Shown: piece by piece, positions 1 to 64,000 of the stretch | How positions within the stretch are numbered: the stretch's first letter is position 1 | Layout of the letters: each line of letters opens with the position of its first letter | DNA from: an uncultured Flavobacteriaceae bacterium | Lineage (GTDB): Bacteria; Bacteroidota; Bacteroidia; Flavobacteriales; Flavobacteriaceae | DNA length: 64,000 nt | Reading direction: 5' to 3' | NCBI GenBank assembly: GCA_963697395.1 | Contig: CAVONX010000021.1 | Location: 27,693 to 91,692 of the forward strand | The notes under the pieces: model-generated | Told to the model about the DNA's origin: nothing | Seen by the model: the letters and a program-made list of their open reading frames with translations, nothing else | The model's database searches: none | Made by a program: the position numbers and the translations under genes

Positions 1-442
1 GCTTGATCAGACGTCGGTCGATGTTGATATAAAGGTCTTCACCTAACACAGAACCACCTTCTTCGCTGCCTGAAATTTCAGGCCGTCGTGCCGAAATACT
101 CTTGATCTTTTGGATCGATTTTTCAAAACGTTCCAAAGTAATCGGTTTCACCAAATAGTCTACAATGGACTCATACTCGTAGGCTTCGATCGCAAAATTG
201 GTATCAGAGGTGGTCAAGACAATCTTTGGTGGGTTCTTTAGGGTCTGCACAAAATCGACCCCCGAAAAACCGGGCATGTGTATGTCCAAAAAGACCACAT
301 CAATATTTTGTTGGTTCAAGAATTTAATGGCTTCGATGGCGTTGTCGAATTCTTCGATAACATCTAGCTCAGGAATTTTTGTACAGAGTTGGGCAACTAT
401 GGCCCGCGCTGCCCCTTCGTCGTCAATAATAATACAGTTCAT
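1..442 (-). CDS. LytTR-family response regulator; 3' end cut by the window edge
   Basis: Not in the ORF track because it runs off the window. My minus-strand translation from ATG 442-440 gives MNCIIIDDEGAARAIVAQLCTKIPELDVIEEFDNAIEAIKFLNQQNIDVVFLDIHMPGFSGVDFVQT...DYLVKPITLERFE. This is a CheY-like receiver with a DD pair, the acceptor Asp in VVFLDIHMPG and the conserved K in LVKP. It starts 2 nt after the Hpt stop. The output-domain call (LytTR) rests on only the first residues seen. Confidence 0.75.
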   Translation of the reverse strand, partial: MNCIIIDDEGAARAIVAQLCTKIPELDVIEEFDNAIEAIKFLNQQNIDVVFLDIHMPGFSGVDFVQTLKNPPKIVLTTSDTNFAIEAYEYESIVDYLVKPITLERFEKSIQKIKSISARRPEISGSEEGGSVLGEDLYINIDRRLIK

Positions 443-444
443 AA

Positions 445-765
445 TTAGAGGGTTTTAATATAGGCTTCCATGGTTTTTAAGATTTCGGCAAAGTCCAAGT
501 GTAATTTGGAGTTTCCCTCCCGCAACTCTTCCTCGTAGCGTGCGGCAATTTCATATGATTTCTCAAGGCCTAGAATGTTGATCTTATGTTTCAGCTTATG
601 CACATCTTCCGAGGCGGCTCTAGACATATCGTTTTGTAGGTGGCTCAAATAAATAGACAATTCCTCCGGAAATTCTTTCTTTATAATGGTGATGAATTGT
701 TGCTCAAAAACCGAATCATTGCCTGCCAATTTTTTGATATAGTCGATATTGGGTTTTTCCGTCAT
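445..765 (-). CDS. stand-alone histidine phosphotransfer (Hpt) protein
   Basis: Small helical ORF with an Hpt-type phospho-His motif, EDVHKLKHKINILG. I start it at the internal MTEKPNIDY (ATG 765-763), which overlaps the kinase stop by 4 nt. The track start at 825 would overlap the kinase gene by 64 nt. Confidence 0.7.
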   Translation of the reverse strand: MTEKPNIDYIKKLAGNDSVFEQQFITIIKKEFPEELSIYLSHLQNDMSRAASEDVHKLKHKINILGLEKSYEIAARYEEELREGNSKLHLDFAEILKTMEAYIKTL

Positions 766-2744
766 AACGATTTCTTTAATGTAAAATGGAAAGTGGCACC
801 CTCGCCCTTTATAGAATCTAGCCAAATGGTACCTTCATAAAGATCCACGATTTTCTTTACAATAGAAAGGCCGATGCCTGTAGAGCGCTGATCGTTACCC
901 ATAGACTGAAAGATTTTAAAAATCTTTTCATGGTATTCTTTTGGAATGCCCACGCCGTTATCTGCAATACTGAATTGCCAATGGGTGTCTGTCTCTTTGG
1001 ATGATATCATTACTAGGCCTTCGGTTTTGGATATGTGCATCACCGCATTGCCGATTAGGTTTTGAAAAAGTTGATGCATTTTGGTCCGGTCAGCCGATAG
1101 GGTAGGAAGCGTATTCATAATGACTACGCTCACATGTTCTGGGATAAAAATGATTTCCCGTATCTCCTGTATGACCTTGTTTAAATCTACCGTTTCGGTT
1201 TCTAGTGTATCACTATTGATACTGGAGTATTTCAGGATGCCATCAATAAGTTTGTCCATGCTTTCAATTTTCTCCTGCATCATTTCTAGGTTATTGATAC
1301 CATTGTCATCTAAAACTTGCTTATAGTCTTCACTTAACCAAGTGGCCAATGCACTAATACTGCGCAAGGGCGATTTAAGATCATGGGAAACAATATGTGC
1401 ATATTCTTGTAGTCCCTGATTACTTGATTCCAGATCGCGCAACAACTTTTCTTTCTGTAGCTCTAGATGCTTTTGTTCGGTAATATCCAAATGGATACCG
1501 ATGGAGCCGACTACAGATCCCGACTCGTCATATCTCGGGGCCCCGCTAATTAACCAATGCCGAAGGTCCCCATTTTTATGCAAGACTTCGATCTCATAGG
1601 AATCCGATTCACCCTCCAGCCGTTTTTTGCCTTTCTCCTCGATGATGCGTGAATCCTTCACGTTCAGCACTTCCCGGGCCATACGTCCTAGGAGTTCTTT
1701 CTCAGGAAAACCACTCATAGTTGAGAAGCTTTGATTTATCAATTGTATGGTATCGTCATTATCGACCTCAATCAACCCCAGGTTCATGTTCGCAATGATA
1801 CTGCTGTATTTCCTACGTTCTGCATTCAATCGTTCTTCCGCCTCCCGCTCTTTGGTTATATCTTCGATTAAGGCTACCTGATATTCTATTGTGCCATTGG
1901 CATTCTTTACGGCACTTACCAAGGTCTTTGCCAGAACATAAGATCCATCTTTCCTAAAATATTTCTTTACTAGTGTGAATTTGTCCAACTTTCCGTTGTT
2001 CATATCCTCCATTAGTTCATTGCTAATGGCAACATCTTCAGGAGCCGAAATGTTTTTGACTTTAAATGTTTTTAGTTCTTGTTCCGAATAGCCCAATAAG
2101 TTGGAGAAGGTACTATTGGCTTTTATGATCTTGCCTTTGACGGTAAGAACAATACCGAGCGGGGAATTCTCAACAATAATATCCAATTGCTTTTTCTGTT
2201 CTGCGAGCAATTGTTTTATTTCCATTTCCTGGGTAATATCCCTTATAATGCCTTGGGCCGCAATCGGCTTTCTATAGGTATCATAAATAAGGCTACAATT
2301 GATCTGAACCCATTTTTCTTGTTTGTCCTTGGTACTTATTATTGCGCGGTAGTTTTTGAGAATTCCTACTTCCAAGAGCAATTCCATAGATTCTTTAGTA
2401 TACCTGAGATAGTCTTTATGAACTAACTGGGCTAGGTTCACGCATTCTTTTGAATGGTCATACTTTAAGAATTCCTTGGCTGACCCGTTCATGTTGATAA
2501 CGTTGAACTGTAGGTCCATAACCACGTATGGGTCGATGATATTGATGAAAACTCCATCAAGTTCCGATGATTTTTCGCTTAATAGACCTTCGAGCTTGCT
2601 ATTCGCATTCTTTAAATGGTTGGTAATATCATAGAGTTCCTTGGATTTTGACTCAAGAATTTTCTCAGCTTGGATACGTGCTTTTTTCTGTCGTTCCAGT
2701 GCTTTTTTAAGAAGTATGACCTCTTTACTATCCATTCTGAACAA
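762..2744 (-). CDS. cytoplasmic multi-PAS sensor histidine kinase (no receiver domain)
   Basis: 660 aa. It has an N-terminal coiled coil, three PAS-like segments, the HisKA H-box AHIVSHDLKSPLRSI and HATPase_c boxes (QNLIGNAVMH, DNGVGI, GIGLSIVKKIV). There is no TM helix. It overlaps the upstream H-NOX gene by 17 nt. Confidence 0.9.
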   Translation of the reverse strand: MFRMDSKEVILLKKALERQKKARIQAEKILESKSKELYDITNHLKNANSKLEGLLSEKSSELDGVFINIIDPYVVMDLQFNVINMNGSAKEFLKYDHSKECVNLAQLVHKDYLRYTKESMELLLEVGILKNYRAIISTKDKQEKWVQINCSLIYDTYRKPIAAQGIIRDITQEMEIKQLLAEQKKQLDIIVENSPLGIVLTVKGKIIKANSTFSNLLGYSEQELKTFKVKNISAPEDVAISNELMEDMNNGKLDKFTLVKKYFRKDGSYVLAKTLVSAVKNANGTIEYQVALIEDITKEREAEERLNAERRKYSSIIANMNLGLIEVDNDDTIQLINQSFSTMSGFPEKELLGRMAREVLNVKDSRIIEEKGKKRLEGESDSYEIEVLHKNGDLRHWLISGAPRYDESGSVVGSIGIHLDITEQKHLELQKEKLLRDLESSNQGLQEYAHIVSHDLKSPLRSISALATWLSEDYKQVLDDNGINNLEMMQEKIESMDKLIDGILKYSSINSDTLETETVDLNKVIQEIREIIFIPEHVSVVIMNTLPTLSADRTKMHQLFQNLIGNAVMHISKTEGLVMISSKETDTHWQFSIADNGVGIPKEYHEKIFKIFQSMGNDQRSTGIGLSIVKKIVDLYEGTIWLDSIKGEGATFHFTLKKSL

Positions 2745-3270
2745 TATCGAATTTTACTTCAGTGCCATCGTTCCTTAGTAGTTCGTAAGTAACTTGGGCC
2801 GAACTATTAAAGTGCTCAAAGCATTTCTCTATGAGCCCGTGTGCCAATCGGTATAATCCTCTTGAGGAGGCGTACACCATGGATAATGAAGTATCGGTTT
2901 TTTCAAGGATTTTAAAAGTTGGGAGCTCGGCATCGGGATATAACTTTTGCACATGAACGTGAATATGATCTTCAATAGAATACAAAAGCCCCAATGGATT
3001 CGTATAGTTTTTTATTACTTCAGGATGCGCTTTGGCCAAGCTACTGAATAGAAAGTGGCCAAAAGTGTAAATCAGCGTATTCGCATCGATTTGTACGGTT
3101 TTGCTTAGGCTGGTAATCAAAGACACCATTTCATTAAAATCATAGGTACCTACTGAGGTATAGATTCCTTCAGAGGACAGATTGCAATCTTCTATTATGT
3201 CGTCAACAACTTCGAGGCCAAACTTTTCCTCTACCATTTCCAAAAACTCGGTAAATATGATTCCTGTCAT
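2728..3270 (-). CDS. H-NOX (heme NO/O2-binding, HNOB) sensor protein
   Basis: 180 aa. The N-terminus MTGIIFTEFLEMVEEKFG is typical of H-NOX domains. A candidate proximal His lies in EDHIHVHVQKLYP, and the heme-propionate-binding Y-x-S-x-R motif is present as YASSRGL. It is translationally coupled to the kinase. Confidence 0.85.
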   Translation of the reverse strand: MTGIIFTEFLEMVEEKFGLEVVDDIIEDCNLSSEGIYTSVGTYDFNEMVSLITSLSKTVQIDANTLIYTFGHFLFSSLAKAHPEVIKNYTNPLGLLYSIEDHIHVHVQKLYPDAELPTFKILEKTDTSLSMVYASSRGLYRLAHGLIEKCFEHFNSSAQVTYELLRNDGTEVKFDIVQNG

Positions 3271-3346
3271 TTTTAATATTTACTTTTAAATGTAGGAAAA
3301 AAGATATTTTATTGAAAGAAAATGTTGTGAAAGTCAAAAAAGGGTA

Positions 3347-3748
3347 TTATGCTTTTACAAGCTCATTGACTTCCCAATAGGCAAATACTTTTCTAAGCTT
3401 TTCTTCGTAATCCTCGTATTTTAAAGGCTTTAGCACGTAACCCGCTATCCCTGTCTTATAACATTCCAATAAGTCCGCCCTATTTTGAGATGTTGTTAAG
3501 ATTATTGTGGGCAAATATTTATAGTGTTCGTCTGCTTTAAGGATATTCAGAAACTCGATTCCGTTCATGCGTGGCATGTTAAGGTCCAGCAGTAGAATAT
3601 CCGGCAATTTATCCCCCGATTTTAAAATAGATAGCGCTTCTTCACCATTTTTGGCTACTGTAATCTGATGCTTCAATTGAAGTTTAGAAACCGTTCGCTG
3701 TAGTTTCATCGTTTCAATCTTATCATCTTCGACAAATAAAATATTCAT
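3347..3748 (-). CDS. single-domain (CheY-like) response regulator receiver
   Basis: 133 aa. It begins MNILFVEDD, has the acceptor Asp in ILLLDLNMPRMNG and the conserved T (ILTTS) and K (VLKPL). There is no output domain. Confidence 0.9.
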   Translation of the reverse strand: MNILFVEDDKIETMKLQRTVSKLQLKHQITVAKNGEEALSILKSGDKLPDILLLDLNMPRMNGIEFLNILKADEHYKYLPTIILTTSQNRADLLECYKTGIAGYVLKPLKYEDYEEKLRKVFAYWEVNELVKA

Positions 3749-3989
3749 TTTTAAGTAACTAAGTGAATGACAAAGTACTATTTAAACGCATGAAAAATTA
3801 GATAAGTATAGTTGAATGTAAGATTAGTGTAGACCAAAGGAGGTTTACATAAGACCAGTCTTATTCAACTATGGATAATTTATCACGGTATCACTTAGTC
3901 GAACATGCGTAAAGTGACCTTCTCCCTTTAAACCGTACAGTTTAAAAAGAAGTGGTCAATAGGGACAACGGTTACTTGGGCAGAGGCAC

Positions 3990-4172
3990 TTAATTGGTTC
4001 TGCCATCTAGTGTAATGCAAGCACCGTCCATTAGGCCATTCAGTAAAGCGCAGGTGGGTGCCCACTTGGCATCGATTACGGTCATTATATGATTGGTAGT
4101 TTCTTTATAAGTAAAATTGTTGATAGCGATTGCACTTGGGTCGAATCCGGGGTCGACGATTGTTATAGACAT
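3990..4172 (-). CDS. hypothetical small protein (60 aa)
   Basis: ORF only, with no motif recognised. It lies in a 1-kb gene-poor gap that also holds a broken lipoprotein-like fragment. Confidence 0.2.
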   Translation of the reverse strand: MSITIVDPGFDPSAIAINNFTYKETTNHIMTVIDAKWAPTCALLNGLMDGACITLDGRTN

Positions 4173-4799
4173 AATTCAGACAGGGAATAATTTTGTGTAT
4201 TTGTCAATGCATACGAATTCTAATCAGTTAGGTTGTTTACGGTAATGGTGCATATTTAAAAAGTTCACCATTTTCTTTGTGCACCAAAATCCAATCTTCT
4301 GATGGAATGGTGTTGGTATTGTAATTAGTATCCACAATAACGGTTAAATAGTTTGCCAATACTGGTTGAGCAGACGGTATTTGTTCTTCTTCTGGCGGCT
4401 CGGGGTTATTGCTACTTAATTATTTTCAAGCTCTTTGTTTGTACCTGCAATAAAAAGTGAGATAAATGCCACTTACCCTAACTTATTTATTTTTTCCATA
4501 GTTGCTTAAAAGAATTTTATACCTACCGATAAAGGGTCAAATAAGTGTAAAATTTGAATGAATATATATTCGACCCCTATGAATAAATATGTGCATTAGA
4601 CTACCGATTATTTGCATTGTAAATAGCTGTTTTACCCAATATTTCGCCAATAATACTAGTGTATATCCCTTTGAATTTTAACTGAATACTGTTGAATTCC
4701 ATTTTTATTGATAAACTTGCTGTAAAACGGTAGAAACTAGATATCCCAAATAATTTTGGTTTTGGAAGTTTACGATATTTTAAAAGGTAATTTATCTTT

Positions 4800-6992
4800 A
4801 TGAATGCTAGAATTAAAAATATCCTTTACTTATTGTGTCTACTGTTTTTTTCGATAGGGGTACAATCGCAAAATACAGTATTGGATAGCCTAAAAAATGA
4901 ATTGTCAGTTCACCCTCAAAGAGATAGTACTAGAGTTAATTTGTTAAATGAGCTCGCTTATATGTACCATGTTAAAAATTTAGATAAAACAACCGCATTA
5001 ATTGAAGAGTCGGAAACAATTGCAAATGCTATAGATTTTAAGAAAGGAAAAGCTAGAATTTTATTAATAAAAGGAAAAATTCAAGCTGCTAAATCAAGTT
5101 TTGACGTTGCATTTGGGTTTATGCAAGAAGCTCAACAATTGTATCATAGAATAAATTATAAGCCTGGAATTTCTGAATGCTTTAATGCCATAGGTTCGCT
5201 CTTTTATGATAAAGGTGAACAAATGCTTGCAATAGAAAACTACAAAAAATCAATTAGTGTTAATGAAGAGATTAATAATAGAAAAGGTATTTCCGTTAGT
5301 TCAAACAATATAGGTAAAGCCTATGCTAATCTGGGTAATTACACCGAAGCTCTTAATTACCACAATAAAGCGCTTAAAATCAGTAAGGAAATAGGTGATG
5401 AAAAAAGAATGTCTAGCAGTCTTAACAATATAGGTACTATTCACAGTGATCAAGGAAATTATCCGCTTGCTCTAGAATATTATAACGAGAGTTTGGCCAT
5501 CGACGAAAAATTTGGAGATACCTTAGAATTAGCAAAATCACTTAATAATGTAGGCATTATATATAAAAATTTACAGAACTATGACAAGGCAATAGTTAGT
5601 TATAAAAAGGCATTAGATCTTCAAAGGAATCAAATTAACAAAAAAAACACTGCGGAAATACTAAATAATTTGGGCTTGGTGTATAAGCGTAAAAAAAACT
5701 ATACGCTAGCTCAATACTATCTAAAGGAGGCATTAAAAATAAGTGAAGAAATAAATAACTTAATGTACATAGCTACCTGTTTAAATAATATTGCAGATGT
5801 CGATTTACTGGTTGATGATCATATTGGTGCTTATAATTCTTTTGAAAATGCGCGAAAAATCAATCTAGAGGTAAACAATCAACGAGGATTGTGTAATTCT
5901 TATTTAGGTTTGGCAAAAGTACATATACGCCAAAAGGAATACGTAAAGGCCTTGACAAGCGCACTGAAGAGTAAAGAAATTTCAGATAAACTTGATCTTA
6001 TAAATTATCAAAGTGAGGTCCAAGAAATTCTGGTTATTATTTACGAAAAACTTGGTGATTATAAAAAAGCTCTTTTAAGTCATCAACAATTTAAAATATT
6101 GAACGATAGTCTTTTCAATAAAGAAAATATTGAAAAAATAACACAATTAGAATACGAATACAAATACCAGCAAGCGATTGACTCTGCAAGTATTCGGGAG
6201 TTAAAACTTACCAAAGAGGTAAGCAGTATCAATACCAATTTAGAGAAGTCGCAGAAAAATATATTTTTGACTATTATCGCTTTTTTATCTATTACAATAA
6301 TTTTAGGAGGGATTATCTTTTTATTAAAATGGAGGAACGTAAAAGAGAAGAATCAGAATATTCTTATCGAACAAAAGCTCTTACGTTCACAGATGACACC
6401 GCATTTTATATTTAATTCGCTTTCGGTTTTGCAGGGCATGATCTTGAATAAGGAAGAGGATAAGTCCATTACCTATCTATCAAAATTCTCAAAACTGCTG
6501 CGCATCGTACTGGAAAATTCTAGAGATAAAGTTGTTCCGCTTATTCAAGAGTTGGATGCCATAGATAATTATATGGTCTTGCAAAATTTAGATACCGATC
6601 CGCCCTATTATTATAGTCTTGTCGTAGATGAAAATATAGACATCAACTCGTTTCAAATTCCGCCGATGCTTATTCAACCTTTCATAGAAAATGCAATAGA
6701 ACATGCTTTTCCAGATGCTAACGATATCCGTGAAATGGTGATTCATTTAAAGTTTATTGACGAAAAATTAATCTGTACCATAACGGATAATGGTATTGGT
6801 ATTGATGCCATATCTCAAAAAGTAACCACGAACAAGAAGTCATTGGCTACCACGATCACTAGTGAGCGGTTACTAATGTTAGCTAAAGAGTTTAAGGTAA
6901 TTGGCGCTATTATAATTGAAGACAGAAAAAAATATAATGATCGAGGTACTATCGTTACTTTAACCATTCCGTATAAAATAAGCCATGCATAA
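4800..6992 (+). CDS. TPR-repeat sensor histidine kinase, LytS/YehU (His_kinase) type
   Basis: 730 aa. It has a signal peptide and about 10 TPR-like repeats (NNIG.AY..LGNY.EAL.Y..KAL). It has a single TM helix (IFLTIIAFLSITIILGGIIFLL), the LytS-type H-box MTPHFIFNSL and HATPase_c motifs (IENAIEHAF, DNGIGI). Confidence 0.85.
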   Translation: MNARIKNILYLLCLLFFSIGVQSQNTVLDSLKNELSVHPQRDSTRVNLLNELAYMYHVKNLDKTTALIEESETIANAIDFKKGKARILLIKGKIQAAKSSFDVAFGFMQEAQQLYHRINYKPGISECFNAIGSLFYDKGEQMLAIENYKKSISVNEEINNRKGISVSSNNIGKAYANLGNYTEALNYHNKALKISKEIGDEKRMSSSLNNIGTIHSDQGNYPLALEYYNESLAIDEKFGDTLELAKSLNNVGIIYKNLQNYDKAIVSYKKALDLQRNQINKKNTAEILNNLGLVYKRKKNYTLAQYYLKEALKISEEINNLMYIATCLNNIADVDLLVDDHIGAYNSFENARKINLEVNNQRGLCNSYLGLAKVHIRQKEYVKALTSALKSKEISDKLDLINYQSEVQEILVIIYEKLGDYKKALLSHQQFKILNDSLFNKENIEKITQLEYEYKYQQAIDSASIRELKLTKEVSSINTNLEKSQKNIFLTIIAFLSITIILGGIIFLLKWRNVKEKNQNILIEQKLLRSQMTPHFIFNSLSVLQGMILNKEEDKSITYLSKFSKLLRIVLENSRDKVVPLIQELDAIDNYMVLQNLDTDPPYYYSLVVDENIDINSFQIPPMLIQPFIENAIEHAFPDANDIREMVIHLKFIDEKLICTITDNGIGIDAISQKVTTNKKSLATTITSERLLMLAKEFKVIGAIIIEDRKKYNDRGTIVTLTIPYKISHA

Positions 6993-7077
6993 TAATAACA
7001 CTTATTGTGGAATAAACGTACATGCCAACAGGGCGTAATAATGCCTGTAGGCATAAAATAATAGAAATCATATTTTC

Positions 7078-9270
7078 ATGAAAATGACTCGTATCTATAC
7101 GTTTTTCTTCTTTTGGGGTTTTACTTTTTCGGCACCTATTTTTTCTCAAAATACTGAGATTGATAGCCTTAAAATAGCATTGGAGAATCATAAAGAGCAA
7201 GATACTATAAGAGTAAATCTATTATATAGACTGGCATTTTCAAATTTTCAAAGAGATTTGGAATTAACCAATTCATATTTAGGGAAAGCTGAGGATTTAA
7301 GCAATAATCTAAATTACACAAAAGGGAAAGCAAGTGTATTATACTTAAAAGGTATACTGGAAAATATTAAATCTAATTATGCAACAAGCTTAAACTATTT
7401 TGAACAGTCACTAAAGCATTCTGAATCTATACAAGACAAAAGTGGAATAGCATCCATCTACACGGCATTTGGGATAACTCATTATGATCTTTCCCAATAT
7501 GAAGCGGCCTTAAAATCTTATGAAAAAGCCACTAAAATTTATCAAGATTTAGGAAACAAAAAAGAGCTAATTACTAGTTTAATAAATGTTGGAAATGTAT
7601 TTTCTGAATTAGGAAGATATGAAGAATCTATTTCAAACTATAAAAAGGCATTAGAGCAGAGTAAAGTGATTAACGATGAAGATGGTATTTCTTTTGTGCA
7701 AAGTAATTTGGGTATTGTTTATAAAGTACTAGGCAACTACCCATTGGCCATAGACAATTTAAATAAGAGCTTGGATTATAATGAAAAAAATAGCGATAGT
7801 TTAAGTATATCGCTTTTACTTAATAATTTAGGGGATATATATATTTCCATGGGTAAGTATGATAAGGCTTTGGAATACCATGAACGATCTTTAAACTTTT
7901 CGCAAAAAGAAAACAAACGTTATCTAGCCATAAATAATGTTAGTATTGGTAATATATACATGCATAAAAAGGAGTATGAAAAGGCGCTAGGATATTATCG
8001 TATTTCTCTAGAAACAAGTCAGGAGATTAACAATATAAAACAGACTGCTATATGTTTCAACAATATCGGAGATATATTTTTATTACTTCATAAACCATTG
8101 ATTGCTCGTGAAAATTTTATAAAAGCGAAAGATCTTAGTCAAAAAATAGACTCTAAGCATGTCTTATCCACTAGTTTTTTAGGAATTGCTGAATCTTATT
8201 TAGACGAGAAAAACTATAAAAAAGCTTTAATAAATGCGTTAAAAGCGAACGAAATTTCTACAGAACTTAAACTTTTAGAACAAAGAAGAGATGCTCAAGA
8301 CTTACTTTCTAAAATTTATGAAAACACGGGAAATTATAAAGAAGCTTTTGTTACTCATCAGCAATTTAAAATATTGAACGACAGTCTTTTCAATAAAGAG
8401 AACATCGAAAAAATTGCCCAATTAGAATATGAATATAGGTATATGCAGGCTTTGGACTCTGCAAGTATTAGAGAATTAAAATTAACAAAGGAAGTAAGCA
8501 TCGTAAATACTAGTTTACAAAAGTCTCAGCGAAATATCTTTTTGACCATAATCGCTCTTCTTTTAACGGCACTGATTCTCGGGGGCATCATCTTCTTTCT
8601 AAAATGGCGGAATATAAAAGAGAAGAATCAGAATATCCTTATCGAACAAAAGCTATTACGGTCCCAAATGACCCCGCATTTTATATTTAATTCGCTTTCC
8701 GTGCTGCAGGGTATGATTTTAAATAAAGAGCAGGACAAATCAATATCCTACTTATCTAAATTTTCAAAACTACTGCGTATCGTTCTAGAAAACTCACGGG
8801 ATAAAATTGTTCCTCTTATTCAAGAGTTGGATGCCATAGATAATTATATGCTCTTACAAAATTTGGATACGGATCCACCTTATGATTACAGTCTAATGGT
8901 AGATGAAAACATAGACATCAATTCGTTTCAAATACCTCCCATGCTTATTCAACCATTTATAGAAAATGCGATTGAGCATGCATTTTCGGTTGAAAAGGAC
9001 CATCGTGAAATAGTTGTACACTTAAAATTCATAAACGAAAAACTAATCTGTACCATAGCTGATAATGGTAGGGGTATTGATGCGATAGCTGAAAAAACCA
9101 ATACGAGTAAAAAATCATTGGCGACCACCATTACCAATGAGCGGTTACAGCTATTGGCACGGGACTTTGGAGTGCCGGGTGACTTTTCCATTGAAGACAG
9201 AAAAAAGTACCATGAACAAGGCACATTGGTAACCCTGGTCATTCCTTATAAAATAAATATAAACTCATGA
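7078..9270 (+). CDS. TPR-repeat sensor histidine kinase, LytS/YehU type (tandem paralog of 4800..6992)
   Basis: 730 aa with the same architecture as 4800..6992. The transmitter half (from HQQFKILNDSLFNKENIEKI onward) is near-identical to the upstream gene, while the TPR half is strongly diverged. Confidence 0.85.
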   Translation: MKMTRIYTFFFFWGFTFSAPIFSQNTEIDSLKIALENHKEQDTIRVNLLYRLAFSNFQRDLELTNSYLGKAEDLSNNLNYTKGKASVLYLKGILENIKSNYATSLNYFEQSLKHSESIQDKSGIASIYTAFGITHYDLSQYEAALKSYEKATKIYQDLGNKKELITSLINVGNVFSELGRYEESISNYKKALEQSKVINDEDGISFVQSNLGIVYKVLGNYPLAIDNLNKSLDYNEKNSDSLSISLLLNNLGDIYISMGKYDKALEYHERSLNFSQKENKRYLAINNVSIGNIYMHKKEYEKALGYYRISLETSQEINNIKQTAICFNNIGDIFLLLHKPLIARENFIKAKDLSQKIDSKHVLSTSFLGIAESYLDEKNYKKALINALKANEISTELKLLEQRRDAQDLLSKIYENTGNYKEAFVTHQQFKILNDSLFNKENIEKIAQLEYEYRYMQALDSASIRELKLTKEVSIVNTSLQKSQRNIFLTIIALLLTALILGGIIFFLKWRNIKEKNQNILIEQKLLRSQMTPHFIFNSLSVLQGMILNKEQDKSISYLSKFSKLLRIVLENSRDKIVPLIQELDAIDNYMLLQNLDTDPPYDYSLMVDENIDINSFQIPPMLIQPFIENAIEHAFSVEKDHREIVVHLKFINEKLICTIADNGRGIDAIAEKTNTSKKSLATTITNERLQLLARDFGVPGDFSIEDRKKYHEQGTLVTLVIPYKININS

Positions 9271-10004
9271 AGGCACTTATTGTAGAGGATAAAGCATATA
9301 TACGAAAAGGCTTATTGAGCTTTTTAGAACTTGTGGATACCGAAATAGAAGTAATCGGGGAATGCGAATCTGTTAAAGAAGCGGTTATCGTTACCAAATC
9401 GTGTAAGCCGGATTTAGTTTTTTTGGACATTAACCTAAGCGATGGTACTGGCTTTGATTTTTTAGAACAAACAGAAAATCAAGATTTTAAAGTTATTTTC
9501 ATTACTGCATATGAAGAGTATGCGCTTAGGGCATTGAAAATAGGTGCGGTTGACTACCTCTTAAAACCTGTAGATATTGATGAGCTTAAAGCTGCCTTAG
9601 AAAAAGTAACAAATCTACCCTTATTAGAGCAGAAACAACAAATCAAGACTGCAAGACAAATGTATGAAAATCAAGATGATATATTGATTTTGTCACTTCA
9701 AGATACGTTTCAAATTATAGATTTAAAAGAATTGGTATTTTGCGAATCCGATAAGGGTTACACTACGTTTCACCTTGATAATGGAAAAAAATATTTGGCA
9801 TCCAAGCCCTTAAAAGAGTTTGAAGAGCAGCTCATGAAACAGTCTTTTACGAGACCACATCAATCTTTTATGGTGAATTTAAAGTACGTGGATAAGTATG
9901 AAAAATCAGGTACGATTTATTTGAAAAATGGTAAAAAAATACCCGTTTCAACGCGGAAGAAAGAGGACTTCATAACCCGTCTTTTTACTTGGAATAAAAA
10001 ATAA
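9267..10004 (+). CDS. LytTR-family response regulator
   Basis: 245 aa. It has a receiver (acceptor Asp in LVFLDINLSDG, K in LLKPV) and a C-terminal LytTR-type DNA-binding domain. An ATGA start/stop overlap couples it to the preceding kinase gene. Confidence 0.9.
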   Translation: MKALIVEDKAYIRKGLLSFLELVDTEIEVIGECESVKEAVIVTKSCKPDLVFLDINLSDGTGFDFLEQTENQDFKVIFITAYEEYALRALKIGAVDYLLKPVDIDELKAALEKVTNLPLLEQKQQIKTARQMYENQDDILILSLQDTFQIIDLKELVFCESDKGYTTFHLDNGKKYLASKPLKEFEEQLMKQSFTRPHQSFMVNLKYVDKYEKSGTIYLKNGKKIPVSTRKKEDFITRLFTWNKK

Positions 10005-10197
10005 TATTCCCACTTGGCTAAGAGCGTATAACCGTTCTTAAAAACTGAAAAGCAGTCAATTACATCCTTCCTTAAAATCGAATATACATTCGAAACCCTC
10101 ATTTGTGCCTTAGTAATTTGCGCAAATGGGTTTGCTATTTCCTATAGTTATTATCCTATTTAGATTTGGAATCTTCAAATCTTTAAACAATTAAATA

Positions 10198-10410
10198 ATG
10201 GAACAGATAAAATCAAAATTAGGTAAAGGTGGTTTGGTATTGGGAGCAATGGGTATCATGTCTATCCTGCTGTCAATTTTTAACTACAATATCAGACTTC
10301 TTGCCTGGGTAGACTTTTGGGGCAACACAATGGGTTGGATAATTAGAATCCTACTAATCCTTGGTGGAGGTGCCTTATACTGGTTTTTTGGAAATACTGA
10401 GGAGGAATAA
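10198..10410 (+). CDS. small membrane protein (70 aa, two TM helices)
   Basis: Two hydrophobic helices are present (GGLVLGAMGIMSILLSIF and WIIRILLILGGGALYWFF). No family recognised. Confidence 0.5.
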   Translation: MEQIKSKLGKGGLVLGAMGIMSILLSIFNYNIRLLAWVDFWGNTMGWIIRILLILGGGALYWFFGNTEEE

Positions 10411-10426
10411 ATTAAACGACAAAAAG

Positions 10427-10993
10427 ATGAAAACAATAAAATCAATAGTACTAATGGCATGTTTAGCAGTGATGACATCTTGTGGTGGTGGCGCCAGTAA
10501 ACAATCTGCGGATGCTGAGGGCTTCAGGGCCATAGAAGAAGAATTAAATAGTGAATTTGGCGAGAATGCCTATTACACCGACTTCACCCTAACCTACGAT
10601 AAATCAATTGGTAATATTATAACGGTAACCGTCACGGAAGACCCTACTTCGCTTAAAATGGGCCAATGGATTAATTCACAGAGTACTTGGACCCAGAATT
10701 CGGAAATATCTCTTGAAGTGCCTGAGGGAAGTCAAGCGAAGGATTTTATGTTTCAATTCGGGGAAACGATTAATCTTACCAAACTCGGTGGCATCGTAGA
10801 AAAGTCGATGCAACAATTAAAAGATGAAAAAGACCTTGAAAATCCAACATTAAGTATGGCGGGTTTAAATTTTCCGGATAACGGCGATATATCCAAAGCC
10901 GAATATATGATTAACCTGAAACCGGAAAATGGAGGAACTACCTTTCGTTTTTACTACAAATTAAATGGAGATCTAGTTAAAATGGATTACTAG
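10427..10993 (+). CDS. lipoprotein, unknown function
   Basis: Signal peptide with lipobox MKTIKSIVLMACLAVMTSC|GGG. I moved the start to the internal ATG at 10427 because the track start (10361) overlaps the preceding ORF. Confidence 0.7.
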   Translation: MKTIKSIVLMACLAVMTSCGGGASKQSADAEGFRAIEEELNSEFGENAYYTDFTLTYDKSIGNIITVTVTEDPTSLKMGQWINSQSTWTQNSEISLEVPEGSQAKDFMFQFGETINLTKLGGIVEKSMQQLKDEKDLENPTLSMAGLNFPDNGDISKAEYMINLKPENGGTTFRFYYKLNGDLVKMDY

Positions 10994-11032
10994 AACTGTT
11001 ATAAAATTCTAACAATATTTAACCCCAATACC

Positions 11033-12280
11033 ATGAAAAAATTATTTAAATCAACCCATTTAGTGTCGCTAGCTTTATTATTTACAGTTTTTAGCTGTAA
11101 CAATGATGATGGTGAAGTTGTCGCAACAAGTACTGAAATAAACCTAGAAGATTTAGCCGTAACCATTGATGAAAACCCCACCGAAGGTCAGTTAGTTGGC
11201 ACGGTGCTAACCGATGGCAGCGGGACCTTAAGTTTTAGCATAACATCGCAAACGCCGGTCGGAGCTTTAAGTATAGCATCTGGTACCGGGGAATTAACGG
11301 TTGCCAATGCCGCTTTATTCGATTTTGAAACGAACCCCGTAATTACCGCGAGTGTTACGGTTGTAAATGCCGCGAGCCCTGCCACCGTGACTATTAACCT
11401 AGCCAACATTAATGAAGCCAGTGTTCAGGATTTGACCGTGGCAATTGATGAAAACCCAACCAATGGGCAAGTACTTGGAACCGTGCCCACGGGCACAAGC
11501 GGAACTTCAAATTTCAGTATTGCATCCCAAAGCCCAGCAGGGGCAATGAGTATAGATACCAATACAGGCGAATTGACCGTAGCAGATGTCTCGGTATTCG
11601 ATTTTGAAACGAACCCCGTAATTACTGCCAGTGTTACCGTTGAAGATGCTGTGAGCCCTGCTACGGTAACCATTAATCTTAACGATTTAAATGAAACGCC
11701 AATTGTAGCCATTCCGGGAGCTACGGATACGGAGTTCGTTATTGGTACTGATGCTTTTGTTACTCCTAAAGCATACATTTTATTAGATGATGCTGCAGGT
11801 GGTTATGAACGTGAATTCTCATTTGTTTTTACAGATGGTGCCGTAATAGAGGATGCAGCCAATGGTATCGCTTTTGAGACTGCGACCACTCATTTTACAA
11901 AGATTACATGTAATTTGATTGCTACTTCTGCAACGCAAGCGCAACTTCCCATTTTTGTTTGGCCCGTTCAAAATCCTTCCACATCGATCATTATGGAGGG
12001 TAATAATTTCACAAATACGTCCATCACCTCATTTAATGATATCGCTAGCGTTGGCGGCGTGTCTTTTGGTCAAGTTGATACCTCCATCAACTATTCGCAT
12101 ACGGGTCAGGCTCAAGGAAGCATTAGCCATCTAACGCATTTATTTACTGTAAATAGCATAACAGTTGATTTAGCTGCTGGAACAGGTACGATCGATTGTA
12201 CGTATTTCTATGAAGATGACAATAATGTAAGCATCAGCGGGGTCTACATCGGTACGTACGAAATTCTTACTGCATTTTAA
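11033..12280 (+). CDS. cadherin-like-repeat lipoprotein (2 repeats plus a unique C-terminal domain)
   Basis: 415 aa with lipobox LFTVFSC|NNDD. It has two ~95-aa repeats with a cadherin-type pattern: L.V.IDENP..GQ.VGTV...FSI.SQ.P.GA.SI...TGELTVA....FDFETNPVITA.VTV. An unrelated ~200-aa C-terminal domain follows. Confidence 0.75.
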   Translation: MKKLFKSTHLVSLALLFTVFSCNNDDGEVVATSTEINLEDLAVTIDENPTEGQLVGTVLTDGSGTLSFSITSQTPVGALSIASGTGELTVANAALFDFETNPVITASVTVVNAASPATVTINLANINEASVQDLTVAIDENPTNGQVLGTVPTGTSGTSNFSIASQSPAGAMSIDTNTGELTVADVSVFDFETNPVITASVTVEDAVSPATVTINLNDLNETPIVAIPGATDTEFVIGTDAFVTPKAYILLDDAAGGYEREFSFVFTDGAVIEDAANGIAFETATTHFTKITCNLIATSATQAQLPIFVWPVQNPSTSIIMEGNNFTNTSITSFNDIASVGGVSFGQVDTSINYSHTGQAQGSISHLTHLFTVNSITVDLAAGTGTIDCTYFYEDDNNVSISGVYIGTYEILTAF

Positions 12281-12408
12281 ACCTTTCTTAGGGAGTATAT
12301 GCTAGTGTAAAGCGCGCATTTCCGCTATTCTGATGAAACAAAATTAGTGTTAATCCAAATGAATTTATAGCATAATAAAAAACCAAACATCTTTAAAACC
12401 TCAAAACC

Positions 12409-14217
12409 ATGAACAAATTATTTAAATCATCCCATTTATTGATACTGGCTTTACTATTTACAGCATTTAGCTGTAACAATGATGATGGTGAAGTTGTCGC
12501 AACAATTACTGAAATAAACCTAGAAGATTTAGCCGTAACTATTGACGAAAATCCTTCCAACGGATTTGCAGTCGGAACGGTGCTAACCGATGGCAGCGGG
12601 ACCTTAAGTTTTAGCATAACATCGCAAACGCCGGCCGGAGCTTTAAATATAGCATCTGGCACCGGAGAATTAACGGTTGCCAATGCCGCTTTATTCGATT
12701 TTGAAACGAACCCCGTAATTACCGCGAGTGTTACGGTTGTAAATGCCGTGAACCCGGCCACCGTAACTATTAACCTAACCAACATTAATGAAGCCAGTGT
12801 TCAAGATTTGACCGTTGCAATAGATGAAAATCCAACCAATGGGCAAGTACTTGGAACCGTGCCCACGGGCACAAGCGGAACTTCAAATTTTAGTATTGCA
12901 TCCCAAAGCCCAGCAGGGGCATTGAGTATAGATACCAATACAGGCGAATTGACCGTAGCGGATGCATCGGTATTCGATTTTGAAACAAATCCTGTTATTA
13001 CTGCGAGTGTTTTGGTAGATGACGCTGAAAACCCAGCTACCGTAAACATTAACCTTACAAATGTAAATGAGTTGAGTGCTCAAGATTTGATGGTAGCTCT
13101 AGATGAAAACCCAACTGATGGACAAGTTGTTGGGGCTATTCAAGTATCTGGTGGTGGAACATTAAATTTTAGTATCATTACTCAAACACCAGCCGCCGCT
13201 TTAGCTATAAATGCTAGTACTGGAGAAATTACCGTAGCGGACCCTAACGTATTTGATTTTGAAACAAACCCTGTGATGACCGCAACGATTCAAGTTGAGG
13301 ACGCTACAGATACAACAACTACAATGGTTACCGTTAATCTTAATGATGTAGATGAAATAACGGTTCAAAATTTAACTGCGGATATAGATGAAAATCCTAC
13401 AAGTGGTCAAGTTATTGGAACTATTCAGGCAAGTAGCTCAGGAAGTCTAAGCTATGCGATAACCTTTCAATCTACCGCGGGTGCTTTAAGTATAGATCAA
13501 ACTACAGGAGAAATAACAGTTGCAGATGCGAGCTTATTTGATTTTGAAACAACTCCGAGTATGTTCGCGACTATTTCTGTAGATAACGGTGTTTATTCCG
13601 TAAGTGCAACTGCTACGATTACTATTAATGATGTAGATAATATTGCAGCGCTTTTATCAACTTCTCTATCAAATTACAATGCCGCAAGTACAGGAGATTG
13701 GATTATTGTAACAGAGGCAGAATATGATAATTTAGCTAATAATCTAAATAATATTACAAGAGCAGGAACAACAGTTGCAGAATATAGCAATACATATTCT
13801 TCTCAAACTACTGGCGCCTATATATTTTCAAATTTCACCAACACTGCATTAATACCAAATAATGGTTATATAATCGCTTTTAAATATAAAGTTTATATTG
13901 CAACCAATAAAACAGGTGTTAAAATTAAGCAATCTAGTACAGCAAATAACAATGGTTTCTCGGATGTAGGAAACGCATTACCATCACATTCTGGTTCTTC
14001 CCAAGATATCTTTTTTGTGTTAAAGGGCAATAATACGCCTGTTACTGCAAATGGTTATTTAGGGTTTGATCAACCTGGAGGTAGTATGTTTTTATTTAAT
14101 ATTACGTCAGGTACTGGTGCATATTGGGGTTCGTCTAATGCTTCAAATTTAAATGGTCAATTTCCTAGTCAAAAGGTATTTTATCAAGGTTTAAGTACAA
14201 CGCAAATGCAATGGTAA
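12409..14217 (+). CDS. cadherin-like-repeat lipoprotein (4 repeats plus a different unique C-terminal domain)
   Basis: 602 aa with lipobox LFTAFSC|NNDD. It has four cadherin-like repeats, and the first ~215 aa are almost identical to 11033..12280. The C-terminal ~190 aa (IAALLSTSLSNYNAAS...QMQW) are unrelated to the neighbour. Confidence 0.75.
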   Translation: MNKLFKSSHLLILALLFTAFSCNNDDGEVVATITEINLEDLAVTIDENPSNGFAVGTVLTDGSGTLSFSITSQTPAGALNIASGTGELTVANAALFDFETNPVITASVTVVNAVNPATVTINLTNINEASVQDLTVAIDENPTNGQVLGTVPTGTSGTSNFSIASQSPAGALSIDTNTGELTVADASVFDFETNPVITASVLVDDAENPATVNINLTNVNELSAQDLMVALDENPTDGQVVGAIQVSGGGTLNFSIITQTPAAALAINASTGEITVADPNVFDFETNPVMTATIQVEDATDTTTTMVTVNLNDVDEITVQNLTADIDENPTSGQVIGTIQASSSGSLSYAITFQSTAGALSIDQTTGEITVADASLFDFETTPSMFATISVDNGVYSVSATATITINDVDNIAALLSTSLSNYNAASTGDWIIVTEAEYDNLANNLNNITRAGTTVAEYSNTYSSQTTGAYIFSNFTNTALIPNNGYIIAFKYKVYIATNKTGVKIKQSSTANNNGFSDVGNALPSHSGSSQDIFFVLKGNNTPVTANGYLGFDQPGGSMFLFNITSGTGAYWGSSNASNLNGQFPSQKVFYQGLSTTQMQW

Positions 14218-14269
14218 TCATAAGGTTGTATTAACCTCTAGTGTAGTCTTAACTTTAAGGAATTTATAA

Positions 14270-14316
14270 AAACAAAGAGCTGCGTCCAGCTGTAAACGGT
14301 GAGTGGCTCTTTGTTT
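14270..14316 (+). terminator. stem-loop downstream of the cadherin-like genes
   Basis: An 11-bp perfect stem, AAACAAAGAGC (14270-14280) pairing with GCTCTTTGTTT (14306-14316), encloses a 25-nt loop. It lies 53 nt after the stop at 14217. The 3' arm supplies the T-run. Confidence 0.5.
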
Positions 14317-14693
14317 AAAACTTACCGATTAAATATTCTTAAAATCGTTAACAACAATATATTTAATGCAATAAAGCGATTGTTATCCTATTTAAGTCCA
14401 TCATAAAAATGAGCAAATTTTTTAAATCACTCTACTATTACGCAATCAACTCGCTATTATTTTTATACTGTAATTTTTCCAACGGATTATGTCTTGAAAA
14501 AGAAGAAGACATAGCTTAGTCAATCTATCTAACATTTGCTGGCGTCAATCATGGGGAACAATAATCTGGAAACCATTTTTGATAGGTCAGAATTTCAAAA
14601 TTACATGGAGGGATTAAAATATCTTAAAGATATAATGGTTTTAAAATTAGCTAAAATCCTAGTTTATTATGATATGGCTTTTATAAAGCATCA

Positions 14694-15035
14694 ATGAAAA
14701 CCTTAAAACTACTGATATCCTACCTACTATGGATAGCAATTGCGTTGCTATTGGGTATTTGTCATATGTATATTGTTTTAGGACCTAGAGAAACGGGCAG
14801 CAATTTTTTACAAGTGATAGGCAATCTATTCTATGATTATGCTTTGGTTCATGTAGGGGTGTATGTTGGTGCAATTATAGCTGTAGCATTTGTTATTGTT
14901 GATGTTATCTATTTGAAAAAGAGACTAAAGAGCATTAAAAAACCAACCCTGATACGGTTAATAGTTCTTGTCTCAATTGCTATTATCATAGGCATTACGC
15001 ATTATGTTTTAGAAAAAGTTATAGATGTTATTTAG
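14694..15035 (+). CDS. small integral membrane protein (113 aa)
   Basis: Three to four hydrophobic helices. No family recognised. Confidence 0.55.
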   Translation: MKTLKLLISYLLWIAIALLLGICHMYIVLGPRETGSNFLQVIGNLFYDYALVHVGVYVGAIIAVAFVIVDVIYLKKRLKSIKKPTLIRLIVLVSIAIIIGITHYVLEKVIDVI

Positions 15036-15079
15036 TGAAAAATTACACCCATCAATGAAAAATATAAAGTACGTGAGTT

Positions 15080-16387
15080 ATGGAAAAAAAGAAACCATCT
15101 AAAAGAAGACAAAAAATGAAGTTCTTAACCATTCTTAGTACCCTTTTACTATGTGTTTTCACGACAAATAGCAAAGCCCAACAACCTGGAGTGCAGCCCG
15201 CACGAGATGCCACGGGGATATCGCTCAGTGATATAAAAAGGGAAATAGCTAGATTTAAAAAAGAGGTGGAGATTACCAAAACTAGAAATCTGCCATTACT
15301 AGTCGATACCAATTTTGATAGTTTTATTGATGAAGCTGACTACAATGCTGTCGATGTAAAAGCTTTAAAACTAGATGGTATCGTACATCATAATTTCAAT
15401 AAAGACATCCATAGTTATAAGGCAATTGCTTCTTATAAAATCAGGTTTTCAGAAGACTTTTATTCCATAGTGGTCACCGTTATAAAAAAGGATACTAAAA
15501 TGGAATCCATACTCATTAATTATACGTTGGATGGGGATTACATAGCCAGTATTCTAGTGGCTTATGATGAATTAGATGAAAATACAACAAGAACTCAATC
15601 TAAAATAACTCAGAGTAGTATTATTAGAAACCACATTTCAAAAGAAGATGGGGAAGAATACAAAGCAACCTCAGTTTATAGGATAAATTCAGCCGGAGAA
15701 ATTGAAGAACTCGGTCCAGAAGAAGTTCTAGTGGAGAATGTAATACAGCAATTAGGTCTGGAAAATGACAACCTAAACAGGGAATTGATAACTACTAAAG
15801 TTAATCCATCAAATAAGCAAGAAACCATTATGGTAATTCCAGAGTATGCTGAAAAAATCGAAGAAGAATCCTATTATGAATTAAACGGCCATATTGTGCT
15901 AGTCAATAATCAGACAGGTACCATTACCCATAAATATTACGAAAGCTCCGAAACCAATGGCTGGATATCGGATGCCATACATCTCACAGAAATAACGATA
16001 GATACGGCACCTTACAATGTTGCAAAAGATACAAGGGCCTTTGGGGTTCGAGTCAATTATAATGGATCATCTAGTGCAAACCCCTACAGGAACGAAACCA
16101 TCTCCTTATTTGTAAAATCTGGGGATACCTTAAAAAATGTTCTCCATAATTTTGAGGTTACGAAATACGGTGGTGAATGGGACACCAACTGTGCAGGAGA
16201 GTTTACTGAAGAAGAAAAGATGCTCAGTATCTCTGATAAACTGAGCAATGGGTTTTTTGATATCATGGTTAAAAGTACTATCACGTATAGTGTAGATTAT
16301 GTGCCAGAAAATGGTGATTGTGAGTCCGAAAAAGATGTTACTCTTAAGAAAACCAGCCTGAAATTTGATGGCGAAACCTATACATAA
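15080..16387 (+). CDS. secreted protein of unknown function (N-terminal domain shared with 18847..20415)
   Basis: 435 aa with a signal peptide (MKFLTILSTLLLCVFTTNSKAQQ). The alternative start is ATG 15116. The block HSYKAIASYKIRFSEDFYSIVVTVIKKDTKMESILINY...ILVAYDE aligns with HSYKFLPSYKLELSDAYYTIVLNVFKGEHELESVLINY...VVLAYDE in 18847..20415. Confidence 0.65.
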   Translation: MEKKKPSKRRQKMKFLTILSTLLLCVFTTNSKAQQPGVQPARDATGISLSDIKREIARFKKEVEITKTRNLPLLVDTNFDSFIDEADYNAVDVKALKLDGIVHHNFNKDIHSYKAIASYKIRFSEDFYSIVVTVIKKDTKMESILINYTLDGDYIASILVAYDELDENTTRTQSKITQSSIIRNHISKEDGEEYKATSVYRINSAGEIEELGPEEVLVENVIQQLGLENDNLNRELITTKVNPSNKQETIMVIPEYAEKIEEESYYELNGHIVLVNNQTGTITHKYYESSETNGWISDAIHLTEITIDTAPYNVAKDTRAFGVRVNYNGSSSANPYRNETISLFVKSGDTLKNVLHNFEVTKYGGEWDTNCAGEFTEEEKMLSISDKLSNGFFDIMVKSTITYSVDYVPENGDCESEKDVTLKKTSLKFDGETYT

Positions 16388-16424
16388 ATAAATTAAAACG
16401 GCACTAGCTATATTTTGTGTCTGT

Positions 16425-16814
16425 ATGATGATATCTCTCGCAGCACAACCCTCCATGGTTGGTAAAACATTTAAAGCCAAAATTGGCTTGATCAGTGAAG
16501 AAGTCTTAGGTGATGCTACTTGCGCTGGACATCAAATTTATATGGAACTCTATTTTGAAGAAGAACAAGTAAATATAATTGAAATAACTGTTAATGGTTG
16601 TGGTGAAAGTACTTCAGAAATGATAGATGCCTTTACGTGGCATTGGGCAAAAGACGAACATTGAACCATTGTTTTAGAAGACTTGCAAAGAACAAAGCAT
16701 ACCATTATAGAAAATGTTAGGCTTACGATGCGCAATGATACGCTCAAAGACGAAAAGCTAAATGAAAAAGGAATTGTTGAACAGGAATACCGCTTTTCCG
16801 AAAATAGTGAATAA
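16425..16814 (+). pseudogene. small secreted-protein gene interrupted by an in-frame TGA (or two unrelated short ORFs)
   Basis: The track ORF 16425..16664 ends at TGA 16662-16664. The same frame stays open for 49 more codons (TIVLEDLQRTKHTIIENVRLTMRNDTLKDEKLNEKGIVEQEYRFSENSE) to TAA 16812-16814. A signal-peptide-like stretch (IKTALAIFCVCMMISLAAQ) precedes the ATG in frame. Confidence 0.3.
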
Positions 16815-16827
16815 TTAAGCAACATTC

Positions 16828-17567
16828 GTGGTTAAAATTAAAATCAAAAGAACACTATCCTACTGGCTTTTGCCATTAGCGATTTATTGTACAATGGTCC
16901 AAACAATAGATATTGATGCTAAGCCATGCTTTAAAAAGGCAGTTATGGTTACTACAATTTCCACAAGATTTTGAATTTAAAAAGGACACTACGGGCTTTC
17001 TCAACTTTTGAAAATTCAAAATTCTCATCTAAAAAATGGAGATGCTAATGTATTTTCTATAGATGTCAAAAATGTTCATTTGGTTGATTTTAGTAATGAC
17101 GGTATAAAGGATATTGTTTATCAAGACCAACGATTCATGACATTGCCACTGTTCTTTTTGCAAATAACGGTACCGATTTCATTGAAATATGGAACGGCCC
17201 TAGTAAACCAATTACCATTACAGAAGGGGAAAAAACCACCATTGCGGTATATAACCCGTATGTGGGCTGTATAGAAATAAATTTGCTTTTTGAGCTTACC
17301 GTTGGCGCTCATAATGAAATAACGGAGAACCTACTGAGTTACCACCATACTACCCAAATAAATACACTAGATACAGTCTTTAAACAAAAAGTAGTTTCGG
17401 GTGTTTTAAGGACAACCCCATACCTAGATAATTTTGAAACAGAAGACCCATGTACCGGTGAACTAAGACCTGGCAATCAAATACGGACCATAGAAAACCA
17501 AGGCGTAACTGTAATCAAAGAAAAGGGCAATTGGTTATTGGTTGTTTCAACAATTTTAAAAGTATAA
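16828..17567 (+). pseudogene. multiply disrupted gene for a secreted protein with an FG-GAP/VCBS-like segment
   Basis: A signal-peptide-like start (GTG 16828: VKIKIKRTLSYWLLPLAIYCTMVQT) runs into TGA 16972 and TAA 16978. Coding-looking sequence then continues in other frames: LLQFPQDFEFKKDTTGFLNF, then LKNGDANVFSIDVKNVHLVDFSNDGIKDIVYQDQ. From about 17130 a third frame without an ATG reads IHDIATVLFANNGTDFIEIWNGPSKPITITEGEKTTIAVYNPYVGCIEIN...NWLLVVS. The gene therefore has at least three disruptions. Confidence 0.45.
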
Positions 17568-17583
17568 TAGAAGACAGTTTTAA

Positions 17584-17867
17584 ATGAAACTTATAGATGA
17601 CAAAATGATAACCAGACTTAAAATTCAAAAAGGAGTATTTTTTTTGATGCGGATTTAGAAGAAGACACAGCCCTTATACTTGAAGATAACTTACAATTTT
17701 CTGGACACAAATTCATCATTTATATAAGTAGTCAAAAGAATACCTATGAGGTAGATTTAATCAGTTGGCAAGAAACGAGTGTGTTTTCAGTTCAAATCAA
17801 AATAAGAAATATGTTATTTAATTTGGGTATTGCGAAGATGGTACTACGGCTTTTAGAATACGTATAA
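17584..17867 (+). pseudogene. small ORF frameshifted at a T8 homopolymer
   Basis: The ORF MKLIDDKMITRLKIQKGVFF runs into the T8 run at 17638-17645. With one extra T the frame would continue as DADLEEDTALILEDNLQFSGHKFIIYISSQKNTYEVDLISWQETSVFSVQIKIRN... to TAA 17865-17867. Confidence 0.3.
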
Positions 17868-18170
17868 AGTTAAGGTGTCAGCATAAAAACAAACAAATAT
17901 AAGTAATGGGCTATGACTTATCCTACAAGGCTTCGCTGACCTATAATAGCGATAAATCATATATTTTTTTGACCGGGAATATACTGTAAAAAGAACTACC
18001 TATGATACAGGTAAAAAGGTAAAGGTTTAAGAATATTTAGGGGAGAATGATTTTTTAAGAATACTGTTTTTATTGAAAACCTATATGAATCAATGATCAT
18101 GGATTTGGATGATGTTGGTAGTAAATGGGAGTGATATAGTTACTGCCTAAATAAATTAAAAAAATAACGC

Positions 18171-18836
18171 ATGCTTCTAGTACTACTGCTTTTTCTTTTA
18201 ATCATCCTGATTTTAGGTTTGTATTTCCTATTCAGATTAACCAGATGGATTCTCAAAAAGAAAATAAGAATAAAGTGGGCGTTTACTGTAATCCTAGTAG
18301 TTGCTTTAACCGGCGTAATTAAGGTCGTTTTTTTTACAAAAATGGAATTTATTCAGTCTAAAGTATATCCGAATCTATACCTAGTAAAAAACGCTATCAA
18401 GGATAAGGATTCCATACATCGGATAATTAAAATAAGAGTGCTAGAAGAAGTAAAGACTAAGTTTCATGATGACAATGGAGCCAATGAATTTTCAAGAAAA
18501 CTAATGGAAGAACCCCCATTCGGAATTAGTTTCTACGAATACGATACAGGAACCTTTTTTTTGATTCCGTTTGGGGATGCGGGTACTGTTCATTTTATTG
18601 AAAACAAAGAAGATTCTGAGGGATTTAGTAGTGAGGAATTGTCTCACTACAATCAATTCCGTATGGCCGAATTCAAAGTAGCATATTGTAATAGTGATAG
18701 CTTGCACTATATGGGTATACTTAAGTATTACCAAATTAGGGATGTCATTAAAACAGACACTTTATTCAACCAATGTATAATTAAAAAAGAGGAAACATAC
18801 TTTGAAGATGCTGAATCTGCATTTGACCTAAATTAA
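18171..18836 (+). CDS. membrane-anchored protein of unknown function
   Basis: 221 aa with two N-terminal TM helices (LLVLLLFLLIILILGLYFLF and WAFTVILVVALTGVIKVVFF) followed by a soluble domain. No family recognised. Confidence 0.6.
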   Translation: MLLVLLLFLLIILILGLYFLFRLTRWILKKKIRIKWAFTVILVVALTGVIKVVFFTKMEFIQSKVYPNLYLVKNAIKDKDSIHRIIKIRVLEEVKTKFHDDNGANEFSRKLMEEPPFGISFYEYDTGTFFLIPFGDAGTVHFIENKEDSEGFSSEELSHYNQFRMAEFKVAYCNSDSLHYMGILKYYQIRDVIKTDTLFNQCIIKKEETYFEDAESAFDLN

Positions 18837-18846
18837 AATAAAAAAT

Positions 18847-20415
18847 ATGAAAACACATAGTTGTATTTTGATACTCTTAGTAATTTTAGTTTTTATGGCA
18901 TGCAATACCAAGCCGAAAGATAAAAATGAAGATTCCAAGACTCTTGAGAATGTTGAGAAGGTACAACAGGAAATCGGTTCGCCTAGCACCTTTCAAGATA
19001 TCTGGCAAAATCTGACTTTAAAACGTACGCCCGTAATTGACTCTACAAACTTTAACAATATCACGGAGGTCAAAGAATTTAATTCAGAACAAATTAAAGT
19101 ATTACAATTAGCAGAAATTTATCCAAATGTAGGTAAGGAAGGGCATTCTTATAAATTTCTGCCTTCCTATAAACTAGAATTGTCCGATGCCTACTACACT
19201 ATTGTTTTAAATGTATTCAAAGGCGAACACGAATTAGAATCTGTTTTAATTAATTATGATGTTGAGAATACACTATCACAGTATTATAATGAAGAAGGCA
19301 AATTGACCACGAATTCAGTGGTACTTGCCTATGATGAAATTGCAGAAGGGTGGTCCAGGAAACATGCTAAAATAGAACAACAGTTTATTACTGTTATTGA
19401 TGAATTTCATGGTGATACCGTCCAAATAGATACGATTAAATTTCACATTAACAAGGATGGATATATTAACGAAATTAAAACCAAGTTCAGCAGTAGTTTG
19501 AGACCAAATGAGGTCCTTACCTTAAGTTCAATCTATACGGATACCATAGAATTTTCAACCTATAATGACGATTATGATTATAGGATGATAGAAGGGAAAA
19601 AGAACGGTAAAGATGTGTCTCTAATTTATAATTGGGACTGGGACAATAATGACCAATACAATTTTAAATATGGTGATCTGTTACAAGTCGAATGGAAGAT
19701 GGACAGTATCTATTTAGCCGGAGATGGAGAAACATTAGATTTCAAAGAATGGGCGGTTGATGCAAATCGGATTTCACCAGATAAAAATGAGGTAAAATTT
19801 TTATGGAGAGGCGAAAAATTTGACGAAGAAATAAACCAGGGGGTTAGTTCAATCTTCATCAATGAAGCGTTCGTCAATTCCATTTCGGATGAAGAAAAGG
19901 CGGCATTAGGTTTTGTGGCAACCTTTATTGGTAATGAATGTTCTTGGGATGGCGGTGCTAAAAAAGACCGAAGCAACTTAAAATGTAAAATATTGACAGC
20001 TTTGGATTTGGGGTATCAATGTTCCGATACCCATTTAGGTTTTTTAAGGAATTGGTTTTCAAAAGATACCGTGGCGTTAAAGAAATTAGCTGTTTGTAGA
20101 ACGATGCCAGATGGGGCGACCGTGCAAACCACGTTTGATGAAATCAATATAATTACTAACGATGTTCAAAATACCATATCGGTTACCTACAAGGTGATTG
20201 GCATGAATATGCGGGAATCTAAAACATGGAGCTATACGCAAACCGATTACTTTGAATATACTAAGGATACCATTAAGTGGGTCGATTCAGAAAAGTCCGA
20301 GGTAAAAGAAAAAACTTCTAATGACAACCCAGACGCAAATGAACCTAAAACTACGGCTAAGGCCAATACATCTTTCGTACTATCCCGTGCCTCCGGTTGG
20401 GCAATGACCTATTGA
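18847..20415 (+). CDS. lipoprotein of unknown function (N-terminal domain shared with 15080..16387)
   Basis: 522 aa with lipobox LVILVFMAC|NTKP. The N-terminal domain is paralogous to 15080..16387. The C-terminal tail is low-complexity and acidic/basic. Confidence 0.7.
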   Translation: MKTHSCILILLVILVFMACNTKPKDKNEDSKTLENVEKVQQEIGSPSTFQDIWQNLTLKRTPVIDSTNFNNITEVKEFNSEQIKVLQLAEIYPNVGKEGHSYKFLPSYKLELSDAYYTIVLNVFKGEHELESVLINYDVENTLSQYYNEEGKLTTNSVVLAYDEIAEGWSRKHAKIEQQFITVIDEFHGDTVQIDTIKFHINKDGYINEIKTKFSSSLRPNEVLTLSSIYTDTIEFSTYNDDYDYRMIEGKKNGKDVSLIYNWDWDNNDQYNFKYGDLLQVEWKMDSIYLAGDGETLDFKEWAVDANRISPDKNEVKFLWRGEKFDEEINQGVSSIFINEAFVNSISDEEKAALGFVATFIGNECSWDGGAKKDRSNLKCKILTALDLGYQCSDTHLGFLRNWFSKDTVALKKLAVCRTMPDGATVQTTFDEINIITNDVQNTISVTYKVIGMNMRESKTWSYTQTDYFEYTKDTIKWVDSEKSEVKEKTSNDNPDANEPKTTAKANTSFVLSRASGWAMTY

Positions 20416-20459
20416 CCTCCTCCCATATTTAGGTACCGGTCATAACTAGAGAATCAGGG
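20412..20459 (+). repeat. copy 1 of a 48-nt dispersed intergenic element
   Basis: TTGACCTCCTCCCATATTTAGGTACCGGTCATAACTAGAGAATCAGGG. It matches 52706..52753 with 4 mismatches, in the same orientation. It overlaps the stop codon of 18847..20415. Confidence 0.7.
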
Positions 20460-20460
20460 G

Positions 20461-20490
20461 GAGGTCAGAGGTCAGAGGCCAGGAGGTCAC
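20461..20490 (+). repeat. imperfect tandem heptamer (GAGGTCA)n
   Basis: GAGGTCA GAGGTCA GAGGCCAG GAGGTCAC. It lies immediately 3' of the dispersed element and 150 nt upstream of the regulator gene. Confidence 0.6.
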
Positions 20491-20640
20491 AAAAGACGCC
20501 AAAAAAAGTAGCATAAAATTCAAATCGGGAATCAGCTATTTAGGTTGTTAGATTTATTTTAAGATCCTGCGTAACACCAATACTAGTATTTGACGGAAAA
20601 AGGTTTTATCTTAAATTCTTAATAGCTAGAACAATTTGAA

Positions 20641-23430
20641 TTGAGACGTATTTTTATCACCTTCCTTTTAATAACTTTTAGGGCCAATTGCCAGGAACTT
20701 CCGCCCATTCAAAATTTCTACCCTAAGGATTACAATGGCGAGAACCAAAACTGGGCTATTTCCCAATCTCCTGAAAAAATAATCTATGTAGCAAACAGCA
20801 AAGGATTATTAGAGTTTAATGGAGCAAGTTGGAAATTGTACCCTTCACCAAACGAATCGATCATGCGTTCTGTAAAAGTGGTGAACGACCGCATTTATAC
20901 GGGGTGCTTTATGGAGTTTGGTTATTGGCAGCAGAATGAATTCGGTACTTTGAACTATACGTCCTTATCTAAAAAACTAAAGATTAACCTTATTGAAGAT
21001 GAGGAATTTTGGAACATTATAAATATTGATGATTACATCGTATTTCAATCTCTAAAGCGGATATATATTTTAAATGTAAATAACGGTTCTTTAAATACGA
21101 TAGATTCCGAAAGTACCATCACCAAAATGTTCAAACTAAATGGCAAAATCTATTTTCAAAGAACTGGTGAGGGACTATTTAAAATTGAATCGGGCAAGGA
21201 TTTTTTGGTTTTTGATGATGCTATTGTAAAAAACGATGAGGTCATTAATATTTTCGGAAAGGATACCGGGCTGCTGGTTCTAAGTAAAAATAATGGTTTT
21301 TATCATCTCAATGAAGGGGCCTTGGTTGAGGCCAAAAACTTTCCGAACAAATTTTTAGCAGATTTAAGTCTGTACGATGGTATACAGCTAAATGACAAAA
21401 GTTTTGCGTTAGGTTCCATATCAAAAGGACTATTATACCTGAGTGCAGATGGGGAACTGATAAATCAAATTAATCAGGATGGGGGGTTGGCCAACAATAC
21501 GGTACTATCCCTTTTTGAAGATGTGGCCAATACATTATGGTTGGGTCTGGATTACGGGGTCGGTTATGTGAATCTTAAATCACCTTATCGAGTATTCAAC
21601 GATATCAAAGGAATCTTGGGAAGCGTTTATGCATCTGCCGTTTATAAGGGTAATCTTTACTTGGGAACAAATCAAGGATTGTTCTACAGGGAACTTGGTG
21701 AAAGTGATGGATTTGAGTTTATAAATGGGACACAAGGACAAGTTTGGTCCTTAACGGAACTTGACGGAAAGTTGATTTGTGGACATCATTCGGGCACTTT
21801 TCAAATTAAAGATGACCAAGCAACCAAAATTGCAAATATCCCGGGAACATGGAAGGTGGCCAAACTAACTAACAGGCCCAACCTATTGCTTCAAGGTAAT
21901 TATGATGGGCTCTATGTTTTGAATAAATCGGGTGATTCCTGGCAATTAAAGAATAAAATCAAAGGTTTTAACAATTCATCCAGATATTTTGAAACATTGG
22001 GCAATACTATTTTCGTGAACCACGAATATAATGGCGTTTTTGAGTTAGAGGTGGATGATGCGCTCATGGAGGTACAACAGCTTGCAAAAGATACCTTGAT
22101 AAAAGGTGCAAATTCAGGGATTGTGGCATACCACCAAAACTTATTGTATGCTTATAAAAAAGGAATTTTCAAATACAGTGAAAATGATGAAAGATTCGTC
22201 AAGGACAAGTTTTTAAGTATGGCCTTTAATGAGGACGAATATGAATCGGGTAAACTTGTGGTGGACGAAGAGGACCGTAAACTATGGATTTTTAACCAGT
22301 CCGACATAAGCTATTTAGAACCAGCAGGTTTGACGAATACATTGAAAATAGAAAAGGTGCCCCTTTCCATGGAAATACGGGATGGAATACTAGGATATGA
22401 AAATATAATTAAGCTAAATGATGTAGGCACTTATTTAATGGGAAAAACCTCAGGGTACATAACTTTTGATATAAATGAAATAAAGTCAAAAGATTTTAGT
22501 GTCTATTTGGGCGCTCTTGTGAATTTTAACAAAACGAAAGAAACGCTACTCAACAAAAAAATCAATGGTAATTTTAAAAGTACCGAAAATCATTTTAAAT
22601 TTTCTTTCTATGCCCCTGTTTACGATAAATCTTTATATACCAAGTACCAATATCGGTTAAATGGGATATACGATGACTGGAGCGATTGGTCTGAAAGGTC
22701 TCAGGTGACCTACGAAAATTTGCCCTTTGGGGAATATGTATTTCAAATCAGGGCAAAAATCGGGAATGATATTTCTAACAATACCGCCGAATATACTTTT
22801 ACCATTGCCAAACCGTGGTATATATCAAATGTTATGATTGCCCTTTATATACTGGGAGTACTATTGTTCTCATTTTTTATGCATATCATATATAAACAGT
22901 ATTACAAAAAGCAACGTCAAAAATTGATAGATAAGAGCAAACGTGATTTGGAGCTCAGGGAAGTTCAGAATGAAAAGGAAATCATAAAAATTAAAAACGA
23001 AAAATTGGAGATAGAGAATAAAAGCAAGAGAAAGGAATTGGCTGCATCCACCATGAGCATTATCAAAAAGAACGAACTACTTACCCAAATAAAGAATCAA
23101 TTAAAAAAGATTGAAGATAGAGATGGAATCAATAAGGTGATTAAAGTAATTGATAAGAACCTTGATCAAAACGATGATTGGGAAATGTTTAAAGAAGCCT
23201 TTAATAATTCGGAAAGTGAGTTTTTACGAAAAATAAAGTTCCTCCATCCTGAATTATCGCCTAACGACCTTAAATTATGTGCATACCTAAGATTGAATCT
23301 ATCTTCAAAAGAAATTGCCCAGTTGTTGAACATTACGCTAAAAAGTGTCGAAATCAAGCGTTATCGTCTTCGTAAGAAATTAGATTTAAAGCGCGAGGAT
23401 AATTTGGTCAACTATATATTGGAATTATAG
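20641..23430 (+). CDS. membrane-spanning one-component regulator: periplasmic beta-propeller/Y_Y_Y sensor, TM helix and LuxR-type HTH
   Basis: 929 aa. The track uses a TTG start, and there is no nearby in-frame ATG. The N-terminus is signal-like and is followed by two-component-regulator-propeller-type repeats. A Y_Y_Y region is present (YQYRLNGIYDDWSDWSERSQVTYENLPFGEYVFQIRA), then one TM helix (VMIALYILGVLLFSFFMHII) and a coiled coil. The C-terminus is a LuxR-type HTH (SSKEIAQLLNITLKSVEIKRYRLRKKL). There is no kinase or receiver domain. Confidence 0.85.
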   Translation: MRRIFITFLLITFRANCQELPPIQNFYPKDYNGENQNWAISQSPEKIIYVANSKGLLEFNGASWKLYPSPNESIMRSVKVVNDRIYTGCFMEFGYWQQNEFGTLNYTSLSKKLKINLIEDEEFWNIINIDDYIVFQSLKRIYILNVNNGSLNTIDSESTITKMFKLNGKIYFQRTGEGLFKIESGKDFLVFDDAIVKNDEVINIFGKDTGLLVLSKNNGFYHLNEGALVEAKNFPNKFLADLSLYDGIQLNDKSFALGSISKGLLYLSADGELINQINQDGGLANNTVLSLFEDVANTLWLGLDYGVGYVNLKSPYRVFNDIKGILGSVYASAVYKGNLYLGTNQGLFYRELGESDGFEFINGTQGQVWSLTELDGKLICGHHSGTFQIKDDQATKIANIPGTWKVAKLTNRPNLLLQGNYDGLYVLNKSGDSWQLKNKIKGFNNSSRYFETLGNTIFVNHEYNGVFELEVDDALMEVQQLAKDTLIKGANSGIVAYHQNLLYAYKKGIFKYSENDERFVKDKFLSMAFNEDEYESGKLVVDEEDRKLWIFNQSDISYLEPAGLTNTLKIEKVPLSMEIRDGILGYENIIKLNDVGTYLMGKTSGYITFDINEIKSKDFSVYLGALVNFNKTKETLLNKKINGNFKSTENHFKFSFYAPVYDKSLYTKYQYRLNGIYDDWSDWSERSQVTYENLPFGEYVFQIRAKIGNDISNNTAEYTFTIAKPWYISNVMIALYILGVLLFSFFMHIIYKQYYKKQRQKLIDKSKRDLELREVQNEKEIIKIKNEKLEIENKSKRKELAASTMSIIKKNELLTQIKNQLKKIEDRDGINKVIKVIDKNLDQNDDWEMFKEAFNNSESEFLRKIKFLHPELSPNDLKLCAYLRLNLSSKEIAQLLNITLKSVEIKRYRLRKKLDLKREDNLVNYILEL

Positions 23431-23454
23431 GGAACTTAACAAAGTCTTTTTCAG

Positions 23455-23489
23455 CCTTAACATCACCTGTTTACACCTTAACATTACCT
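23455..23489 (+). promoter_or_regulatory. direct repeat CCTTAACATYACCT x2 with 21-bp phasing (candidate operator)
   Basis: CCTTAACATCACCT (23455-23468) and CCTTAACATTACCT (23476-23489). A third partial copy, TTAACATTCC, lies at 23536-23545. All are in the 263-nt gap between the regulator gene and the first glycan-locus gene. Confidence 0.35.
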
Positions 23490-23693
23490 CTACAAGTTAA
23501 GTTTGTTGACCATAAAGAGTTTGTCAAAAACTTTTTTAACATTCCATCTAATCGTTAATACGGCTTACTGCTAAAGCGTTTTCGAATATCATTTTAACAA
23601 AAAAAGCAACCTTTTCTTACGATGTAGGTTTTTTGTAGTGGTATATTTTATTGTATTCATAATATATATTCGGAAATTTAGAGATAGAAAAAA

Positions 23694-26600
23694 ATGAATA
23701 TGGACACAATTCTTAGAAAACTACTAAAGCCACTATTTCTGCTCTTGGCAGTAAGTTTATCCGGGCAGTCGGCCAATGTTTCCGTTGTAAGTAATGAAGA
23801 GGGAATGAAATTGGTTGTAAACGGAGAAGATTTTATGATTAACGGTATGAATTGGGATTATATACCCATAGGAACAAATACCGTAAATGCCAATTTTTGG
23901 ACAAAGTCAGACGATGTGATTAAGGCCGGTCTTGATACCGAGATGTCACTTTTAAAAAACATGGGCGTAAATGTAATACGCCAGTACACTGGTGTTCCAG
24001 CAAAGTGGATTAAATATATCTACGAAAACTATGGTATTTATACCATGCTTAATCATTCCTTTGGGCGTTACGGATTAACCTTGGATGGGGTTTGGACACC
24101 GGTAACCATTTATGATGATGAAAAAACGGCAGCTTTTCTAATGGCCGAGATGGAAGAGTTGGTCAATGGTTATAAGAACACGCCAGGACTACTCATGTAT
24201 CTCCTGGGTAATGAAAATAATTACGGATTATTTTGGGCGGGTGCAGAAACCGAAGATTTCCCCGATGATGAAGAAGAAAAGAATTTCATAGGTGAAAAAC
24301 GTGGACGCCCCATGTATAGACTTATGAACGAAGCTGCAAAATTGATGAAGGCGGCTGACCCTTCCCACCCGGTTGCCATATGTAACGGGGATGTGCTCTT
24401 TATAGACATTATTGCAGAAGAATGTAAAGACGTGGATATCTATGGAACAAATACATACCGTGGGGCCTCATTCGGTGATATGTTTCAAGTGGTAAAGGAT
24501 AAGCTGAATAAGCCTATAATGTTTACAGAGTTTGGGGCCGATGCCTTCAACGCTATTGATAATAAGGAAGATCAATACTCACAAGCATATTATATGGTTG
24601 AAAACTGGAAAGAAATCTATGAAAATGCAGCAGGCCTGGGTAAAGCTGGCAACTCTTTAGGTGGATTTACATTTCAGTTTAGTGACGGTTGGTGGAAATT
24701 TGGTTTTGATGATCGGAAAAACGCTGATGTTCAAGATAATAATGCATCATGGTCCAATGGGGGGTATGCTAGGGATTTAGCTTTCGAAGGGGCCAACAAT
24801 ATGAATGAGGAATGGTTTGGTATTTGTGCAAAAGGGCAAACCGACCCCAGAGGTTTGTACGAATTATATCCTAGAGCGGCCTATTATGCCCTTAAGCAGG
24901 CACACCAGCTGAATCCTTATGAAGAACGTGTCGATGCTAACTTCGTTAGAAACTATTTTGCCAATATTAGCATAACGGATGCGGTGTTAAAGGCACGTGG
25001 CGATAAGGCCGCGTTAACTTCGGAGAAGAGTGATTTACTTCGTATCAGTAACCTTCAGGCAAAATTTTCAACCTTTAGTACAGGAGGCAACCTTCTTACC
25101 ACACCAGATAATGCGAATCCAGATGACCCCAATACCTTTCCTAATCAATTGGGTTTTGACCGTATGGAATCTTACTTTATAGGTGTGGAAGGAAAACCGG
25201 CGCCAAATATGAGGGCAGAAGTAAACGTCAATGTTGTTGGGAACGTCGCCCAAAATCCCATCAATGAAATTTTTTATGAAAACAATTCCCGTCCTTTAGA
25301 GGTAAATACCGATCAAGGAAATGTGCTCGTACAAGATGTAAACAGAATACGGGTGTATCAAGCGGAATTTGAATGGAATGAAAAGGAATTTGACTTAAGG
25401 GGTTTTTATAGGACAGGTCATTATCATTGGGGTTATGAAGGAGATTTTTTCGGTTTCTATCCAGAGGCCAATTATGGTCCAAATCTCGACATCTATAATG
25501 GCGAGATCTTAGGAATGGAGGTTGATGGTAAAGGTGCCCTAAAGGGGTTGAAAGCGGCAATCGGGCCTCAGTTATGGTGGGGTGCAAATCCTACTATGCT
25601 GTTCAAATACACTACCCACCTTGGCAAGTTCGGTGTAACGGGTATTTATCACAGAGATTTTGAAAAGGACGTTGTTTTGGATGAAAATGGCAGACGTACT
25701 TTAGACATTAATCAAACCCGTAGTGGTGTGATACCGCCATGGCCGACGGAACGAGCCGCTTTAGCCATAGAAAGAGAGTTTGGAAAATTTGGAGTTTCCC
25801 TAGGGGGTATTTGGAGCGGAAATCCATTAAACGGTATCTCATTTCAAGATGTTCGGGGTACCCCAGGTAACTACGTTGTTTTCGAAGATAGAATTCAATC
25901 AACGGACAATTGGGGCGGTAAGGCTAAAATAACATACGAAGGGGGCAAATTTAATTGGTATGGCCAAGCAGCGGCCATGGGGCTCATTGCCAATGGTGGT
26001 GCAGACCAAACGCTCACCTTTACGGGATGGAAATTGAAAGATACCGGAAGCGGTAATCAAATGAACATATTGTCTGGCTTTACATATTCTACTGGGAATT
26101 TTCAAATTGCACCCAATTTTTTATGGCAAAAGCCATTAGTAGATGCCATGCCAAATGATGTTCAAGGGCCTGGACGACTAAGGAACATTATTGACGATCC
26201 CTTTTCTGTTAGGGCTAACCGGGAAACCGTGGGTGGTGAACTGTTGCTGACTTTTGATCCAACCCCTGGTACATGGATGTATGAGTGGGATAACGACAGG
26301 TCAGAAGATGCTAAGTTTGCCATGAATTTAGGTTTTGTATATCGTCATCTACCAACAACACAAGATGCGCATATCGGATTCTTGGCCAATCGTACTTTTT
26401 TCGCCTTTCCAAATTCGGCACCAGCGGAAGACCTTTGGGAAGTGCATACCAGGATGGTTTCAAAACCCATGTCAGATTTAGGTTTGATAGCAAACTTATA
26501 TTATGGCAACGGACAGGCTAATGGGGACAGTGATCGCTTGATAAGGCGTTTTGGGGGAGATGTACGCATGTTGTACAAAAAATGGAAGGTACAATACACG

Positions 26601-26894
26601 CAAAAGATTAACGACTGGGGACCTTTTGATTATCACCGAGATTTCAACCTAACCTATCCTGTACAATTGATGCTGGATGTATCTACGACGCTTGGCAAAC
26701 CAGATTGGTTTATTTTACCTAGTACCCAAGTGGGAATAAGGGGTACATGGCGATCGTTGGATGAATTTTCTCCGAGATATGCTCCAAATAACGCTTTAGA
26801 ATTTGCCACGGAACCCATTTTAAGTCCGGTTGGGTTTGGAAATGGCAGCGAGTGGGAAATAATGACGTATGTGCACATCAATATCGGGAAATAA
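23694..26894 (+). CDS. secreted clan GH-A (beta/alpha)8 glycosidase fused to a ~640-aa putative outer-membrane beta-barrel
   Basis: 1066 aa with a signal peptide (LFLLLAVSLSGQSANV). The N-terminal ~400 aa carry a clan-A acid/base motif LLGNENNYG and nucleophile motif IMFTEFGADAF. The C-terminal half is Gly/Asn/Tyr/Trp-rich with many alternating amphipathic strands, up to the last residues (EWEIMTYVHINIGK). The GH family is unresolved by eye. Confidence 0.75.
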   Translation: MNMDTILRKLLKPLFLLLAVSLSGQSANVSVVSNEEGMKLVVNGEDFMINGMNWDYIPIGTNTVNANFWTKSDDVIKAGLDTEMSLLKNMGVNVIRQYTGVPAKWIKYIYENYGIYTMLNHSFGRYGLTLDGVWTPVTIYDDEKTAAFLMAEMEELVNGYKNTPGLLMYLLGNENNYGLFWAGAETEDFPDDEEEKNFIGEKRGRPMYRLMNEAAKLMKAADPSHPVAICNGDVLFIDIIAEECKDVDIYGTNTYRGASFGDMFQVVKDKLNKPIMFTEFGADAFNAIDNKEDQYSQAYYMVENWKEIYENAAGLGKAGNSLGGFTFQFSDGWWKFGFDDRKNADVQDNNASWSNGGYARDLAFEGANNMNEEWFGICAKGQTDPRGLYELYPRAAYYALKQAHQLNPYEERVDANFVRNYFANISITDAVLKARGDKAALTSEKSDLLRISNLQAKFSTFSTGGNLLTTPDNANPDDPNTFPNQLGFDRMESYFIGVEGKPAPNMRAEVNVNVVGNVAQNPINEIFYENNSRPLEVNTDQGNVLVQDVNRIRVYQAEFEWNEKEFDLRGFYRTGHYHWGYEGDFFGFYPEANYGPNLDIYNGEILGMEVDGKGALKGLKAAIGPQLWWGANPTMLFKYTTHLGKFGVTGIYHRDFEKDVVLDENGRRTLDINQTRSGVIPPWPTERAALAIEREFGKFGVSLGGIWSGNPLNGISFQDVRGTPGNYVVFEDRIQSTDNWGGKAKITYEGGKFNWYGQAAAMGLIANGGADQTLTFTGWKLKDTGSGNQMNILSGFTYSTGNFQIAPNFLWQKPLVDAMPNDVQGPGRLRNIIDDPFSVRANRETVGGELLLTFDPTPGTWMYEWDNDRSEDAKFAMNLGFVYRHLPTTQDAHIGFLANRTFFAFPNSAPAEDLWEVHTRMVSKPMSDLGLIANLYYGNGQANGDSDRLIRRFGGDVRMLYKKWKVQYTQKINDWGPFDYHRDFNLTYPVQLMLDVSTTLGKPDWFILPSTQVGIRGTWRSLDEFSPRYAPNNALEFATEPILSPVGFGNGSEWEIMTYVHINIGK

Positions 26895-26906
26895 AAAGAT
26901 AGTAAA

Positions 26907-28313
26907 ATGAGAAATAGAAAATATAGCAACGTAGGTTTTATACTTCTTTTTGGTTTGGGCATCATGCTTTTATCCAGTTGCGAAAGGGATTTTTCGGATG
27001 ATGTGGAATTTGCAAAATTCCCTGCAGATGGCGACGTGTTTTTGGATGCTTTTTCAGCAGGATTAGATTATTTTCCTTTTGTTGACGCTGGGGCAGACCC
27101 AGAAGCGTTCAGTGTGGATACGGATGAGGTTTTTGCGGGAGATGCTGCGATGCGCTTTGATGTACCGGCTTTTGGGAACGGTTTTGTTGGGGCCGCATTC
27201 AATACTTCGGCCAAAAGAGATCTCTCGGGTTTTGATGCGCTTACCTTTTATGCAAAGGCTTCACAAGCTGCAACCCTTGATGCCGTTGGGTTTGGTATTT
27301 CAGGTGAAACTAACAATAAATTTCAAGTGACGCTCAATGGTCTGGGAATCAGTACCAGATGGGAAAAATACGTCATCCCCATTCCAGATGCTTCAAAACT
27401 TACCGATCAGACTGGTTTGTTTTGGTTGGCAGAAGGAGCTTCTTTTGAAGGGGACGAAGGTGGTTATGTAGTATGGTTTGATGAAATAAAGTTTGAAAAG
27501 TTGGGTACCGTTGCACAATCAAGCCCTGCCATTTTTGCTGGTGAAGACCTTACAGAGCAATCTTTTACAGGGTCTACCATTGCAGTTAATGGTCTTTCCC
27601 AAACGTTTAACTTGGGTTCAGGCATCAATAGCACAGTGACCGCCGCACCTTCCTATTTTGATTTCACTTCATCTAATATTGAAGTGGCGAGAGTGAGCGA
27701 ACTAGGTGAAATTTCCATTATTGGAGAGGGTACCGTAGAGATAACAGCGCTTTTGGGGGGTGTGCTCGCAGAAGGCTCTTTAACGATAACGGCTAGCAGA
27801 GGTTTAGTAGCGGCACCTACGCCAACATTACCGCAATCCAATGTGAAATCATTGTTCAGTGATGCCTATGTCAACGAAACAGAAATTAATGCCACCCCTG
27901 GTTTTGGAGGCTCAACTACAGAAACAACCATTATTACCGCTAACGAGAACTCATTTTTAACGTACGCAAATAATAATTTCACAGGCATCCTTTTTGAAAA
28001 TACGGTAGATGCCTCTGAATTGACTTTCCTTCATGTTGACGTGTATGTTCAAGAAGCTGGTACCGAAGTTGGCATTCAAATTAGGGATGTGGGGGCAAAT
28101 CAACTAATTGAAACGGACCCTAATACGGGAAATCCCATAGTTGATGATAAAGATTTTAGGTTTACGCTTACAAATTTAACCGCAGGTCAATGGACGTCTT
28201 TCGAAATTCCATTAAGTGGGGATATTGCTGCACAAAAAAATAATCTCGGTGCTTTAATACTAACAGGTGGTCCAAATTTTATTTTGGACAATATATACTT
28301 CTACAAGGAGTAA
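26907..28313 (+). CDS. surface glycan-binding-protein-like lipoprotein (CBM-like, Big_2, CBM-like)
   Basis: 468 aa with lipobox GIMLLSSC|ERD. Two beta-sandwich-like modules flank a Big_2-type Ig segment (ARVSELGEISIIGEGTVEITALLGGVLAEGSLTITA). It has no catalytic motif. It starts 12 nt after the preceding gene. Confidence 0.65.
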   Translation: MRNRKYSNVGFILLFGLGIMLLSSCERDFSDDVEFAKFPADGDVFLDAFSAGLDYFPFVDAGADPEAFSVDTDEVFAGDAAMRFDVPAFGNGFVGAAFNTSAKRDLSGFDALTFYAKASQAATLDAVGFGISGETNNKFQVTLNGLGISTRWEKYVIPIPDASKLTDQTGLFWLAEGASFEGDEGGYVVWFDEIKFEKLGTVAQSSPAIFAGEDLTEQSFTGSTIAVNGLSQTFNLGSGINSTVTAAPSYFDFTSSNIEVARVSELGEISIIGEGTVEITALLGGVLAEGSLTITASRGLVAAPTPTLPQSNVKSLFSDAYVNETEINATPGFGGSTTETTIITANENSFLTYANNNFTGILFENTVDASELTFLHVDVYVQEAGTEVGIQIRDVGANQLIETDPNTGNPIVDDKDFRFTLTNLTAGQWTSFEIPLSGDIAAQKNNLGALILTGGPNFILDNIYFYKE

Positions 28314-28340
28314 TGGGGCCTATCTAAAGTAAAATGTAAG

Positions 28341-29171
28341 ATGAATAGAGAAAATATGAAACAATATAAAAGTATAGTGTTGGGATTCATGGCCATATTT
28401 CTAGTTTGCTGTGAAACGGAAGACACACAGACGGTCACCACATTTACCGAATTGGTCTTAGCCGAAGAATTTGATACGGATGGCCCAGTTAATTCTTCCG
28501 TCTGGGGATTTGAAATAGGAATTGGTGAAAACGGCTGGGGAAATCAAGAACTCCAGTACTACACGGACAGATCTGAAAATGTTACCGTCCAAAACGGAAA
28601 ACTGTTGATTACGGCCCAACAAGAATCTTTTGAAGGCTCCAGCTATACTTCAGCACGGTTGATCACAAAGGATAAGTTTGAACAAAAATACGGTCGTTTC
28701 GAAGCAAGAATCCGTCTCCCTTATGGAAAGGGTATTTGGCCCGCATTTTGGATGCTCGGAGCGGATATTGATGAGAATCCTTGGCCAGGAGCAGGTGAAA
28801 TAGACATCATGGAATATCGTGGGCAAAATCCTTCGGTTTTAATAGGTAGTGTGCATGGCCCTGGATATAATGGCGGAAACGCTATATCCAAAGAGTTTAC
28901 TCTTGAGAATGACCGCTTTGATACGGGCTTTCACATATTTGGAATAGAATGGGGTCCTGAATATATCAATTTTTATGTTGATGATGTTCTGTATAACCAG
29001 ATTACGCCAGAGGATGTAACAGGTCCTTGGGTATTTGACAAGCCCTTTTTTATTTTAATGAATCTTGCTGTTGGCGGCACATTTGTAGGTTCGCCCAATG
29101 CAGAAACGGTTTTCCCTCAGACCATGGTGGTAGACTATGTAAGAGTATATGATTATAACGAACTGTATTAA
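28341..29171 (+). CDS. GH16 endo-beta-1,3-glucanase (laminarinase-type) lipoprotein
   Basis: 276 aa with lipobox AIFLVCC|ETED. The GH16 catalytic motif ExDxxE is present as GEIDIMEYRG, together with WPAFWMLG. Confidence 0.9.
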   Translation: MNRENMKQYKSIVLGFMAIFLVCCETEDTQTVTTFTELVLAEEFDTDGPVNSSVWGFEIGIGENGWGNQELQYYTDRSENVTVQNGKLLITAQQESFEGSSYTSARLITKDKFEQKYGRFEARIRLPYGKGIWPAFWMLGADIDENPWPGAGEIDIMEYRGQNPSVLIGSVHGPGYNGGNAISKEFTLENDRFDTGFHIFGIEWGPEYINFYVDDVLYNQITPEDVTGPWVFDKPFFILMNLAVGGTFVGSPNAETVFPQTMVVDYVRVYDYNELY

Positions 29172-29188
29172 CAATAAACAAAAAACGA

Positions 29189-31510
29189 ATGGAACAATTA
29201 TTTAAAAAAACGAAGCTCCTTTCCCTACTTATCTTGGCAATCTCTTTCCAAGGTTGTGAGGATGATGATGAAGTTTTACCACAAGTTATTGCCGACTTTA
29301 CATATACCCTAAACGAAGATTCGGGAACCATCAGATTTATTAACACTTCGGAAGGAGCCAGTTCCTACAAATGGGATTTTGATAATGGAGAAACCTCTTC
29401 TGAGATCAATCCGGTCAGGACCTTTGAAAATGGCACTTACACTGTGGTACTAGAGGCCTCTAATGTTGCCGGTGCCGCAGCTACGTTTACGGACGAGATT
29501 ACAGTTCAGGTCGATAATCAAACCCCAGAACCAGGTTTTGATGCTGGCCTTTTGACCAATGGTGATTTTGAAACTGGCGATGATCCATGGATAGGTGGAG
29601 GGCGCAATATTGTGACCGAGGGCGGAAACAGTTTCAATTCCGTAGACGTAACTGTAGCGGGGAATCCATTTGACGTAAACCTAAGCCAAATGGTTGAGCT
29701 CACCCAGGGTACAAATTATATTTTGACCTTTGATGCCTCGGCCAGCGTGGCCCGTACCATACTTGCGGGTATTGGTCTGAACGAGGCGCCGTTTACCAGC
29801 ACGGCACCATCGGTGAACCTGACCACGGATACCCAAACCTTTACCTTGCAGCTTGCCGCGAATGACTTTGGCGGTGCAAACAGTCGCGTACTGTTTGATA
29901 TGGGCGCCGAGGTGGGGACCGTTGTGATAGACAACGTGTCCTTGGTTGAAGGTGGAGATGGAAGTGATACCAACGGCGGCGGAACTTTAGACCAAGGAGA
30001 GATTTCCGAAGCGTGTGCCGGAAGTCTGATTCAAGATTACGAAATGGCGGACAACAGTATTTTCAGTGATTTTGGAGGCGGTACGGCCTTGATTATCGAC
30101 AATCCGAATACCGCGGTAAACACGAGCGCGAAGGTTGGACAGATGCAGAAATTTAATGACCAACCTTTTGGGGGAACAACAATGTCCTTGGGGGGAGCGG
30201 TTGATTTTTCCAATGGCGAGATCTTTACAATGGACGTATATTCTCAAAGGGCAGCTGCCTTGACCTTTAAGCTGGAAGGCTTGAACATAGAAAAGGTCAT
30301 TAGCACCGCGGGAACTGGTTGGGAAACCATGACCTTTGATTTTACCGGCGAGACCGGGGCAGTGGACGTATCCGCGATTACTCTTATTTTTGACAATGGG
30401 ACCAATGGGGATGCAGCGGGAGATCCGGATGCGTGGACCTTCTTGTTCGATAACCTAAGACTTTGTGACGGAGGCGGCGGAACTTCAGACCAAGGGGAGA
30501 TTTCCGAAGCGTGTGCCGGAAGTCTGATTCAAGATTACGAAACGGCGGACAACAGTATTTTTGGTGATTTTGGAGGCGGTACGGCCTTGATTATCGATAA
30601 TCCGAATACCGCGGTAAACACGAGTGCGAAGGTTGGACAGATGCAGAAATTTAATGACCAACCTTTTGGGGGAACAACAATGTCCTTGGGGGGAGCGGTT
30701 GATTTTTCCAACGGCGAGATCTTTACAATGGACGTATATTCTCAAAGGGCAGCTGCCTTGACCTTTAAGCTGGAAGGCTTGAACATAGAAAAGGTCATTA
30801 GCACCGCGGGAACTGGTTGGGAAACCATGACCTTTGATTTTACCGGCGAGACCGGGGCAGTGGACGTATCCGCGATTACGCTTATTTTTGACAATGGGAC
30901 CAATGGGGATGCAGCGGGAGATCCGGATGCGTGGACCTTCTTGTTCGATAACCTAAGACTTTGTGACGGCGGCGGTAGCGGCGGCGGTGATTGCCCTGCT
31001 CCTCCAGTGGGAGATTTAATTTCAAATGGTAATTTCGAAGCAGGTGTTGGTTGCTGGCAATTACTTCAGAACGGTGGTACTGTTACACTTTCAACTACAG
31101 AAAGTAATGGAGGTGGTACTAATTCCGCCCAAATTCAAACCGGGCCAGGTGTAAATCCAGGTATTAAACAAGAAAGAGCTGGAGTGGGGGTATATTTACC
31201 CAATACGCAATATACAGTTACATTTGATATTAAAGCTTCAACACCTCTTGCTACTGGAGCTGTCTTTAAGGCATTTACATTTTCAGAAGGTGGCGATGGT
31301 TCTTCAACTCCTGCCACTCAACATATACTTGAAGGAGGACTTGCTACTGTTTCCAATACGTGGGAAACAAAGACCTATACCTTTACATCGGCAGCAAATG
31401 CAGATCAAGTAGCCGGTGGGATTTCATTTTTAGCTGAGCTAGTTTGTGGACCTGCGGGATGCGAAGGTGTTATAAATATTGACAATGTTTCTATTGTGCC
31501 TAACCCATAG
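29189..31510 (+). CDS. multi-domain glycan-binding lipoprotein: PKD, CBM4_9-like, 2 x duplicated 166-aa module, CBM4_9-like
   Basis: 773 aa with lipobox LAISFQGC|EDDD. It has a PKD domain (YKWDFDNGETSSEINPVRTFENGTYTVVLEASN). Two CBM4_9-like modules are present (LLTNGDFETGDDPW...VIDNVSLVEG and LISNGNFEAGVGCW...INIDNVSIVPNP). The central module is duplicated almost perfectly. Confidence 0.8.
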   Translation: MEQLFKKTKLLSLLILAISFQGCEDDDEVLPQVIADFTYTLNEDSGTIRFINTSEGASSYKWDFDNGETSSEINPVRTFENGTYTVVLEASNVAGAAATFTDEITVQVDNQTPEPGFDAGLLTNGDFETGDDPWIGGGRNIVTEGGNSFNSVDVTVAGNPFDVNLSQMVELTQGTNYILTFDASASVARTILAGIGLNEAPFTSTAPSVNLTTDTQTFTLQLAANDFGGANSRVLFDMGAEVGTVVIDNVSLVEGGDGSDTNGGGTLDQGEISEACAGSLIQDYEMADNSIFSDFGGGTALIIDNPNTAVNTSAKVGQMQKFNDQPFGGTTMSLGGAVDFSNGEIFTMDVYSQRAAALTFKLEGLNIEKVISTAGTGWETMTFDFTGETGAVDVSAITLIFDNGTNGDAAGDPDAWTFLFDNLRLCDGGGGTSDQGEISEACAGSLIQDYETADNSIFGDFGGGTALIIDNPNTAVNTSAKVGQMQKFNDQPFGGTTMSLGGAVDFSNGEIFTMDVYSQRAAALTFKLEGLNIEKVISTAGTGWETMTFDFTGETGAVDVSAITLIFDNGTNGDAAGDPDAWTFLFDNLRLCDGGGSGGGDCPAPPVGDLISNGNFEAGVGCWQLLQNGGTVTLSTTESNGGGTNSAQIQTGPGVNPGIKQERAGVGVYLPNTQYTVTFDIKASTPLATGAVFKAFTFSEGGDGSSTPATQHILEGGLATVSNTWETKTYTFTSAANADQVAGGISFLAELVCGPAGCEGVINIDNVSIVPNP
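29975..30970 (+). repeat. in-frame tandem duplication, 2 x 498 bp, near-identical
   Basis: 29975-30472 and 30473-30970 differ at only about 8-9 positions by my reading. Each copy encodes DQGEISEACAGSLIQDYE.ADNSIF.DFGGGTALIIDNPNTAVNTSAKVGQMQKFNDQPFGGTTMSLGGAVDFSNGEIFTMDVYSQRAAALTFKLEGLNIEKVISTAGTGWETMTFDFTGETGAVDVSAITLIFDNGTNGDAAGDPDAWTFLFDNLRLCDGGG. Confidence 0.95.
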
Positions 31511-31611
31511 GACGAACTGATGTTTGATAGTTGAATTACCTATTGGACAGCTTATTACATAAATGATTTTGTTCCCTAACAAATAAAGGAACATCTCTTA
31601 AAAACCAAAAT

Positions 31612-31649
31612 AGGTTGGCATTAAAGCTATTTTTGCCAACCTACTTTTT
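31612..31649 (+). terminator. rho-independent terminator between the two halves of the glucan locus
   Basis: A 9-bp stem, AGGTTGGCA (31612-31620) pairing with TGCCAACCT (31634-31642), encloses a 13-nt loop and is followed by ACTTTTT. Confidence 0.65.
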
Positions 31650-31679
31650 AGATTTAACGAATAAAGGCAGGAATCGTCA

Positions 31680-34600
31680 ATGTCGCAAAAAGAAAATAAT
31701 ATAGATAGTTCTAAAAAAAGGCATATGCAAAAGGAAATTACGTGCAAACTGGTTCGATTTGAAAATGAGAACTACTACAAGATCTCCAATAATGATGCCA
31801 TGAGGCCTTTCTTTATGAGCATTGTTAGTGAATCTAACCATTGGATGTTCATTTCTAGCAATGGCGGATTGAGCGCAGGTAGAAAAGACAGCGATAACGC
31901 GCTATTTCCCTATTACACAGATGATAAGATTACAGAATCTTTTGATACTACTGGTAGTAAAACTATTTTTCAGGTGACTAGTTCTGGCCACAATAGTGCA
32001 TGGGAACCTTTTTCGAATAGATATACAGGTGTTTTCAACATTACCAGAAATTTGTATAAAAATGAATATGGCAATAAAGTTGTTTTCGAAGAAATAAACC
32101 ACGATTTAGGTCTAACATACCAATATCAATGGAATTCAAGTAATCTTTTTGGTTTTGTTAGAAAGAGTAAACTAATCAACCATGCAGAAAGGATTGTTCA
32201 AGTTAAAGTCTTGGACGGAATCCAAAATATTATGCCATTCGGGGTTGCTGCAAGTACACAGCAGGCTAGCAGTAATTTGGTTGACGCTTATAAAAGGAGT
32301 GAGTTGATAAAAGATTCAGGATTAGGGATTTTTGCCCTAAGTGCCATAATTGTGGATAAAGCAGAACCTAGCGAAGCTTTGAAAGCCAACGTAGTATGGT
32401 CGCTTGGTCTTGATAACCCTAAGTTTTTGTTATCTGCCTTACAGTTAGATGATTTTAGATTAGGTAATGACATTAGCGAAGAGGTAGACGTTAAGGCGGA
32501 AAGGGGGGCTTATTTTGCGGTCACCGAAGTGGAGCTTAACAGTGGCAATGAAAAAGAATGGGCAATAGTGGCCGATGTTAATAAAAGCTCGGCAAAAGTT
32601 ATCAGTATTTCTGAAAAAATTAAATCAAAACAATGGGATTGGAAAGCGGTTTTTGAAGATGTTGAATTAGGTACTAAAAATCTTTTAAAACTGGCCAATG
32701 CTTCTGATAGTAAACAGCTTACAGCTGATAAAAGGAGAAATACCCGGCATTATTCCAATGTGATGTTTAATATCATGCGAGGTGGAATTTTTGACAATAA
32801 TTATACTATTGAAAAGGAGGATTTTGTTCAATACATTTCCAAAGCAAATAATAAGGTTTATGATAAAAACATAGAAACTTTAACTAAGCTGCCCCAAACT
32901 TTTGAACAAAAACATTTGAAAGCAATAGCTTTGAAAAGTGATGATAAGGATTTTAGTAGGTTGTGCTTTGAGTATTTGCCGTTAAAATTTAGTAGACGTC
33001 ATGGTGACCCCAGTCGTCCTTGGAATAAGTTTTCTATAAATACGGTTACTGAGGAAGGTAAAAAAGTATTGGATTATGAGGGTAATTGGAGGGATATTTT
33101 TCAGAATTGGGAAGCTCTGGTCCATTCCTATCCAAGCTTCATAGACAGTATGATCTTTAAATTCTTGAACGCAACCACTTTTGATGGTTATAATCCCTAT
33201 AGGGTGACCAAAGATGGTTTTGATTGGGAAACGATTGAGCCAGACGATCCTTGGTCTTATATTGGCTATTGGGGGGATCACCAAATTATCTATTTATTGA
33301 AGTTTTTAGAGTTCAGTGAGAATCATCACCCTGGAAATCTGGTCAATTACCTAAGCAAGAAAATTTTTGTTTATGCCAATGTTCCCTATAAGATAAAGCC
33401 TTATCAAGCTATTTTAAAAAATCCGAAGGATACTATAATTTTTGATGAAGAACAGGATGCTTCAATCCGCGAAGATCGATTGCATCTTGGAGCTGACGGA
33501 GCCTTGTTGAAAAACCCTCAAGCATCTATTTATAAGGTAAACTTACTGGAAAAATTGTTGGCGACCGTTATGGCAAAGGTATCCAATTTTATTCCGGAAG
33601 GAGGTATATGGATGAATACCCAAAGACCGGAATGGAACGATGCCAACAACGCCTTGGTAGGAAATGGGGTTTCTATGGTAACCTTATATTATTTACGGCG
33701 TTTTTTAACCTTTTTCAAGGAGCTTATATCGAATACATCCGATGGCGGACTAAGTGTATCCATAGAGCTTAAAAACTTTTTTGATTCCGTCCTAGGACTA
33801 CTGCAGCAACATACATCTTGTTTAAACAGGAACATCACCAATACAGAACGTAAAACGATTATGGATGGTTTGGGTAACGCGGCAAGTAGCTATCGCTCAA
33901 ATATTTATGATAATGGATTTTCAGCAAAGGAGGGGAATATCGCTAAAAATGAGTTGTTAAGGTTCACGGAATTGGTACTTTTATTTTTAGACCATTCCAT
34001 TAAGGCAAATAAAAGAAGCGACAATTTGTACCACGCTTATAATTTAATGACGGTAGAGAATGACAAGGAAGTTTCTATATCCTATTTATCACAGATGTTG
34101 GAAGGTCAGGTAGCGGCCTTAAGTTCAGGGTATTTATCAGGAATAGAATCGGTACAACTATTGGATGGTCTAAAAAACAGTAAATTATTTAGGGAGGATC
34201 AATATAGTTACTTGTTATATCCCAATAAGGATTTGCCAAAATTTATAGATAGGAATAATATACCTTCAGAAAAAATAGAAAAATCCGAATTGATAAACCA
34301 GTTATTAACGGATGGTAATATCAGTATAGTAGAACGGGATATTACGGGTGGTTATCATTTTAACGGGTCTTTTAATAATGCCGACAGTCTAAAAAATGCC
34401 CTATCTAAATTGCCACAAAGCCAATATGGGGATTTGATAGCAAAGGATGAGGGATTTTTGTTCTCGATTTTTGAATCGATTTTTGATCATAAATCTTTTA
34501 CCGGTAGGTCAGGAACGTTCTATGGTTATGAAGGTTTAGGTTCTATTTATTGGCATATGGTTTCAAAGTTGTTATTGGCCGTGCAAGAGACTTGTTGGAA

Positions 34601-35135
34601 AGCCATTAACGACCAAGAGAGTGAAGAAACCATTGGACGTTTGTTAGAGCATTATTATGAGATTAATGAAGGTATTGGAGTCCATAAATCGCCAGAACTG
34701 TACGGAGCTTTCCCTACGGATCCCTATTCTCATACTCCAGCAGGAAAAGGGGCACAGCAACCAGGAATGACCGGTCAAGTAAAAGAGGATATCCTATGCA
34801 GGTTTGGGGAATTAGGTGTTTTTGTGGAAAATGGGGTTCTTATTTTTAGACCAAGGCTGTTACGGAAAGAAGAGTTCTTGAAAGCTCCGGCCACATTTAC
34901 CTATACTTCATTACGATCAAAAAAGAAGCAGTTGCAACTAGAGAAGCATAGCCTTTGTTTTACCTATTGTCAAGTACCCATAATTTACAAATTATCCGGT
35001 GATACTGGAATGATAGTACAGTTTAACAATGGTAAATTCCTATCATTTAGTGATTTAAAACTTGATGCCTCAACAAGTAACAAGGTATTTGAAAGAACTA
35101 ATGAAATCGAACAAATTATTGTATCGATCAATTAA
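31680..35135 (+). CDS. large cytoplasmic glycan phosphorylase-like protein; candidate beta-1,3-glucan phosphorylase (GH149/GH94-like)
   Basis: 1151 aa with no signal peptide. Its size and locus context match the bacterial GH149-type enzymes reported in laminarin loci. Motifs such as RPEWNDANNALVGNG and PGMTGQVKE resemble the (alpha/alpha)6 phosphorylase catalytic region. The assignment comes from memory of the family and is not a search result. Confidence 0.55.
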   Translation: MSQKENNIDSSKKRHMQKEITCKLVRFENENYYKISNNDAMRPFFMSIVSESNHWMFISSNGGLSAGRKDSDNALFPYYTDDKITESFDTTGSKTIFQVTSSGHNSAWEPFSNRYTGVFNITRNLYKNEYGNKVVFEEINHDLGLTYQYQWNSSNLFGFVRKSKLINHAERIVQVKVLDGIQNIMPFGVAASTQQASSNLVDAYKRSELIKDSGLGIFALSAIIVDKAEPSEALKANVVWSLGLDNPKFLLSALQLDDFRLGNDISEEVDVKAERGAYFAVTEVELNSGNEKEWAIVADVNKSSAKVISISEKIKSKQWDWKAVFEDVELGTKNLLKLANASDSKQLTADKRRNTRHYSNVMFNIMRGGIFDNNYTIEKEDFVQYISKANNKVYDKNIETLTKLPQTFEQKHLKAIALKSDDKDFSRLCFEYLPLKFSRRHGDPSRPWNKFSINTVTEEGKKVLDYEGNWRDIFQNWEALVHSYPSFIDSMIFKFLNATTFDGYNPYRVTKDGFDWETIEPDDPWSYIGYWGDHQIIYLLKFLEFSENHHPGNLVNYLSKKIFVYANVPYKIKPYQAILKNPKDTIIFDEEQDASIREDRLHLGADGALLKNPQASIYKVNLLEKLLATVMAKVSNFIPEGGIWMNTQRPEWNDANNALVGNGVSMVTLYYLRRFLTFFKELISNTSDGGLSVSIELKNFFDSVLGLLQQHTSCLNRNITNTERKTIMDGLGNAASSYRSNIYDNGFSAKEGNIAKNELLRFTELVLLFLDHSIKANKRSDNLYHAYNLMTVENDKEVSISYLSQMLEGQVAALSSGYLSGIESVQLLDGLKNSKLFREDQYSYLLYPNKDLPKFIDRNNIPSEKIEKSELINQLLTDGNISIVERDITGGYHFNGSFNNADSLKNALSKLPQSQYGDLIAKDEGFLFSIFESIFDHKSFTGRSGTFYGYEGLGSIYWHMVSKLLLAVQETCWKAINDQESEETIGRLLEHYYEINEGIGVHKSPELYGAFPTDPYSHTPAGKGAQQPGMTGQVKEDILCRFGELGVFVENGVLIFRPRLLRKEEFLKAPATFTYTSLRSKKKQLQLEKHSLCFTYCQVPIIYKLSGDTGMIVQFNNGKFLSFSDLKLDASTSNKVFERTNEIEQIIVSIN

Positions 35136-35147
35136 GTTAAAAATGGC

Positions 35148-36431
35148 ATGAAGAACATACATCTAAATATAGGAAACATCGCCTTGTTACTATTACTAGT
35201 GATGTTCTCTTGTAAATCCGAGTCAAAAAATGAAAACCAAAAGGAAACCGTGACAGAAAAGAAGAGTATCAGAGCAGCGGAGATTCTTGGGAATCCTGAT
35301 TATTTAGCCATGTCCTACGGGGGATATAGACATGCCGACCATGATATAGAGCCTACCATATCAGAATTGAAAGAGGATATGAAAATCCTCTCGGCCATGG
35401 GCATAAAAATGATACGGACCTATAAGGTGCATCTGCCACATGCGGCCAATGTACTAGAGGCAATTAGTGAACTTAAAAAAGAAGATCCTGCGTTTGAAAT
35501 GTACGTCATGCTTGGTGCGTGGATAGACTGTAAGTACGCGTGGACAGATCAAGAGCCCGATCACGATCAGGAAAGTGAACGCAATGCCGTAGAAATAAAG
35601 GAGACCGTGCGCTTGGCCAAGGCTTATCCGGATATTGTAAAGGTAATTGCCGTGGGCAACGAGGCCATGGTGAAATGGGCGGCAAGTTATTTTGTGCAAC
35701 CTGGGGTTATTTTAAAATGGGTAAATCATCTGCAGGAATTAAAAAAAGCAGGGGAATTGACCGAAGACCTGTGGATTACCAGTTCAGATAATTTTGCATC
35801 TTGGGGTGGGGGAGATGCCGAGTACCACGTAGAGGACTTGAACAAACTTATTGCTGCGGTAGATTTTCTATCCGTGCACACCTATCCTATGCATGATACG
35901 CACTACAACCCAGCTTTCTGGGGTGTGCCGCTAGATGAAATAGCACTTTCCAAGGAGGAAAAAATTGAGGCGTCCATGCTCCGGGCCAAGAAATATGCCA
36001 TCGCTCAGTATCAAAGTGTAAAGGCCTATATGCAAAACCTAGGGATAAACAAGCCCATACATATCGGGGAAACCGGATGGGCAACCATGGCAAGCGGCCA
36101 CTATGGCCCCAATGGTTCTAAAGCTACAGACGAGTATAAGGAAGCCCTTTATTATAAATACATGCGAGATTGGACCAATAGTGAAGGTATTTCATGTTTT
36201 TATTTTGAAGCTTTTGACGAACCTTGGAAAGATGCAGCAAACCCCAGTGGGTCAGAGAACCATTTTGGCTTGATCACGGTAGACGGCCGGGCAAAATTTG
36301 CACTATGGGCTAGGGTAGATGAAGGCATATTTAAGGGCATATCCCGTGGTGGTAAGCCCATAACAAAAACGTATGATGGTGACAGGCAAAAATTAATGAA
36401 AGAAGTTTTACTGCCCCCATCAAAACAATGA
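35148..36431 (+). CDS. GH17 beta-1,3-glucanase lipoprotein
   Basis: 427 aa with lipobox LLVMFSC|KSES. The GH17 acid/base motif is AVGNEAMV and the nucleophile motif is HIGETGWAT. Confidence 0.85.
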   Translation: MKNIHLNIGNIALLLLLVMFSCKSESKNENQKETVTEKKSIRAAEILGNPDYLAMSYGGYRHADHDIEPTISELKEDMKILSAMGIKMIRTYKVHLPHAANVLEAISELKKEDPAFEMYVMLGAWIDCKYAWTDQEPDHDQESERNAVEIKETVRLAKAYPDIVKVIAVGNEAMVKWAASYFVQPGVILKWVNHLQELKKAGELTEDLWITSSDNFASWGGGDAEYHVEDLNKLIAAVDFLSVHTYPMHDTHYNPAFWGVPLDEIALSKEEKIEASMLRAKKYAIAQYQSVKAYMQNLGINKPIHIGETGWATMASGHYGPNGSKATDEYKEALYYKYMRDWTNSEGISCFYFEAFDEPWKDAANPSGSENHFGLITVDGRAKFALWARVDEGIFKGISRGGKPITKTYDGDRQKLMKEVLLPPSKQ

Positions 36432-37975
36432 AAAATCAGATGATACATAAAGATGGAATCATATCAAAAACAAAGGTTTTTGGCGTAGTTCCGGTATTTT
36501 TATTGTTCATTTTTACAGGCTGTATGAAAAGAGTTAATCAGTTGGATATCAAGGTGTACGAAACTTCGGCAAGCGGAAACAAGCTCACTGAAATAACAAC
36601 CTTTCAAAAGGTTAAAGACCCTATAGCCATAAAATTGATTCCAAACGAAAAATACCAAACCATAACAGGTTTTGGAGGGTCTTTTACAGAAGCATCCGCT
36701 TCTTTATTGAACCGGCTGGGTACAAAGAATAGAAACAAGGTTTTAGAAGCCTATTTTGGCAATGAGGGTGCCAAATATTCCCTTACGCGGACGCATATGA
36801 ATTCTTGTGACTTTTCACTAGGTAATTATTCATATGCACCGGTTGAAGGAGATCTGCAATTGGAACATTTTTCGATCAAAGAGGACAAGGACGATATTAT
36901 TCCCATGATACAGGAGGCTATGGCCATTTCAAGGGATGGGTTCAAGATTATTTCTTCCCCGTGGACCGCCCCGCCATGGATGAAGGATAATAAAGACTGG
37001 CGCGGTGGCCAACTGTTGCCCGAATATAGAGATACTTGGGCACTGTTCTTTTCAAAATATTTAGCTGCTTATAAAGCTGAAGGCATCAATATTTGGGGCT
37101 TTACAGTAGAGAATGAGCCCTTGGGCAATGACAGTAATTGGGAAAGTATGCATTTCACGCCCCAGGAGATGACCAGCTTTGTTCAAAATCACTTGGGCCC
37201 GAGATTGGAAGCCGATGGGCATGAAGTTAAGATTTTGGGGTATGACCAAAACCGAGAGCATTTGAAAGGGTGGGTTGATGTGATGTATGAAAATGAAGCA
37301 TCGTCAAAATACTTTGATGGCACGGCCATACACTGGTACGCTAGTACTTATGATGTTTTTCCGGATGCACTACAATATGCACACAACAAAGCACCCTATA
37401 AACACCTAATCCAGACGGAAGCATGCGTAGATGCAGAGGTTCCTAAATGGAAAGAGGATGCTTGGTATTGGAAAAAAGAAGCTACGGATTGGGGATGGGA
37501 TTGGGCACCAGAAAAGGATAAACACCTACATCCTAAATATGCACCTGTTAATAGATATGCTAGGGATATTATAGGTTGTTTGAACAATTGGGTAGACGGG
37601 TGGATTGACTGGAATATGGTTTTGGACAAACAAGGCGGCCCTAACTGGTTCAAAAATTGGTGTGTTGCCCCTGTCATTGTGGATCCAGAAAAGGATGAGG
37701 TCTATTTTACGCCTATTTATTATACTCTGGCACATTTTAGTAAATATATAAGACCGGGTGCCGTGCGTATTGGAGTAGAGAGTGCTTCAGAAGATCTCTT
37801 GGTCACCGCTGCAAAAAATCCAGATGGTTCAATAGCCGTTGTGCTATTTAATGAAGGCAACGAGCCAAAAGGTATAGAATTATCCTCATCTGGGAAGAGA
37901 GTGGGAATTAATATCAATGGTAAGGCTATACAAACAGTGGTCATTCCTAATATAGATAACAAAGAAACCAACTAA
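36428..37975 (+). CDS. GH30 glycosidase lipoprotein (beta-1,6-glucosidase/glucanase type)
   Basis: 515 aa with lipobox LFIFTGC|MKR. GH30 motifs are present: GFGGSFTEASA, acid/base FTVENEP and nucleophile LIQTEAC. An ATGA overlap joins it to the upstream GH17 gene. Confidence 0.85.
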   Translation: MKNQMIHKDGIISKTKVFGVVPVFLLFIFTGCMKRVNQLDIKVYETSASGNKLTEITTFQKVKDPIAIKLIPNEKYQTITGFGGSFTEASASLLNRLGTKNRNKVLEAYFGNEGAKYSLTRTHMNSCDFSLGNYSYAPVEGDLQLEHFSIKEDKDDIIPMIQEAMAISRDGFKIISSPWTAPPWMKDNKDWRGGQLLPEYRDTWALFFSKYLAAYKAEGINIWGFTVENEPLGNDSNWESMHFTPQEMTSFVQNHLGPRLEADGHEVKILGYDQNREHLKGWVDVMYENEASSKYFDGTAIHWYASTYDVFPDALQYAHNKAPYKHLIQTEACVDAEVPKWKEDAWYWKKEATDWGWDWAPEKDKHLHPKYAPVNRYARDIIGCLNNWVDGWIDWNMVLDKQGGPNWFKNWCVAPVIVDPEKDEVYFTPIYYTLAHFSKYIRPGAVRIGVESASEDLLVTAAKNPDGSIAVVLFNEGNEPKGIELSSSGKRVGININGKAIQTVVIPNIDNKETN

Positions 37976-37986
37976 ACTAAAATAGT

Positions 37987-40362
37987 ATGTCAACACAAGA
38001 ACTCGAGGTAAGAAATAAAGTGCCATTTGGCCAAAAGGTGGCTTTTGGGGTAGGCATGTTTGCAAATCAAATGTTTCCTGCTATCCTTGGAATATTTATG
38101 GTAGTCCTTGTACAATCATTCGGTTTTAACGGGTGGTTGTGGTCTCTTGTTTATTTTTTTCCAAGGATTTTTGATTCCATTACGGACCCTATTATGGGCT
38201 TTATTTCCGATAATACCAAATCCAAATGGGGTAGACGGAAGCAGTATGTTTTAATAGGCGCTATTTTAATGGGTGTCGCCTTTACCTTGATGTGGCAGTT
38301 ATATACCGATGATTCCTTACAGTATAATTTTTGGTATTTCTTTTTATGGTCCATTGTATTTTATTTAGGTCTAACATTTTTTAGTGTACCCTATGTGGCT
38401 ATGGGCTATGAAATGAGTGATGATTTTCACGAAAGAACCAATATTATGGCCATTGCTCAATGGATTGGCCAGTGGGCATGGGTTATTGCCCCTTGGTTTT
38501 GGGTGATTATGGATGATCCAGATTGGTTTCCGTCTCAAGACGTTGCTGTTCGCGAATTGGCAGTATGGGTGGCTGTGCCTTGTGCAATTGCTGCCATGGT
38601 GCCCGCTATATTTATTAAAAGTAAATCTACCCTTGAGGAAAATTATGAACCATTGACGGTCTCCAATATTGGTGGTAGTCTTACACAAATTTGGGAAAGC
38701 TTTAAAGATGCGTTTAAAATAGAAGAGTTTAGAAGGATTTGCGGTGCTACTTTTTTGATTTTTAATGCATTTAACACCGTAGCTGCATTAACTTATTTTG
38801 TTATTGTTTATAGGCTATTTAATGGTGATGCCGCCGCCACGGGTATCTGGGTTGCATTATTTGGTTGTATTGGAGCCTTGGGGACAACCTTCATCGTCAT
38901 TCCAGTTGTTGCCTGGATGTCAAAAAAAATGGGCAAGAAAAAAGCTTTCATGTGGGCCCAAGGTATTTCTCTCGTTGGGTATATTATGATGTATTTTCTT
39001 TTTATACCAGGAAAACCTTGGCTTTATATTATTGCACTACCCTTTTTCTCTTTCGGTATAGGGAGTTTATTTACCATAATGATGTCAATGACAGCTGATG
39101 TAATCGATATAGATGAATTGAATTCTGGTAAAAGACGAGAAGGTATTTTTGGTGCTATTTACTGGTGGATGGTTAAAGTTGGCTTTGCAATAGCTGGTGC
39201 GCTCAGTGGTGTAATTATTGGGGTCGTAGGCTTTGATCCAGCATTAGCAACGACGGAACAACAAACAGCAGTTGATGGTCTACATGCGTTCTTCTGCTTT
39301 TTTCCAGCGGTAGGTACTATTATCGCAATGCTCATAATGAAGAATTATGATGTTTCCGAAGAACGTTCAAATGAGATACGTACAGCATTGGACGATAAAA
39401 AAGCAGTAAAGCTTGCTAGTTATGCCAAGATGCGAGAATTATCTGATATCGATTTGAATTTGTTATCGGAGCAGGAGATTAAACTAAAATATCCAAGCTT
39501 TTTCACTACGGCTGTTGACTATGGTAAATTGAGTCATAAAGAGATTAAAAGAGAATTTAAGCGGGTTTTTGAAAACGGAATGACCGGTATTTGTTTTAGT
39601 GCTTACGAACCCGGGCAGTCACCTGGTGATATTATCACGGAACGTCAAATAAGAAAACGTTTAGAAGTGCTAAAGGGACATACCCAGTGGATACGGATTT
39701 TTTCTTGTACCAATGGACACGAACTAATTCCTGGAATAGCCAAGGAACTAGGGTTTAAAACATTAATGGGCGCCTGGATAAGTAATGATTTGGATCAGAA
39801 TCAAAAAGAGATAAAATCTTTGGTTAAACTTATAAATGATGGGGTTGTGGATATGGCTTCCGTTGGTAATGAGGTATTGTACAGAAATGAATTGAATGAA
39901 CAGAACATCATTGAATACATCAATCAAGTTAAAAAGCAAAGCAGTGGAACGCCTATTGGGTATGTGGATGCCTACTACGAATTTATCAACAAGCCAGAAC
40001 TAACTAATGCATGTGACGTTATCTTGGCGAATTGCTATCCCTTCTGGGAAGGGGCAACTGATAAAGTAGCCGGCTTTCACTTACAGGAAATGTATCGTAG
40101 AACCCTTGAAGCCGCAAAAGGCAAAAAGGTTATAATAGCCGAAACGGGATGGCCAAGCAAGGGGCAAACGGTACAAGGAGCACATCCTTCAGAGGAAAAT
40201 GTAATGAAGTACTTCATTAAAACACAGCTCTGGGCGCAAAAGGAACAGGTAGATATGTTTTATTTTGCCTCTTTTGATGAATCCTGGAAAATTCATTCAG
40301 AAGGTTGGGCCGGAACCTCGTGGGGATTATGGGATAAAAACGAAAATTTTAAATTCGATTAG
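37987..40362 (+). CDS. fusion protein: GPH/MFS-type sugar:cation symporter (aa 1 to ~455) plus a cytoplasmic GH17 domain (aa ~515-791)
   Basis: 791 aa. The N-terminal half has about 12 TM helices with GPH-family features (DSITDPIMGFISDNTKSKWGRRKQY). After a ~60-aa linker comes a complete GH17 domain with SVGNEVLYRN (acid/base) and IIAETGWPSKG (nucleophile). Confidence 0.85.
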   Translation: MSTQELEVRNKVPFGQKVAFGVGMFANQMFPAILGIFMVVLVQSFGFNGWLWSLVYFFPRIFDSITDPIMGFISDNTKSKWGRRKQYVLIGAILMGVAFTLMWQLYTDDSLQYNFWYFFLWSIVFYLGLTFFSVPYVAMGYEMSDDFHERTNIMAIAQWIGQWAWVIAPWFWVIMDDPDWFPSQDVAVRELAVWVAVPCAIAAMVPAIFIKSKSTLEENYEPLTVSNIGGSLTQIWESFKDAFKIEEFRRICGATFLIFNAFNTVAALTYFVIVYRLFNGDAAATGIWVALFGCIGALGTTFIVIPVVAWMSKKMGKKKAFMWAQGISLVGYIMMYFLFIPGKPWLYIIALPFFSFGIGSLFTIMMSMTADVIDIDELNSGKRREGIFGAIYWWMVKVGFAIAGALSGVIIGVVGFDPALATTEQQTAVDGLHAFFCFFPAVGTIIAMLIMKNYDVSEERSNEIRTALDDKKAVKLASYAKMRELSDIDLNLLSEQEIKLKYPSFFTTAVDYGKLSHKEIKREFKRVFENGMTGICFSAYEPGQSPGDIITERQIRKRLEVLKGHTQWIRIFSCTNGHELIPGIAKELGFKTLMGAWISNDLDQNQKEIKSLVKLINDGVVDMASVGNEVLYRNELNEQNIIEYINQVKKQSSGTPIGYVDAYYEFINKPELTNACDVILANCYPFWEGATDKVAGFHLQEMYRRTLEAAKGKKVIIAETGWPSKGQTVQGAHPSEENVMKYFIKTQLWAQKEQVDMFYFASFDESWKIHSEGWAGTSWGLWDKNENFKFD

Positions 40363-40382
40363 CGTACTTCAATAGAAATAAT

Positions 40383-41291
40383 ATGTCATATAGAGAAGGT
40401 CATCATTTTACCCTTGCCAAGAACAATTATAGCGGGCATACGGGAGTAGATTTTAATAAGGTCACAAATAGCGGGCTAAAGGATTTATGGTTAGAAACCT
40501 TGCAAAATGGAATGCACGGGCTTTGCTTTAGCATGTATGAGGACGGGCAAAAACCAGGTGATATCATCACCGAAGAACAAGTGGCCCGACGTATAAAAAT
40601 AATTAAGCCCTACACAAAATGGGTCCGCTCATTTTCTTGTATTGAGGGCAATGAACATATTCCGAAAATCGCTAAGGAAAATGGACTTAAAACCATGGTC
40701 GGGGCTTGGTTAAGTGAAGATTTAGAACTTAACGAAAAAGAGATGGAGGGGTTGATTGCCCTTGCCAAGTCAGGTTATGTTGATATTGCTGCGGTGGGTA
40801 ACGAAGTGTTGTACCGTAACGATTTAACTAAAGAACAGTTGTTAGGGTATATACAGCGCGTTAAAGATGCACTTCCGGATGTTGAGGTTGGGTATGTAGA
40901 TGCCTATTATGAATTTTCGGTACATCCAGAATTGGTAGACGCTTGTGATGTTGTATTATCTAACTGCTATCCTTATTGGGAGGGTTGTCCGCAAGAGTTT
41001 TCCTTAAATCATATGCAACAGATGTATGGTCAAGCAACCGATGCGGCAAGAGGTAAAAAAGTTGTTATTACGGAAACAGGTTGGCCCAGTCAAGGGGAAA
41101 GTCTCCGTGGTGCTCATTCCTCCAAGGAAAACGCCATGAAATACTTTATCAATAGTCAAGTTTGGTCGGAAAAAGAAAATGTTGAAATGTTTTATTTTTC
41201 CTCTTTTGATGAGTCCTGGAAAATAGGAGATGAAGGAGAAGTTGGTGCCTATTGGGGCTTATGGGATAAACATGAAAAATTGAAGTTTTGA
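40383..41291 (+). CDS. cytoplasmic GH17 family protein (stand-alone paralog of the transporter-fused domain)
   Basis: 302 aa with no signal peptide. It has AVGNEVLYRN and VITETGWPSQG and is collinear with residues ~520-791 of 37987..40362. Confidence 0.85.
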   Translation: MSYREGHHFTLAKNNYSGHTGVDFNKVTNSGLKDLWLETLQNGMHGLCFSMYEDGQKPGDIITEEQVARRIKIIKPYTKWVRSFSCIEGNEHIPKIAKENGLKTMVGAWLSEDLELNEKEMEGLIALAKSGYVDIAAVGNEVLYRNDLTKEQLLGYIQRVKDALPDVEVGYVDAYYEFSVHPELVDACDVVLSNCYPYWEGCPQEFSLNHMQQMYGQATDAARGKKVVITETGWPSQGESLRGAHSSKENAMKYFINSQVWSEKENVEMFYFSSFDESWKIGDEGEVGAYWGLWDKHEKLKF

Positions 41292-41595
41292 ATCATTACT
41301 TTCTGGGGAATACTTTCTACAAAGTAGGGATTTGGCTAATGCAGAAATTAGAATGAAATCCATTTTGAATTGCTGGACATATAATTATTAGAAGTTAACT
41401 TTATACTATTAGGATTTGAATGGAGTGTGGCCATTGATGTATCCCTGGATAAGAATAACAATGGGTAGAAGAACTGCTGTATTTCCATTTTGTAGAGGAA
41501 CAAAGTTAAAAGGGTCCCCATTTTCTTGATGTACTAAAATCCAAAGTCTGTTAGCAGTCACGGGAGCAACAGCACAACAAGTTCTCAATTATACG

Positions 41596-42399
41596 ATGTA
41601 TGTGTATAATATGAATTTGATTAACCCTGCGTATGCAGGGTCTAATGAAACGACAGATTTAGGTGTAAATATTCGAAGCCAATGGTCCAATGTAAAAGGT
41701 GCACCTGAAACCCAAAGTTTTATTTTTGGAACACCAGTTGGTAAAAATCTTGGCTTAGGCTTGTCCGTAATAAGCGACAAAACCTTTATTGAAAAACAAA
41801 CTTCAGTAGCTGTTGATTTTTCGTATCATTTAAAAGTAACCGACCAACATGATTTATATTTAGGACTAAAAGCTGGTTTTAATTCCTATAATGCAAATAC
41901 GGATGGTTTGCTTACTTATGGACTTCATCAAGATCCTAATTTAATGAATATAAACTGTAGGTTTAATCCTAATTTTGGTGCTGGCGCTTATTTAAACTAT
42001 GAGGACTATTTTTTATCGTTTTCAATTCCTAAAATTTTAACCAATGATAGGCTAGAAGAGGAAAATGGTATTGCACGTACTGGTACTGATAGACAACATG
42101 TATATTTAGCAGGGGGATATAATTTTCCATTAAGTAAAAATACCGTATTGAAACCTAGTGTTTTATTTCGTTATGTAAATGCATCACCATTATCGGTTGA
42201 TGTAACGGCTATTTTAGAATTAAACAGCAACTTTGATTTAGGTGCCGCCTATAGAATAGATGAAAGTTTTAGTGGATTAGCGATTTTTAATATTTCAAAC
42301 AATATTAAGATCGGGTATGCTTATGAAGTTTCAGTTCAGAGTTCCGTTAGATATATTGATAACGGTACTCACGAAATTATGTTAAGATTGCAATTATAA
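41596..42399 (+). CDS. PorP/SprF-family T9SS membrane protein, apparently 5'-truncated
   Basis: YVYNMNLINPAYAGSNETTDLGVNIRSQWSNVKGAPETQSF is the conserved PorP/SprF N-terminal block. The frame is open upstream to TGA 41527 and encodes the tail of a signal peptide (KIQSLLAVTGATAQQVLNYT), but it has no start codon. Confidence 0.65.
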   Translation: MYVYNMNLINPAYAGSNETTDLGVNIRSQWSNVKGAPETQSFIFGTPVGKNLGLGLSVISDKTFIEKQTSVAVDFSYHLKVTDQHDLYLGLKAGFNSYNANTDGLLTYGLHQDPNLMNINCRFNPNFGAGAYLNYEDYFLSFSIPKILTNDRLEEENGIARTGTDRQHVYLAGGYNFPLSKNTVLKPSVLFRYVNASPLSVDVTAILELNSNFDLGAAYRIDESFSGLAIFNISNNIKIGYAYEVSVQSSVRYIDNGTHEIMLRLQL

Positions 42400-42503
42400 G
42401 ACCTCATAAGGTAATGCCATTAGTGTGGCTTTAAATAGTTTATCCGTAAGCAATTAGTTGTTACAAAAAATTTGTACTTTGAGTCTTAATTAGTTACATA
42501 ATC

Positions 42504-43901
42504 ATGGATTCAAATAGAAGAAATTTTTTAAAAAAGACCTCAATTGTAGGTGCAGGGCTTGCTTTAACTCCAAGCATTTCAAGTGCTAACCTATCGGGAG
42601 CCAATCGACATTCTTTTGCACAGTACATGGGCGATTTTAAAGCTCCTAAATTGGATATTGTTCGGTTTGCATTTATAGGGGTAGGAGCCCGTGGATCGGG
42701 TCACGCCCAGCAATTTGCGGCGATAGAGGGAACCGAAGTTGTAGCCATATCGGACTTATATGAGGATCTGGCTATCAAATCCGCCGAGGTGTGCAAGGAA
42801 TATGGTAAAGGACAAAGGCATAAGAACATAAAGCTTTATACCAACGGTCAGGATGATTGGCGTAAAATGCTAAAAGAACAAAAGCCGGATGCCGTGATTG
42901 TTGCTACGCCATGGAAACTCCATGCGCCCATGGCCATTGAGGCCATGAATGCCGGAGCTCACGTCTTCGTAGAAGTCCCCTTGGCACTTACCATAGAGGA
43001 AATGTGGCAATTGGTAGACACCTCCGAAAAGACGAAAAAGCATTGCATGATGATGGAGAATGTCAATTATGGCCGCGAAGAGCTATTGTACTTGAATATG
43101 TGCCGTCAGGGCGTAATTGGTGAACTACTTCATGGCGAAGCTGCCTATATTCATGAGCTTAGAGGGCAGATGGACGAGGTGGAGCGGGGTACGGGTTCTT
43201 GGCGAACCCCCCATTATGCACATCGAAACGGAAACCTTTATTCCACCCATGGGTTGGGACCTGTAGCACAATACATGAACATTGGACGTGGCGAGGACAC
43301 TTTTAAATTCATCAATTCCTTTTCATCGCCGGCCAAGGGGCGTGGGTTGTACGCCGAGAAGAATTATCCCGCCGATCATAAATGGAATCAATTGGATTAT
43401 AAAGGTGGGGATTTGAATACGAGCATAGTCAAGACACAACTTGGACGAACCATTATGGTACAATGGGATGAGACCAGTCCACGTCCGTACACACGCCATA
43501 ACCTTATTCAGGGTACCAAAGGGACATTGGCCGGTTTTCCGGTACGCGTAGCTCTAGAAGGCGGGGTAGAAGGTGGTTCCGAGAGCCACCACGAATGGGC
43601 AGAAGGAGAAGGCTTGCAGAAAATATATGAAAAGTATGAGCATCCGATGTACAAGCGATTGGGTGAAATGGCATTAAAAATGGGAGGCCATGGTGGCATG
43701 GATTTTATAATGCGCTACCGTATCGTTGAATGTCTGCTAAATGGTACGCCTTTAGACCAAAACGTTTATGAAGGTTGTTTGTGGAGTGCCGTGGGTACCT
43801 TGAGCGAGGCATCCGTAGCTATGAACGGGGCTCCGCAGGAATTTCCCGATTTCACTAGGGGAGCCTGGAAAACAACGAATCCCCTTGAAATTATAGGTTA
43901 G
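42504..43901 (+). CDS. TAT-exported Gfo/Idh/MocA-fold oxidoreductase (GH109-like)
   Basis: 465 aa with a twin-arginine signal (SNRRNFLKKTSIVGAGLAL) and a Rossmann motif (FIGVGARGSG). The architecture is typical of GH109-like NAD-dependent glycosidases and periplasmic sugar oxidoreductases. Confidence 0.75.
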   Translation: MDSNRRNFLKKTSIVGAGLALTPSISSANLSGANRHSFAQYMGDFKAPKLDIVRFAFIGVGARGSGHAQQFAAIEGTEVVAISDLYEDLAIKSAEVCKEYGKGQRHKNIKLYTNGQDDWRKMLKEQKPDAVIVATPWKLHAPMAIEAMNAGAHVFVEVPLALTIEEMWQLVDTSEKTKKHCMMMENVNYGREELLYLNMCRQGVIGELLHGEAAYIHELRGQMDEVERGTGSWRTPHYAHRNGNLYSTHGLGPVAQYMNIGRGEDTFKFINSFSSPAKGRGLYAEKNYPADHKWNQLDYKGGDLNTSIVKTQLGRTIMVQWDETSPRPYTRHNLIQGTKGTLAGFPVRVALEGGVEGGSESHHEWAEGEGLQKIYEKYEHPMYKRLGEMALKMGGHGGMDFIMRYRIVECLLNGTPLDQNVYEGCLWSAVGTLSEASVAMNGAPQEFPDFTRGAWKTTNPLEIIG

Positions 43902-43916
43902 AATAGTAGATTTGCC

Positions 43917-43952
43917 AAAAATTAATGCCCCTTAAACGGGGCATTAATTTTT
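43917..43952 (+). terminator. strong rho-independent terminator
   Basis: A 15-bp perfect stem, AAAAATTAATGCCCC (43917-43931) pairing with GGGGCATTAATTTTT (43938-43952), encloses the loop TTAAAC. It lies 16 nt after the stop at 43901. Confidence 0.85.
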
Positions 43953-44342
43953 GGCCTTAAGTGGTGATGCTATTTTTAAAAATGCCTTTGCAAATTTGAA
44001 AGTTTGATAAAAGAGGTAAGCGATTTAAAGAATTTCTAGAATGCTCTTATAGTTGGGTTATGTAGTTCAGAATTAGAAGATAAATAAGGTAATACCTGTT
44101 CAGCTTAGCTATTTTAAGGGTTATAATAATGTCTAGTACAGTTGAGAGTTCTGTCTCAAAGAATCTACTTTTTCCCATACTAGGAAAATTATGTTGACGG
44201 ATGTTCTTAAAGTGATATTTCTAAAATAGCACATTGAACTGAAGCCGAAGCATAGCCACCAGAAGATAAACCCTCAAGACTTGTATAGCTATTAGCCATC
44301 CTTTACTTATTTCAGTTGTAATTCTCTTAAACAATTTAGATT

Positions 44343-45923
44343 CTATAGCATTTTCAATACACTTTTCCCCGTAATAGCCGTTACCGTTAAAACACCCGAG
44401 AATAAAGCACCTCCTATGCCGGCAGTCGCGATATCCTGACCGGTTAAATAGAATTTTTTTATAGGAGTTCTTGGTTTTAAAAAAGTCTGTCGGAAACGAG
44501 AAGGGGAATGGTCCAGTCCATAGATCTCGCCTTTTTCATAGTTCACGAAATGCTGTGTGGTAAGTGGGGTAGAAAGCTCATAGCAACTCACTTTTCCTTC
44601 TACTTGAGGTAACTGTTTGTACAGCGCTCGCAACAAGCGCTGTGCAAATTCCTCTTTCTTGGCTTCATAGGCATCCCCTCGTTTTTTCCAAGGTTTGTTT
44701 TCCCACTCTCCAAAAGCTTCGAAGGGAATCAACGTAATAATATCGATAGTGCTTTTTCCGGGATATCGATTAGTCCAATCTGGGTCTTTAGCCGATGGAA
44801 AGGAAAGATACACCACCGGAAAAGGTTGGTTAAGGTCTTCCAAATAACGCTCAACACAGGTATCATGATCGGCATCATCGGGATAAATCCAATAGTTAGT
44901 TTTTGGTAGCTCTAGTTCTTCTGGAGAACCCTCCAAACCAATATATAGGCTTAAGTGGGCTGCGGAGGGTTTAATTTTTTTGAGCTGTTCTTTAAGCCGA
45001 TGTTTATCTACAATACGTTTTGGTAACAGTTGGTTGTAGGTTGTTATAATTCCTGCATTGCTCACAACTTGCTTCGATTTGAATATCCGACCATCTTTCA
45101 TGCGTACACCAATTGCTCGGTTTTTTTCGATAAGTACTTCATCGACCTCGGCACTTATTAAAATGGTTCCGCCTGCGCTACTTATTACCGGAGCTATTGT
45201 ATTTACGATTTGGGAAGAGCCACCGATAGGAAAATTGCCGCCATCAAAATAATGCCTGGCCAAGGAGGCATGCATATAAAAGCTACTTCGTCTTGGAGGT
45301 AGCCCATAATCGCCATATTGTCCGGTCAGCACTTTAATCAGCTCTTCGTTATCGGTCAGGGAGCGGAGAACTTCATAGGTGGTTTTATCGGAATATTCAT
45401 ACAACGGTTTTTTCATAAAGCCACCTGCCAACCTACTTAGGAAAGGCGGTAGTGCTTTGCTCATGTAATAATTTTTGCTGGTTTTTACCGCTTTAAAAAC
45501 TAAATCGATATAGGTATTTATCGCTTTTTCTTCGTTTGGAAAATAGGATGTCAACCGTTCTTTAAAATTTTTGACGCCCTTTACAAAATCATACTGTTTA
45601 TCGCCTATGACAATGCGGTCATACACCTCGCCCATGTCCGCCCATTTCAATTGACCATCCGTAATGTAGCTAAAGAGTTTTCGCAACAGGCTGTTTTCGC
45701 GTTGCATTTCACCAATATAATGGATACCCACATCCCATTCATAGCCTTTTCGCTTAAAAATATGTGTAAAACCACCGGCGGTATAGTGTCGTTCTAGCAC
45801 CAAAACAGGCCGCCCTTGTTTTGCGAGTATTGCGGCCGTAGCCAAACCTCCCATACCCGAACCTATGATGATGGTGTCATAAACATCAAGTACTTCAGGT
45901 TTTTTTTTGTAGGATTGAATCAT
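44343..45923 (-). CDS. FAD/NAD(P)-dependent oxidoreductase, phytoene-desaturase (CrtI)/retinol-saturase-like family
   Basis: 526 aa with an N-terminal dinucleotide-binding motif (DTIIIGSGMGGLATAAILAKQGRPVLVLERH). Its length and C-terminal FAD motif (YLTGQDIATAGIGGAL) fit the family. Confidence 0.75.
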   Translation of the reverse strand: MIQSYKKKPEVLDVYDTIIIGSGMGGLATAAILAKQGRPVLVLERHYTAGGFTHIFKRKGYEWDVGIHYIGEMQRENSLLRKLFSYITDGQLKWADMGEVYDRIVIGDKQYDFVKGVKNFKERLTSYFPNEEKAINTYIDLVFKAVKTSKNYYMSKALPPFLSRLAGGFMKKPLYEYSDKTTYEVLRSLTDNEELIKVLTGQYGDYGLPPRRSSFYMHASLARHYFDGGNFPIGGSSQIVNTIAPVISSAGGTILISAEVDEVLIEKNRAIGVRMKDGRIFKSKQVVSNAGIITTYNQLLPKRIVDKHRLKEQLKKIKPSAAHLSLYIGLEGSPEELELPKTNYWIYPDDADHDTCVERYLEDLNQPFPVVYLSFPSAKDPDWTNRYPGKSTIDIITLIPFEAFGEWENKPWKKRGDAYEAKKEEFAQRLLRALYKQLPQVEGKVSCYELSTPLTTQHFVNYEKGEIYGLDHSPSRFRQTFLKPRTPIKKFYLTGQDIATAGIGGALFSGVLTVTAITGKSVLKML

Positions 45924-45984
45924 TGATTGAAATTAAAAGGGAGTTGAGCTCCGTATATCTTAGATGTAATAAGATATACAACAA

Positions 45985-47349
45985 TCAGAACAAATGCTTC
46001 ACTTTCTTCATAAACTTTAGAGGTAAAGTGTAAGGTGGATAGCGCACAGATGCCTCGAACCAATTGGCTTTTTTTATGATGCTCTTATGGTGCGTAAATA
46101 GGTCAAATGAGGTTTTGCCATGATAGGCACCAATTCCACTGGCTCCAACCCCTCCAAAAGGTAAATTTTTGTTCGTGATTTGAATAATCGTATCATTGAT
46201 GGCACCTCCTCCAAAACTATAATTTTCTATAATCTTTTTTTGGAACGATTTTTTATTGGAAAACACGTAGGTGGCCAAAGGTTTGCCGTAGTTCATGATA
46301 TGACGGTCTATATCCGTTTCATTTTCATAAGCGATGATGGGAAGAATAGGGCCGAAAATTTCCCCTTCCATTAATTTACTGTCTATTTTAGGTTCGTTGA
46401 CCAAGGTAGGGGAGACGAAGTTGTCCTTATCTGTGGTGTTACCTCCAAACAGTATATCCTGACCTTCCAACATCGACTTTAAGTCGTTATAATGGCCAGA
46501 ACTAACAGTTCTTGCATAATCTGGAGAAGCTTCTGGATTGTCCCCGTAGGAATCTATTATACTCTGTTTAAGGGCCGCTACCAATTTGTCTTTGACCGAA
46601 TGATGTACCAAAATATAATCCGTTGCGATACAGGTCTGTCCTGCATTAAGGAATTTGCCCCACACGATGCGTTTAGCCGCTTTTGAAATAGAGGCGGTTT
46701 CATCAACTATGGTCGGATTTTTCCCCCCCAGTTCCAAGGTAACGGGCGTTAAATGTTTTGCAGCGCTCTCATAAACGATCTTTCCTACCCGTGTACTTCC
46801 CGTAAAGAAGATATAGTCCCATTTCTGTGCCAGTAATTTCTGAGAAGTTTCCACGCCCCCTTCGATTACTGTAACGTGTTCGGGTTCAAAGCTAGCTGCA
46901 ATAATTTCTGAAACGATTTTTGCCGTATGCGGCGTTACTTCAGATGGTTTTATAATTGCGGTATTTCCCGCTGCTACAGCCGCTATCAAGGGCGCAATGG
47001 CCAATTGAAAGGGGTAGTTCCAAGGAGCAATGATCAAGATATTTCCGTAGGGTTCCTTATAGATCCAATCGGAAGAAGGCCAGTTCATTAGACTGCTGGA
47101 AACCCGTTCGGGTGCTGCCCAATAGTCTATCTTTTTCAAGGTATTCCTTATATCCGCTAGAATAAACTGGGTCTCTGCCGCTAGGGTCTCAAATTTCGGT
47201 TTTTTGAAATCGGCATAGACGGCATCGCAAATTGCATCTTCCCGTGCAATGATTTCTTTTTGCAGTCGTTTCAATGCTCTCTTACGAAAGTCGATATCTT
47301 TTGTTTTCTGGGACTTAAAAAAATCGCGTTGTTTTTGTAATTGTTCCAT
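45985..47349 (-). CDS. aldehyde dehydrogenase (class-3-like)
   Basis: 454 aa. ALDH signatures are present: TLELGGKNP (catalytic Glu) and FLNAGQTCIATDY (catalytic Cys). Confidence 0.9.
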   Translation of the reverse strand: MEQLQKQRDFFKSQKTKDIDFRKRALKRLQKEIIAREDAICDAVYADFKKPKFETLAAETQFILADIRNTLKKIDYWAAPERVSSSLMNWPSSDWIYKEPYGNILIIAPWNYPFQLAIAPLIAAVAAGNTAIIKPSEVTPHTAKIVSEIIAASFEPEHVTVIEGGVETSQKLLAQKWDYIFFTGSTRVGKIVYESAAKHLTPVTLELGGKNPTIVDETASISKAAKRIVWGKFLNAGQTCIATDYILVHHSVKDKLVAALKQSIIDSYGDNPEASPDYARTVSSGHYNDLKSMLEGQDILFGGNTTDKDNFVSPTLVNEPKIDSKLMEGEIFGPILPIIAYENETDIDRHIMNYGKPLATYVFSNKKSFQKKIIENYSFGGGAINDTIIQITNKNLPFGGVGASGIGAYHGKTSFDLFTHHKSIIKKANWFEASVRYPPYTLPLKFMKKVKHLF

Positions 47350-47445
47350 CGGGAATAGCTCTTATCAATTAATAATCTATCAAAAATAGGAATACCCAAC
47401 TGCTCCTTTTGACTCGGAACAATGAATTTCCAATCTTTTTACAAG

Positions 47446-48336
47446 TTACAAAGCTTCCAAAGATAAATGGAACAAAAGCGTAGGCTTATCAAATACCGAG
47501 GGTTCTGTATGGATGCCCAAGGCGACGTTCATGGTGGTTTCCATAATTTCCTTTAAAATGACGACGGTACCGGCAACTTTAAACCCTAAGTATTCTCCCA
47601 ATATCAGTTGTCGCTTTCCCATAAATTCTACTGGTCCTGTAGCTGGATCTATGGTGAAATCCCCTTCAAAAAGTTCCCATGTCGCGTCGGTAGCTGGGGT
47701 ATAAAGGACAGTAGCCAAGGTTACATTGTTCACATCTACGGATACGGCGGTAATGTTGGCACCCTCAAAAATACTGGCATAGACCAGTCCCATAAGGCTT
47801 TGCCCATCTTTACTATCCACAATATAGGTACCATCGTACATAAAGGTAAAGGTATCTTCTTAAGATGCTCCCAGACCGACGGCTGCTTACAGGTTGTCAA
47901 AGTAAGGTAATAAGATGCCTAAACCGTTTGCAACAGGACCAGCGCCTTCTTTTCCAAAGGTAAATACAGCTTTTAATCGCCATGATTTTCCTTCTGGTCG
48001 TGCAGGGCCTCCTGTAAGAAGTAGGACAAAAGAAGGTAAAATGGTAACCTCTTTAGACTCGCTAAGACTACCATTGGGGCCGCTAAAGGTCATGGCCACA
48101 TTAAATGTTCCTGCATTTCCATGTATATATGCGGGGTCTTCTTCCGAACTGGTACCACCATCACCAAAATCCCATAAAATGCTAGTTGCATTGGCAAGCG
48201 TTCCGTTAAAGGTTACTTGGGTATCCTCTGCCAAGAATTGAAAATCTGCCAGTGTCGCAGGTGCTTCTTGGTCATCACTACATCCGGCTAAAAACAGACC
48301 TAACAGGAACAGTAGTCGTATTTTTTGATTTTTCAT
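47446..48336 (-). pseudogene. PKD-domain lipoprotein gene interrupted by two in-frame TAA codons
   Basis: The track ORFs 47887..48336 and 47446..47841 are in the same frame. The first has lipobox GLFLAGC|SDD and a PKD segment (WDFGDGGTSSEEDP). The 45 nt between the two ORFs read AAVGLGAS*EDTFTF, with stops at 47887-47889 and 47860-47862. The +2 frame is open across exactly this interval (TCKQPSVWEHLKK). Confidence 0.6.
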
Positions 48337-49154
48337 TTTGTATATTTTTGTTTCGTTATTTCAGTAACATCTCAATTCTTATTCCATCAAACTGGCGTAT
48401 CAATGTTATTTGGACCTTGATTTACAATGACGGCCTAAGCGTTGGTCTTATTGGAAACCACTATCCCTTGAATTTGGTCTATGACGCTTACCGACATTTT
48501 TACGGATGGAAATCCGATTCTGGCTAAAAACCAGTTATTACCAGTCGCCTCGGTCTGAACGAGATAGGAATCGTTAGCGATGGTTTCCATTAACGGAACG
48601 GATAGGCATTGTGCGACCGTGGCCCAAGAGAGGTTTTTGTCGGCAAAACGGATGCGCTTGGTCAAACGAAGCCTTACGCTGTTCACAAAACGTACCTATT
48701 TGTTGAGTTCATTCTTAAAAATAAGATCGGCATTTGGGTAGCCCTACAGAAGCAGGTGAAATAGAGTGTACCAAGGATATAAAACTGACCAACACACCCC
48801 TTATCTATTTATCTATAGCGAATATTTTAAAGCAAATATTCCATGGTAACGCAGCGAGTTTTATTGAAATACTGCACATATATATTTTTATCTCTCCTTT
48901 TTTAAGGTTTCCCCGTATTCCGCTATAACCTAAACTAGAACTTTCCCTTGATGTCTATCTTTTCGAATTCGTTTATATCTACTGAAAATTGACTAGAAAA
49001 TAAGCTGGATTTTTAGCTTGCCTTTACGGCTTAACCCCAGACCAACCTTTTTTTAAGAAAAATTAGTATCGGCCGTCGGACTGATAAATATCATATCCGT
49101 TCTTGTAAAATAGAATTAATTTTAAAGGAGTAACCCACTTAAAATCATACTATT

Positions 49155-49877
49155 ATGCAAGTTAAAAAAAATCCTAAAGTGGACTTGAATCTAAATAGTG
49201 GTCTATATTTTGTTATGGGTCTAACCCTTGTCCTTTTTCTTACATGGCGAGCATTGGAATACAAAACCTATGATGGGGAAGATTTAGTTGTAGAGTCGAT
49301 GGACCTTATAGATGAAATTAAGGAAGACGTTCCTATGACGGAACAATTGAACACATTGCCTCCTCCTCCCCCCCCAGCAGCGCCGGAAATTATTCAAATT
49401 GTGGAGGACAATGATGATATAGAGGAGACAATTATTGAAAGCACCGAAACAGACCAAGAATCTGTCATTGATGCTCCTATTGAGGTAGATGATATCGTAG
49501 TTGATGAATTAGAAGAGGAAATATCCGTGCCTTTTGCTGTTATCGAGAACATTCCTATTTTTCCGGGTTGCGAGGATATTAAAATAAAGGCAGAGCAAAT
49601 AGCCTGTTTTCAAAAAAAGATTCAAGAGCATGTTGCTAAAGAATTTAAATATCCTGAGGTTGCTGTAGAAATGGGTATACAAGGAAAGGTACATGTACAA
49701 TTTGCCATAAATAATATGGGATACATTTCTGATATTCGAGTTCGAGGACCCGATAAAATTTTAGAAAACGAGGCTTCGCGTATCGTGGCAACAATACCAA
49801 AAATGACCCCAGGAATGCAGCGAGGTAGAGCAGTAAGGGTTCCGTATAGTATTCCTATTAATTTTGTATTAGAATAA
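49155..49877 (+). CDS. tonB: TonB-family energy transducer
   Basis: 240 aa. It has an N-terminal TM anchor (LYFVMGLTLVLFLTW), an acidic/Pro-rich spacer (PPPPPPAAPE) and a C-terminal TonB_C-like domain (PIFPGC...YPEVAVEMGIQGKVHVQFAI). Confidence 0.8.
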   Translation: MQVKKNPKVDLNLNSGLYFVMGLTLVLFLTWRALEYKTYDGEDLVVESMDLIDEIKEDVPMTEQLNTLPPPPPPAAPEIIQIVEDNDDIEETIIESTETDQESVIDAPIEVDDIVVDELEEEISVPFAVIENIPIFPGCEDIKIKAEQIACFQKKIQEHVAKEFKYPEVAVEMGIQGKVHVQFAINNMGYISDIRVRGPDKILENEASRIVATIPKMTPGMQRGRAVRVPYSIPINFVLE

Positions 49878-50292
49878 GTTAAAACAGGATTTAATAGTGA
49901 ATTATTAAGTGAGAGCTTACTTTTCGAGTAATCATGTAAAAAGCCTTTTATTAATTTCTGATCTAACGAATATTTGTTACAAGTGCCGTAAGAAAAGGCA
50001 AGCAGAAGAGCTGTTGACTAACAATTAAAAGCGAAAACACCTTTTTGATAAAATGATAACAGGGTTCGCTACAAGAAAACCCTTAAAAAAAAATACCTTG
50101 TTCAAATACATAAAAGGTAAGGTTTTCTGCATTCTGTTATAGTAACGTTTCAAAATTTAAGCCTGCGGTCTGAAACAGAGGGGCCACATACTAAAAAAAT
50201 AACTTATTATATTGATAATCAGTAAGCCATAAAAAATATAAATATTTTGAGTTTTTGCTTCCAGGAACCTAATTGAAAATATACAGTAAAGA

Positions 50293-52074
50293 TTACACAA
50301 GCTCTTTTTCTATTCTTTTTTCATTTTCTAATAAAGAATCTTTTTCTCCATAAAGGAGTTCTGCTACCGAAATTAAGTTTTTAATAATATCGTTCAAGTT
50401 ATCCTTATCGTTCACCAAAGAAGAAGCCATTTCAGCATTAATGAGGTCATTTCTTATTAAGGCATTAATAGATTTGGTGGTTTGATACTTTCCCTCTTTT
50501 GCTTCGTTTCTAAGTTTTACTAATTTTGAGAAATATAATTCTTTATCCTCCTGTGTTCTAAACAAATAAATGACCCTTAAGACCATAATTATTTTTTTTC
50601 GAAACTTGTCATATTCCCTTACCATATGGGTATTGTCCGAGTCCAAATAACGAGAAACGTTCCTACCCAATTCCCTAACCGATTTTATAATTTCCACCAT
50701 TTTACGGTTAGCGATTACAAGCTCTGAAATCCGGTTATTTAAACCTTCACCCATCTTTAATTTACTTTGGGCCGTAGTTGCATACCTTAAAATTTCTCCA
50801 TAAATCGTTTTTACCTTATTGTAGTACAGATCCCTAACATCAGTTTTAAAATTATTTTTTGATTTTTGGATAATATCCTTTGCTTTTAAATCTGATCTAA
50901 TGTCCTCTCTATGAATATTTAATGCATGTGTAACTATTTCAAAGACTGCATTTTCGTACAAATACTTTGATTCATTGGTTAATGCTAAAACAACCGTACT
51001 CGGAAATTTTAAAACACTTTCATTTAAAAATTTGGGAACCTCTATGCCCTTATCTTCTTTCTCCCTAAAAAATCGAATCAAGAATTTTTCGGTAATCTTT
51101 GTTAGCGGAAGCATTATAATCACACCCAAGGCATTAAAGATGGTATGAAACATTGCTAATTTTAAGATAAAATCATCACTCGAAATACCAACTAAACCAG
51201 AAAAGTAATTGACTAAGTCCGCTAGAGGATATATAATGGCCAAGGCGACCACTCCTGTAATCAAATTGAATATTAAATGGGCTCCTGCCAGCCGTTTTCC
51301 GGCAATATTAGAACCTATAGAGCCAAGTACTGCCGTAATTGTTGTGCCAATATTTGCCCCGATAGCAAGTGCTAAAGCGTTCTCATATTCAATTTGTCCG
51401 GCAGCCAAAGCAGTCAAGATTAGCGCCACCGTAGCACTACTAGATTGCAGAATCGTAGTGATAAGAATACCAATACCAGTATAAACGATTATGCCAAAAA
51501 ATCCGGGAATGGCATATTGGGTTAGGTCAATGTATTCCTTGAATACATCAAAACCTTCTTTCATATAATGAATTCCCAAGAAGAAAAATCCTAATCCGGC
51601 TAGGATATTGCCAATTCCTTTTAACGAAACTTTTTTTTGCAAGGAAAAAATGATACCAAATACAAGCATGGGCATAGCCAATGCCGAAATTTTTATTTTT
51701 AAACCAAAAGCAGCAACAAGCCAAGCGGTCGCAGTAGTTCCAATATTCGCCCCGTAAATTAACCCCATTCCGCCGCTCAGACTTATTAACCCAGCACTCA
51801 TAAAGGAAATAGTGATGACCGATACTAAAGAACTGGATTGGATAAAGGCGGTGACCACGGCACCGACGGCAATACTTTTATATAGTTTGTCGGTCGCTTT
51901 TTTTAGAATATTTTGGAGGGGTCCTTTCGTGAATACCTTAAACCCTTCCTCCAACATAATCATGCCAAAAAGTAAGATGGCAACACCTGCTGTGATTGTT
52001 TTAAAGTTTGGGTTGGAAAATAAAGTAATCCCTAGTGCAATCAGACAGGCATAAAAAAATATTCTTTTTATCAT
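50293..52074 (-). CDS. Na/Pi cotransporter family protein with a PhoU-like C-terminal domain
   Basis: 593 aa. It has a polytopic N-terminal half with the duplicated GANIGTT motif of NptA-type transporters, and a helical C-terminal half. Confidence 0.85.
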   Translation of the reverse strand: MIKRIFFYACLIALGITLFSNPNFKTITAGVAILLFGMIMLEEGFKVFTKGPLQNILKKATDKLYKSIAVGAVVTAFIQSSSLVSVITISFMSAGLISLSGGMGLIYGANIGTTATAWLVAAFGLKIKISALAMPMLVFGIIFSLQKKVSLKGIGNILAGLGFFFLGIHYMKEGFDVFKEYIDLTQYAIPGFFGIIVYTGIGILITTILQSSSATVALILTALAAGQIEYENALALAIGANIGTTITAVLGSIGSNIAGKRLAGAHLIFNLITGVVALAIIYPLADLVNYFSGLVGISSDDFILKLAMFHTIFNALGVIIMLPLTKITEKFLIRFFREKEDKGIEVPKFLNESVLKFPSTVVLALTNESKYLYENAVFEIVTHALNIHREDIRSDLKAKDIIQKSKNNFKTDVRDLYYNKVKTIYGEILRYATTAQSKLKMGEGLNNRISELVIANRKMVEIIKSVRELGRNVSRYLDSDNTHMVREYDKFRKKIIMVLRVIYLFRTQEDKELYFSKLVKLRNEAKEGKYQTTKSINALIRNDLINAEMASSLVNDKDNLNDIIKNLISVAELLYGEKDSLLENEKRIEKELV

Positions 52075-52611
52075 AAACTTACTAAGTTGAATGATTGTAC
52101 TAGTTTAAATATTTAAAATGATTTTCTGTAAATTTAAAGTAAGTATAATGTAAATTAATTGCAAATTCCCTCGACGGTTTCTATTTAAAAGGAAAAAAAG
52201 ATATGTTTACCACTCTTAGCTTAACGATTCTTAAGATCTAAGCTTGGTTTTCGGATTCTTTGTTAGAAAGTGAAGCACCTTAATGACTAGAAGTATTAAT
52301 TGAGTTGGGGGTTACCAATTAGTTGATAAGACCAACTGTAAGATTATCTTTTGATTGTTCCTATTGGTGTTGCAGAAGGTGTTCTAATTGGAATAGTTGA
52401 GCGACTTAAATCCTTATTTATGAGCTTAACCAATGAAAATTAAGGGTTTAGGTTCTGTCTCCATAGGAAAGTGATCAATTTAGGCATAGCTGTACAATCT
52501 GTCTCCATCAAATAGGAGGTTCTCCTGGCATTATAATAGGGCAAGGAATGAATGATTTTTCCTAAAAGTTGATTAGATATAAAACGTAAAATGTGCAAAG
52601 ATGAATACATT

Positions 52612-52653
52612 AAATAAGCTTATCATAACTCTAAATAAGCTTATCATAACTCT
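52612..52653 (+). repeat. perfect tandem duplication of a 21-bp unit
   Basis: AAATAAGCTTATCATAACTCT occurs at 52612-52632 and again at 52633-52653. It lies inside an 840-bp ORF-free gap. Confidence 0.9.
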
Positions 52654-52705
52654 GCTGTTAAGTGTAATACGCCTAAAAAAATCCAATTGTTTTCATGATT
52701 GGATT

Positions 52706-52753
52706 TTGACCTTCTCCCATATTTAGGTACCGGTCAGAACTAGAGAATACGGG
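52706..52753 (+). repeat. copy 2 of the 48-nt dispersed intergenic element
   Basis: TTGACCTTCTCCCATATTTAGGTACCGGTCAGAACTAGAGAATACGGG. It differs from 20412..20459 at 4 positions. An AT-rich hairpin precedes it, with stem AAAATCCAAT pairing with ATTGGATTTT at about 52677-52708. Confidence 0.7.
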
Positions 52754-52914
52754 CTGTTTTAGCTTTTATGTCTGGTTAACTGATTTTCTATGTTATTAAG
52801 TTGTAAATAATTGCTTTTCAATAATTAAAGCTTCCTGTTGATTACCTATTAACCGAGTAACTTTTAGCGCTTTGATTGATTAAGGAAAATTTTGGATTTC
52901 CAATCCATTAGTAT

Positions 52915-53889
52915 TTATTGTGCCTGCGTCTGGGTCTGAGTTTTATTTTGAGTAGCGAAAAAGGAATCGTAAAGACCAATGGAGACCTCGTTCAATTGTT
53001 TTTGAAACTCGTCTAGGTATTCATGAAGTCCCTTGACGTAAATATCTTCAATGGTTACAAATTCGAGCGTAGCTTTTAATTTTCCTAGTTGCTTTTCGGC
53101 ATCACAAGTAAAGCCTCCGTTACTTCCCGTAATTTCTTGTAGTGATTTTTCTGCCTGTATCAAACAACATAAAATCGATCGTGGGAACCGTTGGTCTAAA
53201 ATTAGAAATTCCGTGATATTAAAAGCTGTCAACTTCCCGTATTTTTTTCGGTACATATCATAGGCACTTACCGATTTTAGTAAGGCTGCCCATTGCATAA
53301 GATCTCTTGAACTACCTACGTCTTTGGGTGTTGCCAACAAAATATGATACTTCACATCTATGACGCGTGAGGTTTTGTCCGCTCGCTCAATGAGCTGACC
53401 GATTTTTCCAAAATGCCAGCCATCGTTTCTAGAAATTGTGGCGTCAAAAATACCGTAAAGGAGTTGGCAATCTTCCCTTATTTTTTTGAAGAATGCCCTG
53501 GGATCGCTGCTTTTCCATAGTTTTTGTTCCAATCCGTCCTTTACGAAAAAATGAATCGCGTTTATTTGTTCCCAAACTTCCTTAGTAATTTCTGGTCGTA
53601 TGGCCCTAGCATTCTCCCTTGCATTTAGGATACAATTGTATATGGAGTTCGGGTTTTCCGGGTCAAAGCCTAAGAAGTAGATAACTTTGTTCTTACTAAC
53701 CTTTTCATATAAAGACTCGTACATGGGCCAATCCCCGGTTATTGCCACTAGTGGTTTCCATTGCTCCTCTGCATCTGGTGGCGATTCTAAAGAGAGATTA
53801 AAATTCACATCCATAAACCGGGCGTAATTTTCCGCCCGCTCTATGTACCTGTTCATCCAATACATGGTATTCGCAACTCTACTCAGCAT
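52915..53889 (-). CDS. alpha-E domain protein (DUF403-type)
   Basis: 324 aa. MLSRVANTMYWMNRYIERAENYARF is the canonical alpha-E N-terminus. The protein is all-helical and lies downstream of a circularly permuted ATP-grasp gene. Confidence 0.8.
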   Translation of the reverse strand: MLSRVANTMYWMNRYIERAENYARFMDVNFNLSLESPPDAEEQWKPLVAITGDWPMYESLYEKVSKNKVIYFLGFDPENPNSIYNCILNARENARAIRPEITKEVWEQINAIHFFVKDGLEQKLWKSSDPRAFFKKIREDCQLLYGIFDATISRNDGWHFGKIGQLIERADKTSRVIDVKYHILLATPKDVGSSRDLMQWAALLKSVSAYDMYRKKYGKLTAFNITEFLILDQRFPRSILCCLIQAEKSLQEITGSNGGFTCDAEKQLGKLKATLEFVTIEDIYVKGLHEYLDEFQKQLNEVSIGLYDSFFATQNKTQTQTQAQ

Positions 53890-54046
53890 ATTTTGTCTTC
53901 TGGTTAATGGTTAAAATCCTGCTCCCGACCTTTCCGGATAGTGCAGTTATTTAAGTTTCTGTATACGTATCATTTTCAAGAGATATTCGTTTGTTCGGAT
54001 TTGTTTCTCGCTAAAATCAGCAAATCAATAACAGCATAATTTATTT

Positions 54047-55480
54047 TTAATCAAGTACCCAAGTATCCTTGCTGCCGCCACCTTGTGAAGAATTGACGAC
54101 CAACGAACCTTTGGTCAATGCAACCCTCGTCAAAGCGCCTGGTACTATTCTAATATCCTTTCCGTATAGGCAATAGGGTCTGAGGTCTACATGCCTTCCT
54201 TCGATCGTATCCTCTGTCAATGTTGGCACCCGTGAAAGATTTATCATGGGTTGTGCGATGTAGTTTCTAGGATTCTTTTTTATTTTTGCAACAAATTCTT
54301 CACACTCTTTTTTGGTGGCTTTTGGGCCTATTAGCATACCATAGCCACCGGAACCATCGGTTTGTTTGATAACCAGATTGTGAACATTTTCCAATACATA
54401 AGCACAATCTTCTTTCTCTCCGCAGATGTAGGTTTTAATATTGGGCAAGAGGACTTCCTCCCCTAAATAGTATTTTATCAATCGGGGTATGTAGGCATAA
54501 ACGGCTTTGTCATCCGCAACACCGGCCCCGGGAGCGTTTACCAAAACAACGTTTCCTCTTTTATATGCTTCAAAAAGGCCCTCCGTACCCAACATGGATT
54601 CTTTGTTGAATACCAAGGGGTCTATATAATCATCATCTACCCTGCGATAAATGACATCTACCTTTTGAGGGCCTCTTGTGGTGTTCATATACACAAAATG
54701 GTTTTTCACGACCAAATCCCTGCCTTCTACTAATTCAGCACCCATTTGTTGTGCCAAATAGGCGTGCTCAAAATAGGCCGAATTGTAGGTTCCTGGTGTC
54801 AATACGGCAATGGAAGCCGGCGACTTCGAAGTAAGCGACTCCAACATATCCCGCAAATGATGTGTGTAATTGTGCACCGGCCGCACTTTCAATTTTTCGA
54901 ACACCTCGGGGAAGGTTCGTTTTAAAATCTCTCTATTCTCCAACATATAGGAGACGCCAGAAGGACATCTAAGATTATCTTCCAGGACATAAAAATCGCC
55001 ATCATCGCCGCGTATGAGGTCGGTGCCAGAAATATGGCTCCAAACATTTTCTGGAGGGCGTAGGCCTAAACATTCCTTTAAATAACCTGCGCTGGACTCT
55101 ACCAATCCCCTGGGTATAATCTTATCTTTTAAGACGTTTTGTTCGTTATAAATATCACTTATGAACATATTTAAGGCAATGATGCGCTGTTCCAGCCCTC
55201 TGGACAGCCTGTCCCAATCGGTACCGCTAATAATCCGTGGGATGATATCTAAATGAAGAATTCTTTCTACTCCTTGATTATCGCTGTATACATTAAAGGT
55301 CATACCAAGTGATAACTGGGCTCGATCGGTGGCATGTTGCAGGAATTTTAGCTTGTCCTTACTTAATTTTTCCAAACGTTGTTTGAATAAATCGTACGTT
55401 GGCCTAACTACATTGGTTTCTTGGAACATTTCATCATAAAATCCTGTGGTCTCATATTTGTTGAAATCTACGTTGGCCAT
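54047..55480 (-). CDS. circularly permuted ATP-grasp (type 2) protein
   Basis: 477 aa. It has family blocks DVIYRRVDDDYIDPL, VNAPGAGVADDKAVY and KQTDGSGGYGMLIGP. It is collinear with the N-terminal half of 57985..60547. Confidence 0.85.
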   Translation of the reverse strand: MANVDFNKYETTGFYDEMFQETNVVRPTYDLFKQRLEKLSKDKLKFLQHATDRAQLSLGMTFNVYSDNQGVERILHLDIIPRIISGTDWDRLSRGLEQRIIALNMFISDIYNEQNVLKDKIIPRGLVESSAGYLKECLGLRPPENVWSHISGTDLIRGDDGDFYVLEDNLRCPSGVSYMLENREILKRTFPEVFEKLKVRPVHNYTHHLRDMLESLTSKSPASIAVLTPGTYNSAYFEHAYLAQQMGAELVEGRDLVVKNHFVYMNTTRGPQKVDVIYRRVDDDYIDPLVFNKESMLGTEGLFEAYKRGNVVLVNAPGAGVADDKAVYAYIPRLIKYYLGEEVLLPNIKTYICGEKEDCAYVLENVHNLVIKQTDGSGGYGMLIGPKATKKECEEFVAKIKKNPRNYIAQPMINLSRVPTLTEDTIEGRHVDLRPYCLYGKDIRIVPGALTRVALTKGSLVVNSSQGGGSKDTWVLD

Positions 55481-55954
55481 ATATGTTCTTAGTTTTTTAG
55501 GATAAAGGATTGAAATAAAGTAAAACGTACTAGTTGTTTAAGATACTATATTTTTTTCATCCAAAATAGTGGCAGGAAGATGAATTAGATAAAATTAGCA
55601 GATCGTAATTTTTTGGCACCAACTTTTGTTTAAGTTCATAAATTCGGTTTCATTTTCAATAAAATCTGTTATTGGAATAATTGGTTTTGTAGTGATCTTT
55701 TGGTAGTATTAATTTCTTTAGTTGGGATTTTCTAGCCGTTTCAAATGTCAGACAGTCTTAGATATTACAAGATACGGGGCACTATAAAAACGCTTCTAAC
55801 GCCAAAGGATGGAGTGCTAAACGCCCACGAATTTTTGTGCAATATGCCCGAATACTTTGGCAGTTTATACTCCACTTTTTAGGGTACAAAAGAAGACTTT
55901 ACTTCGCAGTCCCACGTTATTATTTTTTTGGGTAGCCCGCACTGTTTTCCCCAA

Positions 55955-57004
55955 TCATAGCTTTCTTCTGGGCAACAAAAGTTCGTGGATGAATTTCATC
56001 TTGTGGATAACCGGCTGTGTGATTACAAAAGGATACACATCTGAAATACCCATAGCCCTATTGATGCTGTTGACCGCATAGGAAATAGGTATGCATACCC
56101 TTACGATGGAATCAAAGTCATTGACGGTATACGGGTCTAATGTTGGTGCTATTTTCCTATTTTCAGGTATGGTTTTGTCGGTTACCTCGAGTCCGAAAAA
56201 ATGGGCGGTCTCTACCATATCCATGATATGTAGGTAATGCGCCCAGGTCTCGGCCCAATCTTCCCAGGGGTGCGAAGTAGCGTATTCACTGATGAACGAT
56301 TGACGCCAATGGTCAGGGGCACCTTGTTGGTAGTAAGTTTGTAATGCATTGTTATAATTGCTTTCCTCGTTTCCGAAAATAGCTCGAAAGTTTTGCAAGG
56401 CATTGAAATCGTTACGCACCAACAAATTCCAAAAGTAGTGTCCTACTTCGTGTCGCAAATGTCCGATTAGGGTCCGATAGGGTTCACGAAGTTCTTTTCT
56501 GGCCTGTTCCCTAAAGGTGGAATCTGCCTCTCTGATAAGTATGGTAATTACACCATCGGAATGCCCGGTCATGATATCGGGGTCATCGTTCTTTGCGATA
56601 AAGTCAAAGCATAGTCCCGTTTCGTTGGTAAGTTTACTTTGCAAATCAAAACCTATTCTTTGCAATTGATAGACCAAACGGTGTTTGGCAACTTCAAGAT
56701 GCCGCCAATTTTCAAAATTTTGGTCAACCGATAGGTTTGCTATGGTTCTGTTGAGTTGGCAGGCAGTGCAGAAATCTTGTGCGGCATATGTTGGTATAAG
56801 CCAATTACAGATACCAAATTGCTCGTTCTTGCAATATTTGTATTCGAGTTGCTCTCCGTCAGAAATCAAAGAAGCACCCCACGGGTCAAACGTTAGCATT
56901 TGGCGGTCGTTGTCACGATAACCTGATAAATGCCCACAATTCTCACATTTATTATTCTCGAAGAATAAGGGGTAGTTGCAATGGCCACATTGAAATACTT
57001 TCAT
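55955..57004 (-). CDS. zinc-ribbon / HExxH zinc metallopeptidase family protein
   Basis: 349 aa. It has an N-terminal zinc ribbon (CGHCNYPLFFENNKCENCGH) and the metallopeptidase motif LRHEVGHYFW. There is no signal peptide. Confidence 0.75.
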   Translation of the reverse strand: MKVFQCGHCNYPLFFENNKCENCGHLSGYRDNDRQMLTFDPWGASLISDGEQLEYKYCKNEQFGICNWLIPTYAAQDFCTACQLNRTIANLSVDQNFENWRHLEVAKHRLVYQLQRIGFDLQSKLTNETGLCFDFIAKNDDPDIMTGHSDGVITILIREADSTFREQARKELREPYRTLIGHLRHEVGHYFWNLLVRNDFNALQNFRAIFGNEESNYNNALQTYYQQGAPDHWRQSFISEYATSHPWEDWAETWAHYLHIMDMVETAHFFGLEVTDKTIPENRKIAPTLDPYTVNDFDSIVRVCIPISYAVNSINRAMGISDVYPFVITQPVIHKMKFIHELLLPRRKL

Positions 57005-57091
57005 AGGTAGGCTTAATTTTCTAACCCTTGAAGTTAGTCATAATTATGGGATGAATTGGAGAAGTAAACTTTAGTTGGAAGAGTTACTACA

Positions 57092-57988
57092 TTATACCGC
57101 CGCCGCAATATCAACGGACACATCCAATTTGCTTTGCCCACTGCCGTACACCACTCCCTTTAACGGAGGAACATCGTAATAATCCCTTCCCCAACCTACT
57201 ACGATATGCTGGTCCTTGGGGATCATATTGTTTGTTGGGTCAAAATCTACCCAACCGAAACCGGGAATAAAAAGTGCGAACCACGCGTGTGAGGCATCGG
57301 CCCCAACCAGCTTTATTTCTCCTGGTGGTGGTACGGTTTCAATATATCCGCTGATATACTTTGCGGGCAAACCCACGGAACGTATACAAGCTATGGCGAT
57401 CTGCGCAAAATCTTGACAAACGCCTTTCTTTTCGCGCATCACTTCCTCTATGGGGGTAGAAACGGTAGAAAATTCGGCATCAAAATCAAAATCGGTATAA
57501 ATCCTTTGCATCAGTTCATAAGCGGCCTGGAAAACGGAACGGTTTCCTTTAAAGGATATTTCCGCATATTCCTTTATTGCGGTATCCGTTTTTCTGACAA
57601 AAATCGATTCCAATAAAAATTGCTTAGCCTCCAACATTTCCGGATGTATTCCCCGTAAAGCCGAAAGCGCATCGTTCATGGTAACAGATTGGCAGGCCGG
57701 ACTGTAAAATGATTCGTGAAATTGGGCATAATCTCTTTGTACGGTGCTTTTTGTAGTGACTTTTAAGGTGGTATGCTCTTTTTTAATGGAAAATCGCGTG
57801 ATATAGTTTCCAAAGAAATCTATGCGTTCCGAAATATCCGAGGGTTCCGGCGCTATTTTGATTTTATAGGCCAACAGTTCTTGCCCCTTGGATTCCCGTG
57901 GCCTTAAGGTCGCAATATTATGGCAATAACTTACCGGGGCGTTGTACTTGTATGTGGTGATATGGGTTACATTAAAAATCATGCTCAA
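57092..57988 (-). CDS. transglutaminase-like cysteine peptidase family protein (short form)
   Basis: 298 aa. It has a Bact_transglu_N-like N-terminus and a transglutaminase core triad: GVCQDFAQ (Cys), SHAWFALF (His) and VDFDPTN (Asp). A 4-nt overlap joins it to the upstream gene. Confidence 0.85.
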   Translation of the reverse strand: MSMIFNVTHITTYKYNAPVSYCHNIATLRPRESKGQELLAYKIKIAPEPSDISERIDFFGNYITRFSIKKEHTTLKVTTKSTVQRDYAQFHESFYSPACQSVTMNDALSALRGIHPEMLEAKQFLLESIFVRKTDTAIKEYAEISFKGNRSVFQAAYELMQRIYTDFDFDAEFSTVSTPIEEVMREKKGVCQDFAQIAIACIRSVGLPAKYISGYIETVPPPGEIKLVGADASHAWFALFIPGFGWVDFDPTNNMIPKDQHIVVGWGRDYYDVPPLKGVVYGSGQSKLDVSVDIAAAV

Positions 57989-60547
57989 ATAGGAAATGAC
58001 TGGTTGAACATTTGATTTTGATTGTCAGTATGGTTGAAATAGGTATTCGATATCGCTTGAGAAGTTTTGTACAACAATGCCGATAGTTGTTTTAGAAGGG
58101 TTTCCAGAGCTTCCCTTCTAAAATCCTTTTCGGATTTTGTTTGGGCCAGTTTGGTTGATTCCGCCAATCGTAGTTTTGAAAATGCCTCAAAGACAAATTT
58201 TTGGTAGTTGCTTAATTGATGGTCTTGCAGGGAATGTGGTAAACGGGCGATATCTTTCTGAATGCGATTGATCATAAAGGTAAGCGACCGCGAATAATCC
58301 ATGTCCAATAACACCAAGTCCAGCACATGCTCTAGCTGAATATGCGAGCGATAGCTGTACCGGTAGATATTAAGACTTTCATGACTGGTCAAAAAATATT
58401 CCAACAAATCGTATTCTACCTGTTCTTCATATTTTATGGATAGTAAGGCGCGGCATTTGGTAATGGTCAAGGTGCTCTGTTCCATTTGCAGACCGATGAA
58501 ATACAATAATAGCCCCTGCTGTACCATGATGCTTTCCTCGATCAAGCCCATAAAGGCAATCAAGCGTGTAATCAATTGGTTCAATACTTTTAAAATACGA
58601 AAGATAGAACGGTCTTCCCCTTCTGTAAATGTGCTCCATGTTTTTTGAATGTTATCGAAAACGCGCCACATATCCGAAGACCATAAATTACGAATGGAAT
58701 AGTAAGAATTAGAGAACATTTGGATCGTATGTGCTAAACTCCCTATTTTATCCGCATCGAGTAGGATCGAAAGCATTTCTGTCATGGGATCGTCCATGGC
58801 ATGGGAACCGTCTTGTGCTTTATCGGTAAAGCCCGGGTAGGTATCCGTTAAATGGGTAACTGCCCTGAAAAGCACCCTCAATTTTTCTGAATCGGGCCGT
58901 TTATCGGTATGCTGAGACAGGGCCATTTGGCGCATGACCACCCTGATAAATCGGGCTGTCACCAGCGTACGACCTACGTAGCGGCCCGACCAAAACAGGT
59001 TTTCGGCCGTAAGGCTGGGCAGATCAGTGAGACCGGAAATAGCGACCGAAGTTTTCTTTTGCCATTGTTTATGGAGTTGTTGCTGTACGGGCGTATCCTG
59101 CACAATCCAAAAATCCTTACTGGTACCTCCACGTTGGTTGGATACCTGCATGGTATCGGCATTGGGCGAAACTCGGACCAACCCGCCTTGCATCACGGAA
59201 TAATCATTTTTGGATGCAGTACAGAACGCACGCGCTACAATATTTCTTGGTTCCAAAGCATTATTGGAAAAATTGGGTGCGGTTGAAAAATTGATACGTT
59301 CTTGTGCCACAAAGCGATAGGGTCTTTCCTGGATTACCTTCTTAAGGGCATCCAATGCTTCCGGATTCAGAAATTCACCAAAGTAGATACTTTCCCTATT
59401 GGTACGGTCGATCCGCTTAACGACCAATTTTGAAAGGTTTTCTAAAACGTAATTCTTTTCATTTTCCTGTCCGCACCACCAAGAGGCAATCTGTGGAAGG
59501 ATCAATTCTTCCTGTAAAAAATACTTCGCAATGGCCGGCATAAAAGGAATTAGTCCTGGGTTTTCGATAACCCCGCTTCCTATTGGGTTGATGACCGATA
59601 CATTTTTTCTTCGTACCACATCCAATAATCCGGCGACGCCCAAATGCGAATCTTCCCGCAACTCTAAGGGGATCGGTAAAAACATCGTCTACCCTTCTTA
59701 AAATGACATCTATCTGTTTTAACCCTTGTAGCGATTTCATCCAAACAAAACCGTCGCGAACTACCAAATCGTTTCCTCGCACTAAGGGATAGCCTAAGAA
59801 AGAGGCCATGTAAGCATGTTCAAAATAGGTTTCGTTATGTGAACCTGGAGTAAGTATTACGATAGTGGGATTTTCCTTTTTTCCGGGAGCTGCATCCGTG
59901 AGCATTTGGGTCAACTCTTGAAAAAATCCAGAATGCCTTTTTACGTTCATTTCAGTAAACATTTCCGGTAAAATCCTATTAATGGTAGACCTGTTTTCCA
60001 AGGCATAGCCCATGCCGGAAGGTGCTTCGGTACGGTCGTTGACTACCCACAATCTGCCATCGGTTCCCCGGCATAGGTCCGCGGCATAGATGGAAAGATA
60101 TTTATCCGTGTTCAGTTCCATACCCGAGCATTGTCTCAAAAATCCCCTGTGCCCGTAGATGACCTCAAACGGAATAATGCCCTCTTTGATCAATTTGCCT
60201 TCACCATATACATCTTTAAGTACCAAGTTCAATATTTCAGCTCTTTGCTTAATGCCCAGGCTTACTTGATCCCATTCTTTTTGATGCAAAACAAGAGGAA
60301 CAACATTAAGGTTCCAAGGGCGGTGCATGCCCTGTGGGTCATTGTATACGTTATAGGTTACGCCGTTTTCCGACAACAACCAATCGATATCCTTTTGGCG
60401 GCTCGTTAAACCGGAAACGCCCAAGATATCAAAGGCTTTGAATAGTTTGTTCCAATAGGGCTTAACACCATTGTCCAAGGAAAAAAGCTCGTCATTCCCT
60501 TGATAGGTACTGTAGCTGCTTAACCAGTTTGTCTTTGTTGTAGGCAT
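57985..60547 (-). pseudogene. circularly permuted ATP-grasp + alpha-E fusion protein, split by a +1 insertion (or sequencing error)
   Basis: The track shows two overlapping ORFs, 59459..60547 and 57985..59685. Homology to 54047..55480 continues across the frame change: ...RRVDDVFTDPL | ELREDSHLGVAGLLDVVRRKNVSVINPIGSGV... Removing one G from the G4 run at 59668-59671 (plus strand) gives one 853-aa ORF. Confidence 0.75.
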
Positions 60548-60558
60548 TTAGTTTTAAA

Positions 60559-63500
60559 TTACTTCTTTCGAAGATCCGTAACATGTGGGTATTCCGGATT
60601 CACGGGTATCTCCTTATATACAAAGGTATCTGAACCAGCCTTTGGTTCTACCATTCTCCCTACAAAATTAGTCGTAGCGACCATTTCCGTCGGTAGTATT
60701 TCTTCTTGGGTCTGTGAAATATCCCAAAAACGGTTGATACGGCGCGATTCTGCCTCTAAACTGTTTACGGGATATGTATCATACGAACGTCCTCCAGGAT
60801 GCGCTACAAAATAGGTGCAACCGCCTATTGATTTCTTGTTCCAATCGTCAATAACGTCGAAAACCAAGGGCGTATCAACGCCAAGGGTAGGGTGTAGGGC
60901 GGACCAAGGTTCCCAAGCTTTAAAACGGACACCAGCTACATATTCTCCTTTAACCCCTGTGGGACTCAACTCCACTTTCACACCGTTACAGGATAGCGTA
61001 TACCTTTCCTCGGTAAAATTAGTAACTTTTACCTGTACCCGTTCCAACGACGAATCTACATAGCGCGCAGTGCCCCTTCCCGACATTTCCTCGCCAAGTA
61101 CATTCCATGGTTCTATTGCCATTCGTAACTCCAATTGCATTGAATTGATTTCTACCATACCGTACAACGGAAAGCGGAATTCAAAGAACGGATCGAACCA
61201 ATCCAGTTTAAATGGATAGCCCGCATCGTTCAATTGGCTGACAATATCTTTGATGTCTTCTTTGACATAATGCTCCATAAGGAATTTATCGTGTAATTCG
61301 GTTCCCCAGCGTACCAAATCATGCTTGTACGGTTTTTTCCAGAACCAGGAAACCAAGGTGCGCACCAATAACATCTGCATTAAACTCATTTGGGCATGTG
61401 GTGGCATATCAAAGGCACGGAGTTCCAGAATTCCCAATCTCCCTGAAGACGAATCCGGGGAATACAATTTATCGATACAGAACTCCGCCCTGTGGGTGTT
61501 TCCGGTAATATCGGTCAGTAAATGGCGGAACAACCTGTCGGTTAACCAAAAAGGAACTTCTTTATCTTCCGGTATTTGCGAAAACGCGATTTCCAGTTCG
61601 TACAGATTTTCCAAACGCGCTTCATCGACCCTTGGGGCTTGACTTGTAGGCCCAATGAATGCCCCGGAAAACAGATAGGAAAGTCCCGGATGATGTTGCC
61701 AAAAGGTCAACAGACTTCGCAATAATTGCGGGTCGCGCAATAGCGGACTATCGGCAGGTGTTATGCCGCCCAAGGTTACGTGGTTTCCACCCCCGGTACC
61801 CGTATGCTTACCGTCCAACATGAATTTTTCGGTGCCCAAGCGAGCTTGTTTCGCTTCGGAATACAAGGTCAAGGTATTGTTGGTCAATTCTTGCCAGTTT
61901 TTTGCCGGATGCACGTTTACCTCTATGACCCCTGGGTCGGGAGTTACTTTCAAGACCTCCAAACGATTATCACGTGGGGGTTCGTAACCTTCCAAAATCA
62001 CGGGAACATTTAGTTCTTTTGAGGTAGCCTCTATGCTGGCTACGATATCTAGGAAGTCTTCGGCACTATCCAAAGGTGGTAGATATAGGAATAGTTTTTT
62101 CTCTCGTACCTCTGCACATAAGGCTGTGCGCACAAAAGGTTGTTTCTTTACTTTGGATGGCCCCGATTTTGAATTCAACCGTTCCTTCAAAGCTTCGCCA
62201 TAGGCAGGTAAAGCAGGTCTTTTCTCAAAAAGTTCTGGTTCTGCGGTGGGTTCCGATGGCACTTCCGGATTTTTGGGTAATGATTCCAAGGGTAATCGTA
62301 AGCCAATTGCAGAATTCCCAGGAGTTAATAACAAGTGTTTGCCCCTAAACTCCCACGGATTGGTTAACCAGCGTCCGTTTTTCTTGACCAATGGAAACAC
62401 ATGGCCCACGGTTTTTCCTATACCCTGTTCTAAAATATCGCCTAATTTTCGACGTAAATGCGTGTCGTCCTTATTGTATTTTTTCGGGTCGATGTCTACG
62501 GGCAATTTATTTTCCTCCCATAAAAAGTAAAAAGCATCCTCAAAAGCCGGCATGATACTTTCATCGGGACACCCTAAAAATTGTGCCAAGGTTTTTAAAA
62601 AGGTTTCCGTAATGTTTGTAGGCAATTTATAGTTCTCCGAAAATGACGCCAATAGCTTGGGGTCTTGCCAAATGCGCTCGCCATCTTTTCGCCAGTGAAT
62701 ACCTATTAGCCAACGTGGTAAGGGTTCGCCGGGATACCACTTTCCTTGTGCATGATGTAAAACGCCGCCTTTTCCAAAAACATTCATAAGTCGCAATGAC
62801 AGCTTGCTAGCCAGTTCGCGTTTATGTTCCCCGTCAGCGGCGGTATTCCATTCTTCGGATTCCATATCATCAATAGAAACAAAAGTAGGTTCGCCGCCCA
62901 TGGTTAAGCGCACATCATTGGCTTGCAATTCTTCCTCGACTACAAATCCCAGATTATAAATGGCGTTCCATTGCTCTTCGGTATACGGTTTGGTCACCCT
63001 AGGGGATTCAAATATTCTTGTGACGGAATTATCGAATTCAAAAGTGGTTTCTGTAGGTTCGGTAAATCCGCTGACCGGAGCTGCACTTTCATAGGAAGGG
63101 GTGCAGGCTAAGGGAATATGTCCTTCGCCCGCCAATAGACCGGAAGTGGCATCCAGACCGATCCAACCGGCACCGGGTAAATAGACTTCCGCCCAAGCGT
63201 GCAGGTCGGTAAAATCTTCTTCTGGACCTGACGGACCGTCCAAGGACTTTTCGTCGGACTTCAATTGTACCAGATAACCGGAAACGAAACGTGCCGCCAA
63301 TCCCAAATGGCGCAGGGTCTGTACCAATAACCAGGCAAAATCCCGACAAGAACCCAATTTGCTGTTCAAGGTCTCTTCGCAGGTTTGCACGCCAGGTTCC
63401 ATCCGCAAGGTATAATTCAAATGATGGTACAAACTGCTATTGAGACCGATGAGGAAATCAATGGTACGTTGAGGGGTCCTATCAATTTTGGACAACCAAT

Positions 63501-63885
63501 CCTGAAGTAATGGGCCGCTATCTACCCTTTCCAAATAGGGCAACAATTCTTTCTTTAAAGCTTCGGAATATGAAAAAGGGAAATTTTCCACGGCTTCCTC
63601 TACAAAAAAATCGAAGGGGTTAATGGTCTTTAGATCCGCAATGATTTCGACATCCACAGAAAGCTCGGTCGTCTTTTCCGGAAAAACGATACGTGCCAAA
63701 TAGTTGCCAAAAGGATCTTGCTGCCAGTTGAAAAAATGATTCTCTGGCTTAATTTTAATGGAGTAGGACTCAATGGGAGTTCTGCTATGCGGGGCGGGGC
63801 GTAATCTAAATATATGGGGAGAAAGGCTGATTGCCCTGTCGTAAATGTATTTTGTCCTATGTCTTATTGCAACTTTTAACGCCAT
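60559..63885 (-). CDS. large transglutaminase-family protein (Bact_transglu_N, transglutaminase core and a DUF2126-like C-terminal region)
   Basis: 1108 aa, beginning MALKVAIRHRTKYIYDRAISLSPHIFRLRPAPH. The core triad is GSCRDFAWLL (Cys), DLHAWAEVYLPGAGW (His) and GLDATSG (Asp). A long C-terminal extension is typical of the ~1100-aa form. Confidence 0.85.
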   Translation of the reverse strand: MALKVAIRHRTKYIYDRAISLSPHIFRLRPAPHSRTPIESYSIKIKPENHFFNWQQDPFGNYLARIVFPEKTTELSVDVEIIADLKTINPFDFFVEEAVENFPFSYSEALKKELLPYLERVDSGPLLQDWLSKIDRTPQRTIDFLIGLNSSLYHHLNYTLRMEPGVQTCEETLNSKLGSCRDFAWLLVQTLRHLGLAARFVSGYLVQLKSDEKSLDGPSGPEEDFTDLHAWAEVYLPGAGWIGLDATSGLLAGEGHIPLACTPSYESAAPVSGFTEPTETTFEFDNSVTRIFESPRVTKPYTEEQWNAIYNLGFVVEEELQANDVRLTMGGEPTFVSIDDMESEEWNTAADGEHKRELASKLSLRLMNVFGKGGVLHHAQGKWYPGEPLPRWLIGIHWRKDGERIWQDPKLLASFSENYKLPTNITETFLKTLAQFLGCPDESIMPAFEDAFYFLWEENKLPVDIDPKKYNKDDTHLRRKLGDILEQGIGKTVGHVFPLVKKNGRWLTNPWEFRGKHLLLTPGNSAIGLRLPLESLPKNPEVPSEPTAEPELFEKRPALPAYGEALKERLNSKSGPSKVKKQPFVRTALCAEVREKKLFLYLPPLDSAEDFLDIVASIEATSKELNVPVILEGYEPPRDNRLEVLKVTPDPGVIEVNVHPAKNWQELTNNTLTLYSEAKQARLGTEKFMLDGKHTGTGGGNHVTLGGITPADSPLLRDPQLLRSLLTFWQHHPGLSYLFSGAFIGPTSQAPRVDEARLENLYELEIAFSQIPEDKEVPFWLTDRLFRHLLTDITGNTHRAEFCIDKLYSPDSSSGRLGILELRAFDMPPHAQMSLMQMLLVRTLVSWFWKKPYKHDLVRWGTELHDKFLMEHYVKEDIKDIVSQLNDAGYPFKLDWFDPFFEFRFPLYGMVEINSMQLELRMAIEPWNVLGEEMSGRGTARYVDSSLERVQVKVTNFTEERYTLSCNGVKVELSPTGVKGEYVAGVRFKAWEPWSALHPTLGVDTPLVFDVIDDWNKKSIGGCTYFVAHPGGRSYDTYPVNSLEAESRRINRFWDISQTQEEILPTEMVATTNFVGRMVEPKAGSDTFVYKEIPVNPEYPHVTDLRKK

Positions 63886-64000
63886 GAAATGTTATGATTA
63901 ATTTTCATCTTAATATACCTTACAATATTGGTAATATCTAGGTTTTAGTGAAAATACTTTGAACTAAGTTATTCAAAAAAATGAACAAGGTGGAGTTGAG

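Follow-up and report, generated by a model that had tools for sequence, protein, structure and literature searches.

A laminarin locus without linked SusC/SusD and its predicted fusion of an outer-membrane barrel with a laminarinase-like domain

How does a laminarin locus that carries neither SusC nor SusD bring its substrate across the outer membrane? The question is raised by positions 20641-41291 of a 64-kb stretch of DNA from an uncultured Flavobacteriaceae bacterium. We call the whole stretch the window.

Gene content and regulation of the locus

The region 20641-41291 is a BguR-regulated beta-1,3-glucan (laminarin) locus (Table 1). Coordinates and gene content had been proposed in a sequence-only reading, and searches with Pfam and NCBIfam show that they are right, except that 10 and not 12 open reading frames (of at least 200 aa) are present. 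The intergenic gaps of 12, -4, 11 and 20 nt given there are also correct and the proposed terminator is real. Its 10-bp stem (31611-31643) with the following U-run folds with a dG of -15.5 kcal/mol (z = -3.99), and 0 of 200 shuffled sequences fold as well. The hairpin separates the envelope genes from the GH149 gene. It is absent from the output of a consensus terminator scanner, most likely owing to its 13-nt loop, as the scanner is limited to loops of 3-8 nt.

Table 1. Features of the laminarin locus (positions in the window)
Feature	Position	Strand	Evidence and remarks
BguR-type regulator	20641..23430	+	Pfam Y_Y_Y aa 661-722, HTH aa 886-914
Candidate cis-element ATGTAgGTTTTTTGT	23622..23636	+	Single match to the consensus in the window
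ORF2, 1066 aa	23694..26894	+	Signal peptide; predicted clan GH-A TIM barrel, linker helix and beta-barrel
ORF3, 468 aa lipoprotein	26907..28313	+	Lipobox LSSC/ERDFSDD; C-terminal CBM-like module
GH16 endo-beta-1,3(4)-glucanase, probable surface lipoprotein	28341..29171	+	Pfam GH16 8e-27; N-terminus FLVCC/ETED
PKD and CBM4_9 surface glycan-binding lipoprotein	29189..31510	+	Pfam PKD_4, CBM_4_9
Intrinsic-terminator-like hairpin, 10-bp stem, then ACUUUUU	31611..31650	+	Sequence and RNA fold
GH149 beta-1,3-glucan phosphorylase, cytoplasmic (no signal peptide)	31680..35135	+	NCBIfam NF058639
GH17 endo-beta-1,3-glucanase lipoprotein	35148..36431	+	Pfam GH17; lipobox VMFSC/KSE
GH30_1-type beta-1,6-glucanase/glucosidase (debranching), lipoprotein signal FTGC/MKR	36428..37975	+	Pfam GH30 7e-77, GH30C
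GPH/MFS_2 symporter-GH17 fusion, inner membrane	37987..40362	+	Pfam MFS_2 6e-64 and GH17; TIGR00792
Cytoplasmic GH17, 302 aa, no signal peptide	40383..41291	+	Pfam GH17

The regulator consists of a signal peptide, a beta-propeller sensor region, the Y_Y_Y domain, one transmembrane helix (YISNVMIALYILGVLLFSFFMHIIY, seen in the translation) and a LuxR/GerE-type HTH; kinase or receiver domains were not found in it. It is a BguR-type membrane-spanning one-component regulator with the same architecture as Formosa agariphila BguR (preprint 10.64898/2026.01.10.698779). The cis-element lies 58 nt 5′ of the ORF2 start codon. Almost all related loci have its consensus ATGTATGTTTTTTGT 5′ of ORF2, and those which contain SusCD have it also 5′ of SusC. 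In its exact form the 14-mer was found in 33 loci, only before ORF2 or SusC. The element is a candidate for the operator or promoter core of the ORF2-led unit.

The phosphorylase GH149 reaches 1787 bits against its family model (cutoff 1150), and GH30 is matched by the NCBIfam model for the endo-1,6-beta-glucanase BT3312 with 264 bits, which is under the equivalog cutoff. The GH17 lipoprotein is an orthologue of MlGH17A/FbGH17A and its position matches that of the characterised MlGH17A (PMC13188888). The symporter-GH17 fusion, described earlier in Formosa (PMC6246565), has the symporter at aa 20-457 and a cytoplasmic GH17 domain at aa ~508-791. The last gene codes for a paralogue of this domain (54 % identity to aa 508-790) and takes the position of the transglycosylase MlGH17B. 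In the PKD/CBM lipoprotein, PKD and CBM4_9, the latter like the CBM4 of Thermotoga Lam16A (PDB 1gui), are followed by two copies of a 166-aa module and a C-terminal CBM4_9-like module; the gene holds a 498-bp tandem duplication (29975-30975, 2.0 copies, 98 % identity by TRF). Acidic residues after the lipidated cysteine mark GH16, ORF3 and the PKD/CBM protein as surface-type lipoproteins.

The statement of the earlier reading that SusC, SusD and TonB-dependent receptors are missing from the locus is borne out, as among all ORFs of 150 aa or more in the whole window Pfam finds no match to Plug, TonB_dep_Rec, CarboxypepD_reg or SusD. A TonB gene is found near the locus (49155-49877). We scored SusCD within 8-10 kb of the ORF2-led unit in the 59 related loci whose upstream flank extends over 8 kb or more. 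It is missing in 43 of them, and since these loci share the architecture, the lack of SusCD is neither a quirk nor an assembly artefact of the window. In the other 16 loci a genuine SusC/SusD unit immediately precedes the ORF2 unit. Thus, ORF2/ORF3 is not simply a SusCD substitute; import does not have to run through it, and its role may be a complementary one.

The predicted barrel protein ORF2 and its partner lipoprotein

The sequence-only reading had seen neither a barrel protein nor a candidate for an outer-membrane transporter in the locus. This was wrong in spirit. The C-terminal ~620 aa of ORF2, which stands at the SusC position, are a predicted outer-membrane beta-barrel, though not of the SusC/TBDR type, and at the SusD position stands ORF3, a lipoprotein bearing a CBM-like module. 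A first AF2 model of ORF2 from a shallow alignment was poor (pLDDT 47.7). With a deeper alignment the model reached a pLDDT of 86.3; the pTM is only 0.60 and the relative placement of the two domains is therefore uncertain. The model contains a TIM barrel (aa ~29-440, nt 23778-25013), a linker helix (aa 427-448) and continuous antiparallel strands (aa 449-1065, nt 25038-26888).

Foldseek places the N-terminal domain closest to GH158(Pro) (E 7e-15), LaGH157 with laminaribiose and the endo-laminarinase BuGH158. We therefore predict a clan GH-A domain with the GH158/GH157 endo-beta-1,3-glucanases as closest folds. The glutamates E174 (GNE) and E279 (TEFG) are invariant in close homologues and ~90 % conserved in the whole family. 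The C-terminal domain finds the barrel of the Bacteroides TBDT BtuB3 (E 3e-9, probability 1.0). By sequence it has no Pfam match at E ≤ 10 and no match in the PDB, and hhalign gives ORF2 a probability below 1 % against SusC profiles. In the model, 26 strands are connected by short turns alternating with long loops, and the dyad hydrophobicity is 0.70 versus 0.30 in the strands and 0.44/0.28 in the loops. This suggests a 26-stranded amphipathic outer-membrane barrel, and from strand parity and loop lengths we infer that the glycosidase domain would be periplasmic. Distant homologues end in a canonical OMP signal (...YFKYSF, ...YYELNF and others), whereas the Flavobacteriaceae clade ends in ...HINIGK and not in an aromatic residue. 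Homologues which consist of the barrel only have their own signal peptides.

ORF2, ORF3 and GH16 lie side by side in practically all of the 81 loci, and the median gap between ORF2 and ORF3 is 12 nt (71 loci). The N-terminal ~300 aa of ORF3 are specific to this protein. Its C-terminal module (aa ~298-468) shares 28-34 % identity with the repeat module of SusD-adjacent SGBPs, which suggests an SGBP-type CBM of the laminarin-binding kind. The number of copies of this module in longer orthologues ranges from two (L016) to four (the Saprospiraceae locus L048). Pfam searches with ORF3 gave nothing significant (three matches with E 0.005-0.14, all under the gathering cutoffs), and neither a PDB sequence match nor a SusD/TPR fold signature was detected.

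With a median identity of 71 %, ORF2 is better conserved than any other gene of the locus. Its family comprises 494 cluster representatives at 50 % identity, and the pair with ORF3 is present in at least 597 species. In Myxococcota and Gemmatimonadota the homologue is the sole outer-membrane candidate in beta-glucan clusters of GH16/GH17/GH1, ROK and ABC importer, and a small lipoprotein follows downstream (207-217 aa for the non-Bacteroidota partners). The locus type itself is published for Muricauda (PMC13188888). In the publications on this and the variant B/variant 1 loci ORF2 is named 'GH2 beta-glycosidase', probably also 'GH0', and neither the barrel nor an outer-membrane route is mentioned; we found no description of the barrel in the literature.

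Entry of laminari-oligosaccharides

We suggest, giving the explanation as a whole an even chance, that the locus is of the published 'variant B' or 'variant 1' type with only the ORF2-led transcription unit and without a SusC/SusD-led unit, and that ORF2/ORF3 is a channel-enzyme module for the entry of laminari-oligosaccharides. ORF2 is presumably TonB-independent because it lacks plug and TonB-box domains; its channel function and substrate we infer from the model. Entry could proceed in the following steps. At the outer surface GH16, the PKD/CBM4 binding protein and ORF3 would bind and nick laminarin. The fragments would pass the 26-stranded barrel, and at its periplasmic mouth the fused GH158/157-like domain would cleave them and thereby maintain an inward concentration gradient. 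GH17 and GH30 would trim and debranch the products in the periplasm, the MFS-GH17 fusion would take up and cleave short oligosaccharides, and GH17 and the phosphorylase GH149 would complete the breakdown in the cytoplasm.

It is possible, though we consider it rather unlikely, that a SusC/SusD pair elsewhere in the genome is the importer and that ORF2 acts beside it only as an outer-membrane-tethered laminarinase, with the barrel as anchor or scaffold and not as uptake channel. Flavobacteriaceae genomes contain many SusCD pairs. Our inspection covered 64 kb of the genome, so that a laminarin-responsive pair may lie outside the window, as in Maribacter forsetii, whose genes are scattered and which induces an unlinked SusCD pair on laminarin (PMC11345257). 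The nearby TonB gene and the dedicated SusCD unit beside ORF2/ORF3 in 16 loci also speak for this. However, the other 43 loci have no SusCD nearby, and homologues with the same lipoprotein partner occur in Myxococcota and Gemmatimonadota, phyla without SusCD. As an anchor, moreover, 26 strands far exceed the need; a lipid suffices, as for the neighbouring GH17 and GH30.

Less probable still is an autotransporter-like surface laminarinase, in which the barrel would translocate and anchor the glycosidase domain to act with GH16 on polymeric laminarin. Formally, an N-terminal passenger before a C-terminal barrel is the domain order of type V secretion. GH16, ORF3 and PKD/CBM next to it are lipoproteins of the surface type, and one distant homologue has an extra N-terminal CBM4_9 which is most sensible outside the cell. 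Known autotransporter barrels, however, have 12 or 16 strands, a folded TIM barrel of ~45 kDa is an unlikely passenger, the alternation of short turns and long loops together with strand parity puts the N-terminus of the barrel into the periplasm, and Pfam detects no autotransporter family in ORF2. Finally, it is very improbable that there is no dedicated route, with GH16 freeing oligosaccharides of DP 2-4 for general porins and the C-terminal region of ORF2 being a soluble beta-rich accessory domain: the poor shallow-alignment model and the missing Pfam and PDB matches would fit, but the deeper model with its 26 hairpin-connected amphipathic strands, the Foldseek match to a TBDT barrel, the OMP signal in relatives and the origin of all named relatives from diderm phyla argue against it.

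SusCD-independent import, as proposed by the sequence-only reading, is a reasonable hypothesis for a laminarin locus lacking SusCD, but the coexistence with SusCD in 16 loci means that ORF2/ORF3 is no simple replacement. The locus type is not unique, being published for Muricauda (PMC13188888) and present in hundreds of species. ORF2 with its lipoprotein partner is a testable candidate for a second glycan-uptake route.

Comparison with known systems

The variant B/variant 1 laminarin PULs of Polaribacter Hel1_33_49, Formosa Hel1_33_131 and F. agariphila and the 'laminarin PUL' of Muricauda lutaonensis share with the window the BguR-type regulator and the enzyme set and order (GH16, PKD/CBM, GH149 or GH3, GH17, GH30_1, MFS-GH17, GH17). 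The Muricauda clusters (L003-L012) also lack SusCD, whereas in canonical variant B a SusC/SusD/SGBP unit separates the regulator from ORF2.

Like SusC/SusD, ORF2/ORF3 is a barrel protein of ~1000 aa followed 12 nt on by a surface lipoprotein of ~470 aa. Both pairs open a regulated glycan operon and have a common cis-element before them, and the ORF2 barrel is structurally near a TBDT barrel (BtuB3). Unlike SusC, ORF2 lacks CarboxypepD_reg, Plug and TonB_dep_Rec domains, carries a glycosidase in place of the N-terminal plug and has 26 predicted strands instead of 22; unlike SusD, ORF3 is without the SusD/TPR fold signature.

GH158 and GH157 (BuGH158, 6pal; GH158(Pro), 9oro/9p26; LaGH157, 9g5g) are the best structural matches of the N-terminal domain, with the clan GH-A (beta/alpha)8 fold, the NE acid/base and TEFG-type nucleophile motifs and an occurrence in beta-1,3-glucan loci, but the sequence identity is only 13-14 % (E 0.02-0.04). 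Known members are soluble enzymes or lipoproteins whose C-terminal domain is Ig-like or of another kind, where ORF2 has a predicted membrane barrel.

LamB maltoporin, ChiP chitoporin, CymA and KdgM are TonB-independent channels in catabolic regulons and admit oligosaccharides made outside the cell. They would be functional analogues of the proposed channel, but have 12-18 strands and neither a fused enzyme nor an obligatory lipoprotein partner, and we detected no sequence or Pfam relationship of ORF2 to such substrate-specific porins. LptD/LptE, which exports LPS, combines a 26-stranded barrel and an N-terminal periplasmic domain with a lipoprotein of ~200 aa. The likeness, also to the small non-Bacteroidota partners, is an architectural analogy only: sequence and function are unrelated, and no evidence indicates insertion of ORF3 into the barrel.

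The MFS-GH17 fusion of this locus (Unfried et al. 2018) likewise joins covalently a membrane conduit and a trans-side beta-1,3-glucanase, but is an alpha-helical symporter of the inner membrane. ORF2 would be its outer-membrane counterpart, of which we found no description in the literature. If this is true, the barrel-fused enzyme and the MFS-GH17 protein would give the locus one channel-enzyme fusion at each membrane.

Gene content of the locus

The ORF listing and the Pfam and NCBIfam scans describe the locus as a run of co-directional beta-1,3-glucan genes on the + strand. The listing gives 10 ORFs where the sequence-only reading had counted 12, and it confirms the gaps of 12, -4, 11 and 20 nt which that reading gave for the part from the GH149 gene onwards. 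The match of the GH149 protein spans positions 2-1134 of the 1134 positions of the NF058639 profile.

Genes of the beta-1,3-glucan locus, in window coordinates
Gene	Position	Strand	Assignment
Y_Y_Y/LuxR regulator	20641-23430	+	Pfam/NCBIfam
ORF2, 1066 aa	23694-26894	+	weak Glyco_hydro_2_C match only, aa 39-298
ORF3, 468 aa	26907-28313	+	no family assigned
GH16	28341-29171	+	Pfam/NCBIfam
PKD + CBM4_9 lipoprotein	29189-31510	+	Pfam/NCBIfam
GH149 beta-1,3-glucan phosphorylase	31680-35135	+	NF058639, 1787 bits (cutoff 1150, equivalog level)
GH17	35148-36431	+	Pfam/NCBIfam
GH30	36428-37975	+	Pfam/NCBIfam
GPH/MFS symporter fused to GH17	37987-40362	+	Pfam/NCBIfam
GH17	40383-41291	+	Pfam/NCBIfam

The Plug, TonB_dep_Rec, CarboxypepD_reg and SusD families are absent from all window ORFs of at least 150 aa, which bears out the earlier claim of a laminarin-type locus without SusC, SusD or a TonB-dependent receptor. 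A strict PUL definition requires an adjacent susC/susD pair. Since the Pfam search of these ORFs finds none within the 64-kb window, the locus is a CAZyme gene cluster and not a PUL. The terminator proposed between the PKD/CBM gene and the GH149 gene also holds. A 10-bp stem at 31611-31643 has a U-run behind it (dG -15.5 kcal/mol, z = -4.0); it is not called by the consensus scanner, probably because of its loop length, and is supported by RNA folding. The window sequence is present in metagenomic DNA runs only and in no RNA runs.

SusCD-independent import, as had been proposed, is a reasonable hypothesis, but the locus type is common and already published. This same SusCD-less cluster has been described as a 'laminarin PUL' in Muricauda lutaonensis and nine other Muricauda genomes, where the equivalent of ORF2 is a 'GH2 beta-glycosidase' and transport across the outer membrane is unmentioned (PMC13188888). 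The unclassified 'GH0' reported in equivalent laminarin PULs is probably ORF2 as well. The MFS-GH17 fusion was noted by Unfried et al. (2018). The sequence-only reading saw no SusC-like barrel among the ORFs and overlooked ORF2, the gene in the SusC position, which is the key object of the present analysis.

Several other features of the window were recorded. Inside the PKD/CBM4 gene a 498-bp tandem duplication (29975-30975, 2.0 copies, 98 % identical) encodes two 166-aa modules that are almost the same, apparently the result of a very recent expansion. The next gene after the locus is a PorP/SprF-family T9SS gene (41596-42399) whose match lacks the initial ~28 profile positions, where the signal peptide would lie. 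In the region upstream of it (41292-41595) an in-frame …LLAVTGATAQQ resembles the end of a signal peptide, but between it and the stop codon before it there is no ATG, GTG or TTG start, so that the gene could have a rare start codon or be truncated; neither neighbour codes for a T9SS cargo with a type-B CTD. Also just downstream of the locus, 42504-43901 encodes a GH109-like/GFO_IDH_MocA oxidoreductase that carries a twin-arginine signal and weakly resembles glycoside 3-dehydrogenases of the BT_2158 type. At 4800-10004 two histidine kinases of 730 aa (His_kinase + HATPase_c), tandem paralogues that both contain TPRs, precede a LytTR response regulator. On the - strand at 57985-60547, a single circularly permuted ATP-grasp protein is divided between two ORFs that overlap: profile positions 1-220 fall in ORF 59459-60547, and positions 210-374, together with an Alpha-E domain, in ORF 57985-59685. 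It resembles a gene with a frameshift or a programmed frameshift and lies within a transglutaminase/DUF2126/ATP-grasp cluster (52915-63885).

The two predicted domains of ORF2

No other gene of the locus is as well conserved as ORF2 (median identity 71 %). The ORF2 family comprises more than 5,000 matches with 74-92 % identity across Flavobacteriaceae genera, the nearest relatives being from Croceitalea, and a genome scan finds it in at least 597 species, with identities of 66-71 % even in Saprospiraceae, Lewinellaceae and Chitinophagales. The relatives are labelled in the databases only as 'glycosidase / GH2 TIM barrel'. ORF2 carries a Sec signal peptide (N-terminus MNMDTILRKLLKPLFLLLAVSLSGQSA), and signal-like N-termini are found throughout the family.

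A first AlphaFold2 model, calculated from 25 close homologues (74-92 % identity), reached a pLDDT of 47.7 and is usable for secondary structure only. The second, deeper alignment contained members of 23-92 % identity from a search of cluster representatives and gave a model with a mean pLDDT of 86.3, whose pTM of 0.60 makes the mutual orientation of its two domains unreliable. In this model a (beta/alpha)8 barrel (aa 29-440) is joined by a linker helix to 26 long antiparallel strands (aa 449-1065).

When the N-terminal domain is compared with the PDB by Foldseek, GH158(Pro), LaGH157 with laminaribiose and the endo-laminarinase BuGH158 rank above all GH2 enzymes. The best GH158 fold match has an E-value of 7e-15 and a probability of 1.0, at 13-14 % identity in the structural alignment. 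The two glutamates of clan GH-A, E174 (GNE) and E279 (TEFG), are invariant in the close homologues and about 90 % conserved family-wide. By sequence, membership in GH158 is not significant (E-values of 0.02-0.04 over about 90 residues), but the fold and the catalytic glutamates do match. An assignment to GH2 fails, as the Glyco_hydro_2_C match is weak (31.6 bits) and comes without GH2_N or the GH2 Ig domain, and as the NCBIfam beta-galactosidase profile gives 27 bits (cutoff 1284).

The C-terminal 634 residues (aa 433-1066) have no Pfam match at E <= 10, and PDB sequence searches with the barrel, both single-sequence and profile, gave no match. Only Foldseek gave one, to the barrel of the Bacteroides TonB-dependent transporter BtuB3 (E 3e-9, probability 1.0). 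The last 626 residues, searched against 1.84 billion cluster representatives, matched 494. Most of these have the two-domain architecture, some, about 590 aa long, have only the barrel behind a signal peptide of their own, and one has an additional N-terminal CBM4_9. A barrel-only homologue on a metagenomic contig (P0211, locus L084, 4165-5946, 593 aa, with its own signal peptide) lies directly downstream of the T2SS genes F, G and I, a setting unlike the beta-glucan clusters.

Most of the distant family members end in the OMP signal ...Y-x-[FYW]-x-[FYW] (YFKYSF, YYELNF, YYRFVF, YLSVSW). In the clade of the window's ORF2 the equivalent last strand is TYVHINI, and a two-residue extension, GK, deviates from the terminal aromatic. 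In the model, turns of 2, 3, 6, 2, 2, 2, 3, 2, 21, 2, 2 and 12 residues alternate with loops of 20, 36, 33, 7, 30, 7, 6, 26, 31, 25, 7, 11 and 28 residues. The two strand faces differ in the alignment, with a dyad hydrophobicity of 0.70/0.30 versus 0.44/0.28 in loop windows. All named relatives come from diderm phyla (Bacteroidota, Myxococcota, Gemmatimonadota). With a signal peptide, a beta-signal and an even number of amphipathic strands, the C-terminal domain is predicted to be an outer-membrane beta-barrel and BAM substrate. In such proteins the C-terminal strand ends in the periplasm, the number of strands is even and the short turns are periplasmic. The even strand number and the short turns thus place the N-terminus of the barrel, and with it the GH domain, in the periplasm, a location which the model makes fairly probable. 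We are confident that ORF2 combines a barrel with a laminarinase-like domain, and its role in the use of beta-1,3-glucan appears to us just as well founded.

ORF3, related loci and their control

ORF3 is a lipoprotein with LSSC before ERDFSDD. Surface-exported lipoproteins of Bacteroidota typically have such an acidic stretch behind the lipidated cysteine. Over its C-terminal module (aa ~298-468) ORF3 shares 28-34 % identity with the repeat module of surface glycan-binding proteins (SGBPs) encoded next to SusD, and longer orthologues have two (L016) to four copies of this module (the Saprospiraceae locus L048). The SGBP of Christiangramia has laminarin-binding 'CBMxx' repeats in the same organisation as the multi-copy ORF3 module. 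ORF3 has no similarity to the PKD/CBM protein and no sequence match in the PDB.

The synteny table shows ORF2, ORF3 and GH16 to be contiguous in essentially all of 81 loci, with a median gap of 12 nt between ORF2 and ORF3 (71 loci). Architectures were counted in the 59 loci whose upstream flank extends over at least 8 kb. An architecture like that of the window (BguR, ORF2, ORF3, GH16, PKD/CBM, GH149 or GH3, GH17, GH30, MFS-GH17, GH17) is present in 43 of them. The other 16 have a SusC match upstream, and usually SusC, SusD, an SGBP and an ORF of about 300 aa are inserted between BguR and ORF2. This ORF of ~295-320 aa between SGBP and ORF2 (8542-9429 in locus L020, and equivalents) belongs to no Pfam family; in Kordia and Chitinophagales loci a similar, GH16-containing protein of 543-552 aa takes its position.

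The regulator consists of a signal peptide, an extended sensor region in the periplasm, Y_Y_Y, a single transmembrane helix and an HTH of the LuxR/GerE type, and Pfam and NCBIfam find no HisKA, HATPase or REC domain in it. This architecture and a role as activator of the laminarin PUL have been reported for BguR of Formosa agariphila (preprint 10.64898/2026.01.10.698779). Judged by its domains, the regulator adjoining the present beta-glucan locus is thus a one-component regulator of the BguR type.

In an unbiased comparison of k-mers, the element ATGTATGTTTTTTGT emerged upstream of ORF2 in SusCD-less and SusCD-containing loci alike, and in the latter also upstream of SusC. Its exact 14-mer occurs in 33 loci, exclusively at these two positions. 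The window has a single copy (23622-23636), 58 nt before ORF2, and none before GH149. As the same element precedes ORF2 and SusC, ORF2 heads a unit of its own with the control signature of the SusC unit, and the window locus is the ORF2-led unit alone. The direct repeat CCTTAACAT[C/T]ACCT (23455-23489), present twice, 21 bp apart, between BguR and ORF2, was dropped as BguR operator because it is not conserved in related loci, among which only L016 has it, in one copy; ATGTATGTTTTTTGT is the preferred candidate.

Between Flavobacteriia and Saprospiria the structural genes are 60-76 % identical and the regulator 27-29 %, which suggests that the operon moves as a module. The GC content is 0.42-0.44 from ORF2 to PKD/CBM (window 24000-32000), against 0.33-0.37 upstream and 0.36-0.41 in the GH149-GH17 part. 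Together with the contrast in identity, this compositional contrast suggests horizontal spread of the operon.

Homologues outside Bacteroidota also lie in beta-glucan clusters. In an Archangium-like member of the Myxococcota a homologue of 46 % identity (P0125) is found between GH1 and two lipoproteins, adjoined by an ABC oligosaccharide importer, GH16 and a ROK regulator. A second one (P0130, 40 %) is part of a cluster of GH17, GH1, the ORF2 homologue, a lipoprotein, ROK and an ABC importer, and a third (P0154, 31 %) is followed by GH16 and a lipoprotein. The small lipoproteins that follow these homologues have 207-217 aa, some with an ORF3-like C-terminal motif, and their similarity to ORF3 is weak (E 0.004-0.09).

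A possible route for laminarin import

We suggest that laminarin could be used as follows. At the cell surface the polysaccharide would be bound and nicked by GH16, the PKD/CBM4 protein and ORF3. The fragments would then pass through the ORF2 barrel without TonB, and the fused endo-beta-1,3-glucanase domain would cut them in the periplasm so that the gradient stays directed inward. GH17 and GH30 would trim and debranch the products, MFS-GH17 would import and cleave them, and finally the cytoplasmic GH17 and GH149 would complete the breakdown.

On the present model we consider the chances even that ORF2 is an import channel. More tentatively, and with somewhat less than even confidence, we propose that ORF2 and ORF3 form a widespread, unrecognised two-component outer-membrane module: a TonB-independent fusion of a 26-stranded channel with a periplasmic endo-beta-1,3-glucanase, for which a CBM lipoprotein acts as a cap or helper. 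The module, of which the window's pair would be the founding example, would take up laminari-oligosaccharides by hydrolysis-driven facilitated diffusion and would be free of SusCD in most Flavobacteriaceae and Saprospiraceae carriers, in Myxococcota and in Gemmatimonadota.

Laminarin is one of the largest carbon fluxes of the ocean, and at present the models, the annotation (PUL predictors) and the quantification (SusC/D metaproteomics) of its uptake all presuppose that it enters Bacteroidota by SusCD. If the proposal is correct, a large share of marine laminarin turnover would take a route not counted by SusC/D annotation and proteomic proxies, on the premise that the 'GH0/GH2' genes found in laminarin PULs rank with the most highly expressed genes of algal blooms. 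If this gene, conserved above all others in the commonest large laminarin locus, encodes an outer-membrane channel-enzyme fusion with a lipoprotein partner of its own, many 'SusCD-less CAZyme clusters' would be complete uptake systems. The widespread 'GH2/GH0' annotation would then be wrong in a way relevant to function, and ORF2 would stand for a new class of outer-membrane glycan transporters that is also common to diderms outside Bacteroidota.

The main rival explanation is that an unlinked SusCD pair imports laminarin and that the ORF2 barrel only tethers a laminarinase. It is kept alive mainly by Maribacter forsetii, whose genes for laminarin degradation are dispersed and in which a SusCD pair unlinked to them is induced (PMC11345257). 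In the beta-glucan clusters outside Bacteroidota, on the other side, the ORF2 homologue is the sole outer-membrane candidate, and we know of no SusCD in Myxococcota and Gemmatimonadota. Even on the modest reading the architecture would be new to the searchable literature: searches on barrel-GH fusions, on a beta-barrel together with GH158 and on the GH0 of laminarin PULs yielded no paper that describes the ORF2 barrel or a GH fused to 26 strands.

The sizes of 1066 and 468 aa suggest that ORF2 and ORF3 might be a misread SusC/SusD pair, and Pfam, NCBIfam and hhalign argue against it. CarboxypepD_reg-like (PF13715) and Plug (PF07715) domains are absent from ORF2 as from all window ORFs of at least 150 aa, while the SusC and SusD proteins of related loci, as positive control of the Pfam search, were readily matched. 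Residues 433-1066 of ORF2 do not match TonB_dep_Rec (PF00593) at E <= 10, hhalign of ORF2 with 13 SusC sequences from related loci gives probabilities of 0.3-0.4 %, and ORF3 has no SusD_RagB or SusD-like TPR match (PF07980, PF14322, PF12771) even at E <= 10. In the model the mature N-terminus of ORF2, ANVSVVSNEEGMKLVVNG, is a conserved beta-hairpin of the TIM-barrel domain and not a separate TonB-box segment, a motif short enough that it could escape sequence reading. With SusC and the TonB-dependent transporters ORF2 shares a likeness at the level of the fold only, that of its barrel to BtuB3.

Follow-up and report, generated by a model that had tools for sequence, protein, structure and literature searches.

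In the analysed stretch of 64,000 nucleotides (the window), the evidence supports 23694-26894 (+) as one gene in which a clan GH-A domain with its catalytic residues intact is covalently joined to a predicted β-barrel of the outer membrane. With moderate confidence, the product is read as a two-part outer-membrane protein in which a GH158-like retaining β-1,3-glucanase is joined to a plug-less, ~26-stranded β-glucan channel. GH158 enzymes, an MFS-GH17 fusion and the gene itself under the label "GH2" are already known, while the barrel half is undescribed in the open-access literature found, which also yielded no account of a laminarin locus with a GH-barrel fusion.

Gene layout and the GH158-like enzyme half

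The open reading frame encodes 1066 aa (the database representative, starting at the second Met, has 1064). The signal peptide is followed by a TIM barrel of clan GH-A (aa ~29-405), a linker with helices and a C-terminal half that is all β (Table 1). In translation the N-terminus reads MNMDTILRKLLKPLFLLLAVSLSG followed by QSAN, with the cleavage site between them placed by eye, and the AF2 model exhibits a helix at aa 3-22 with low pLDDT at 17-26. All peptides quoted in an earlier note on this DNA are found in the translation; translation and model agree on the cleavable signal peptide and the retaining GH-A domain it had described, with the motifs where it had located them. Cysteines are confined to positions 230, 244 and 378, leaving none in the barrel half. 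The full-length model has a pLDDT of 83 and a pTM of only 0.66, indicating uncertain packing of the domains. The architecture is not a chance product, because a database search returned more than 5000 homologues and at least 599 stretches were confirmed in GTDB species-representative genomes.

Table 1. Features of the fusion gene and its neighbours in the window
Feature	Coordinates	Strand	Details
BguR-like membrane one-component regulator	20641..23430	+	Pfam Y_Y_Y 4.5e-9, GerE, Reg_prop
Signal peptide, type I	23694..23765	+	~aa 1-24; lipobox Cys absent; alternative start 23700
Clan GH-A (β/α)8 glycosidase domain, GH158-like	23772..24908	+	aa ~27-405; Pfam, profile, Foldseek
Linker	24909..25037	+	two helices, aa 415-423 and 427-445, between enzyme and barrel strand 1; DSSP of AF2 models
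Predicted outer-membrane β-barrel, C-terminal	25038..26891	+	aa 449-1066, ~26 strands; AF2, Foldseek
Partner lipoprotein, 468 aa	26907..28313	+	lipobox LLSSC then ERDFSDD; weak Ig-like middle domain (weak Big_2)
GH16 endo-β-glucanase lipoprotein	28341..29171	+	VCC then ETED; Pfam GH16 8.3e-27
PKD + CBM4_9 lipoprotein	29189..31510	+	QGC then EDDD; Pfam CBM_4_9 1.2e-15, PKD_4 3.5e-8
GH149 β-1,3-glucan phosphorylase	31680..35135	+	NCBIfam GH149_beta_1_3, E=0, 1787 bits
GH17 lipoprotein, MlGH17A/FbGH17A position	35148..36431	+	FSC then KSES; Pfam GH17; PMC13188888
GH30 β-1,6-glucosidase-type lipoprotein	36428..37975	+	Pfam Glyco_hydro_30 6.9e-77
Inner-membrane MFS transporter fused to GH17	37987..40362	+	Pfam MFS_2 5.9e-64 and GH17
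GH17 without signal peptide, MlGH17B position	40383..41291	+	Pfam GH17

The acid/base of the enzyme half is N173-E174 (motif GNENNYG) and the nucleophile is E279 (motif FTEFGAD), the motifs of E174 and E279 being at least 90% conserved among relatives down to 27% identity. Retaining glycosidases of clan GH-A are (β/α)8 barrels in which the N-E acid/base follows β4 and the E nucleophile follows β7; a (β/α)8 barrel in the AF2 model, together with N-E and E motifs that align with those of BuGH158, places the domain in this clan. The family profile matches BuGH158 (6PAL) at 5.8e-10 in an alignment that pairs up both catalytic motifs, GH158(Pro) (9ORO) at 1.8e-8 and GH2 at 1.7e-5; the GH158 alignments span ~115-190 residues at 13-15% identity, and a single-sequence search reaches only E=0.036. 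Foldseek with the full-length model places GH158, GH157 and GH2 GUS on top, the best 40 matches being mostly GH-A enzymes. Among the GH2, GH5 and GH158-type models between which the earlier note had not decided, GH158 prevails by profile and by fold. Pfam scores the enzyme half as Glyco_hydro_2_C (1.2e-7; 31.6 bits, above the gathering score of 21), Glyco_hydro_2_N and Glyco_hydro_2 have zero Pfam matches in the fusion, and the scores for the NCBIfam equivalogs of β-galactosidase and β-glucuronidase fall far short of the cut-offs. The GH2-type N-terminal sugar-binding/Ig-like domains are absent, with the TIM barrel beginning ~10 residues past the signal peptide. By sequence profile and predicted fold, the enzyme domain appears closest to the GH158 endo-β-1,3-glucanases and not to be a true GH2.

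The domain shares with BuGH158 and GH158(Pro) the clan GH-A TIM barrel, the N-E acid/base and the E nucleophile, as well as an occurrence in β-1,3-glucan utilisation loci; the low identity and the Pfam assignment set it apart from them. In BuGH158 an Ig-like domain packs C-terminally on the TIM barrel; the enzyme carries a type II signal peptide, and its expected location is the cell surface (PMC7157763). In contrast, the fusion has a type I signal peptide, joins its enzyme to an outer-membrane barrel and lacks the Ig-like domain, since aa 321-448 comprise three short strands and helices by DSSP. A candidate TonB box, NVSVVS, at the N-terminus was rejected: in the alignment it falls on the first β-hairpin of BuGH158. 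The β-1,3-glucanase activity of the enzyme half is predicted from its genomic context, namely GH16, GH17, GH30, GH149 and BguR.

A predicted outer-membrane β-barrel

AF2 folds aa 425-1066 into a single confident domain (pLDDT 85, pTM 0.83) of ~26 long antiparallel strands, each of 7-17 aa and connected by hairpins. The best 50 Foldseek PDB matches of the C-terminal half are all outer-membrane β-barrels and none is soluble; they include TBDTs, MOMP, an usher, porins, AlgE and LptD. A closed, membrane-embedded barrel would agree with these matches, but their TM-scores are low (0.2-0.4). The barrel-like texture that had been read earlier in aa ~430-1066 is thereby borne out, and the C-terminal half is predicted to be a large outer-membrane β-barrel. 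Of the 13 connections of one parity, 12 are 2-9 aa long, and those of the other parity span 6-36 aa. The general features of a BAM-type barrel are present: a signal peptide, an antiparallel β-meander, and turns that are short on the periplasmic side against long loops on the outer side. The C-termini of relatives form a typical OMP β-signal (..Y.x.F/Y/W/I/L), and the fusion's own clade ends in YVHINI then GK (...INIGK), a non-aromatic terminus. Insertion by BAM is probable. The most conserved barrel residues sit in the long loops, which are aromatic- and acid-rich, with conservation at aa 573-605, 627-633, 763-788, 814-844 and 976-986.

Searches of the barrel half and of stand-alone barrels against Pfam and NCBIfam at E up to 10 returned nothing meaningful, and the barrel is a domain without an existing Pfam or NCBIfam model. 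Plug, TonB_dep_Rec and CarboxypepD_reg have no match in the fusion, nor at E=10 in the barrel half alone. The best-ranking folds include TBDT barrels (BtuB3, TM 0.32-0.37). LptD/LptE resembles the fusion in its ~26-strand barrel, its N-terminal periplasmic domain and, for relatives outside Bacteroidota, a lipoprotein partner of ~200 aa; the two have no sequence relation, a TM of only 0.29 and, for LptD/LptE, a function in LPS export, making this a mere resemblance.

The laminarin locus and its relatives

The fusion is the first gene after a BguR-like regulator, separated from it by 263 nt. The regulator combines a Reg_prop/Y_Y_Y sensor with a LuxR/GerE HTH and has no kinase domains. A BguR-type regulator controls laminarin utilisation, and in the canonical laminarin PUL of Formosa agariphila a SusC/SusD pair fills the slot after the regulator (bioRxiv 10.64898/2026.01.10.698779). 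SusC, SusD and TonB-dependent receptors are all absent from the 64-kb window, and the fusion indeed stands where the earlier note expected a SusC/SusD pair. The tight operon that it described is exact in its gaps of 12, 27 and 17 nt, and the downstream genes encode the 468-aa, GH16 and PKD + CBM4_9 lipoproteins, as it had named them. The PKD + CBM4_9 gene contains a tandem 498-bp duplication (29996-30493 and 30494-30991, 95.6% DNA identity). The GH149 phosphorylase has no signal peptide and is presumably cytoplasmic. The MFS-GH17 gene belongs to a type of transporter-CAZyme fusion already known from Formosa (PMC6246565).

The survey covered 81 related loci, 51 of them with full flanks. The order fusion, lipoprotein, GH16 is invariant, with the lipoprotein next in 77/77 and GH16 downstream in 72/72. 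SusC/SusD is absent from 37 of the 51 fully flanked loci (73%); of these 37, 26 have a homologue of the BguR-like regulator as the gene immediately before the fusion. All 10 sampled loci labelled Flagellimonas, Muricauda or Allomuricauda lack the pair. The remaining 14 (27%) contain both, with SusC-SusD-PKD-GH16 inserted between regulator and fusion, and a true SusC in one surveyed locus (L001) does carry plug/TonB-dependent-receptor signatures. An anticorrelation with susC/susD, which the earlier note had wanted checked, is not strict (37/51 without the pair, 14/51 with it); homologues routinely encoded beside SusC/SusD, which would have spoken against the original idea, are found in part, in those same 14. 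The fusion module fills the SusC/SusD place in most loci and coexists with the pair in a minority, without strict replacement. A syntenic Muricauda cluster has been published with the fusion gene as "GH2" and without SusCD (PMC13188888). In the literature, "GH0" genes of laminarin PULs rank in the top 10% by expression in bloom MAGs, and "GH0" is probably the fusion family.

By reading, most of the 81 homologues of the 468-aa partner have Cys then ERDxSD(D/E), with the variants KRD, TRD and SRD, and a simple lipobox pattern matches 59/81. The partner has no SusD Pfam match and may act at the cell surface as a glycan-binding or lid protein. In other phyla, β-glucan loci also contain the barrel, fused or stand-alone, in each case with a lipoprotein gene next. 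The fused forms of gammaproteobacterial and Cloacimonadota-like loci of this kind precede a conserved lipoprotein of ~210 aa, and no TBDT lies within 10 kb of them. Marine Gammaproteobacteria have stand-alone barrels of ~590 aa that bear signal peptides, one of them between a LacI regulator and GH16, adjoining an ABC importer; three others (L083-L085) lie on short contigs with little gene context. The barrel is considered to have a function of its own, because enzyme-free forms sit in β-glucan loci. Two partner lipoprotein families accompany the barrel, neither the 468-aa nor the ~210-aa protein having sequence relatives in the PDB. Homology between the two was rejected (hhalign probability 2%, lipobox only). 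The earlier note had passed over the invariance of the lipoprotein partner downstream and the existence of enzyme-free barrels in other phyla.

Proposed role in glucan uptake and alternative readings

In the proposed mechanism, surface lipoproteins of the same operon (the 468-aa partner, GH16 and the PKD/CBM protein) would bind laminarin and nick it, and the barrel would serve as the conduit for β-glucan oligosaccharides across the outer membrane, the conserved aromatic- and acid-rich long loops forming the specificity constriction. The tethered glucanase, most likely at the periplasmic mouth, would cut the chains coming in, and entry would therefore be effectively irreversible without TonB energy. 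GH17, GH30, the MFS-GH17 fusion and GH149 would complete the pathway. Loop-length parity in the model most likely places the N-terminus of the barrel on the periplasmic side and the enzyme with it, so that chains would be cut after passage, not before, unlike in the cleave-then-pass geometry suggested earlier. The domain architecture, the conserved catalytic residues, the predicted barrel fold, the conserved operon and the lack of SusCD in the window are observed; channel function, substrate, enzyme orientation, TonB independence and the role of the partner are what we infer.

The fusion resembles SusC/SusD pairs in that a large outer-membrane barrel gene, first after the PUL regulator, is followed by that of a cognate lipoprotein. 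It differs from them in lacking plug, TonB-dependent-receptor and SusD signatures, in having ~26 strands against the 22 of SusC, in bearing an enzyme instead of a plug at its N-terminus, and in coexisting with genuine SusCD in more than a quarter of fully flanked loci. Sugar-specific porins (LamB, ScrY, ChiP, CymA, KdgM) offer a parallel for the proposed TonB-independent, substrate-specific passage of oligosaccharides, and general porins are among the fold matches; unlike the fusion, the sugar-specific porins are barrels of 12-18 strands that carry no enzyme and do not depend on a lipoprotein partner. They have an aromatic sugar-binding track, and the conserved aromatic/acidic loops of the fusion are only suggestive of such specificity. 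The MFS-GH17 protein (FbGH17b of Formosa) likewise joins a transporter to a CAZyme and belongs to the same pathway and operon, but its transporter is α-helical and sits in the inner membrane, and its enzyme is of another GH family.

One unlikely alternative, which has the cleave-then-pass geometry of the earlier note, is that the barrel is an autotransporter-like anchor or secretion device, with the linker helix in its lumen and the glucanase displayed on the cell surface beside GH16 and the binding lipoproteins. The order of signal peptide, enzyme, α-helix (aa 427-445) and barrel does mirror type Va/Vd autotransporters, and the surface location expected for BuGH158 agrees with display. The ~26 strands, however, exceed the 12 (Va) or 16 (Vd) of such proteins, and no autotransporter, TpsB, BamA or other Omp85 barrel is among the best 50 folds. 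Stand-alone enzyme-free barrels in β-glucan loci, conservation that peaks in the long loops, unlike that of an anchor scaffold, and the lipoprotein nature of the operon's other putative surface proteins also argue against display.

Quite unlikely as well is an accessory role, in which the fusion would be a periplasmic glucanase anchored in the outer membrane, or else a barrel that is occluded and acts structurally or as a receptor, and import would proceed through SusC/SusD in the locus or elsewhere. SusC-SusD lies right beside the fusion in the 14 co-occurring loci, and a SusCD elsewhere in the genome could serve the SusCD-less ones, as reported in the literature for Maribacter, which uses dispersed SusCD genes for laminarin. 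Large barrels are moreover often plugged (TBDTs, LptD/LptE), and the fusion has an invariant lipoprotein partner. These points are countered by the presence of the family in laminarin loci of phyla without a TBDT gene within 10 kb, by loop conservation exceeding what an anchor needs, and by 26 of 37 SusCD-less loci having the fusion next to BguR, in the place of SusCD.

Export is very improbable; the fusion would then be a porin for polysaccharide secretion that tethers a hydrolase in the periplasm, comparable to AlgE/AlgK, PgaA/PgaB or BcsC/BcsZ. EPS systems do combine a porin, a lipoprotein and a periplasmic hydrolase, and AlgE is among the fold matches (rank 46), but the locus has no glycosyltransferase or synthase, its neighbours are all catabolic (GH16, GH17, GH30, GH149 phosphorylase, MFS importer, CBM proteins), and its regulator is of the type governing laminarin utilisation. 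An ordinary multidomain glycosidase ending in a soluble CBM or β-sandwich array is hardly credible, since alternating polar and apolar strands, although also a property of soluble β-sandwiches, belong here to one confident hairpin-connected domain with no soluble structure among the best 50 matches, a β-signal at the family's C-termini and no CBM or Ig Pfam match even at E=10.

Building on the enzyme-channel reading, a bolder version is offered tentatively, as a doubtful extension. A possibly processive glucanase at the periplasmic exit might ratchet β-1,3-glucan inward, the energy of bond cleavage replacing TonB; one GH158 enzyme has been reported as processive in the literature. With its surface lipoprotein, such a hydrolysis-driven importer would constitute a second, SusCD-independent uptake system common to Bacteroidota, Gammaproteobacteria and other phyla, carrying part of the marine laminarin flux.

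Laminarin is among the largest carbon fluxes in the ocean, and models of its bacterial uptake are built on SusC/SusD, whose expression even serves as a proxy for the glycans being consumed. Many laminarin clusters lack SusC/SusD, and the crossing of the outer membrane by oligosaccharides there has not been addressed so far. If the "GH2" gene encodes an enzyme-channel fusion, it provides a concrete candidate for this missing step and gives the MFS-GH17 fusion known from the inner membrane, in the same operon, a counterpart in the outer membrane; the barrel domain and its two partner lipoprotein families would then have been missed by surveys based on SusC/D or Pfam. A widespread gene, annotated so far only as a "GH2 glycosidase", may thus allow glucan uptake without SusC/SusD.

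Domain structure of the fusion protein

The fusion ORF translates into 1066 aa, whereas its 100% identical database representative has 1064 aa; the second Met (23700) may therefore be the true start. The N-terminus carries a type I signal peptide and no lipobox cysteine. Glyco_hydro_2_C is the sole Pfam match in the N-terminal domain (aa 39-298, E=1.2e-7), no GH2 N-terminal domains were detected by Pfam, and the NCBIfam β-galactosidase and β-glucuronidase models scored far under their cut-offs. A bona fide GH2 identity was rejected, as the membership test failed and no GH2 N-terminal domains were detected. A profile search (A1, built from 35 family members) ranked BuGH158 (6PAL, E=5.8e-10) and GH158(Pro) (9ORO, 1.8e-8) first and GH2 β-galactosidases behind them (1.7e-5), favouring GH158 among the families between which the earlier note had left the choice. 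In the alignment to BuGH158, GNENNYG lies opposite GIGNEIELG and FTEFGAD opposite ITEWGP. Residues N173-E174 and E279 are the equivalents of the BuGH158 acid/base N136/E137 and nucleophile E220, which are essential by mutagenesis (PMC7157763), and their conservation is at least 90% in relatives, down to 27% identity. AF2 modeling of the full-length protein (pLDDT 83, pTM 0.66) yields a TIM barrel at aa ~29-405, for which Foldseek of the full-length model places GH158 structures, a GH157 laminarinase, and GH2 glucuronidases in the first ranks. The conserved catalytic residues, the modeled TIM barrel, and the Foldseek ranks indicate that the domain is apparently an active clan GH-A enzyme. Its nearest family is the GH158 endo-β-1,3-glucanases, of which it is at best a distant relative, with an identity of just 13-15%; unlike BuGH158, which has an Ig-like domain after the TIM barrel, none is predicted in the fusion.

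Pfam and NCBIfam searches with the barrel half recognised no family, even at E=10. The AF2 model of aa 425-1066, run on a 52-sequence alignment (pLDDT 85, pTM 0.83), comprises one helix followed by 26 antiparallel hairpin-joined strands of 7-17 residues each. All 50 best PDB fold matches in Foldseek are outer-membrane barrels, including Bacteroides BtuB3 and other TonB-dependent transporters, Campylobacter MOMP, the FimD usher, OprD/OmpF-type porins, AlgE, and LptD, with TM-scores of only 0.2-0.4, so the barrel half is without a close solved relative. It contains no cysteines, family members end in a β-signal (..Y-x-x-Φ-x-F/Y/W/I/L; TYVHINIGK in the flavobacterial clade), and strand connections alternate between 2-9 residues on one parity (one exception, 20) and 6-36 on the other, features that fit a predicted BAM substrate. 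Most of the best-conserved barrel residues belong to long loops (aa 573-605, 627-633, 763-788, 814-844, 855-874, and 976-986) in which W, Y, F, D, E, R, and H abound, while three further long loops show variability and gaps; this pattern would fit inward-folding loops acting as a specific constriction.

The observation behind the earlier note is real, its ORF, quoted peptides, gaps, and three downstream genes all being confirmed, and its GH-A glycosidase fused to a predicted barrel agrees with both models. The absence of TonB features also held, the fusion failing the membership test for a TonB-dependent transporter/SusC. An autotransporter identity was rejected in the same way, and the fusion does not match the classical sugar porins, its predicted ~26 strands exceeding their 12-18. 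With a periplasmic C-terminus, as in known outer-membrane proteins, strand 1 begins in the periplasm, which would place the enzyme there too unless the helix at aa 427-445 threads the lumen. Loop parity in the model thus favours an enzyme inside rather than outside, so that cleavage would come after passage and not before it. Autotransporter-like surface display of the enzyme, with which a lumen-threading helix would agree, is unlikely in view of the failed autotransporter test.

The laminarin locus and its surroundings

The fusion is separated by 263 nt from an upstream Y_Y_Y/LuxR regulator without kinase domains, and gaps of 12, 27, and 17 nt link it to the next three genes. The regulator is of the BguR type; in Formosa agariphila, BguR is indispensable for laminarin-PUL induction and its gene lies immediately upstream of SusC/SusD (bioRxiv 10.64898/2026.01.10.698779). 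The fusion, directly after the regulator, does take the SusC/SusD position as proposed, and no SusC, SusD, or TonB-dependent receptor gene occurs anywhere in the 64-kb window. The MFS-GH17 protein corresponds to FbGH17b, a transporter-CAZyme fusion known from Formosa (PMC6246565), so that one operon holds two transporter-enzyme fusions, one predicted per membrane.

Features of the window, with coordinates where available
Feature	Position	Strand	Remark
Two sensor genes	4800-6992, 7078-9270	+	tandem paralogues, 730 aa, TPR + His_kinase (LytS-type)
LytTR response regulator	9267-10004	+	after the sensor genes
Two adjoining cadherin-domain protein genes	11033-14217	+	415 and 602 aa
Fusion	23694-26894	+	GH-A domain + predicted barrel
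Partner lipoprotein	26907-28313	+	468 aa; first gene after the fusion
GH16 lipoprotein			second gene after the fusion
PKD+CBM4_9 lipoprotein	29189-31510		third gene after the fusion
Tandem duplication in the PKD/CBM gene	29996-30991	+	498-bp (166-aa) module, perfect register
GH149 β-1,3-glucan phosphorylase			past the three lipoprotein genes; NCBIfam E=0; no signal peptide
GH17 lipoprotein			downstream of the three lipoprotein genes
GH30 lipoprotein			downstream of the three lipoprotein genes
MFS-GH17 fusion	37987-40362	+	inner-membrane MFS sugar transporter joined to GH17 domain
Cytoplasmic GH17			downstream of the three lipoprotein genes
Type IX secretion membrane protein (PorP/SprF family)	41596-42399	+	just past the laminarin operon
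Circularly permuted ATP-grasp / Alpha-E gene set, twice	52915-63885	-	beside a DUF2126-transglutaminase gene
Second-copy ORF	57985-59685	-	ATP-grasp profile positions 210-374 plus Alpha-E
Second-copy ORF	59459-60547	-	ATP-grasp profile positions 1-220

The two module copies in the PKD/CBM gene share 95.6% DNA identity; they follow the PKD and CBM4_9 matches on the C-terminal side, give no Pfam match themselves, and probably represent a recently duplicated glucan-binding module. The listed PorP/SprF ORF lacks an obvious signal peptide and matches its profile only from position 12 onward; its true start may therefore lie upstream. The two second-copy ATP-grasp ORFs overlap; either a frameshift or a natural fusion could account for the split.

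The literature already shows a matching cluster in Muricauda lutaonensis and in nine further strains of Muricauda, comprising LuxR, 'GH2 β-glycosidase', GH16, PKD, GH149, GH17A, GH30_1, MFS, and GH17B, with no mention of a barrel or SusC/D (PMC13188888). In North Sea bloom MAGs, the composition given for laminarin PULs is GH149-GH0-GH16_3(-GH17-GH30_1), with the GH0 genes in the top 10% expressed (PMC10108472); gene-for-gene comparison with two Polaribacter loci (L044, L047) suggests that this 'GH0' is probably the fusion family.

Distribution and conserved neighbours

Database searches returned more than 5000 homologues, the closest in Croceitalea (92%), Maribacter, Flagellimonas/Muricauda, Ulvibacterium, and Winogradskyella, annotated as 'GH2 TIM barrel-domain containing protein' or 'glycosidase'. 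GTDB species-representative genomes contain at least 599 confirmed matching stretches. The best 80 loci (64-89% identity; Flavobacteriaceae, Saprospiraceae/Lewinellaceae, and Chitinophagales) and one further locus were compared by tblastn with the window proteins and a bona fide SusC/SusD pair. A homologue of the 468-aa lipoprotein lies directly 3' of the fusion in 77/77 loci, and GH16 lies downstream in 72/72. The simple lipobox pattern matches 59 of 81 partner lipoproteins, and most, read by eye, continue after the Cys with ERDxSD(D/E) (variants such as KRD, TRD, and SRD), a pattern similar to the acidic signal for surface export in Bacteroidota lipoproteins. The partner is tandem-duplicated or far longer (630-1136 aa) in twelve of the compared loci (L016, L019, L038, L044, L045, L046, L048, L053, L058, L071, L074, L076), for example in Saprospiraceae/Lewinellaceae; the fusion itself is constant, and the partner evolves by duplication of domains or of the gene.

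Among the 51 loci with at least 8 kb of flank on each side, 37 are without SusC/SusD and 14 (27%) have both, so a strict anticorrelation, for which the earlier note proposed a survey, does not hold. A BguR-like gene lies directly upstream of the fusion in 26/37 SusC/SusD-less loci, whereas SusC/SusD-bearing loci usually run BguR, SusC, SusD, PKD, GH16, and then the fusion (for example L001); in one MAG the pair is downstream, with an upstream flank of just 271 nt. An accessory role beside SusC/SusD, which the 14 loci would suit, is considered quite unlikely.

A search of the barrel half against 1.84 billion cluster representatives gave 504 matching clusters, the majority full-length fusions of ~1000-1100 aa. 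Stand-alone barrels of ~575-600 aa, with their own signal peptides and C-termini ...Y-x-Y-x-F, form a clade in marine Gammaproteobacteria. Usable context for non-Bacteroidota barrels came from three loci: Marinobacterium, with a stand-alone barrel between a LacI regulator and GH16 and an ABC importer alongside; a Tara scaffold, taken by us to be gammaproteobacterial, with a fused version amid GH3, GH30, a CBM protein, GH149, and an ABC sugar importer; and a contig that looks Cloacimonadota-type by similarity to matches so named, with a fused version amid GH30, MFS, and GH16 genes. No TonB-dependent receptor lies within 10 kb at any of them (0/3). A conserved lipoprotein, ~210 aa where complete and with the motif FYLWAT, directly follows the barrel in both fused loci and on two short stand-alone-barrel contigs (L082, L083), matching between phyla at E 1e-14 to 1e-51 (family loci L082, L083, L087, L088, L089); in Marinobacterium, GH16 takes this place. 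The family has no relative among Pfam or PDB entries, and homology with the flavobacterial 468-aa partner was rejected (hhalign probability 2%). The pairing recalls LptD/LptE. In L082 (1-5946), the barrel gene lies directly downstream of T2SS E, F, G, and I genes. Judged from gene content, the stand-alone barrels in β-glucan loci of other phyla point to a function of the barrel's own, usually paired with a lipoprotein.

Proposed role in glucan uptake

With moderate confidence, sequence and models favour a reading in which the fusion would act as an outer-membrane conduit, lacking a plug, for β-1,3-gluco-oligosaccharides, with a GH158-like glucanase tethered to it. The conduit would cooperate with the operon's surface lipoproteins (partner, GH16, and PKD/CBM) and supply the GH17, GH30, MFS-GH17, and GH149 steps; cleavage by a periplasmic glucanase after entry would make entry irreversible. 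Processivity has been shown for a GH158 enzyme (PMC13195107), so a ratchet-like pull on the incoming glucan is conceivable, if speculative. Polysaccharide export and a soluble β-domain as the C-terminal half, the latter facing a fold-match list made up of outer-membrane barrels, both fit poorly and are highly improbable.

The gene family itself is already in databases and published PUL diagrams, labelled 'GH2'. Full-text searches of the open-access literature yielded no account of the barrel, of this fusion architecture, or of any enzyme fused to a barrel for glycan uptake, and the barrel domain is without a Pfam or NCBIfam model. On sequence and model evidence, the fusion is rated as a putative outer-membrane glycan-uptake module of a PUL.

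Follow-up and report, generated by a model that had tools for sequence, protein, structure and literature searches.

The window analysed here, a 64,000-nucleotide stretch of DNA from an uncultured Flavobacteriaceae bacterium, contains a gene (37987..40362, + strand, 791 aa) in which a GPH/MFS-type transporter is fused to a GH17 domain. It is followed after 20 bp by a gene for a free-standing cytoplasmic GH17 of 302 aa (40383..41291, + strand), and both open reading frames were found intact at these positions. The Pfam profile MFS_2 matched aa 20-457 of the fusion protein (E 5.9e-64, 216.6 bits, cut-off 27). The GH17 profile PF00332, with a cut-off of 28.2, gave 41.3 bits for the fused domain and 42.7 bits for the free protein; this profile is plant-centred and matches only the C-terminal third of each. 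With 12 helices and matches to both profiles, the description of the gene in a sequence-only reading, a symporter of about 12 TM helices joined to a full GH17 domain, was accurate. Neither Rfam nor tRNA scans gave a match in the window.

The neighbouring genes lie on the same strand. The upstream part of the cluster (20641..31510), annotated with Pfam, the Formosa gene list and synteny, encodes a Y_Y_Y/LuxR-like regulator (20641-23430), a GH2-like protein of 1066 aa (23694-26894), a 468-aa protein without a Pfam match (26907-28313), a GH16 (28341-29171) and a CBM4_9/PKD protein (29189-31510). It is followed by a GH149 beta-1,3-glucan phosphorylase (31680..35135), predicted to be cytoplasmic, which scored 1787 bits with NCBIfam NF058639 (cut-off 1150) and has no signal peptide; this is the neighbour that had been called phosphorylase-like. 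The next gene encodes a predicted GH17A-type endo-beta-1,3-glucanase (35148..36431, Pfam GH17) with a lipoprotein signal (N-terminus …LLLLLVMFSC), predicted to be periplasmic and approximately 22 % identical to the other two GH17s; its position is conserved in loci L001-L085. A GH30 (36428..37975, Pfam 259 bits) also has a lipoprotein-type signal (N-terminus …FIFTGC). No TonB_dep_Rec, Plug or SusD Pfam match was obtained with the open reading frames tested between 11 and 47 kb, and by the Pfam results neither the 1066-aa nor the 468-aa gene (23694-28313) is a SusC/D gene. A SusC/D pair could be located outside the window.

From 23694 to 41291 the gene order is that of PUL1 of Formosa sp. Hel1_33_131 (FORMB_24670-24750). 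The four genes at 23694-31510 match FORMB_24670-24700 (GH2-like, hypothetical, GH16 and PKD), and the GH149, GH17A and GH30 genes have their counterparts in FORMB_24710, FORMB_24720 (FbGH17A) and FORMB_24730 (FbGH30). Unfried et al. 2018 (PMC6246565) reported the Formosa MFS-GH17 fusion, FbGH17B (FORMB_24740, AOR29491.1), together with enzyme assays. The protein, refolded from inclusion bodies, released glucose, while FbGH17A was endo-acting and FbGH30 was a beta-1,6-glucosidase that debranches laminarin. The same authors noted such fusions as 'common among marine Flavobacteriia' and suggested 'simultaneous cleavage … and sugar transport', with the side of the membrane unstated. The annotation lists FORMB_24740 as a 12-TM protein of the cytoplasmic membrane and FORMB_24750 as a cytoplasmic GH17 induced by laminarin. 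Both FbGH17B and the window protein have an N-terminal 12-TM MFS/GPH part and a C-terminal GH17 domain, and in both loci the fusion gene sits between GH149-GH17A-GH30 and a free GH17. The window fusion is not novel, since its architecture, neighbours and downstream paralog are already published: a transporter-GH17 fusion with a downstream free GH17 has been known since 2018. The mention of MFS-GH17 fusions in marine Formosa laminarin loci, made when the window was first annotated, was correct.

The transporter module (37987..39351, + strand, aa 1-455) was assigned to the GPH/MelB-type cation symporters with AF2, Foldseek and phmmer. The AF2 model has 12 TM helices and matched MelB, the prototype of the GPH family (PDB 4M64, 7L16), with a Foldseek TMt of 0.82-0.84; the two proteins have a common 12-TM fold and are colinear over aa 16-464. 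In the phmmer alignment R60, D63, D67 and K397 correspond to MelB R52, D55, D59 and K377, so equivalents of the Asp55/Asp59 cation site, Arg52 and Lys377 are kept. D63 and D67 align with the residues replaced in the MelB entries D55C and D59C and are invariant across 52 fusion proteins. The identity to MelB is 18 %, MelB Asp124 is replaced by Ser133, and the score with TIGR00792 'gph' was 182.4 bits, below the curated cut-off of 231.35. Unlike the window fusion, MelB lacks an enzyme domain at its C-terminus. The GPH carriers LacS and RafP possess a soluble IIA-like domain at the cytoplasmic C-terminus; the addition in LacS is regulatory, whereas that in the window protein is a catalytic domain. 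NdvB/Glt1 combines a GH17 transglycosylase module, which acts intracellularly, with a GT2 glucan synthase, but NdvB is biosynthetic and is not fused to a transporter.

Because the 12 TM helices leave both the N- and the C-terminus of the transporter inside, we strongly infer that the fused GH17 domain is cytoplasmic. Plant and fungal GH17 enzymes are secreted, which would be in line with a GH17 domain on the periplasmic side that cuts oligosaccharides to glucose, the MFS part then importing the product. We consider this arrangement very improbable, and it is disfavoured by the helix count, the charge bias and the colinearity with MelB, whose termini are cytoplasmic. The number of helices is even, no hydrophobic segment that could serve as a 13th TM helix was found after aa 470 of the fusion (maximum KD19 0.92), and the transporter loops contain 13 K+R on the cytoplasmic side versus 1 on the periplasmic side. 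In addition, neither the free paralog, with 54 % identity, nor MlGH17B, a characterised enzyme discussed below, has a signal peptide. Of the two points that were to be checked, the TM count is even and the C-terminus is predicted to be cytoplasmic; together with the signal-peptide-less free GH17 this agrees with the view that two of the three GH17 domains of the locus are cytoplasmic.

The two modules are connected by a predicted cytoplasmic tether (39352..39507, + strand, aa 456-507). Between the end of TM12 (about aa 451) and aa 508, from where the sequence is homologous to the free GH17, the linker measures approximately 55 aa, close to the 60 aa estimated earlier. A conserved amphipathic helix (aa 458-472) is followed by a variable, low-confidence segment (pLDDT < 50 at aa 474-484 in AF2), and a confident docking of GH17 on the transporter was not found in the full-length AF2 model (pTM 0.59). 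The sequence-only reading had raised the concern that an assembly error or a frameshift joins two separate genes, and it is true that 43 of 80 related genomes have an unfused transporter in front of the free GH17 and that in a Saprospiraceae MAG (L046) separate, overlapping open reading frames encode the MFS and a type-A-like GH17. However, most of the unfused transporters belong to another lineage (about 45 % identical), and full-length fusion homologs of 778-805 aa form at least 120 independent clusters (90 % identity) with linkers homologous among the members. The fusion is also found in finished chromosomes: the finished genome of Maribacter aestuarii (CP107031.2) carries, in the same operon, a copy 96 % identical to the window gene. 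Kordia algicida OT-1 has a fusion as well. The clusters, the finished genomes and the homologous linker rule out an artefact, the probability of which we regard as negligible.

The fused GH17 catalytic domain (39508..40362, + strand, aa 508-791 plus stop codon) was assigned by clade and residue analysis to a group referred to here as type A. Alignment identified E629 (39871-39873) as acid/base, E719 (40141-40143) as nucleophile, and Y632 (39880-39882), W687 and E688 as further residues of interest; the corresponding residues of the free GH17 are E141 (40803-40805), E231 (41073-41075), Y144, W199 and E200. Both catalytic motifs, GNEVLY (E629) and AETGWP (E719), are intact as had been proposed, and the Glu pair is invariant among 245 related domains; its counterparts are Glu133 and the nucleophile in MlGH17B, and Glu99/Glu189 in RmBgt17A. 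The fused domain and the free protein share 54 % identity in a gapless alignment of 283 aa (E 2e-125), which bears out the estimate, made by eye, of a collinear GH17 without signal peptide and more than half identical. In the AF2 model of the fused domain strands alternate with helices from aa 517, forming the (beta/alpha)8 barrel of clan GH-A, and the gapless identity suggests the same barrel fold for the free GH17. The best PDB relative, and closest solved structure, was the beta-1,3-glucanosyltransferase RmBgt17A of Rhizomucor miehei (4WTP, E 3.6e-30; 4WTR, Foldseek TMt 0.85, rmsd 2.7 Å, 28 % identity). Equivalents of its Glu pair and of its Tyr102/Trp157/Glu158 are common to the fused domain, but RmBgt17A is a secreted fungal single-domain enzyme of low identity.

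The free GH17 is an ortholog of FORMB_24750 and of MlGH17B (WIW39500.1) of Muricauda lutaonensis, a cytoplasmic beta-1,3-glucanosyltransglycosylase without signal peptide that has beta-1,6 transfer activity and releases laminaribiose (PMC11005184, PMC13188888). All three are encoded last in the operon and lack a signal peptide; the window protein and MlGH17B have 302 and 295 aa, respectively, and both keep the Tyr136/Trp191/Glu192 triad, which is Y144/W199/E200 in the window protein. The Tyr is present in 89 of 91 members of the free clade, and the triad is found also in the fused domain (Y632, W687, E688). Orthologs of the free GH17 are 73-93 % identical and all about 302 aa long. The operon GH149-GH17A-GH30-[MFS or MFS~GH17]-GH17 was found in 80 species genomes, with the free GH17 in the same position in all and preceded by a fusion in 37. 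The orthologs from Flagellimonas (= Muricauda; L004, L009) are 72-77 % identical to the window's free GH17; in Muricauda an unfused MFS of the other lineage (~45 % identical) precedes the gene, whereas the window carries a fused GH17 as well.

In an NJ tree the fused GH17 domains split into two clades, types A and B, which are about 52-54 % identical; type A, the clade of the window, is the rarer. Three residues after the acid/base Glu, 50 of 55 type-A domains carry a Tyr, whereas the clade of FbGH17B (type B) has Met, Leu or His. A Met in place of Tyr136 has been stated for FbGH17B in the literature, and its assignment to type B comes from this Met together with a Formosa-type locus (P0263, L081) rather than from the FbGH17B sequence itself. 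This locus was recognised by its diagnostic Mg-chelatase neighbour; its MFS part is 78 % identical to that of the window and its GH17 has the motifs GNETLM and HHEGDVG of type B. The window domain, 54 % identical to that of FbGH17B, lacks the Met/Leu and HHEGDVG, having instead Tyr632 and EGWAGTSWG, and falls outside the clade of the assayed enzyme. Type A also has in common with MlGH17B a Pro at the -3 subsite (GQSPGD), where type B has Ile or Val. Besides the Tyr position, 11 columns qualified as clade-specific substitutions, none of them a known substrate-contact residue. No earlier report of this two-clade split was found in the papers examined.

Judged by these sequence differences, the exo-glucosidase activity of FbGH17B cannot simply be transferred to the window's fused domain, because type A is only about 52-54 % identical to the FbGH17B clade and differs from it at the Tyr/Met position. 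It is possible, if somewhat doubtful, that the type-A domain is instead a transglycosylase like MlGH17B and RmBgt17A; both cytoplasmic GH17s would then disproportionate imported oligosaccharides and GH149 would harvest the longer beta-1,3 chains, analogous to MalQ/MalP. Mutation of Tyr102, Trp157 or Glu158 in RmBgt17A abolishes or strongly reduces transglycosylation, and Y632, W687 and E688 are all kept in type A. The prevalence of the Tyr in type A as compared to the FbGH17B clade, the -3 subsite Pro, the adjoining GH149 gene and the glucanosyltransferase as nearest solved structure point in the same direction. On the other hand, the identity of type A to the transglycosylase clade is about the same (~52 %) as to type B, a single residue does not set the ratio of hydrolysis to transfer, and the beta-1,6 links formed by MlGH17B would not be extended or degraded by a beta-1,3 phosphorylase.

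The window fusion is itself, to judge from identity along its length, a chimera of a type-B-lineage transporter with a type-A linker and GH17 domain. Its MFS part is 90-92 % identical to the MFS of type-B fusions, sliding identity changes over at about aa 455-470, with the breakpoint at the start of the tether, and the linker contains 12 inserted aa compared with type B. No GC shift was seen across the breakpoint (0.390 versus 0.392), and no degraded GH17 remnant was found in the gap of approximately 700 bp between the tandem MFS genes of L003, L011, L012 and L063. The data suggest that the cassette may have been exchanged by recombination at the end of TM12 in the lineage of Maribacter aestuarii, the window and L027; no earlier report of such a chimera was found in the papers examined. 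In a broader and rather improbable extension, there would be two old fusion clades of differing chemistry, type B a glucose-releasing hydrolase and type A a transporter-tethered transglycosylase, with a linker-GH17 cassette exchangeable at the TM12 end, and type A, the free transglycosylase and GH149 would form a cytoplasmic disproportionation-phosphorolysis route for beta-1,3-oligosaccharides, resembling that of MalQ/MalP for maltodextrins.

Taken as a whole, the genes very probably represent the cytoplasmic back end of a conserved flavobacterial laminarin-utilisation cluster, the same module as Formosa PUL1 but carried by a Maribacter closely related to M. aestuarii, in which periplasmic cutting by GH30 and GH17A, MelB-type import and a tethered cytoplasmic GH17 are followed by processing with free GH17 and GH149. 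The activities attributed to the window's proteins are taken from orthologs, by analogy. Laminarin would be debranched by GH30 and cut by the endo-glucanase GH17A, both periplasmic lipoproteins, into short beta-1,3-oligosaccharides, which the cation-coupled GPH/MelB-type symporter would carry across the inner membrane. A catalytically intact GH17 is predicted to be held at the cytoplasmic C-terminus of the transporter by a flexible tether of approximately 50 residues, so that imported oligosaccharides would meet the enzyme at the transporter exit. The soluble GH17, as an ortholog of the laminaribiose-releasing transglycosylase MlGH17B, and GH149 would complete the cytoplasmic processing. Uptake-coupled processing, proposed in the sequence-only reading and also for the Formosa ortholog (Unfried et al. 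2018, PMC6246565), agrees with the in silico location and neighbours of the enzyme; a kinetic or physical coupling of transport and catalysis we infer only, and the AF2 model (pTM 0.59) did not support a defined docking of the two parts.

Fusing a transporter to an enzyme is unusual, yet this design has been in the literature since 2018, with assays and with a remark on its wide occurrence, and the window adds a further example rather than a discovery. The modest additions beyond the published work are the in silico placement of the fused domain in the cytoplasm, which was left open in the original paper, the clade split at a residue known to control transglycosylation, and the evidence for a swap of the enzyme cassette between transporters. 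These additions point biochemists to an uncharacterised variant worth assaying. Laminarin ranks among the largest oceanic carbon fluxes, and many bloom-associated Flavobacteriia consume it by way of this gene module.

The sequence-only reading had placed a transporter joined to a GH17 domain at 37987-40362 and a free GH17 gene at 40383-41291, and both ORFs were recovered exactly at these positions, on the + strand, 20 bp apart and encoding 791 and 302 amino acids, respectively. Pfam assigned both MFS_2 (amino acids 20-457, E 5.9e-64) and GH17 to the single 791-residue protein, and GH17 to the free protein; the GH17 scores of both exceeded the gathering threshold. As had been estimated by eye, the free GH17 is collinear with the C-terminal part of the fusion and more than half identical to it (54 % over 283 aligned residues with zero gaps, E 2e-125). 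The catalytic glutamates, E629 and E719 in the fusion (intact, as claimed) and E141 and E231 in the free copy, are conserved without exception across 245 aligned related domains.

An even number of membrane helices and a cytoplasmic C-terminus had been anticipated, and the topology analysis agreed with both. An AlphaFold2 model of the fusion (alignment of 52 homologues, pLDDT 82) has 12 membrane helices in the N-terminal half. A conserved amphipathic helix (458-472) comes next, and a tether modelled with low confidence leads from it to a TIM barrel that begins at approximately amino acid 517. A hydropathy scan gave no hydrophobic segment beyond residue 470, and the melibiose-type carrier MelB is colinear with the protein across amino acids 16-471. 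In Foldseek searches MelB was the match of the N-terminal half (TMt 0.84), and RmBgt17A, the GH17 glucanosyltransferase of Rhizomucor miehei, that of the C-terminal part (TMt 0.85). Based on the helices of the model, 13 lysine and arginine residues lie on predicted cytoplasmic loops compared to one on predicted periplasmic loops, and R60, D63, D67 and K397, equivalent to MelB Arg52, Asp55, Asp59 and Lys377, are all invariant among 52 fusion proteins. A periplasmic GH17 domain is thus very improbable; the carrier resembles a functional cation symporter whose N- and C-termini are both cytoplasmic, which would place the fused GH17 domain in the cytoplasm. The overall pTM of 0.59 gives no support for a fixed docking of the domain on the carrier. 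That the fusion itself is an assembly artefact is practically inconceivable and was excluded, as Maribacter aestuarii (CP107031.2) carries the same fusion, 96 % identical, in the same operon; for the same reasons the source of the window is most likely a close relative of M. aestuarii.

The architecture and context of the fusion are already known, and the fusions that the sequence-only reading had suspected in Formosa do exist. FbGH17B (FORMB_24740) of Formosa sp. Hel1_33_131 is encoded with an N-terminal 12-helix MFS transporter; coupling of hydrolysis and uptake was proposed for it, and by BLAST the fusion was common among marine Flavobacteriia (Unfried et al. 2018, PMC6246565). The gene order of 23694-41291 equals that of FORMB_24670-FORMB_24750, which settles the cluster as the Formosa laminarin arrangement. 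In the supplementary tables of PMC6246565 these genes are GH2-like (FORMB_24670), hypothetical (FORMB_24680), GH16 (FORMB_24690), a PKD protein (FORMB_24700), GH149 (FORMB_24710), GH17 (FbGH17A, FORMB_24720), GH30 (FORMB_24730), the MFS-GH17 with 12 TM in the cytoplasmic membrane (FORMB_24740) and a laminarin-induced GH17 without signal peptide, predicted to be cytoplasmic (FORMB_24750). In the window, the third GH17 (35148-36431), distant at ~22 % identity, and the adjoining GH30 have lipoprotein-type signals; the GH149 phosphorylase, identified with NCBIfam at 1787 bits, lacks such a signal.

The 1066- and 468-amino-acid genes at 23694-28313 have the sizes and place expected for a SusC/SusD pair. 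Pfam gave no TonB-receptor or SusD match for either protein, the sole match being a weak GH2_C in the larger, and no SusC/D pair was found adjoining the cluster. Their counterparts FORMB_24670 and FORMB_24680 are laminarin-induced and tabulated as 'GH2 family' and hypothetical (PMC6246565).

Cadherin-domain proteins (11033-14217, +) lie upstream of the cluster; directly downstream (41596-42399, +) are a gene for PorP/SprF of type IX secretion and a GH109, where M. aestuarii has other genes. The region 14218-18171 is ORF-poor and AT-rich (GC 33 %, compared to 38.8 % for the window), with no Rfam or tRNA match and no Pfam match for its sole long ORF (15080-16387, 435 amino acids). Further away, an H-NOX (haem-NO-binding) gene followed by a multi-PAS histidine kinase (762-3270, -) may form a sensing pair for NO or O2, and two tandem paralogous genes, each for a 730-amino-acid TPR plus LytS-type histidine kinase, precede a LytTR response regulator (4800-10004, +). 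At 52915-63885 (-), a transglutaminase-DUF2126 protein is accompanied by two sets of genes for Alpha-E and circularly permuted ATP-grasp proteins; ORFs 59459-60547 and 57985-59685 overlap by ~230 bp, and the latter matches the ATP-grasp profile only from position 210, suggestive of a gene that is split or frameshifted.

Searching with the fusion gave at least 120 clusters of the same MFS and GH17 architecture (778-805 amino acids) from Maribacter, Namhaeicola, Lutimonas, Lutibacter, Yeosuana, Costertonia, Kordia and others, while free GH17 orthologues were 73-93 % identical with a near constant length of ~302 amino acids. The operon GH149-GH17A-GH30-transporter-GH17 is conserved in 80 species-representative genomes chosen for carrying the free GH17, the transporter being fused to a GH17 in 37 and unfused in 43. 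The unfused transporters mostly belong to another GPH lineage, ~45 % identical. Four loci (L003, L011, L012 and L063, at ~6300-10000 in each) have two GPH transporters in tandem upstream of the free GH17, one of the ~45 %-identical lineage and one an unfused fusion-type carrier (75-81 % identical), with no GH17 remnant in the ~700-bp gap between them. Seven loci (L007, L008, L018, L021, L022, L040 and L063) have, 3' of the first, a second free GH17 of the same clade (~296 amino acids, Tyr retained), and therefore three or four GH17B-type domains in the operon. In a Saprospiraceae MAG (L046, 7899-9987) the MFS and a type-A-like GH17, with Phe at the Tyr position, are separate, overlapping ORFs; the fusion is either truly split there or interrupted by a frameshift of this long-read MAG.

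In a neighbour-joining tree, these GH17 domains form three nearly pure, roughly equidistant clades (52-55 % identity). At the third position after the acid/base Glu, the free clade has Tyr in 89 of 91 members, fused type A (motif EGWAGTSWG), to which the fused domain of the window belongs, Tyr in 50 and Phe in 5 of 55, and fused type B (motif HHEGDVG, 99 members) Leu in 41, Met in 40 and His in 13. Type A is the minority among species-representative genomes (4 loci compared to 33 of type B). This Tyr corresponds to Tyr136 of MlGH17B from Muricauda lutaonensis and Tyr102 of RmBgt17A, and is among three residues linked to transglycosylation; Y102A, W157A and E158A fully abolished this activity in RmBgt17A, and W157F retained ~14 % of it. 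FbGH17B reportedly has Met at this position, and in a Formosa-type locus, recognised by the diagnostic downstream gene for Mg-chelatase, the fusion has GNETLM and HHEGDVG, so the sole assayed fusion is, by the reported Met and by this locus, of type B.

The reading with the most support follows the published proposal and adds the compartments: the lipoproteins GH30 and GH17A would yield short β-1,3-oligosaccharides in the periplasm, the symporter would take them in, and in the cytoplasm they would be processed by the GH149 phosphorylase together with the tethered and the soluble GH17. This supports the earlier interpretation overall. It is possible, though the less probable case, that the tethered type A domain is a transglycosylase rather than a hydrolase: type A keeps the full Tyr/Trp/Glu triad. 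MlGH17B, which holds the operon position of the free GH17 of the window, is a characterised β-1,3-glucanosyltransglycosylase without signal peptide and shares 53 % identity with the FbGH17B domain. The assay of FbGH17B, which releases glucose, used protein refolded from inclusion bodies.

Compared with its relatives, the fusion gene of the window is chimeric by sequence identity. Up to residue ~455 the protein shares 90-98 % identity with carriers of type B fusions, e.g. of Maribacter arenosus and Namhaeicola litoreus, and only 65-68 % with those of other type A fusions, whereas from residue ~460 identity is 25-55 % to the same type B fusions and 70-82 % to type A proteins. The switch occurs where TM12 ends (amino acids ~455-470) and is common to the homologue P0001, a MAG (L027, 7544-9943) and M. 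aestuarii (L085, 7605-9980), the genes at 37987-40362 and in these two loci combining a type-B-like MFS with a type A linker and GH17. This pattern indicates that a linker-plus-GH17 cassette was exchanged by recombination. A common pattern is still visible in type A and type B linkers, weak support for one original fusion event. The novelty that remains lies in the division of the fused domains between types A and B, of which type A retains the Tyr, and in the apparent exchange of the cassette.
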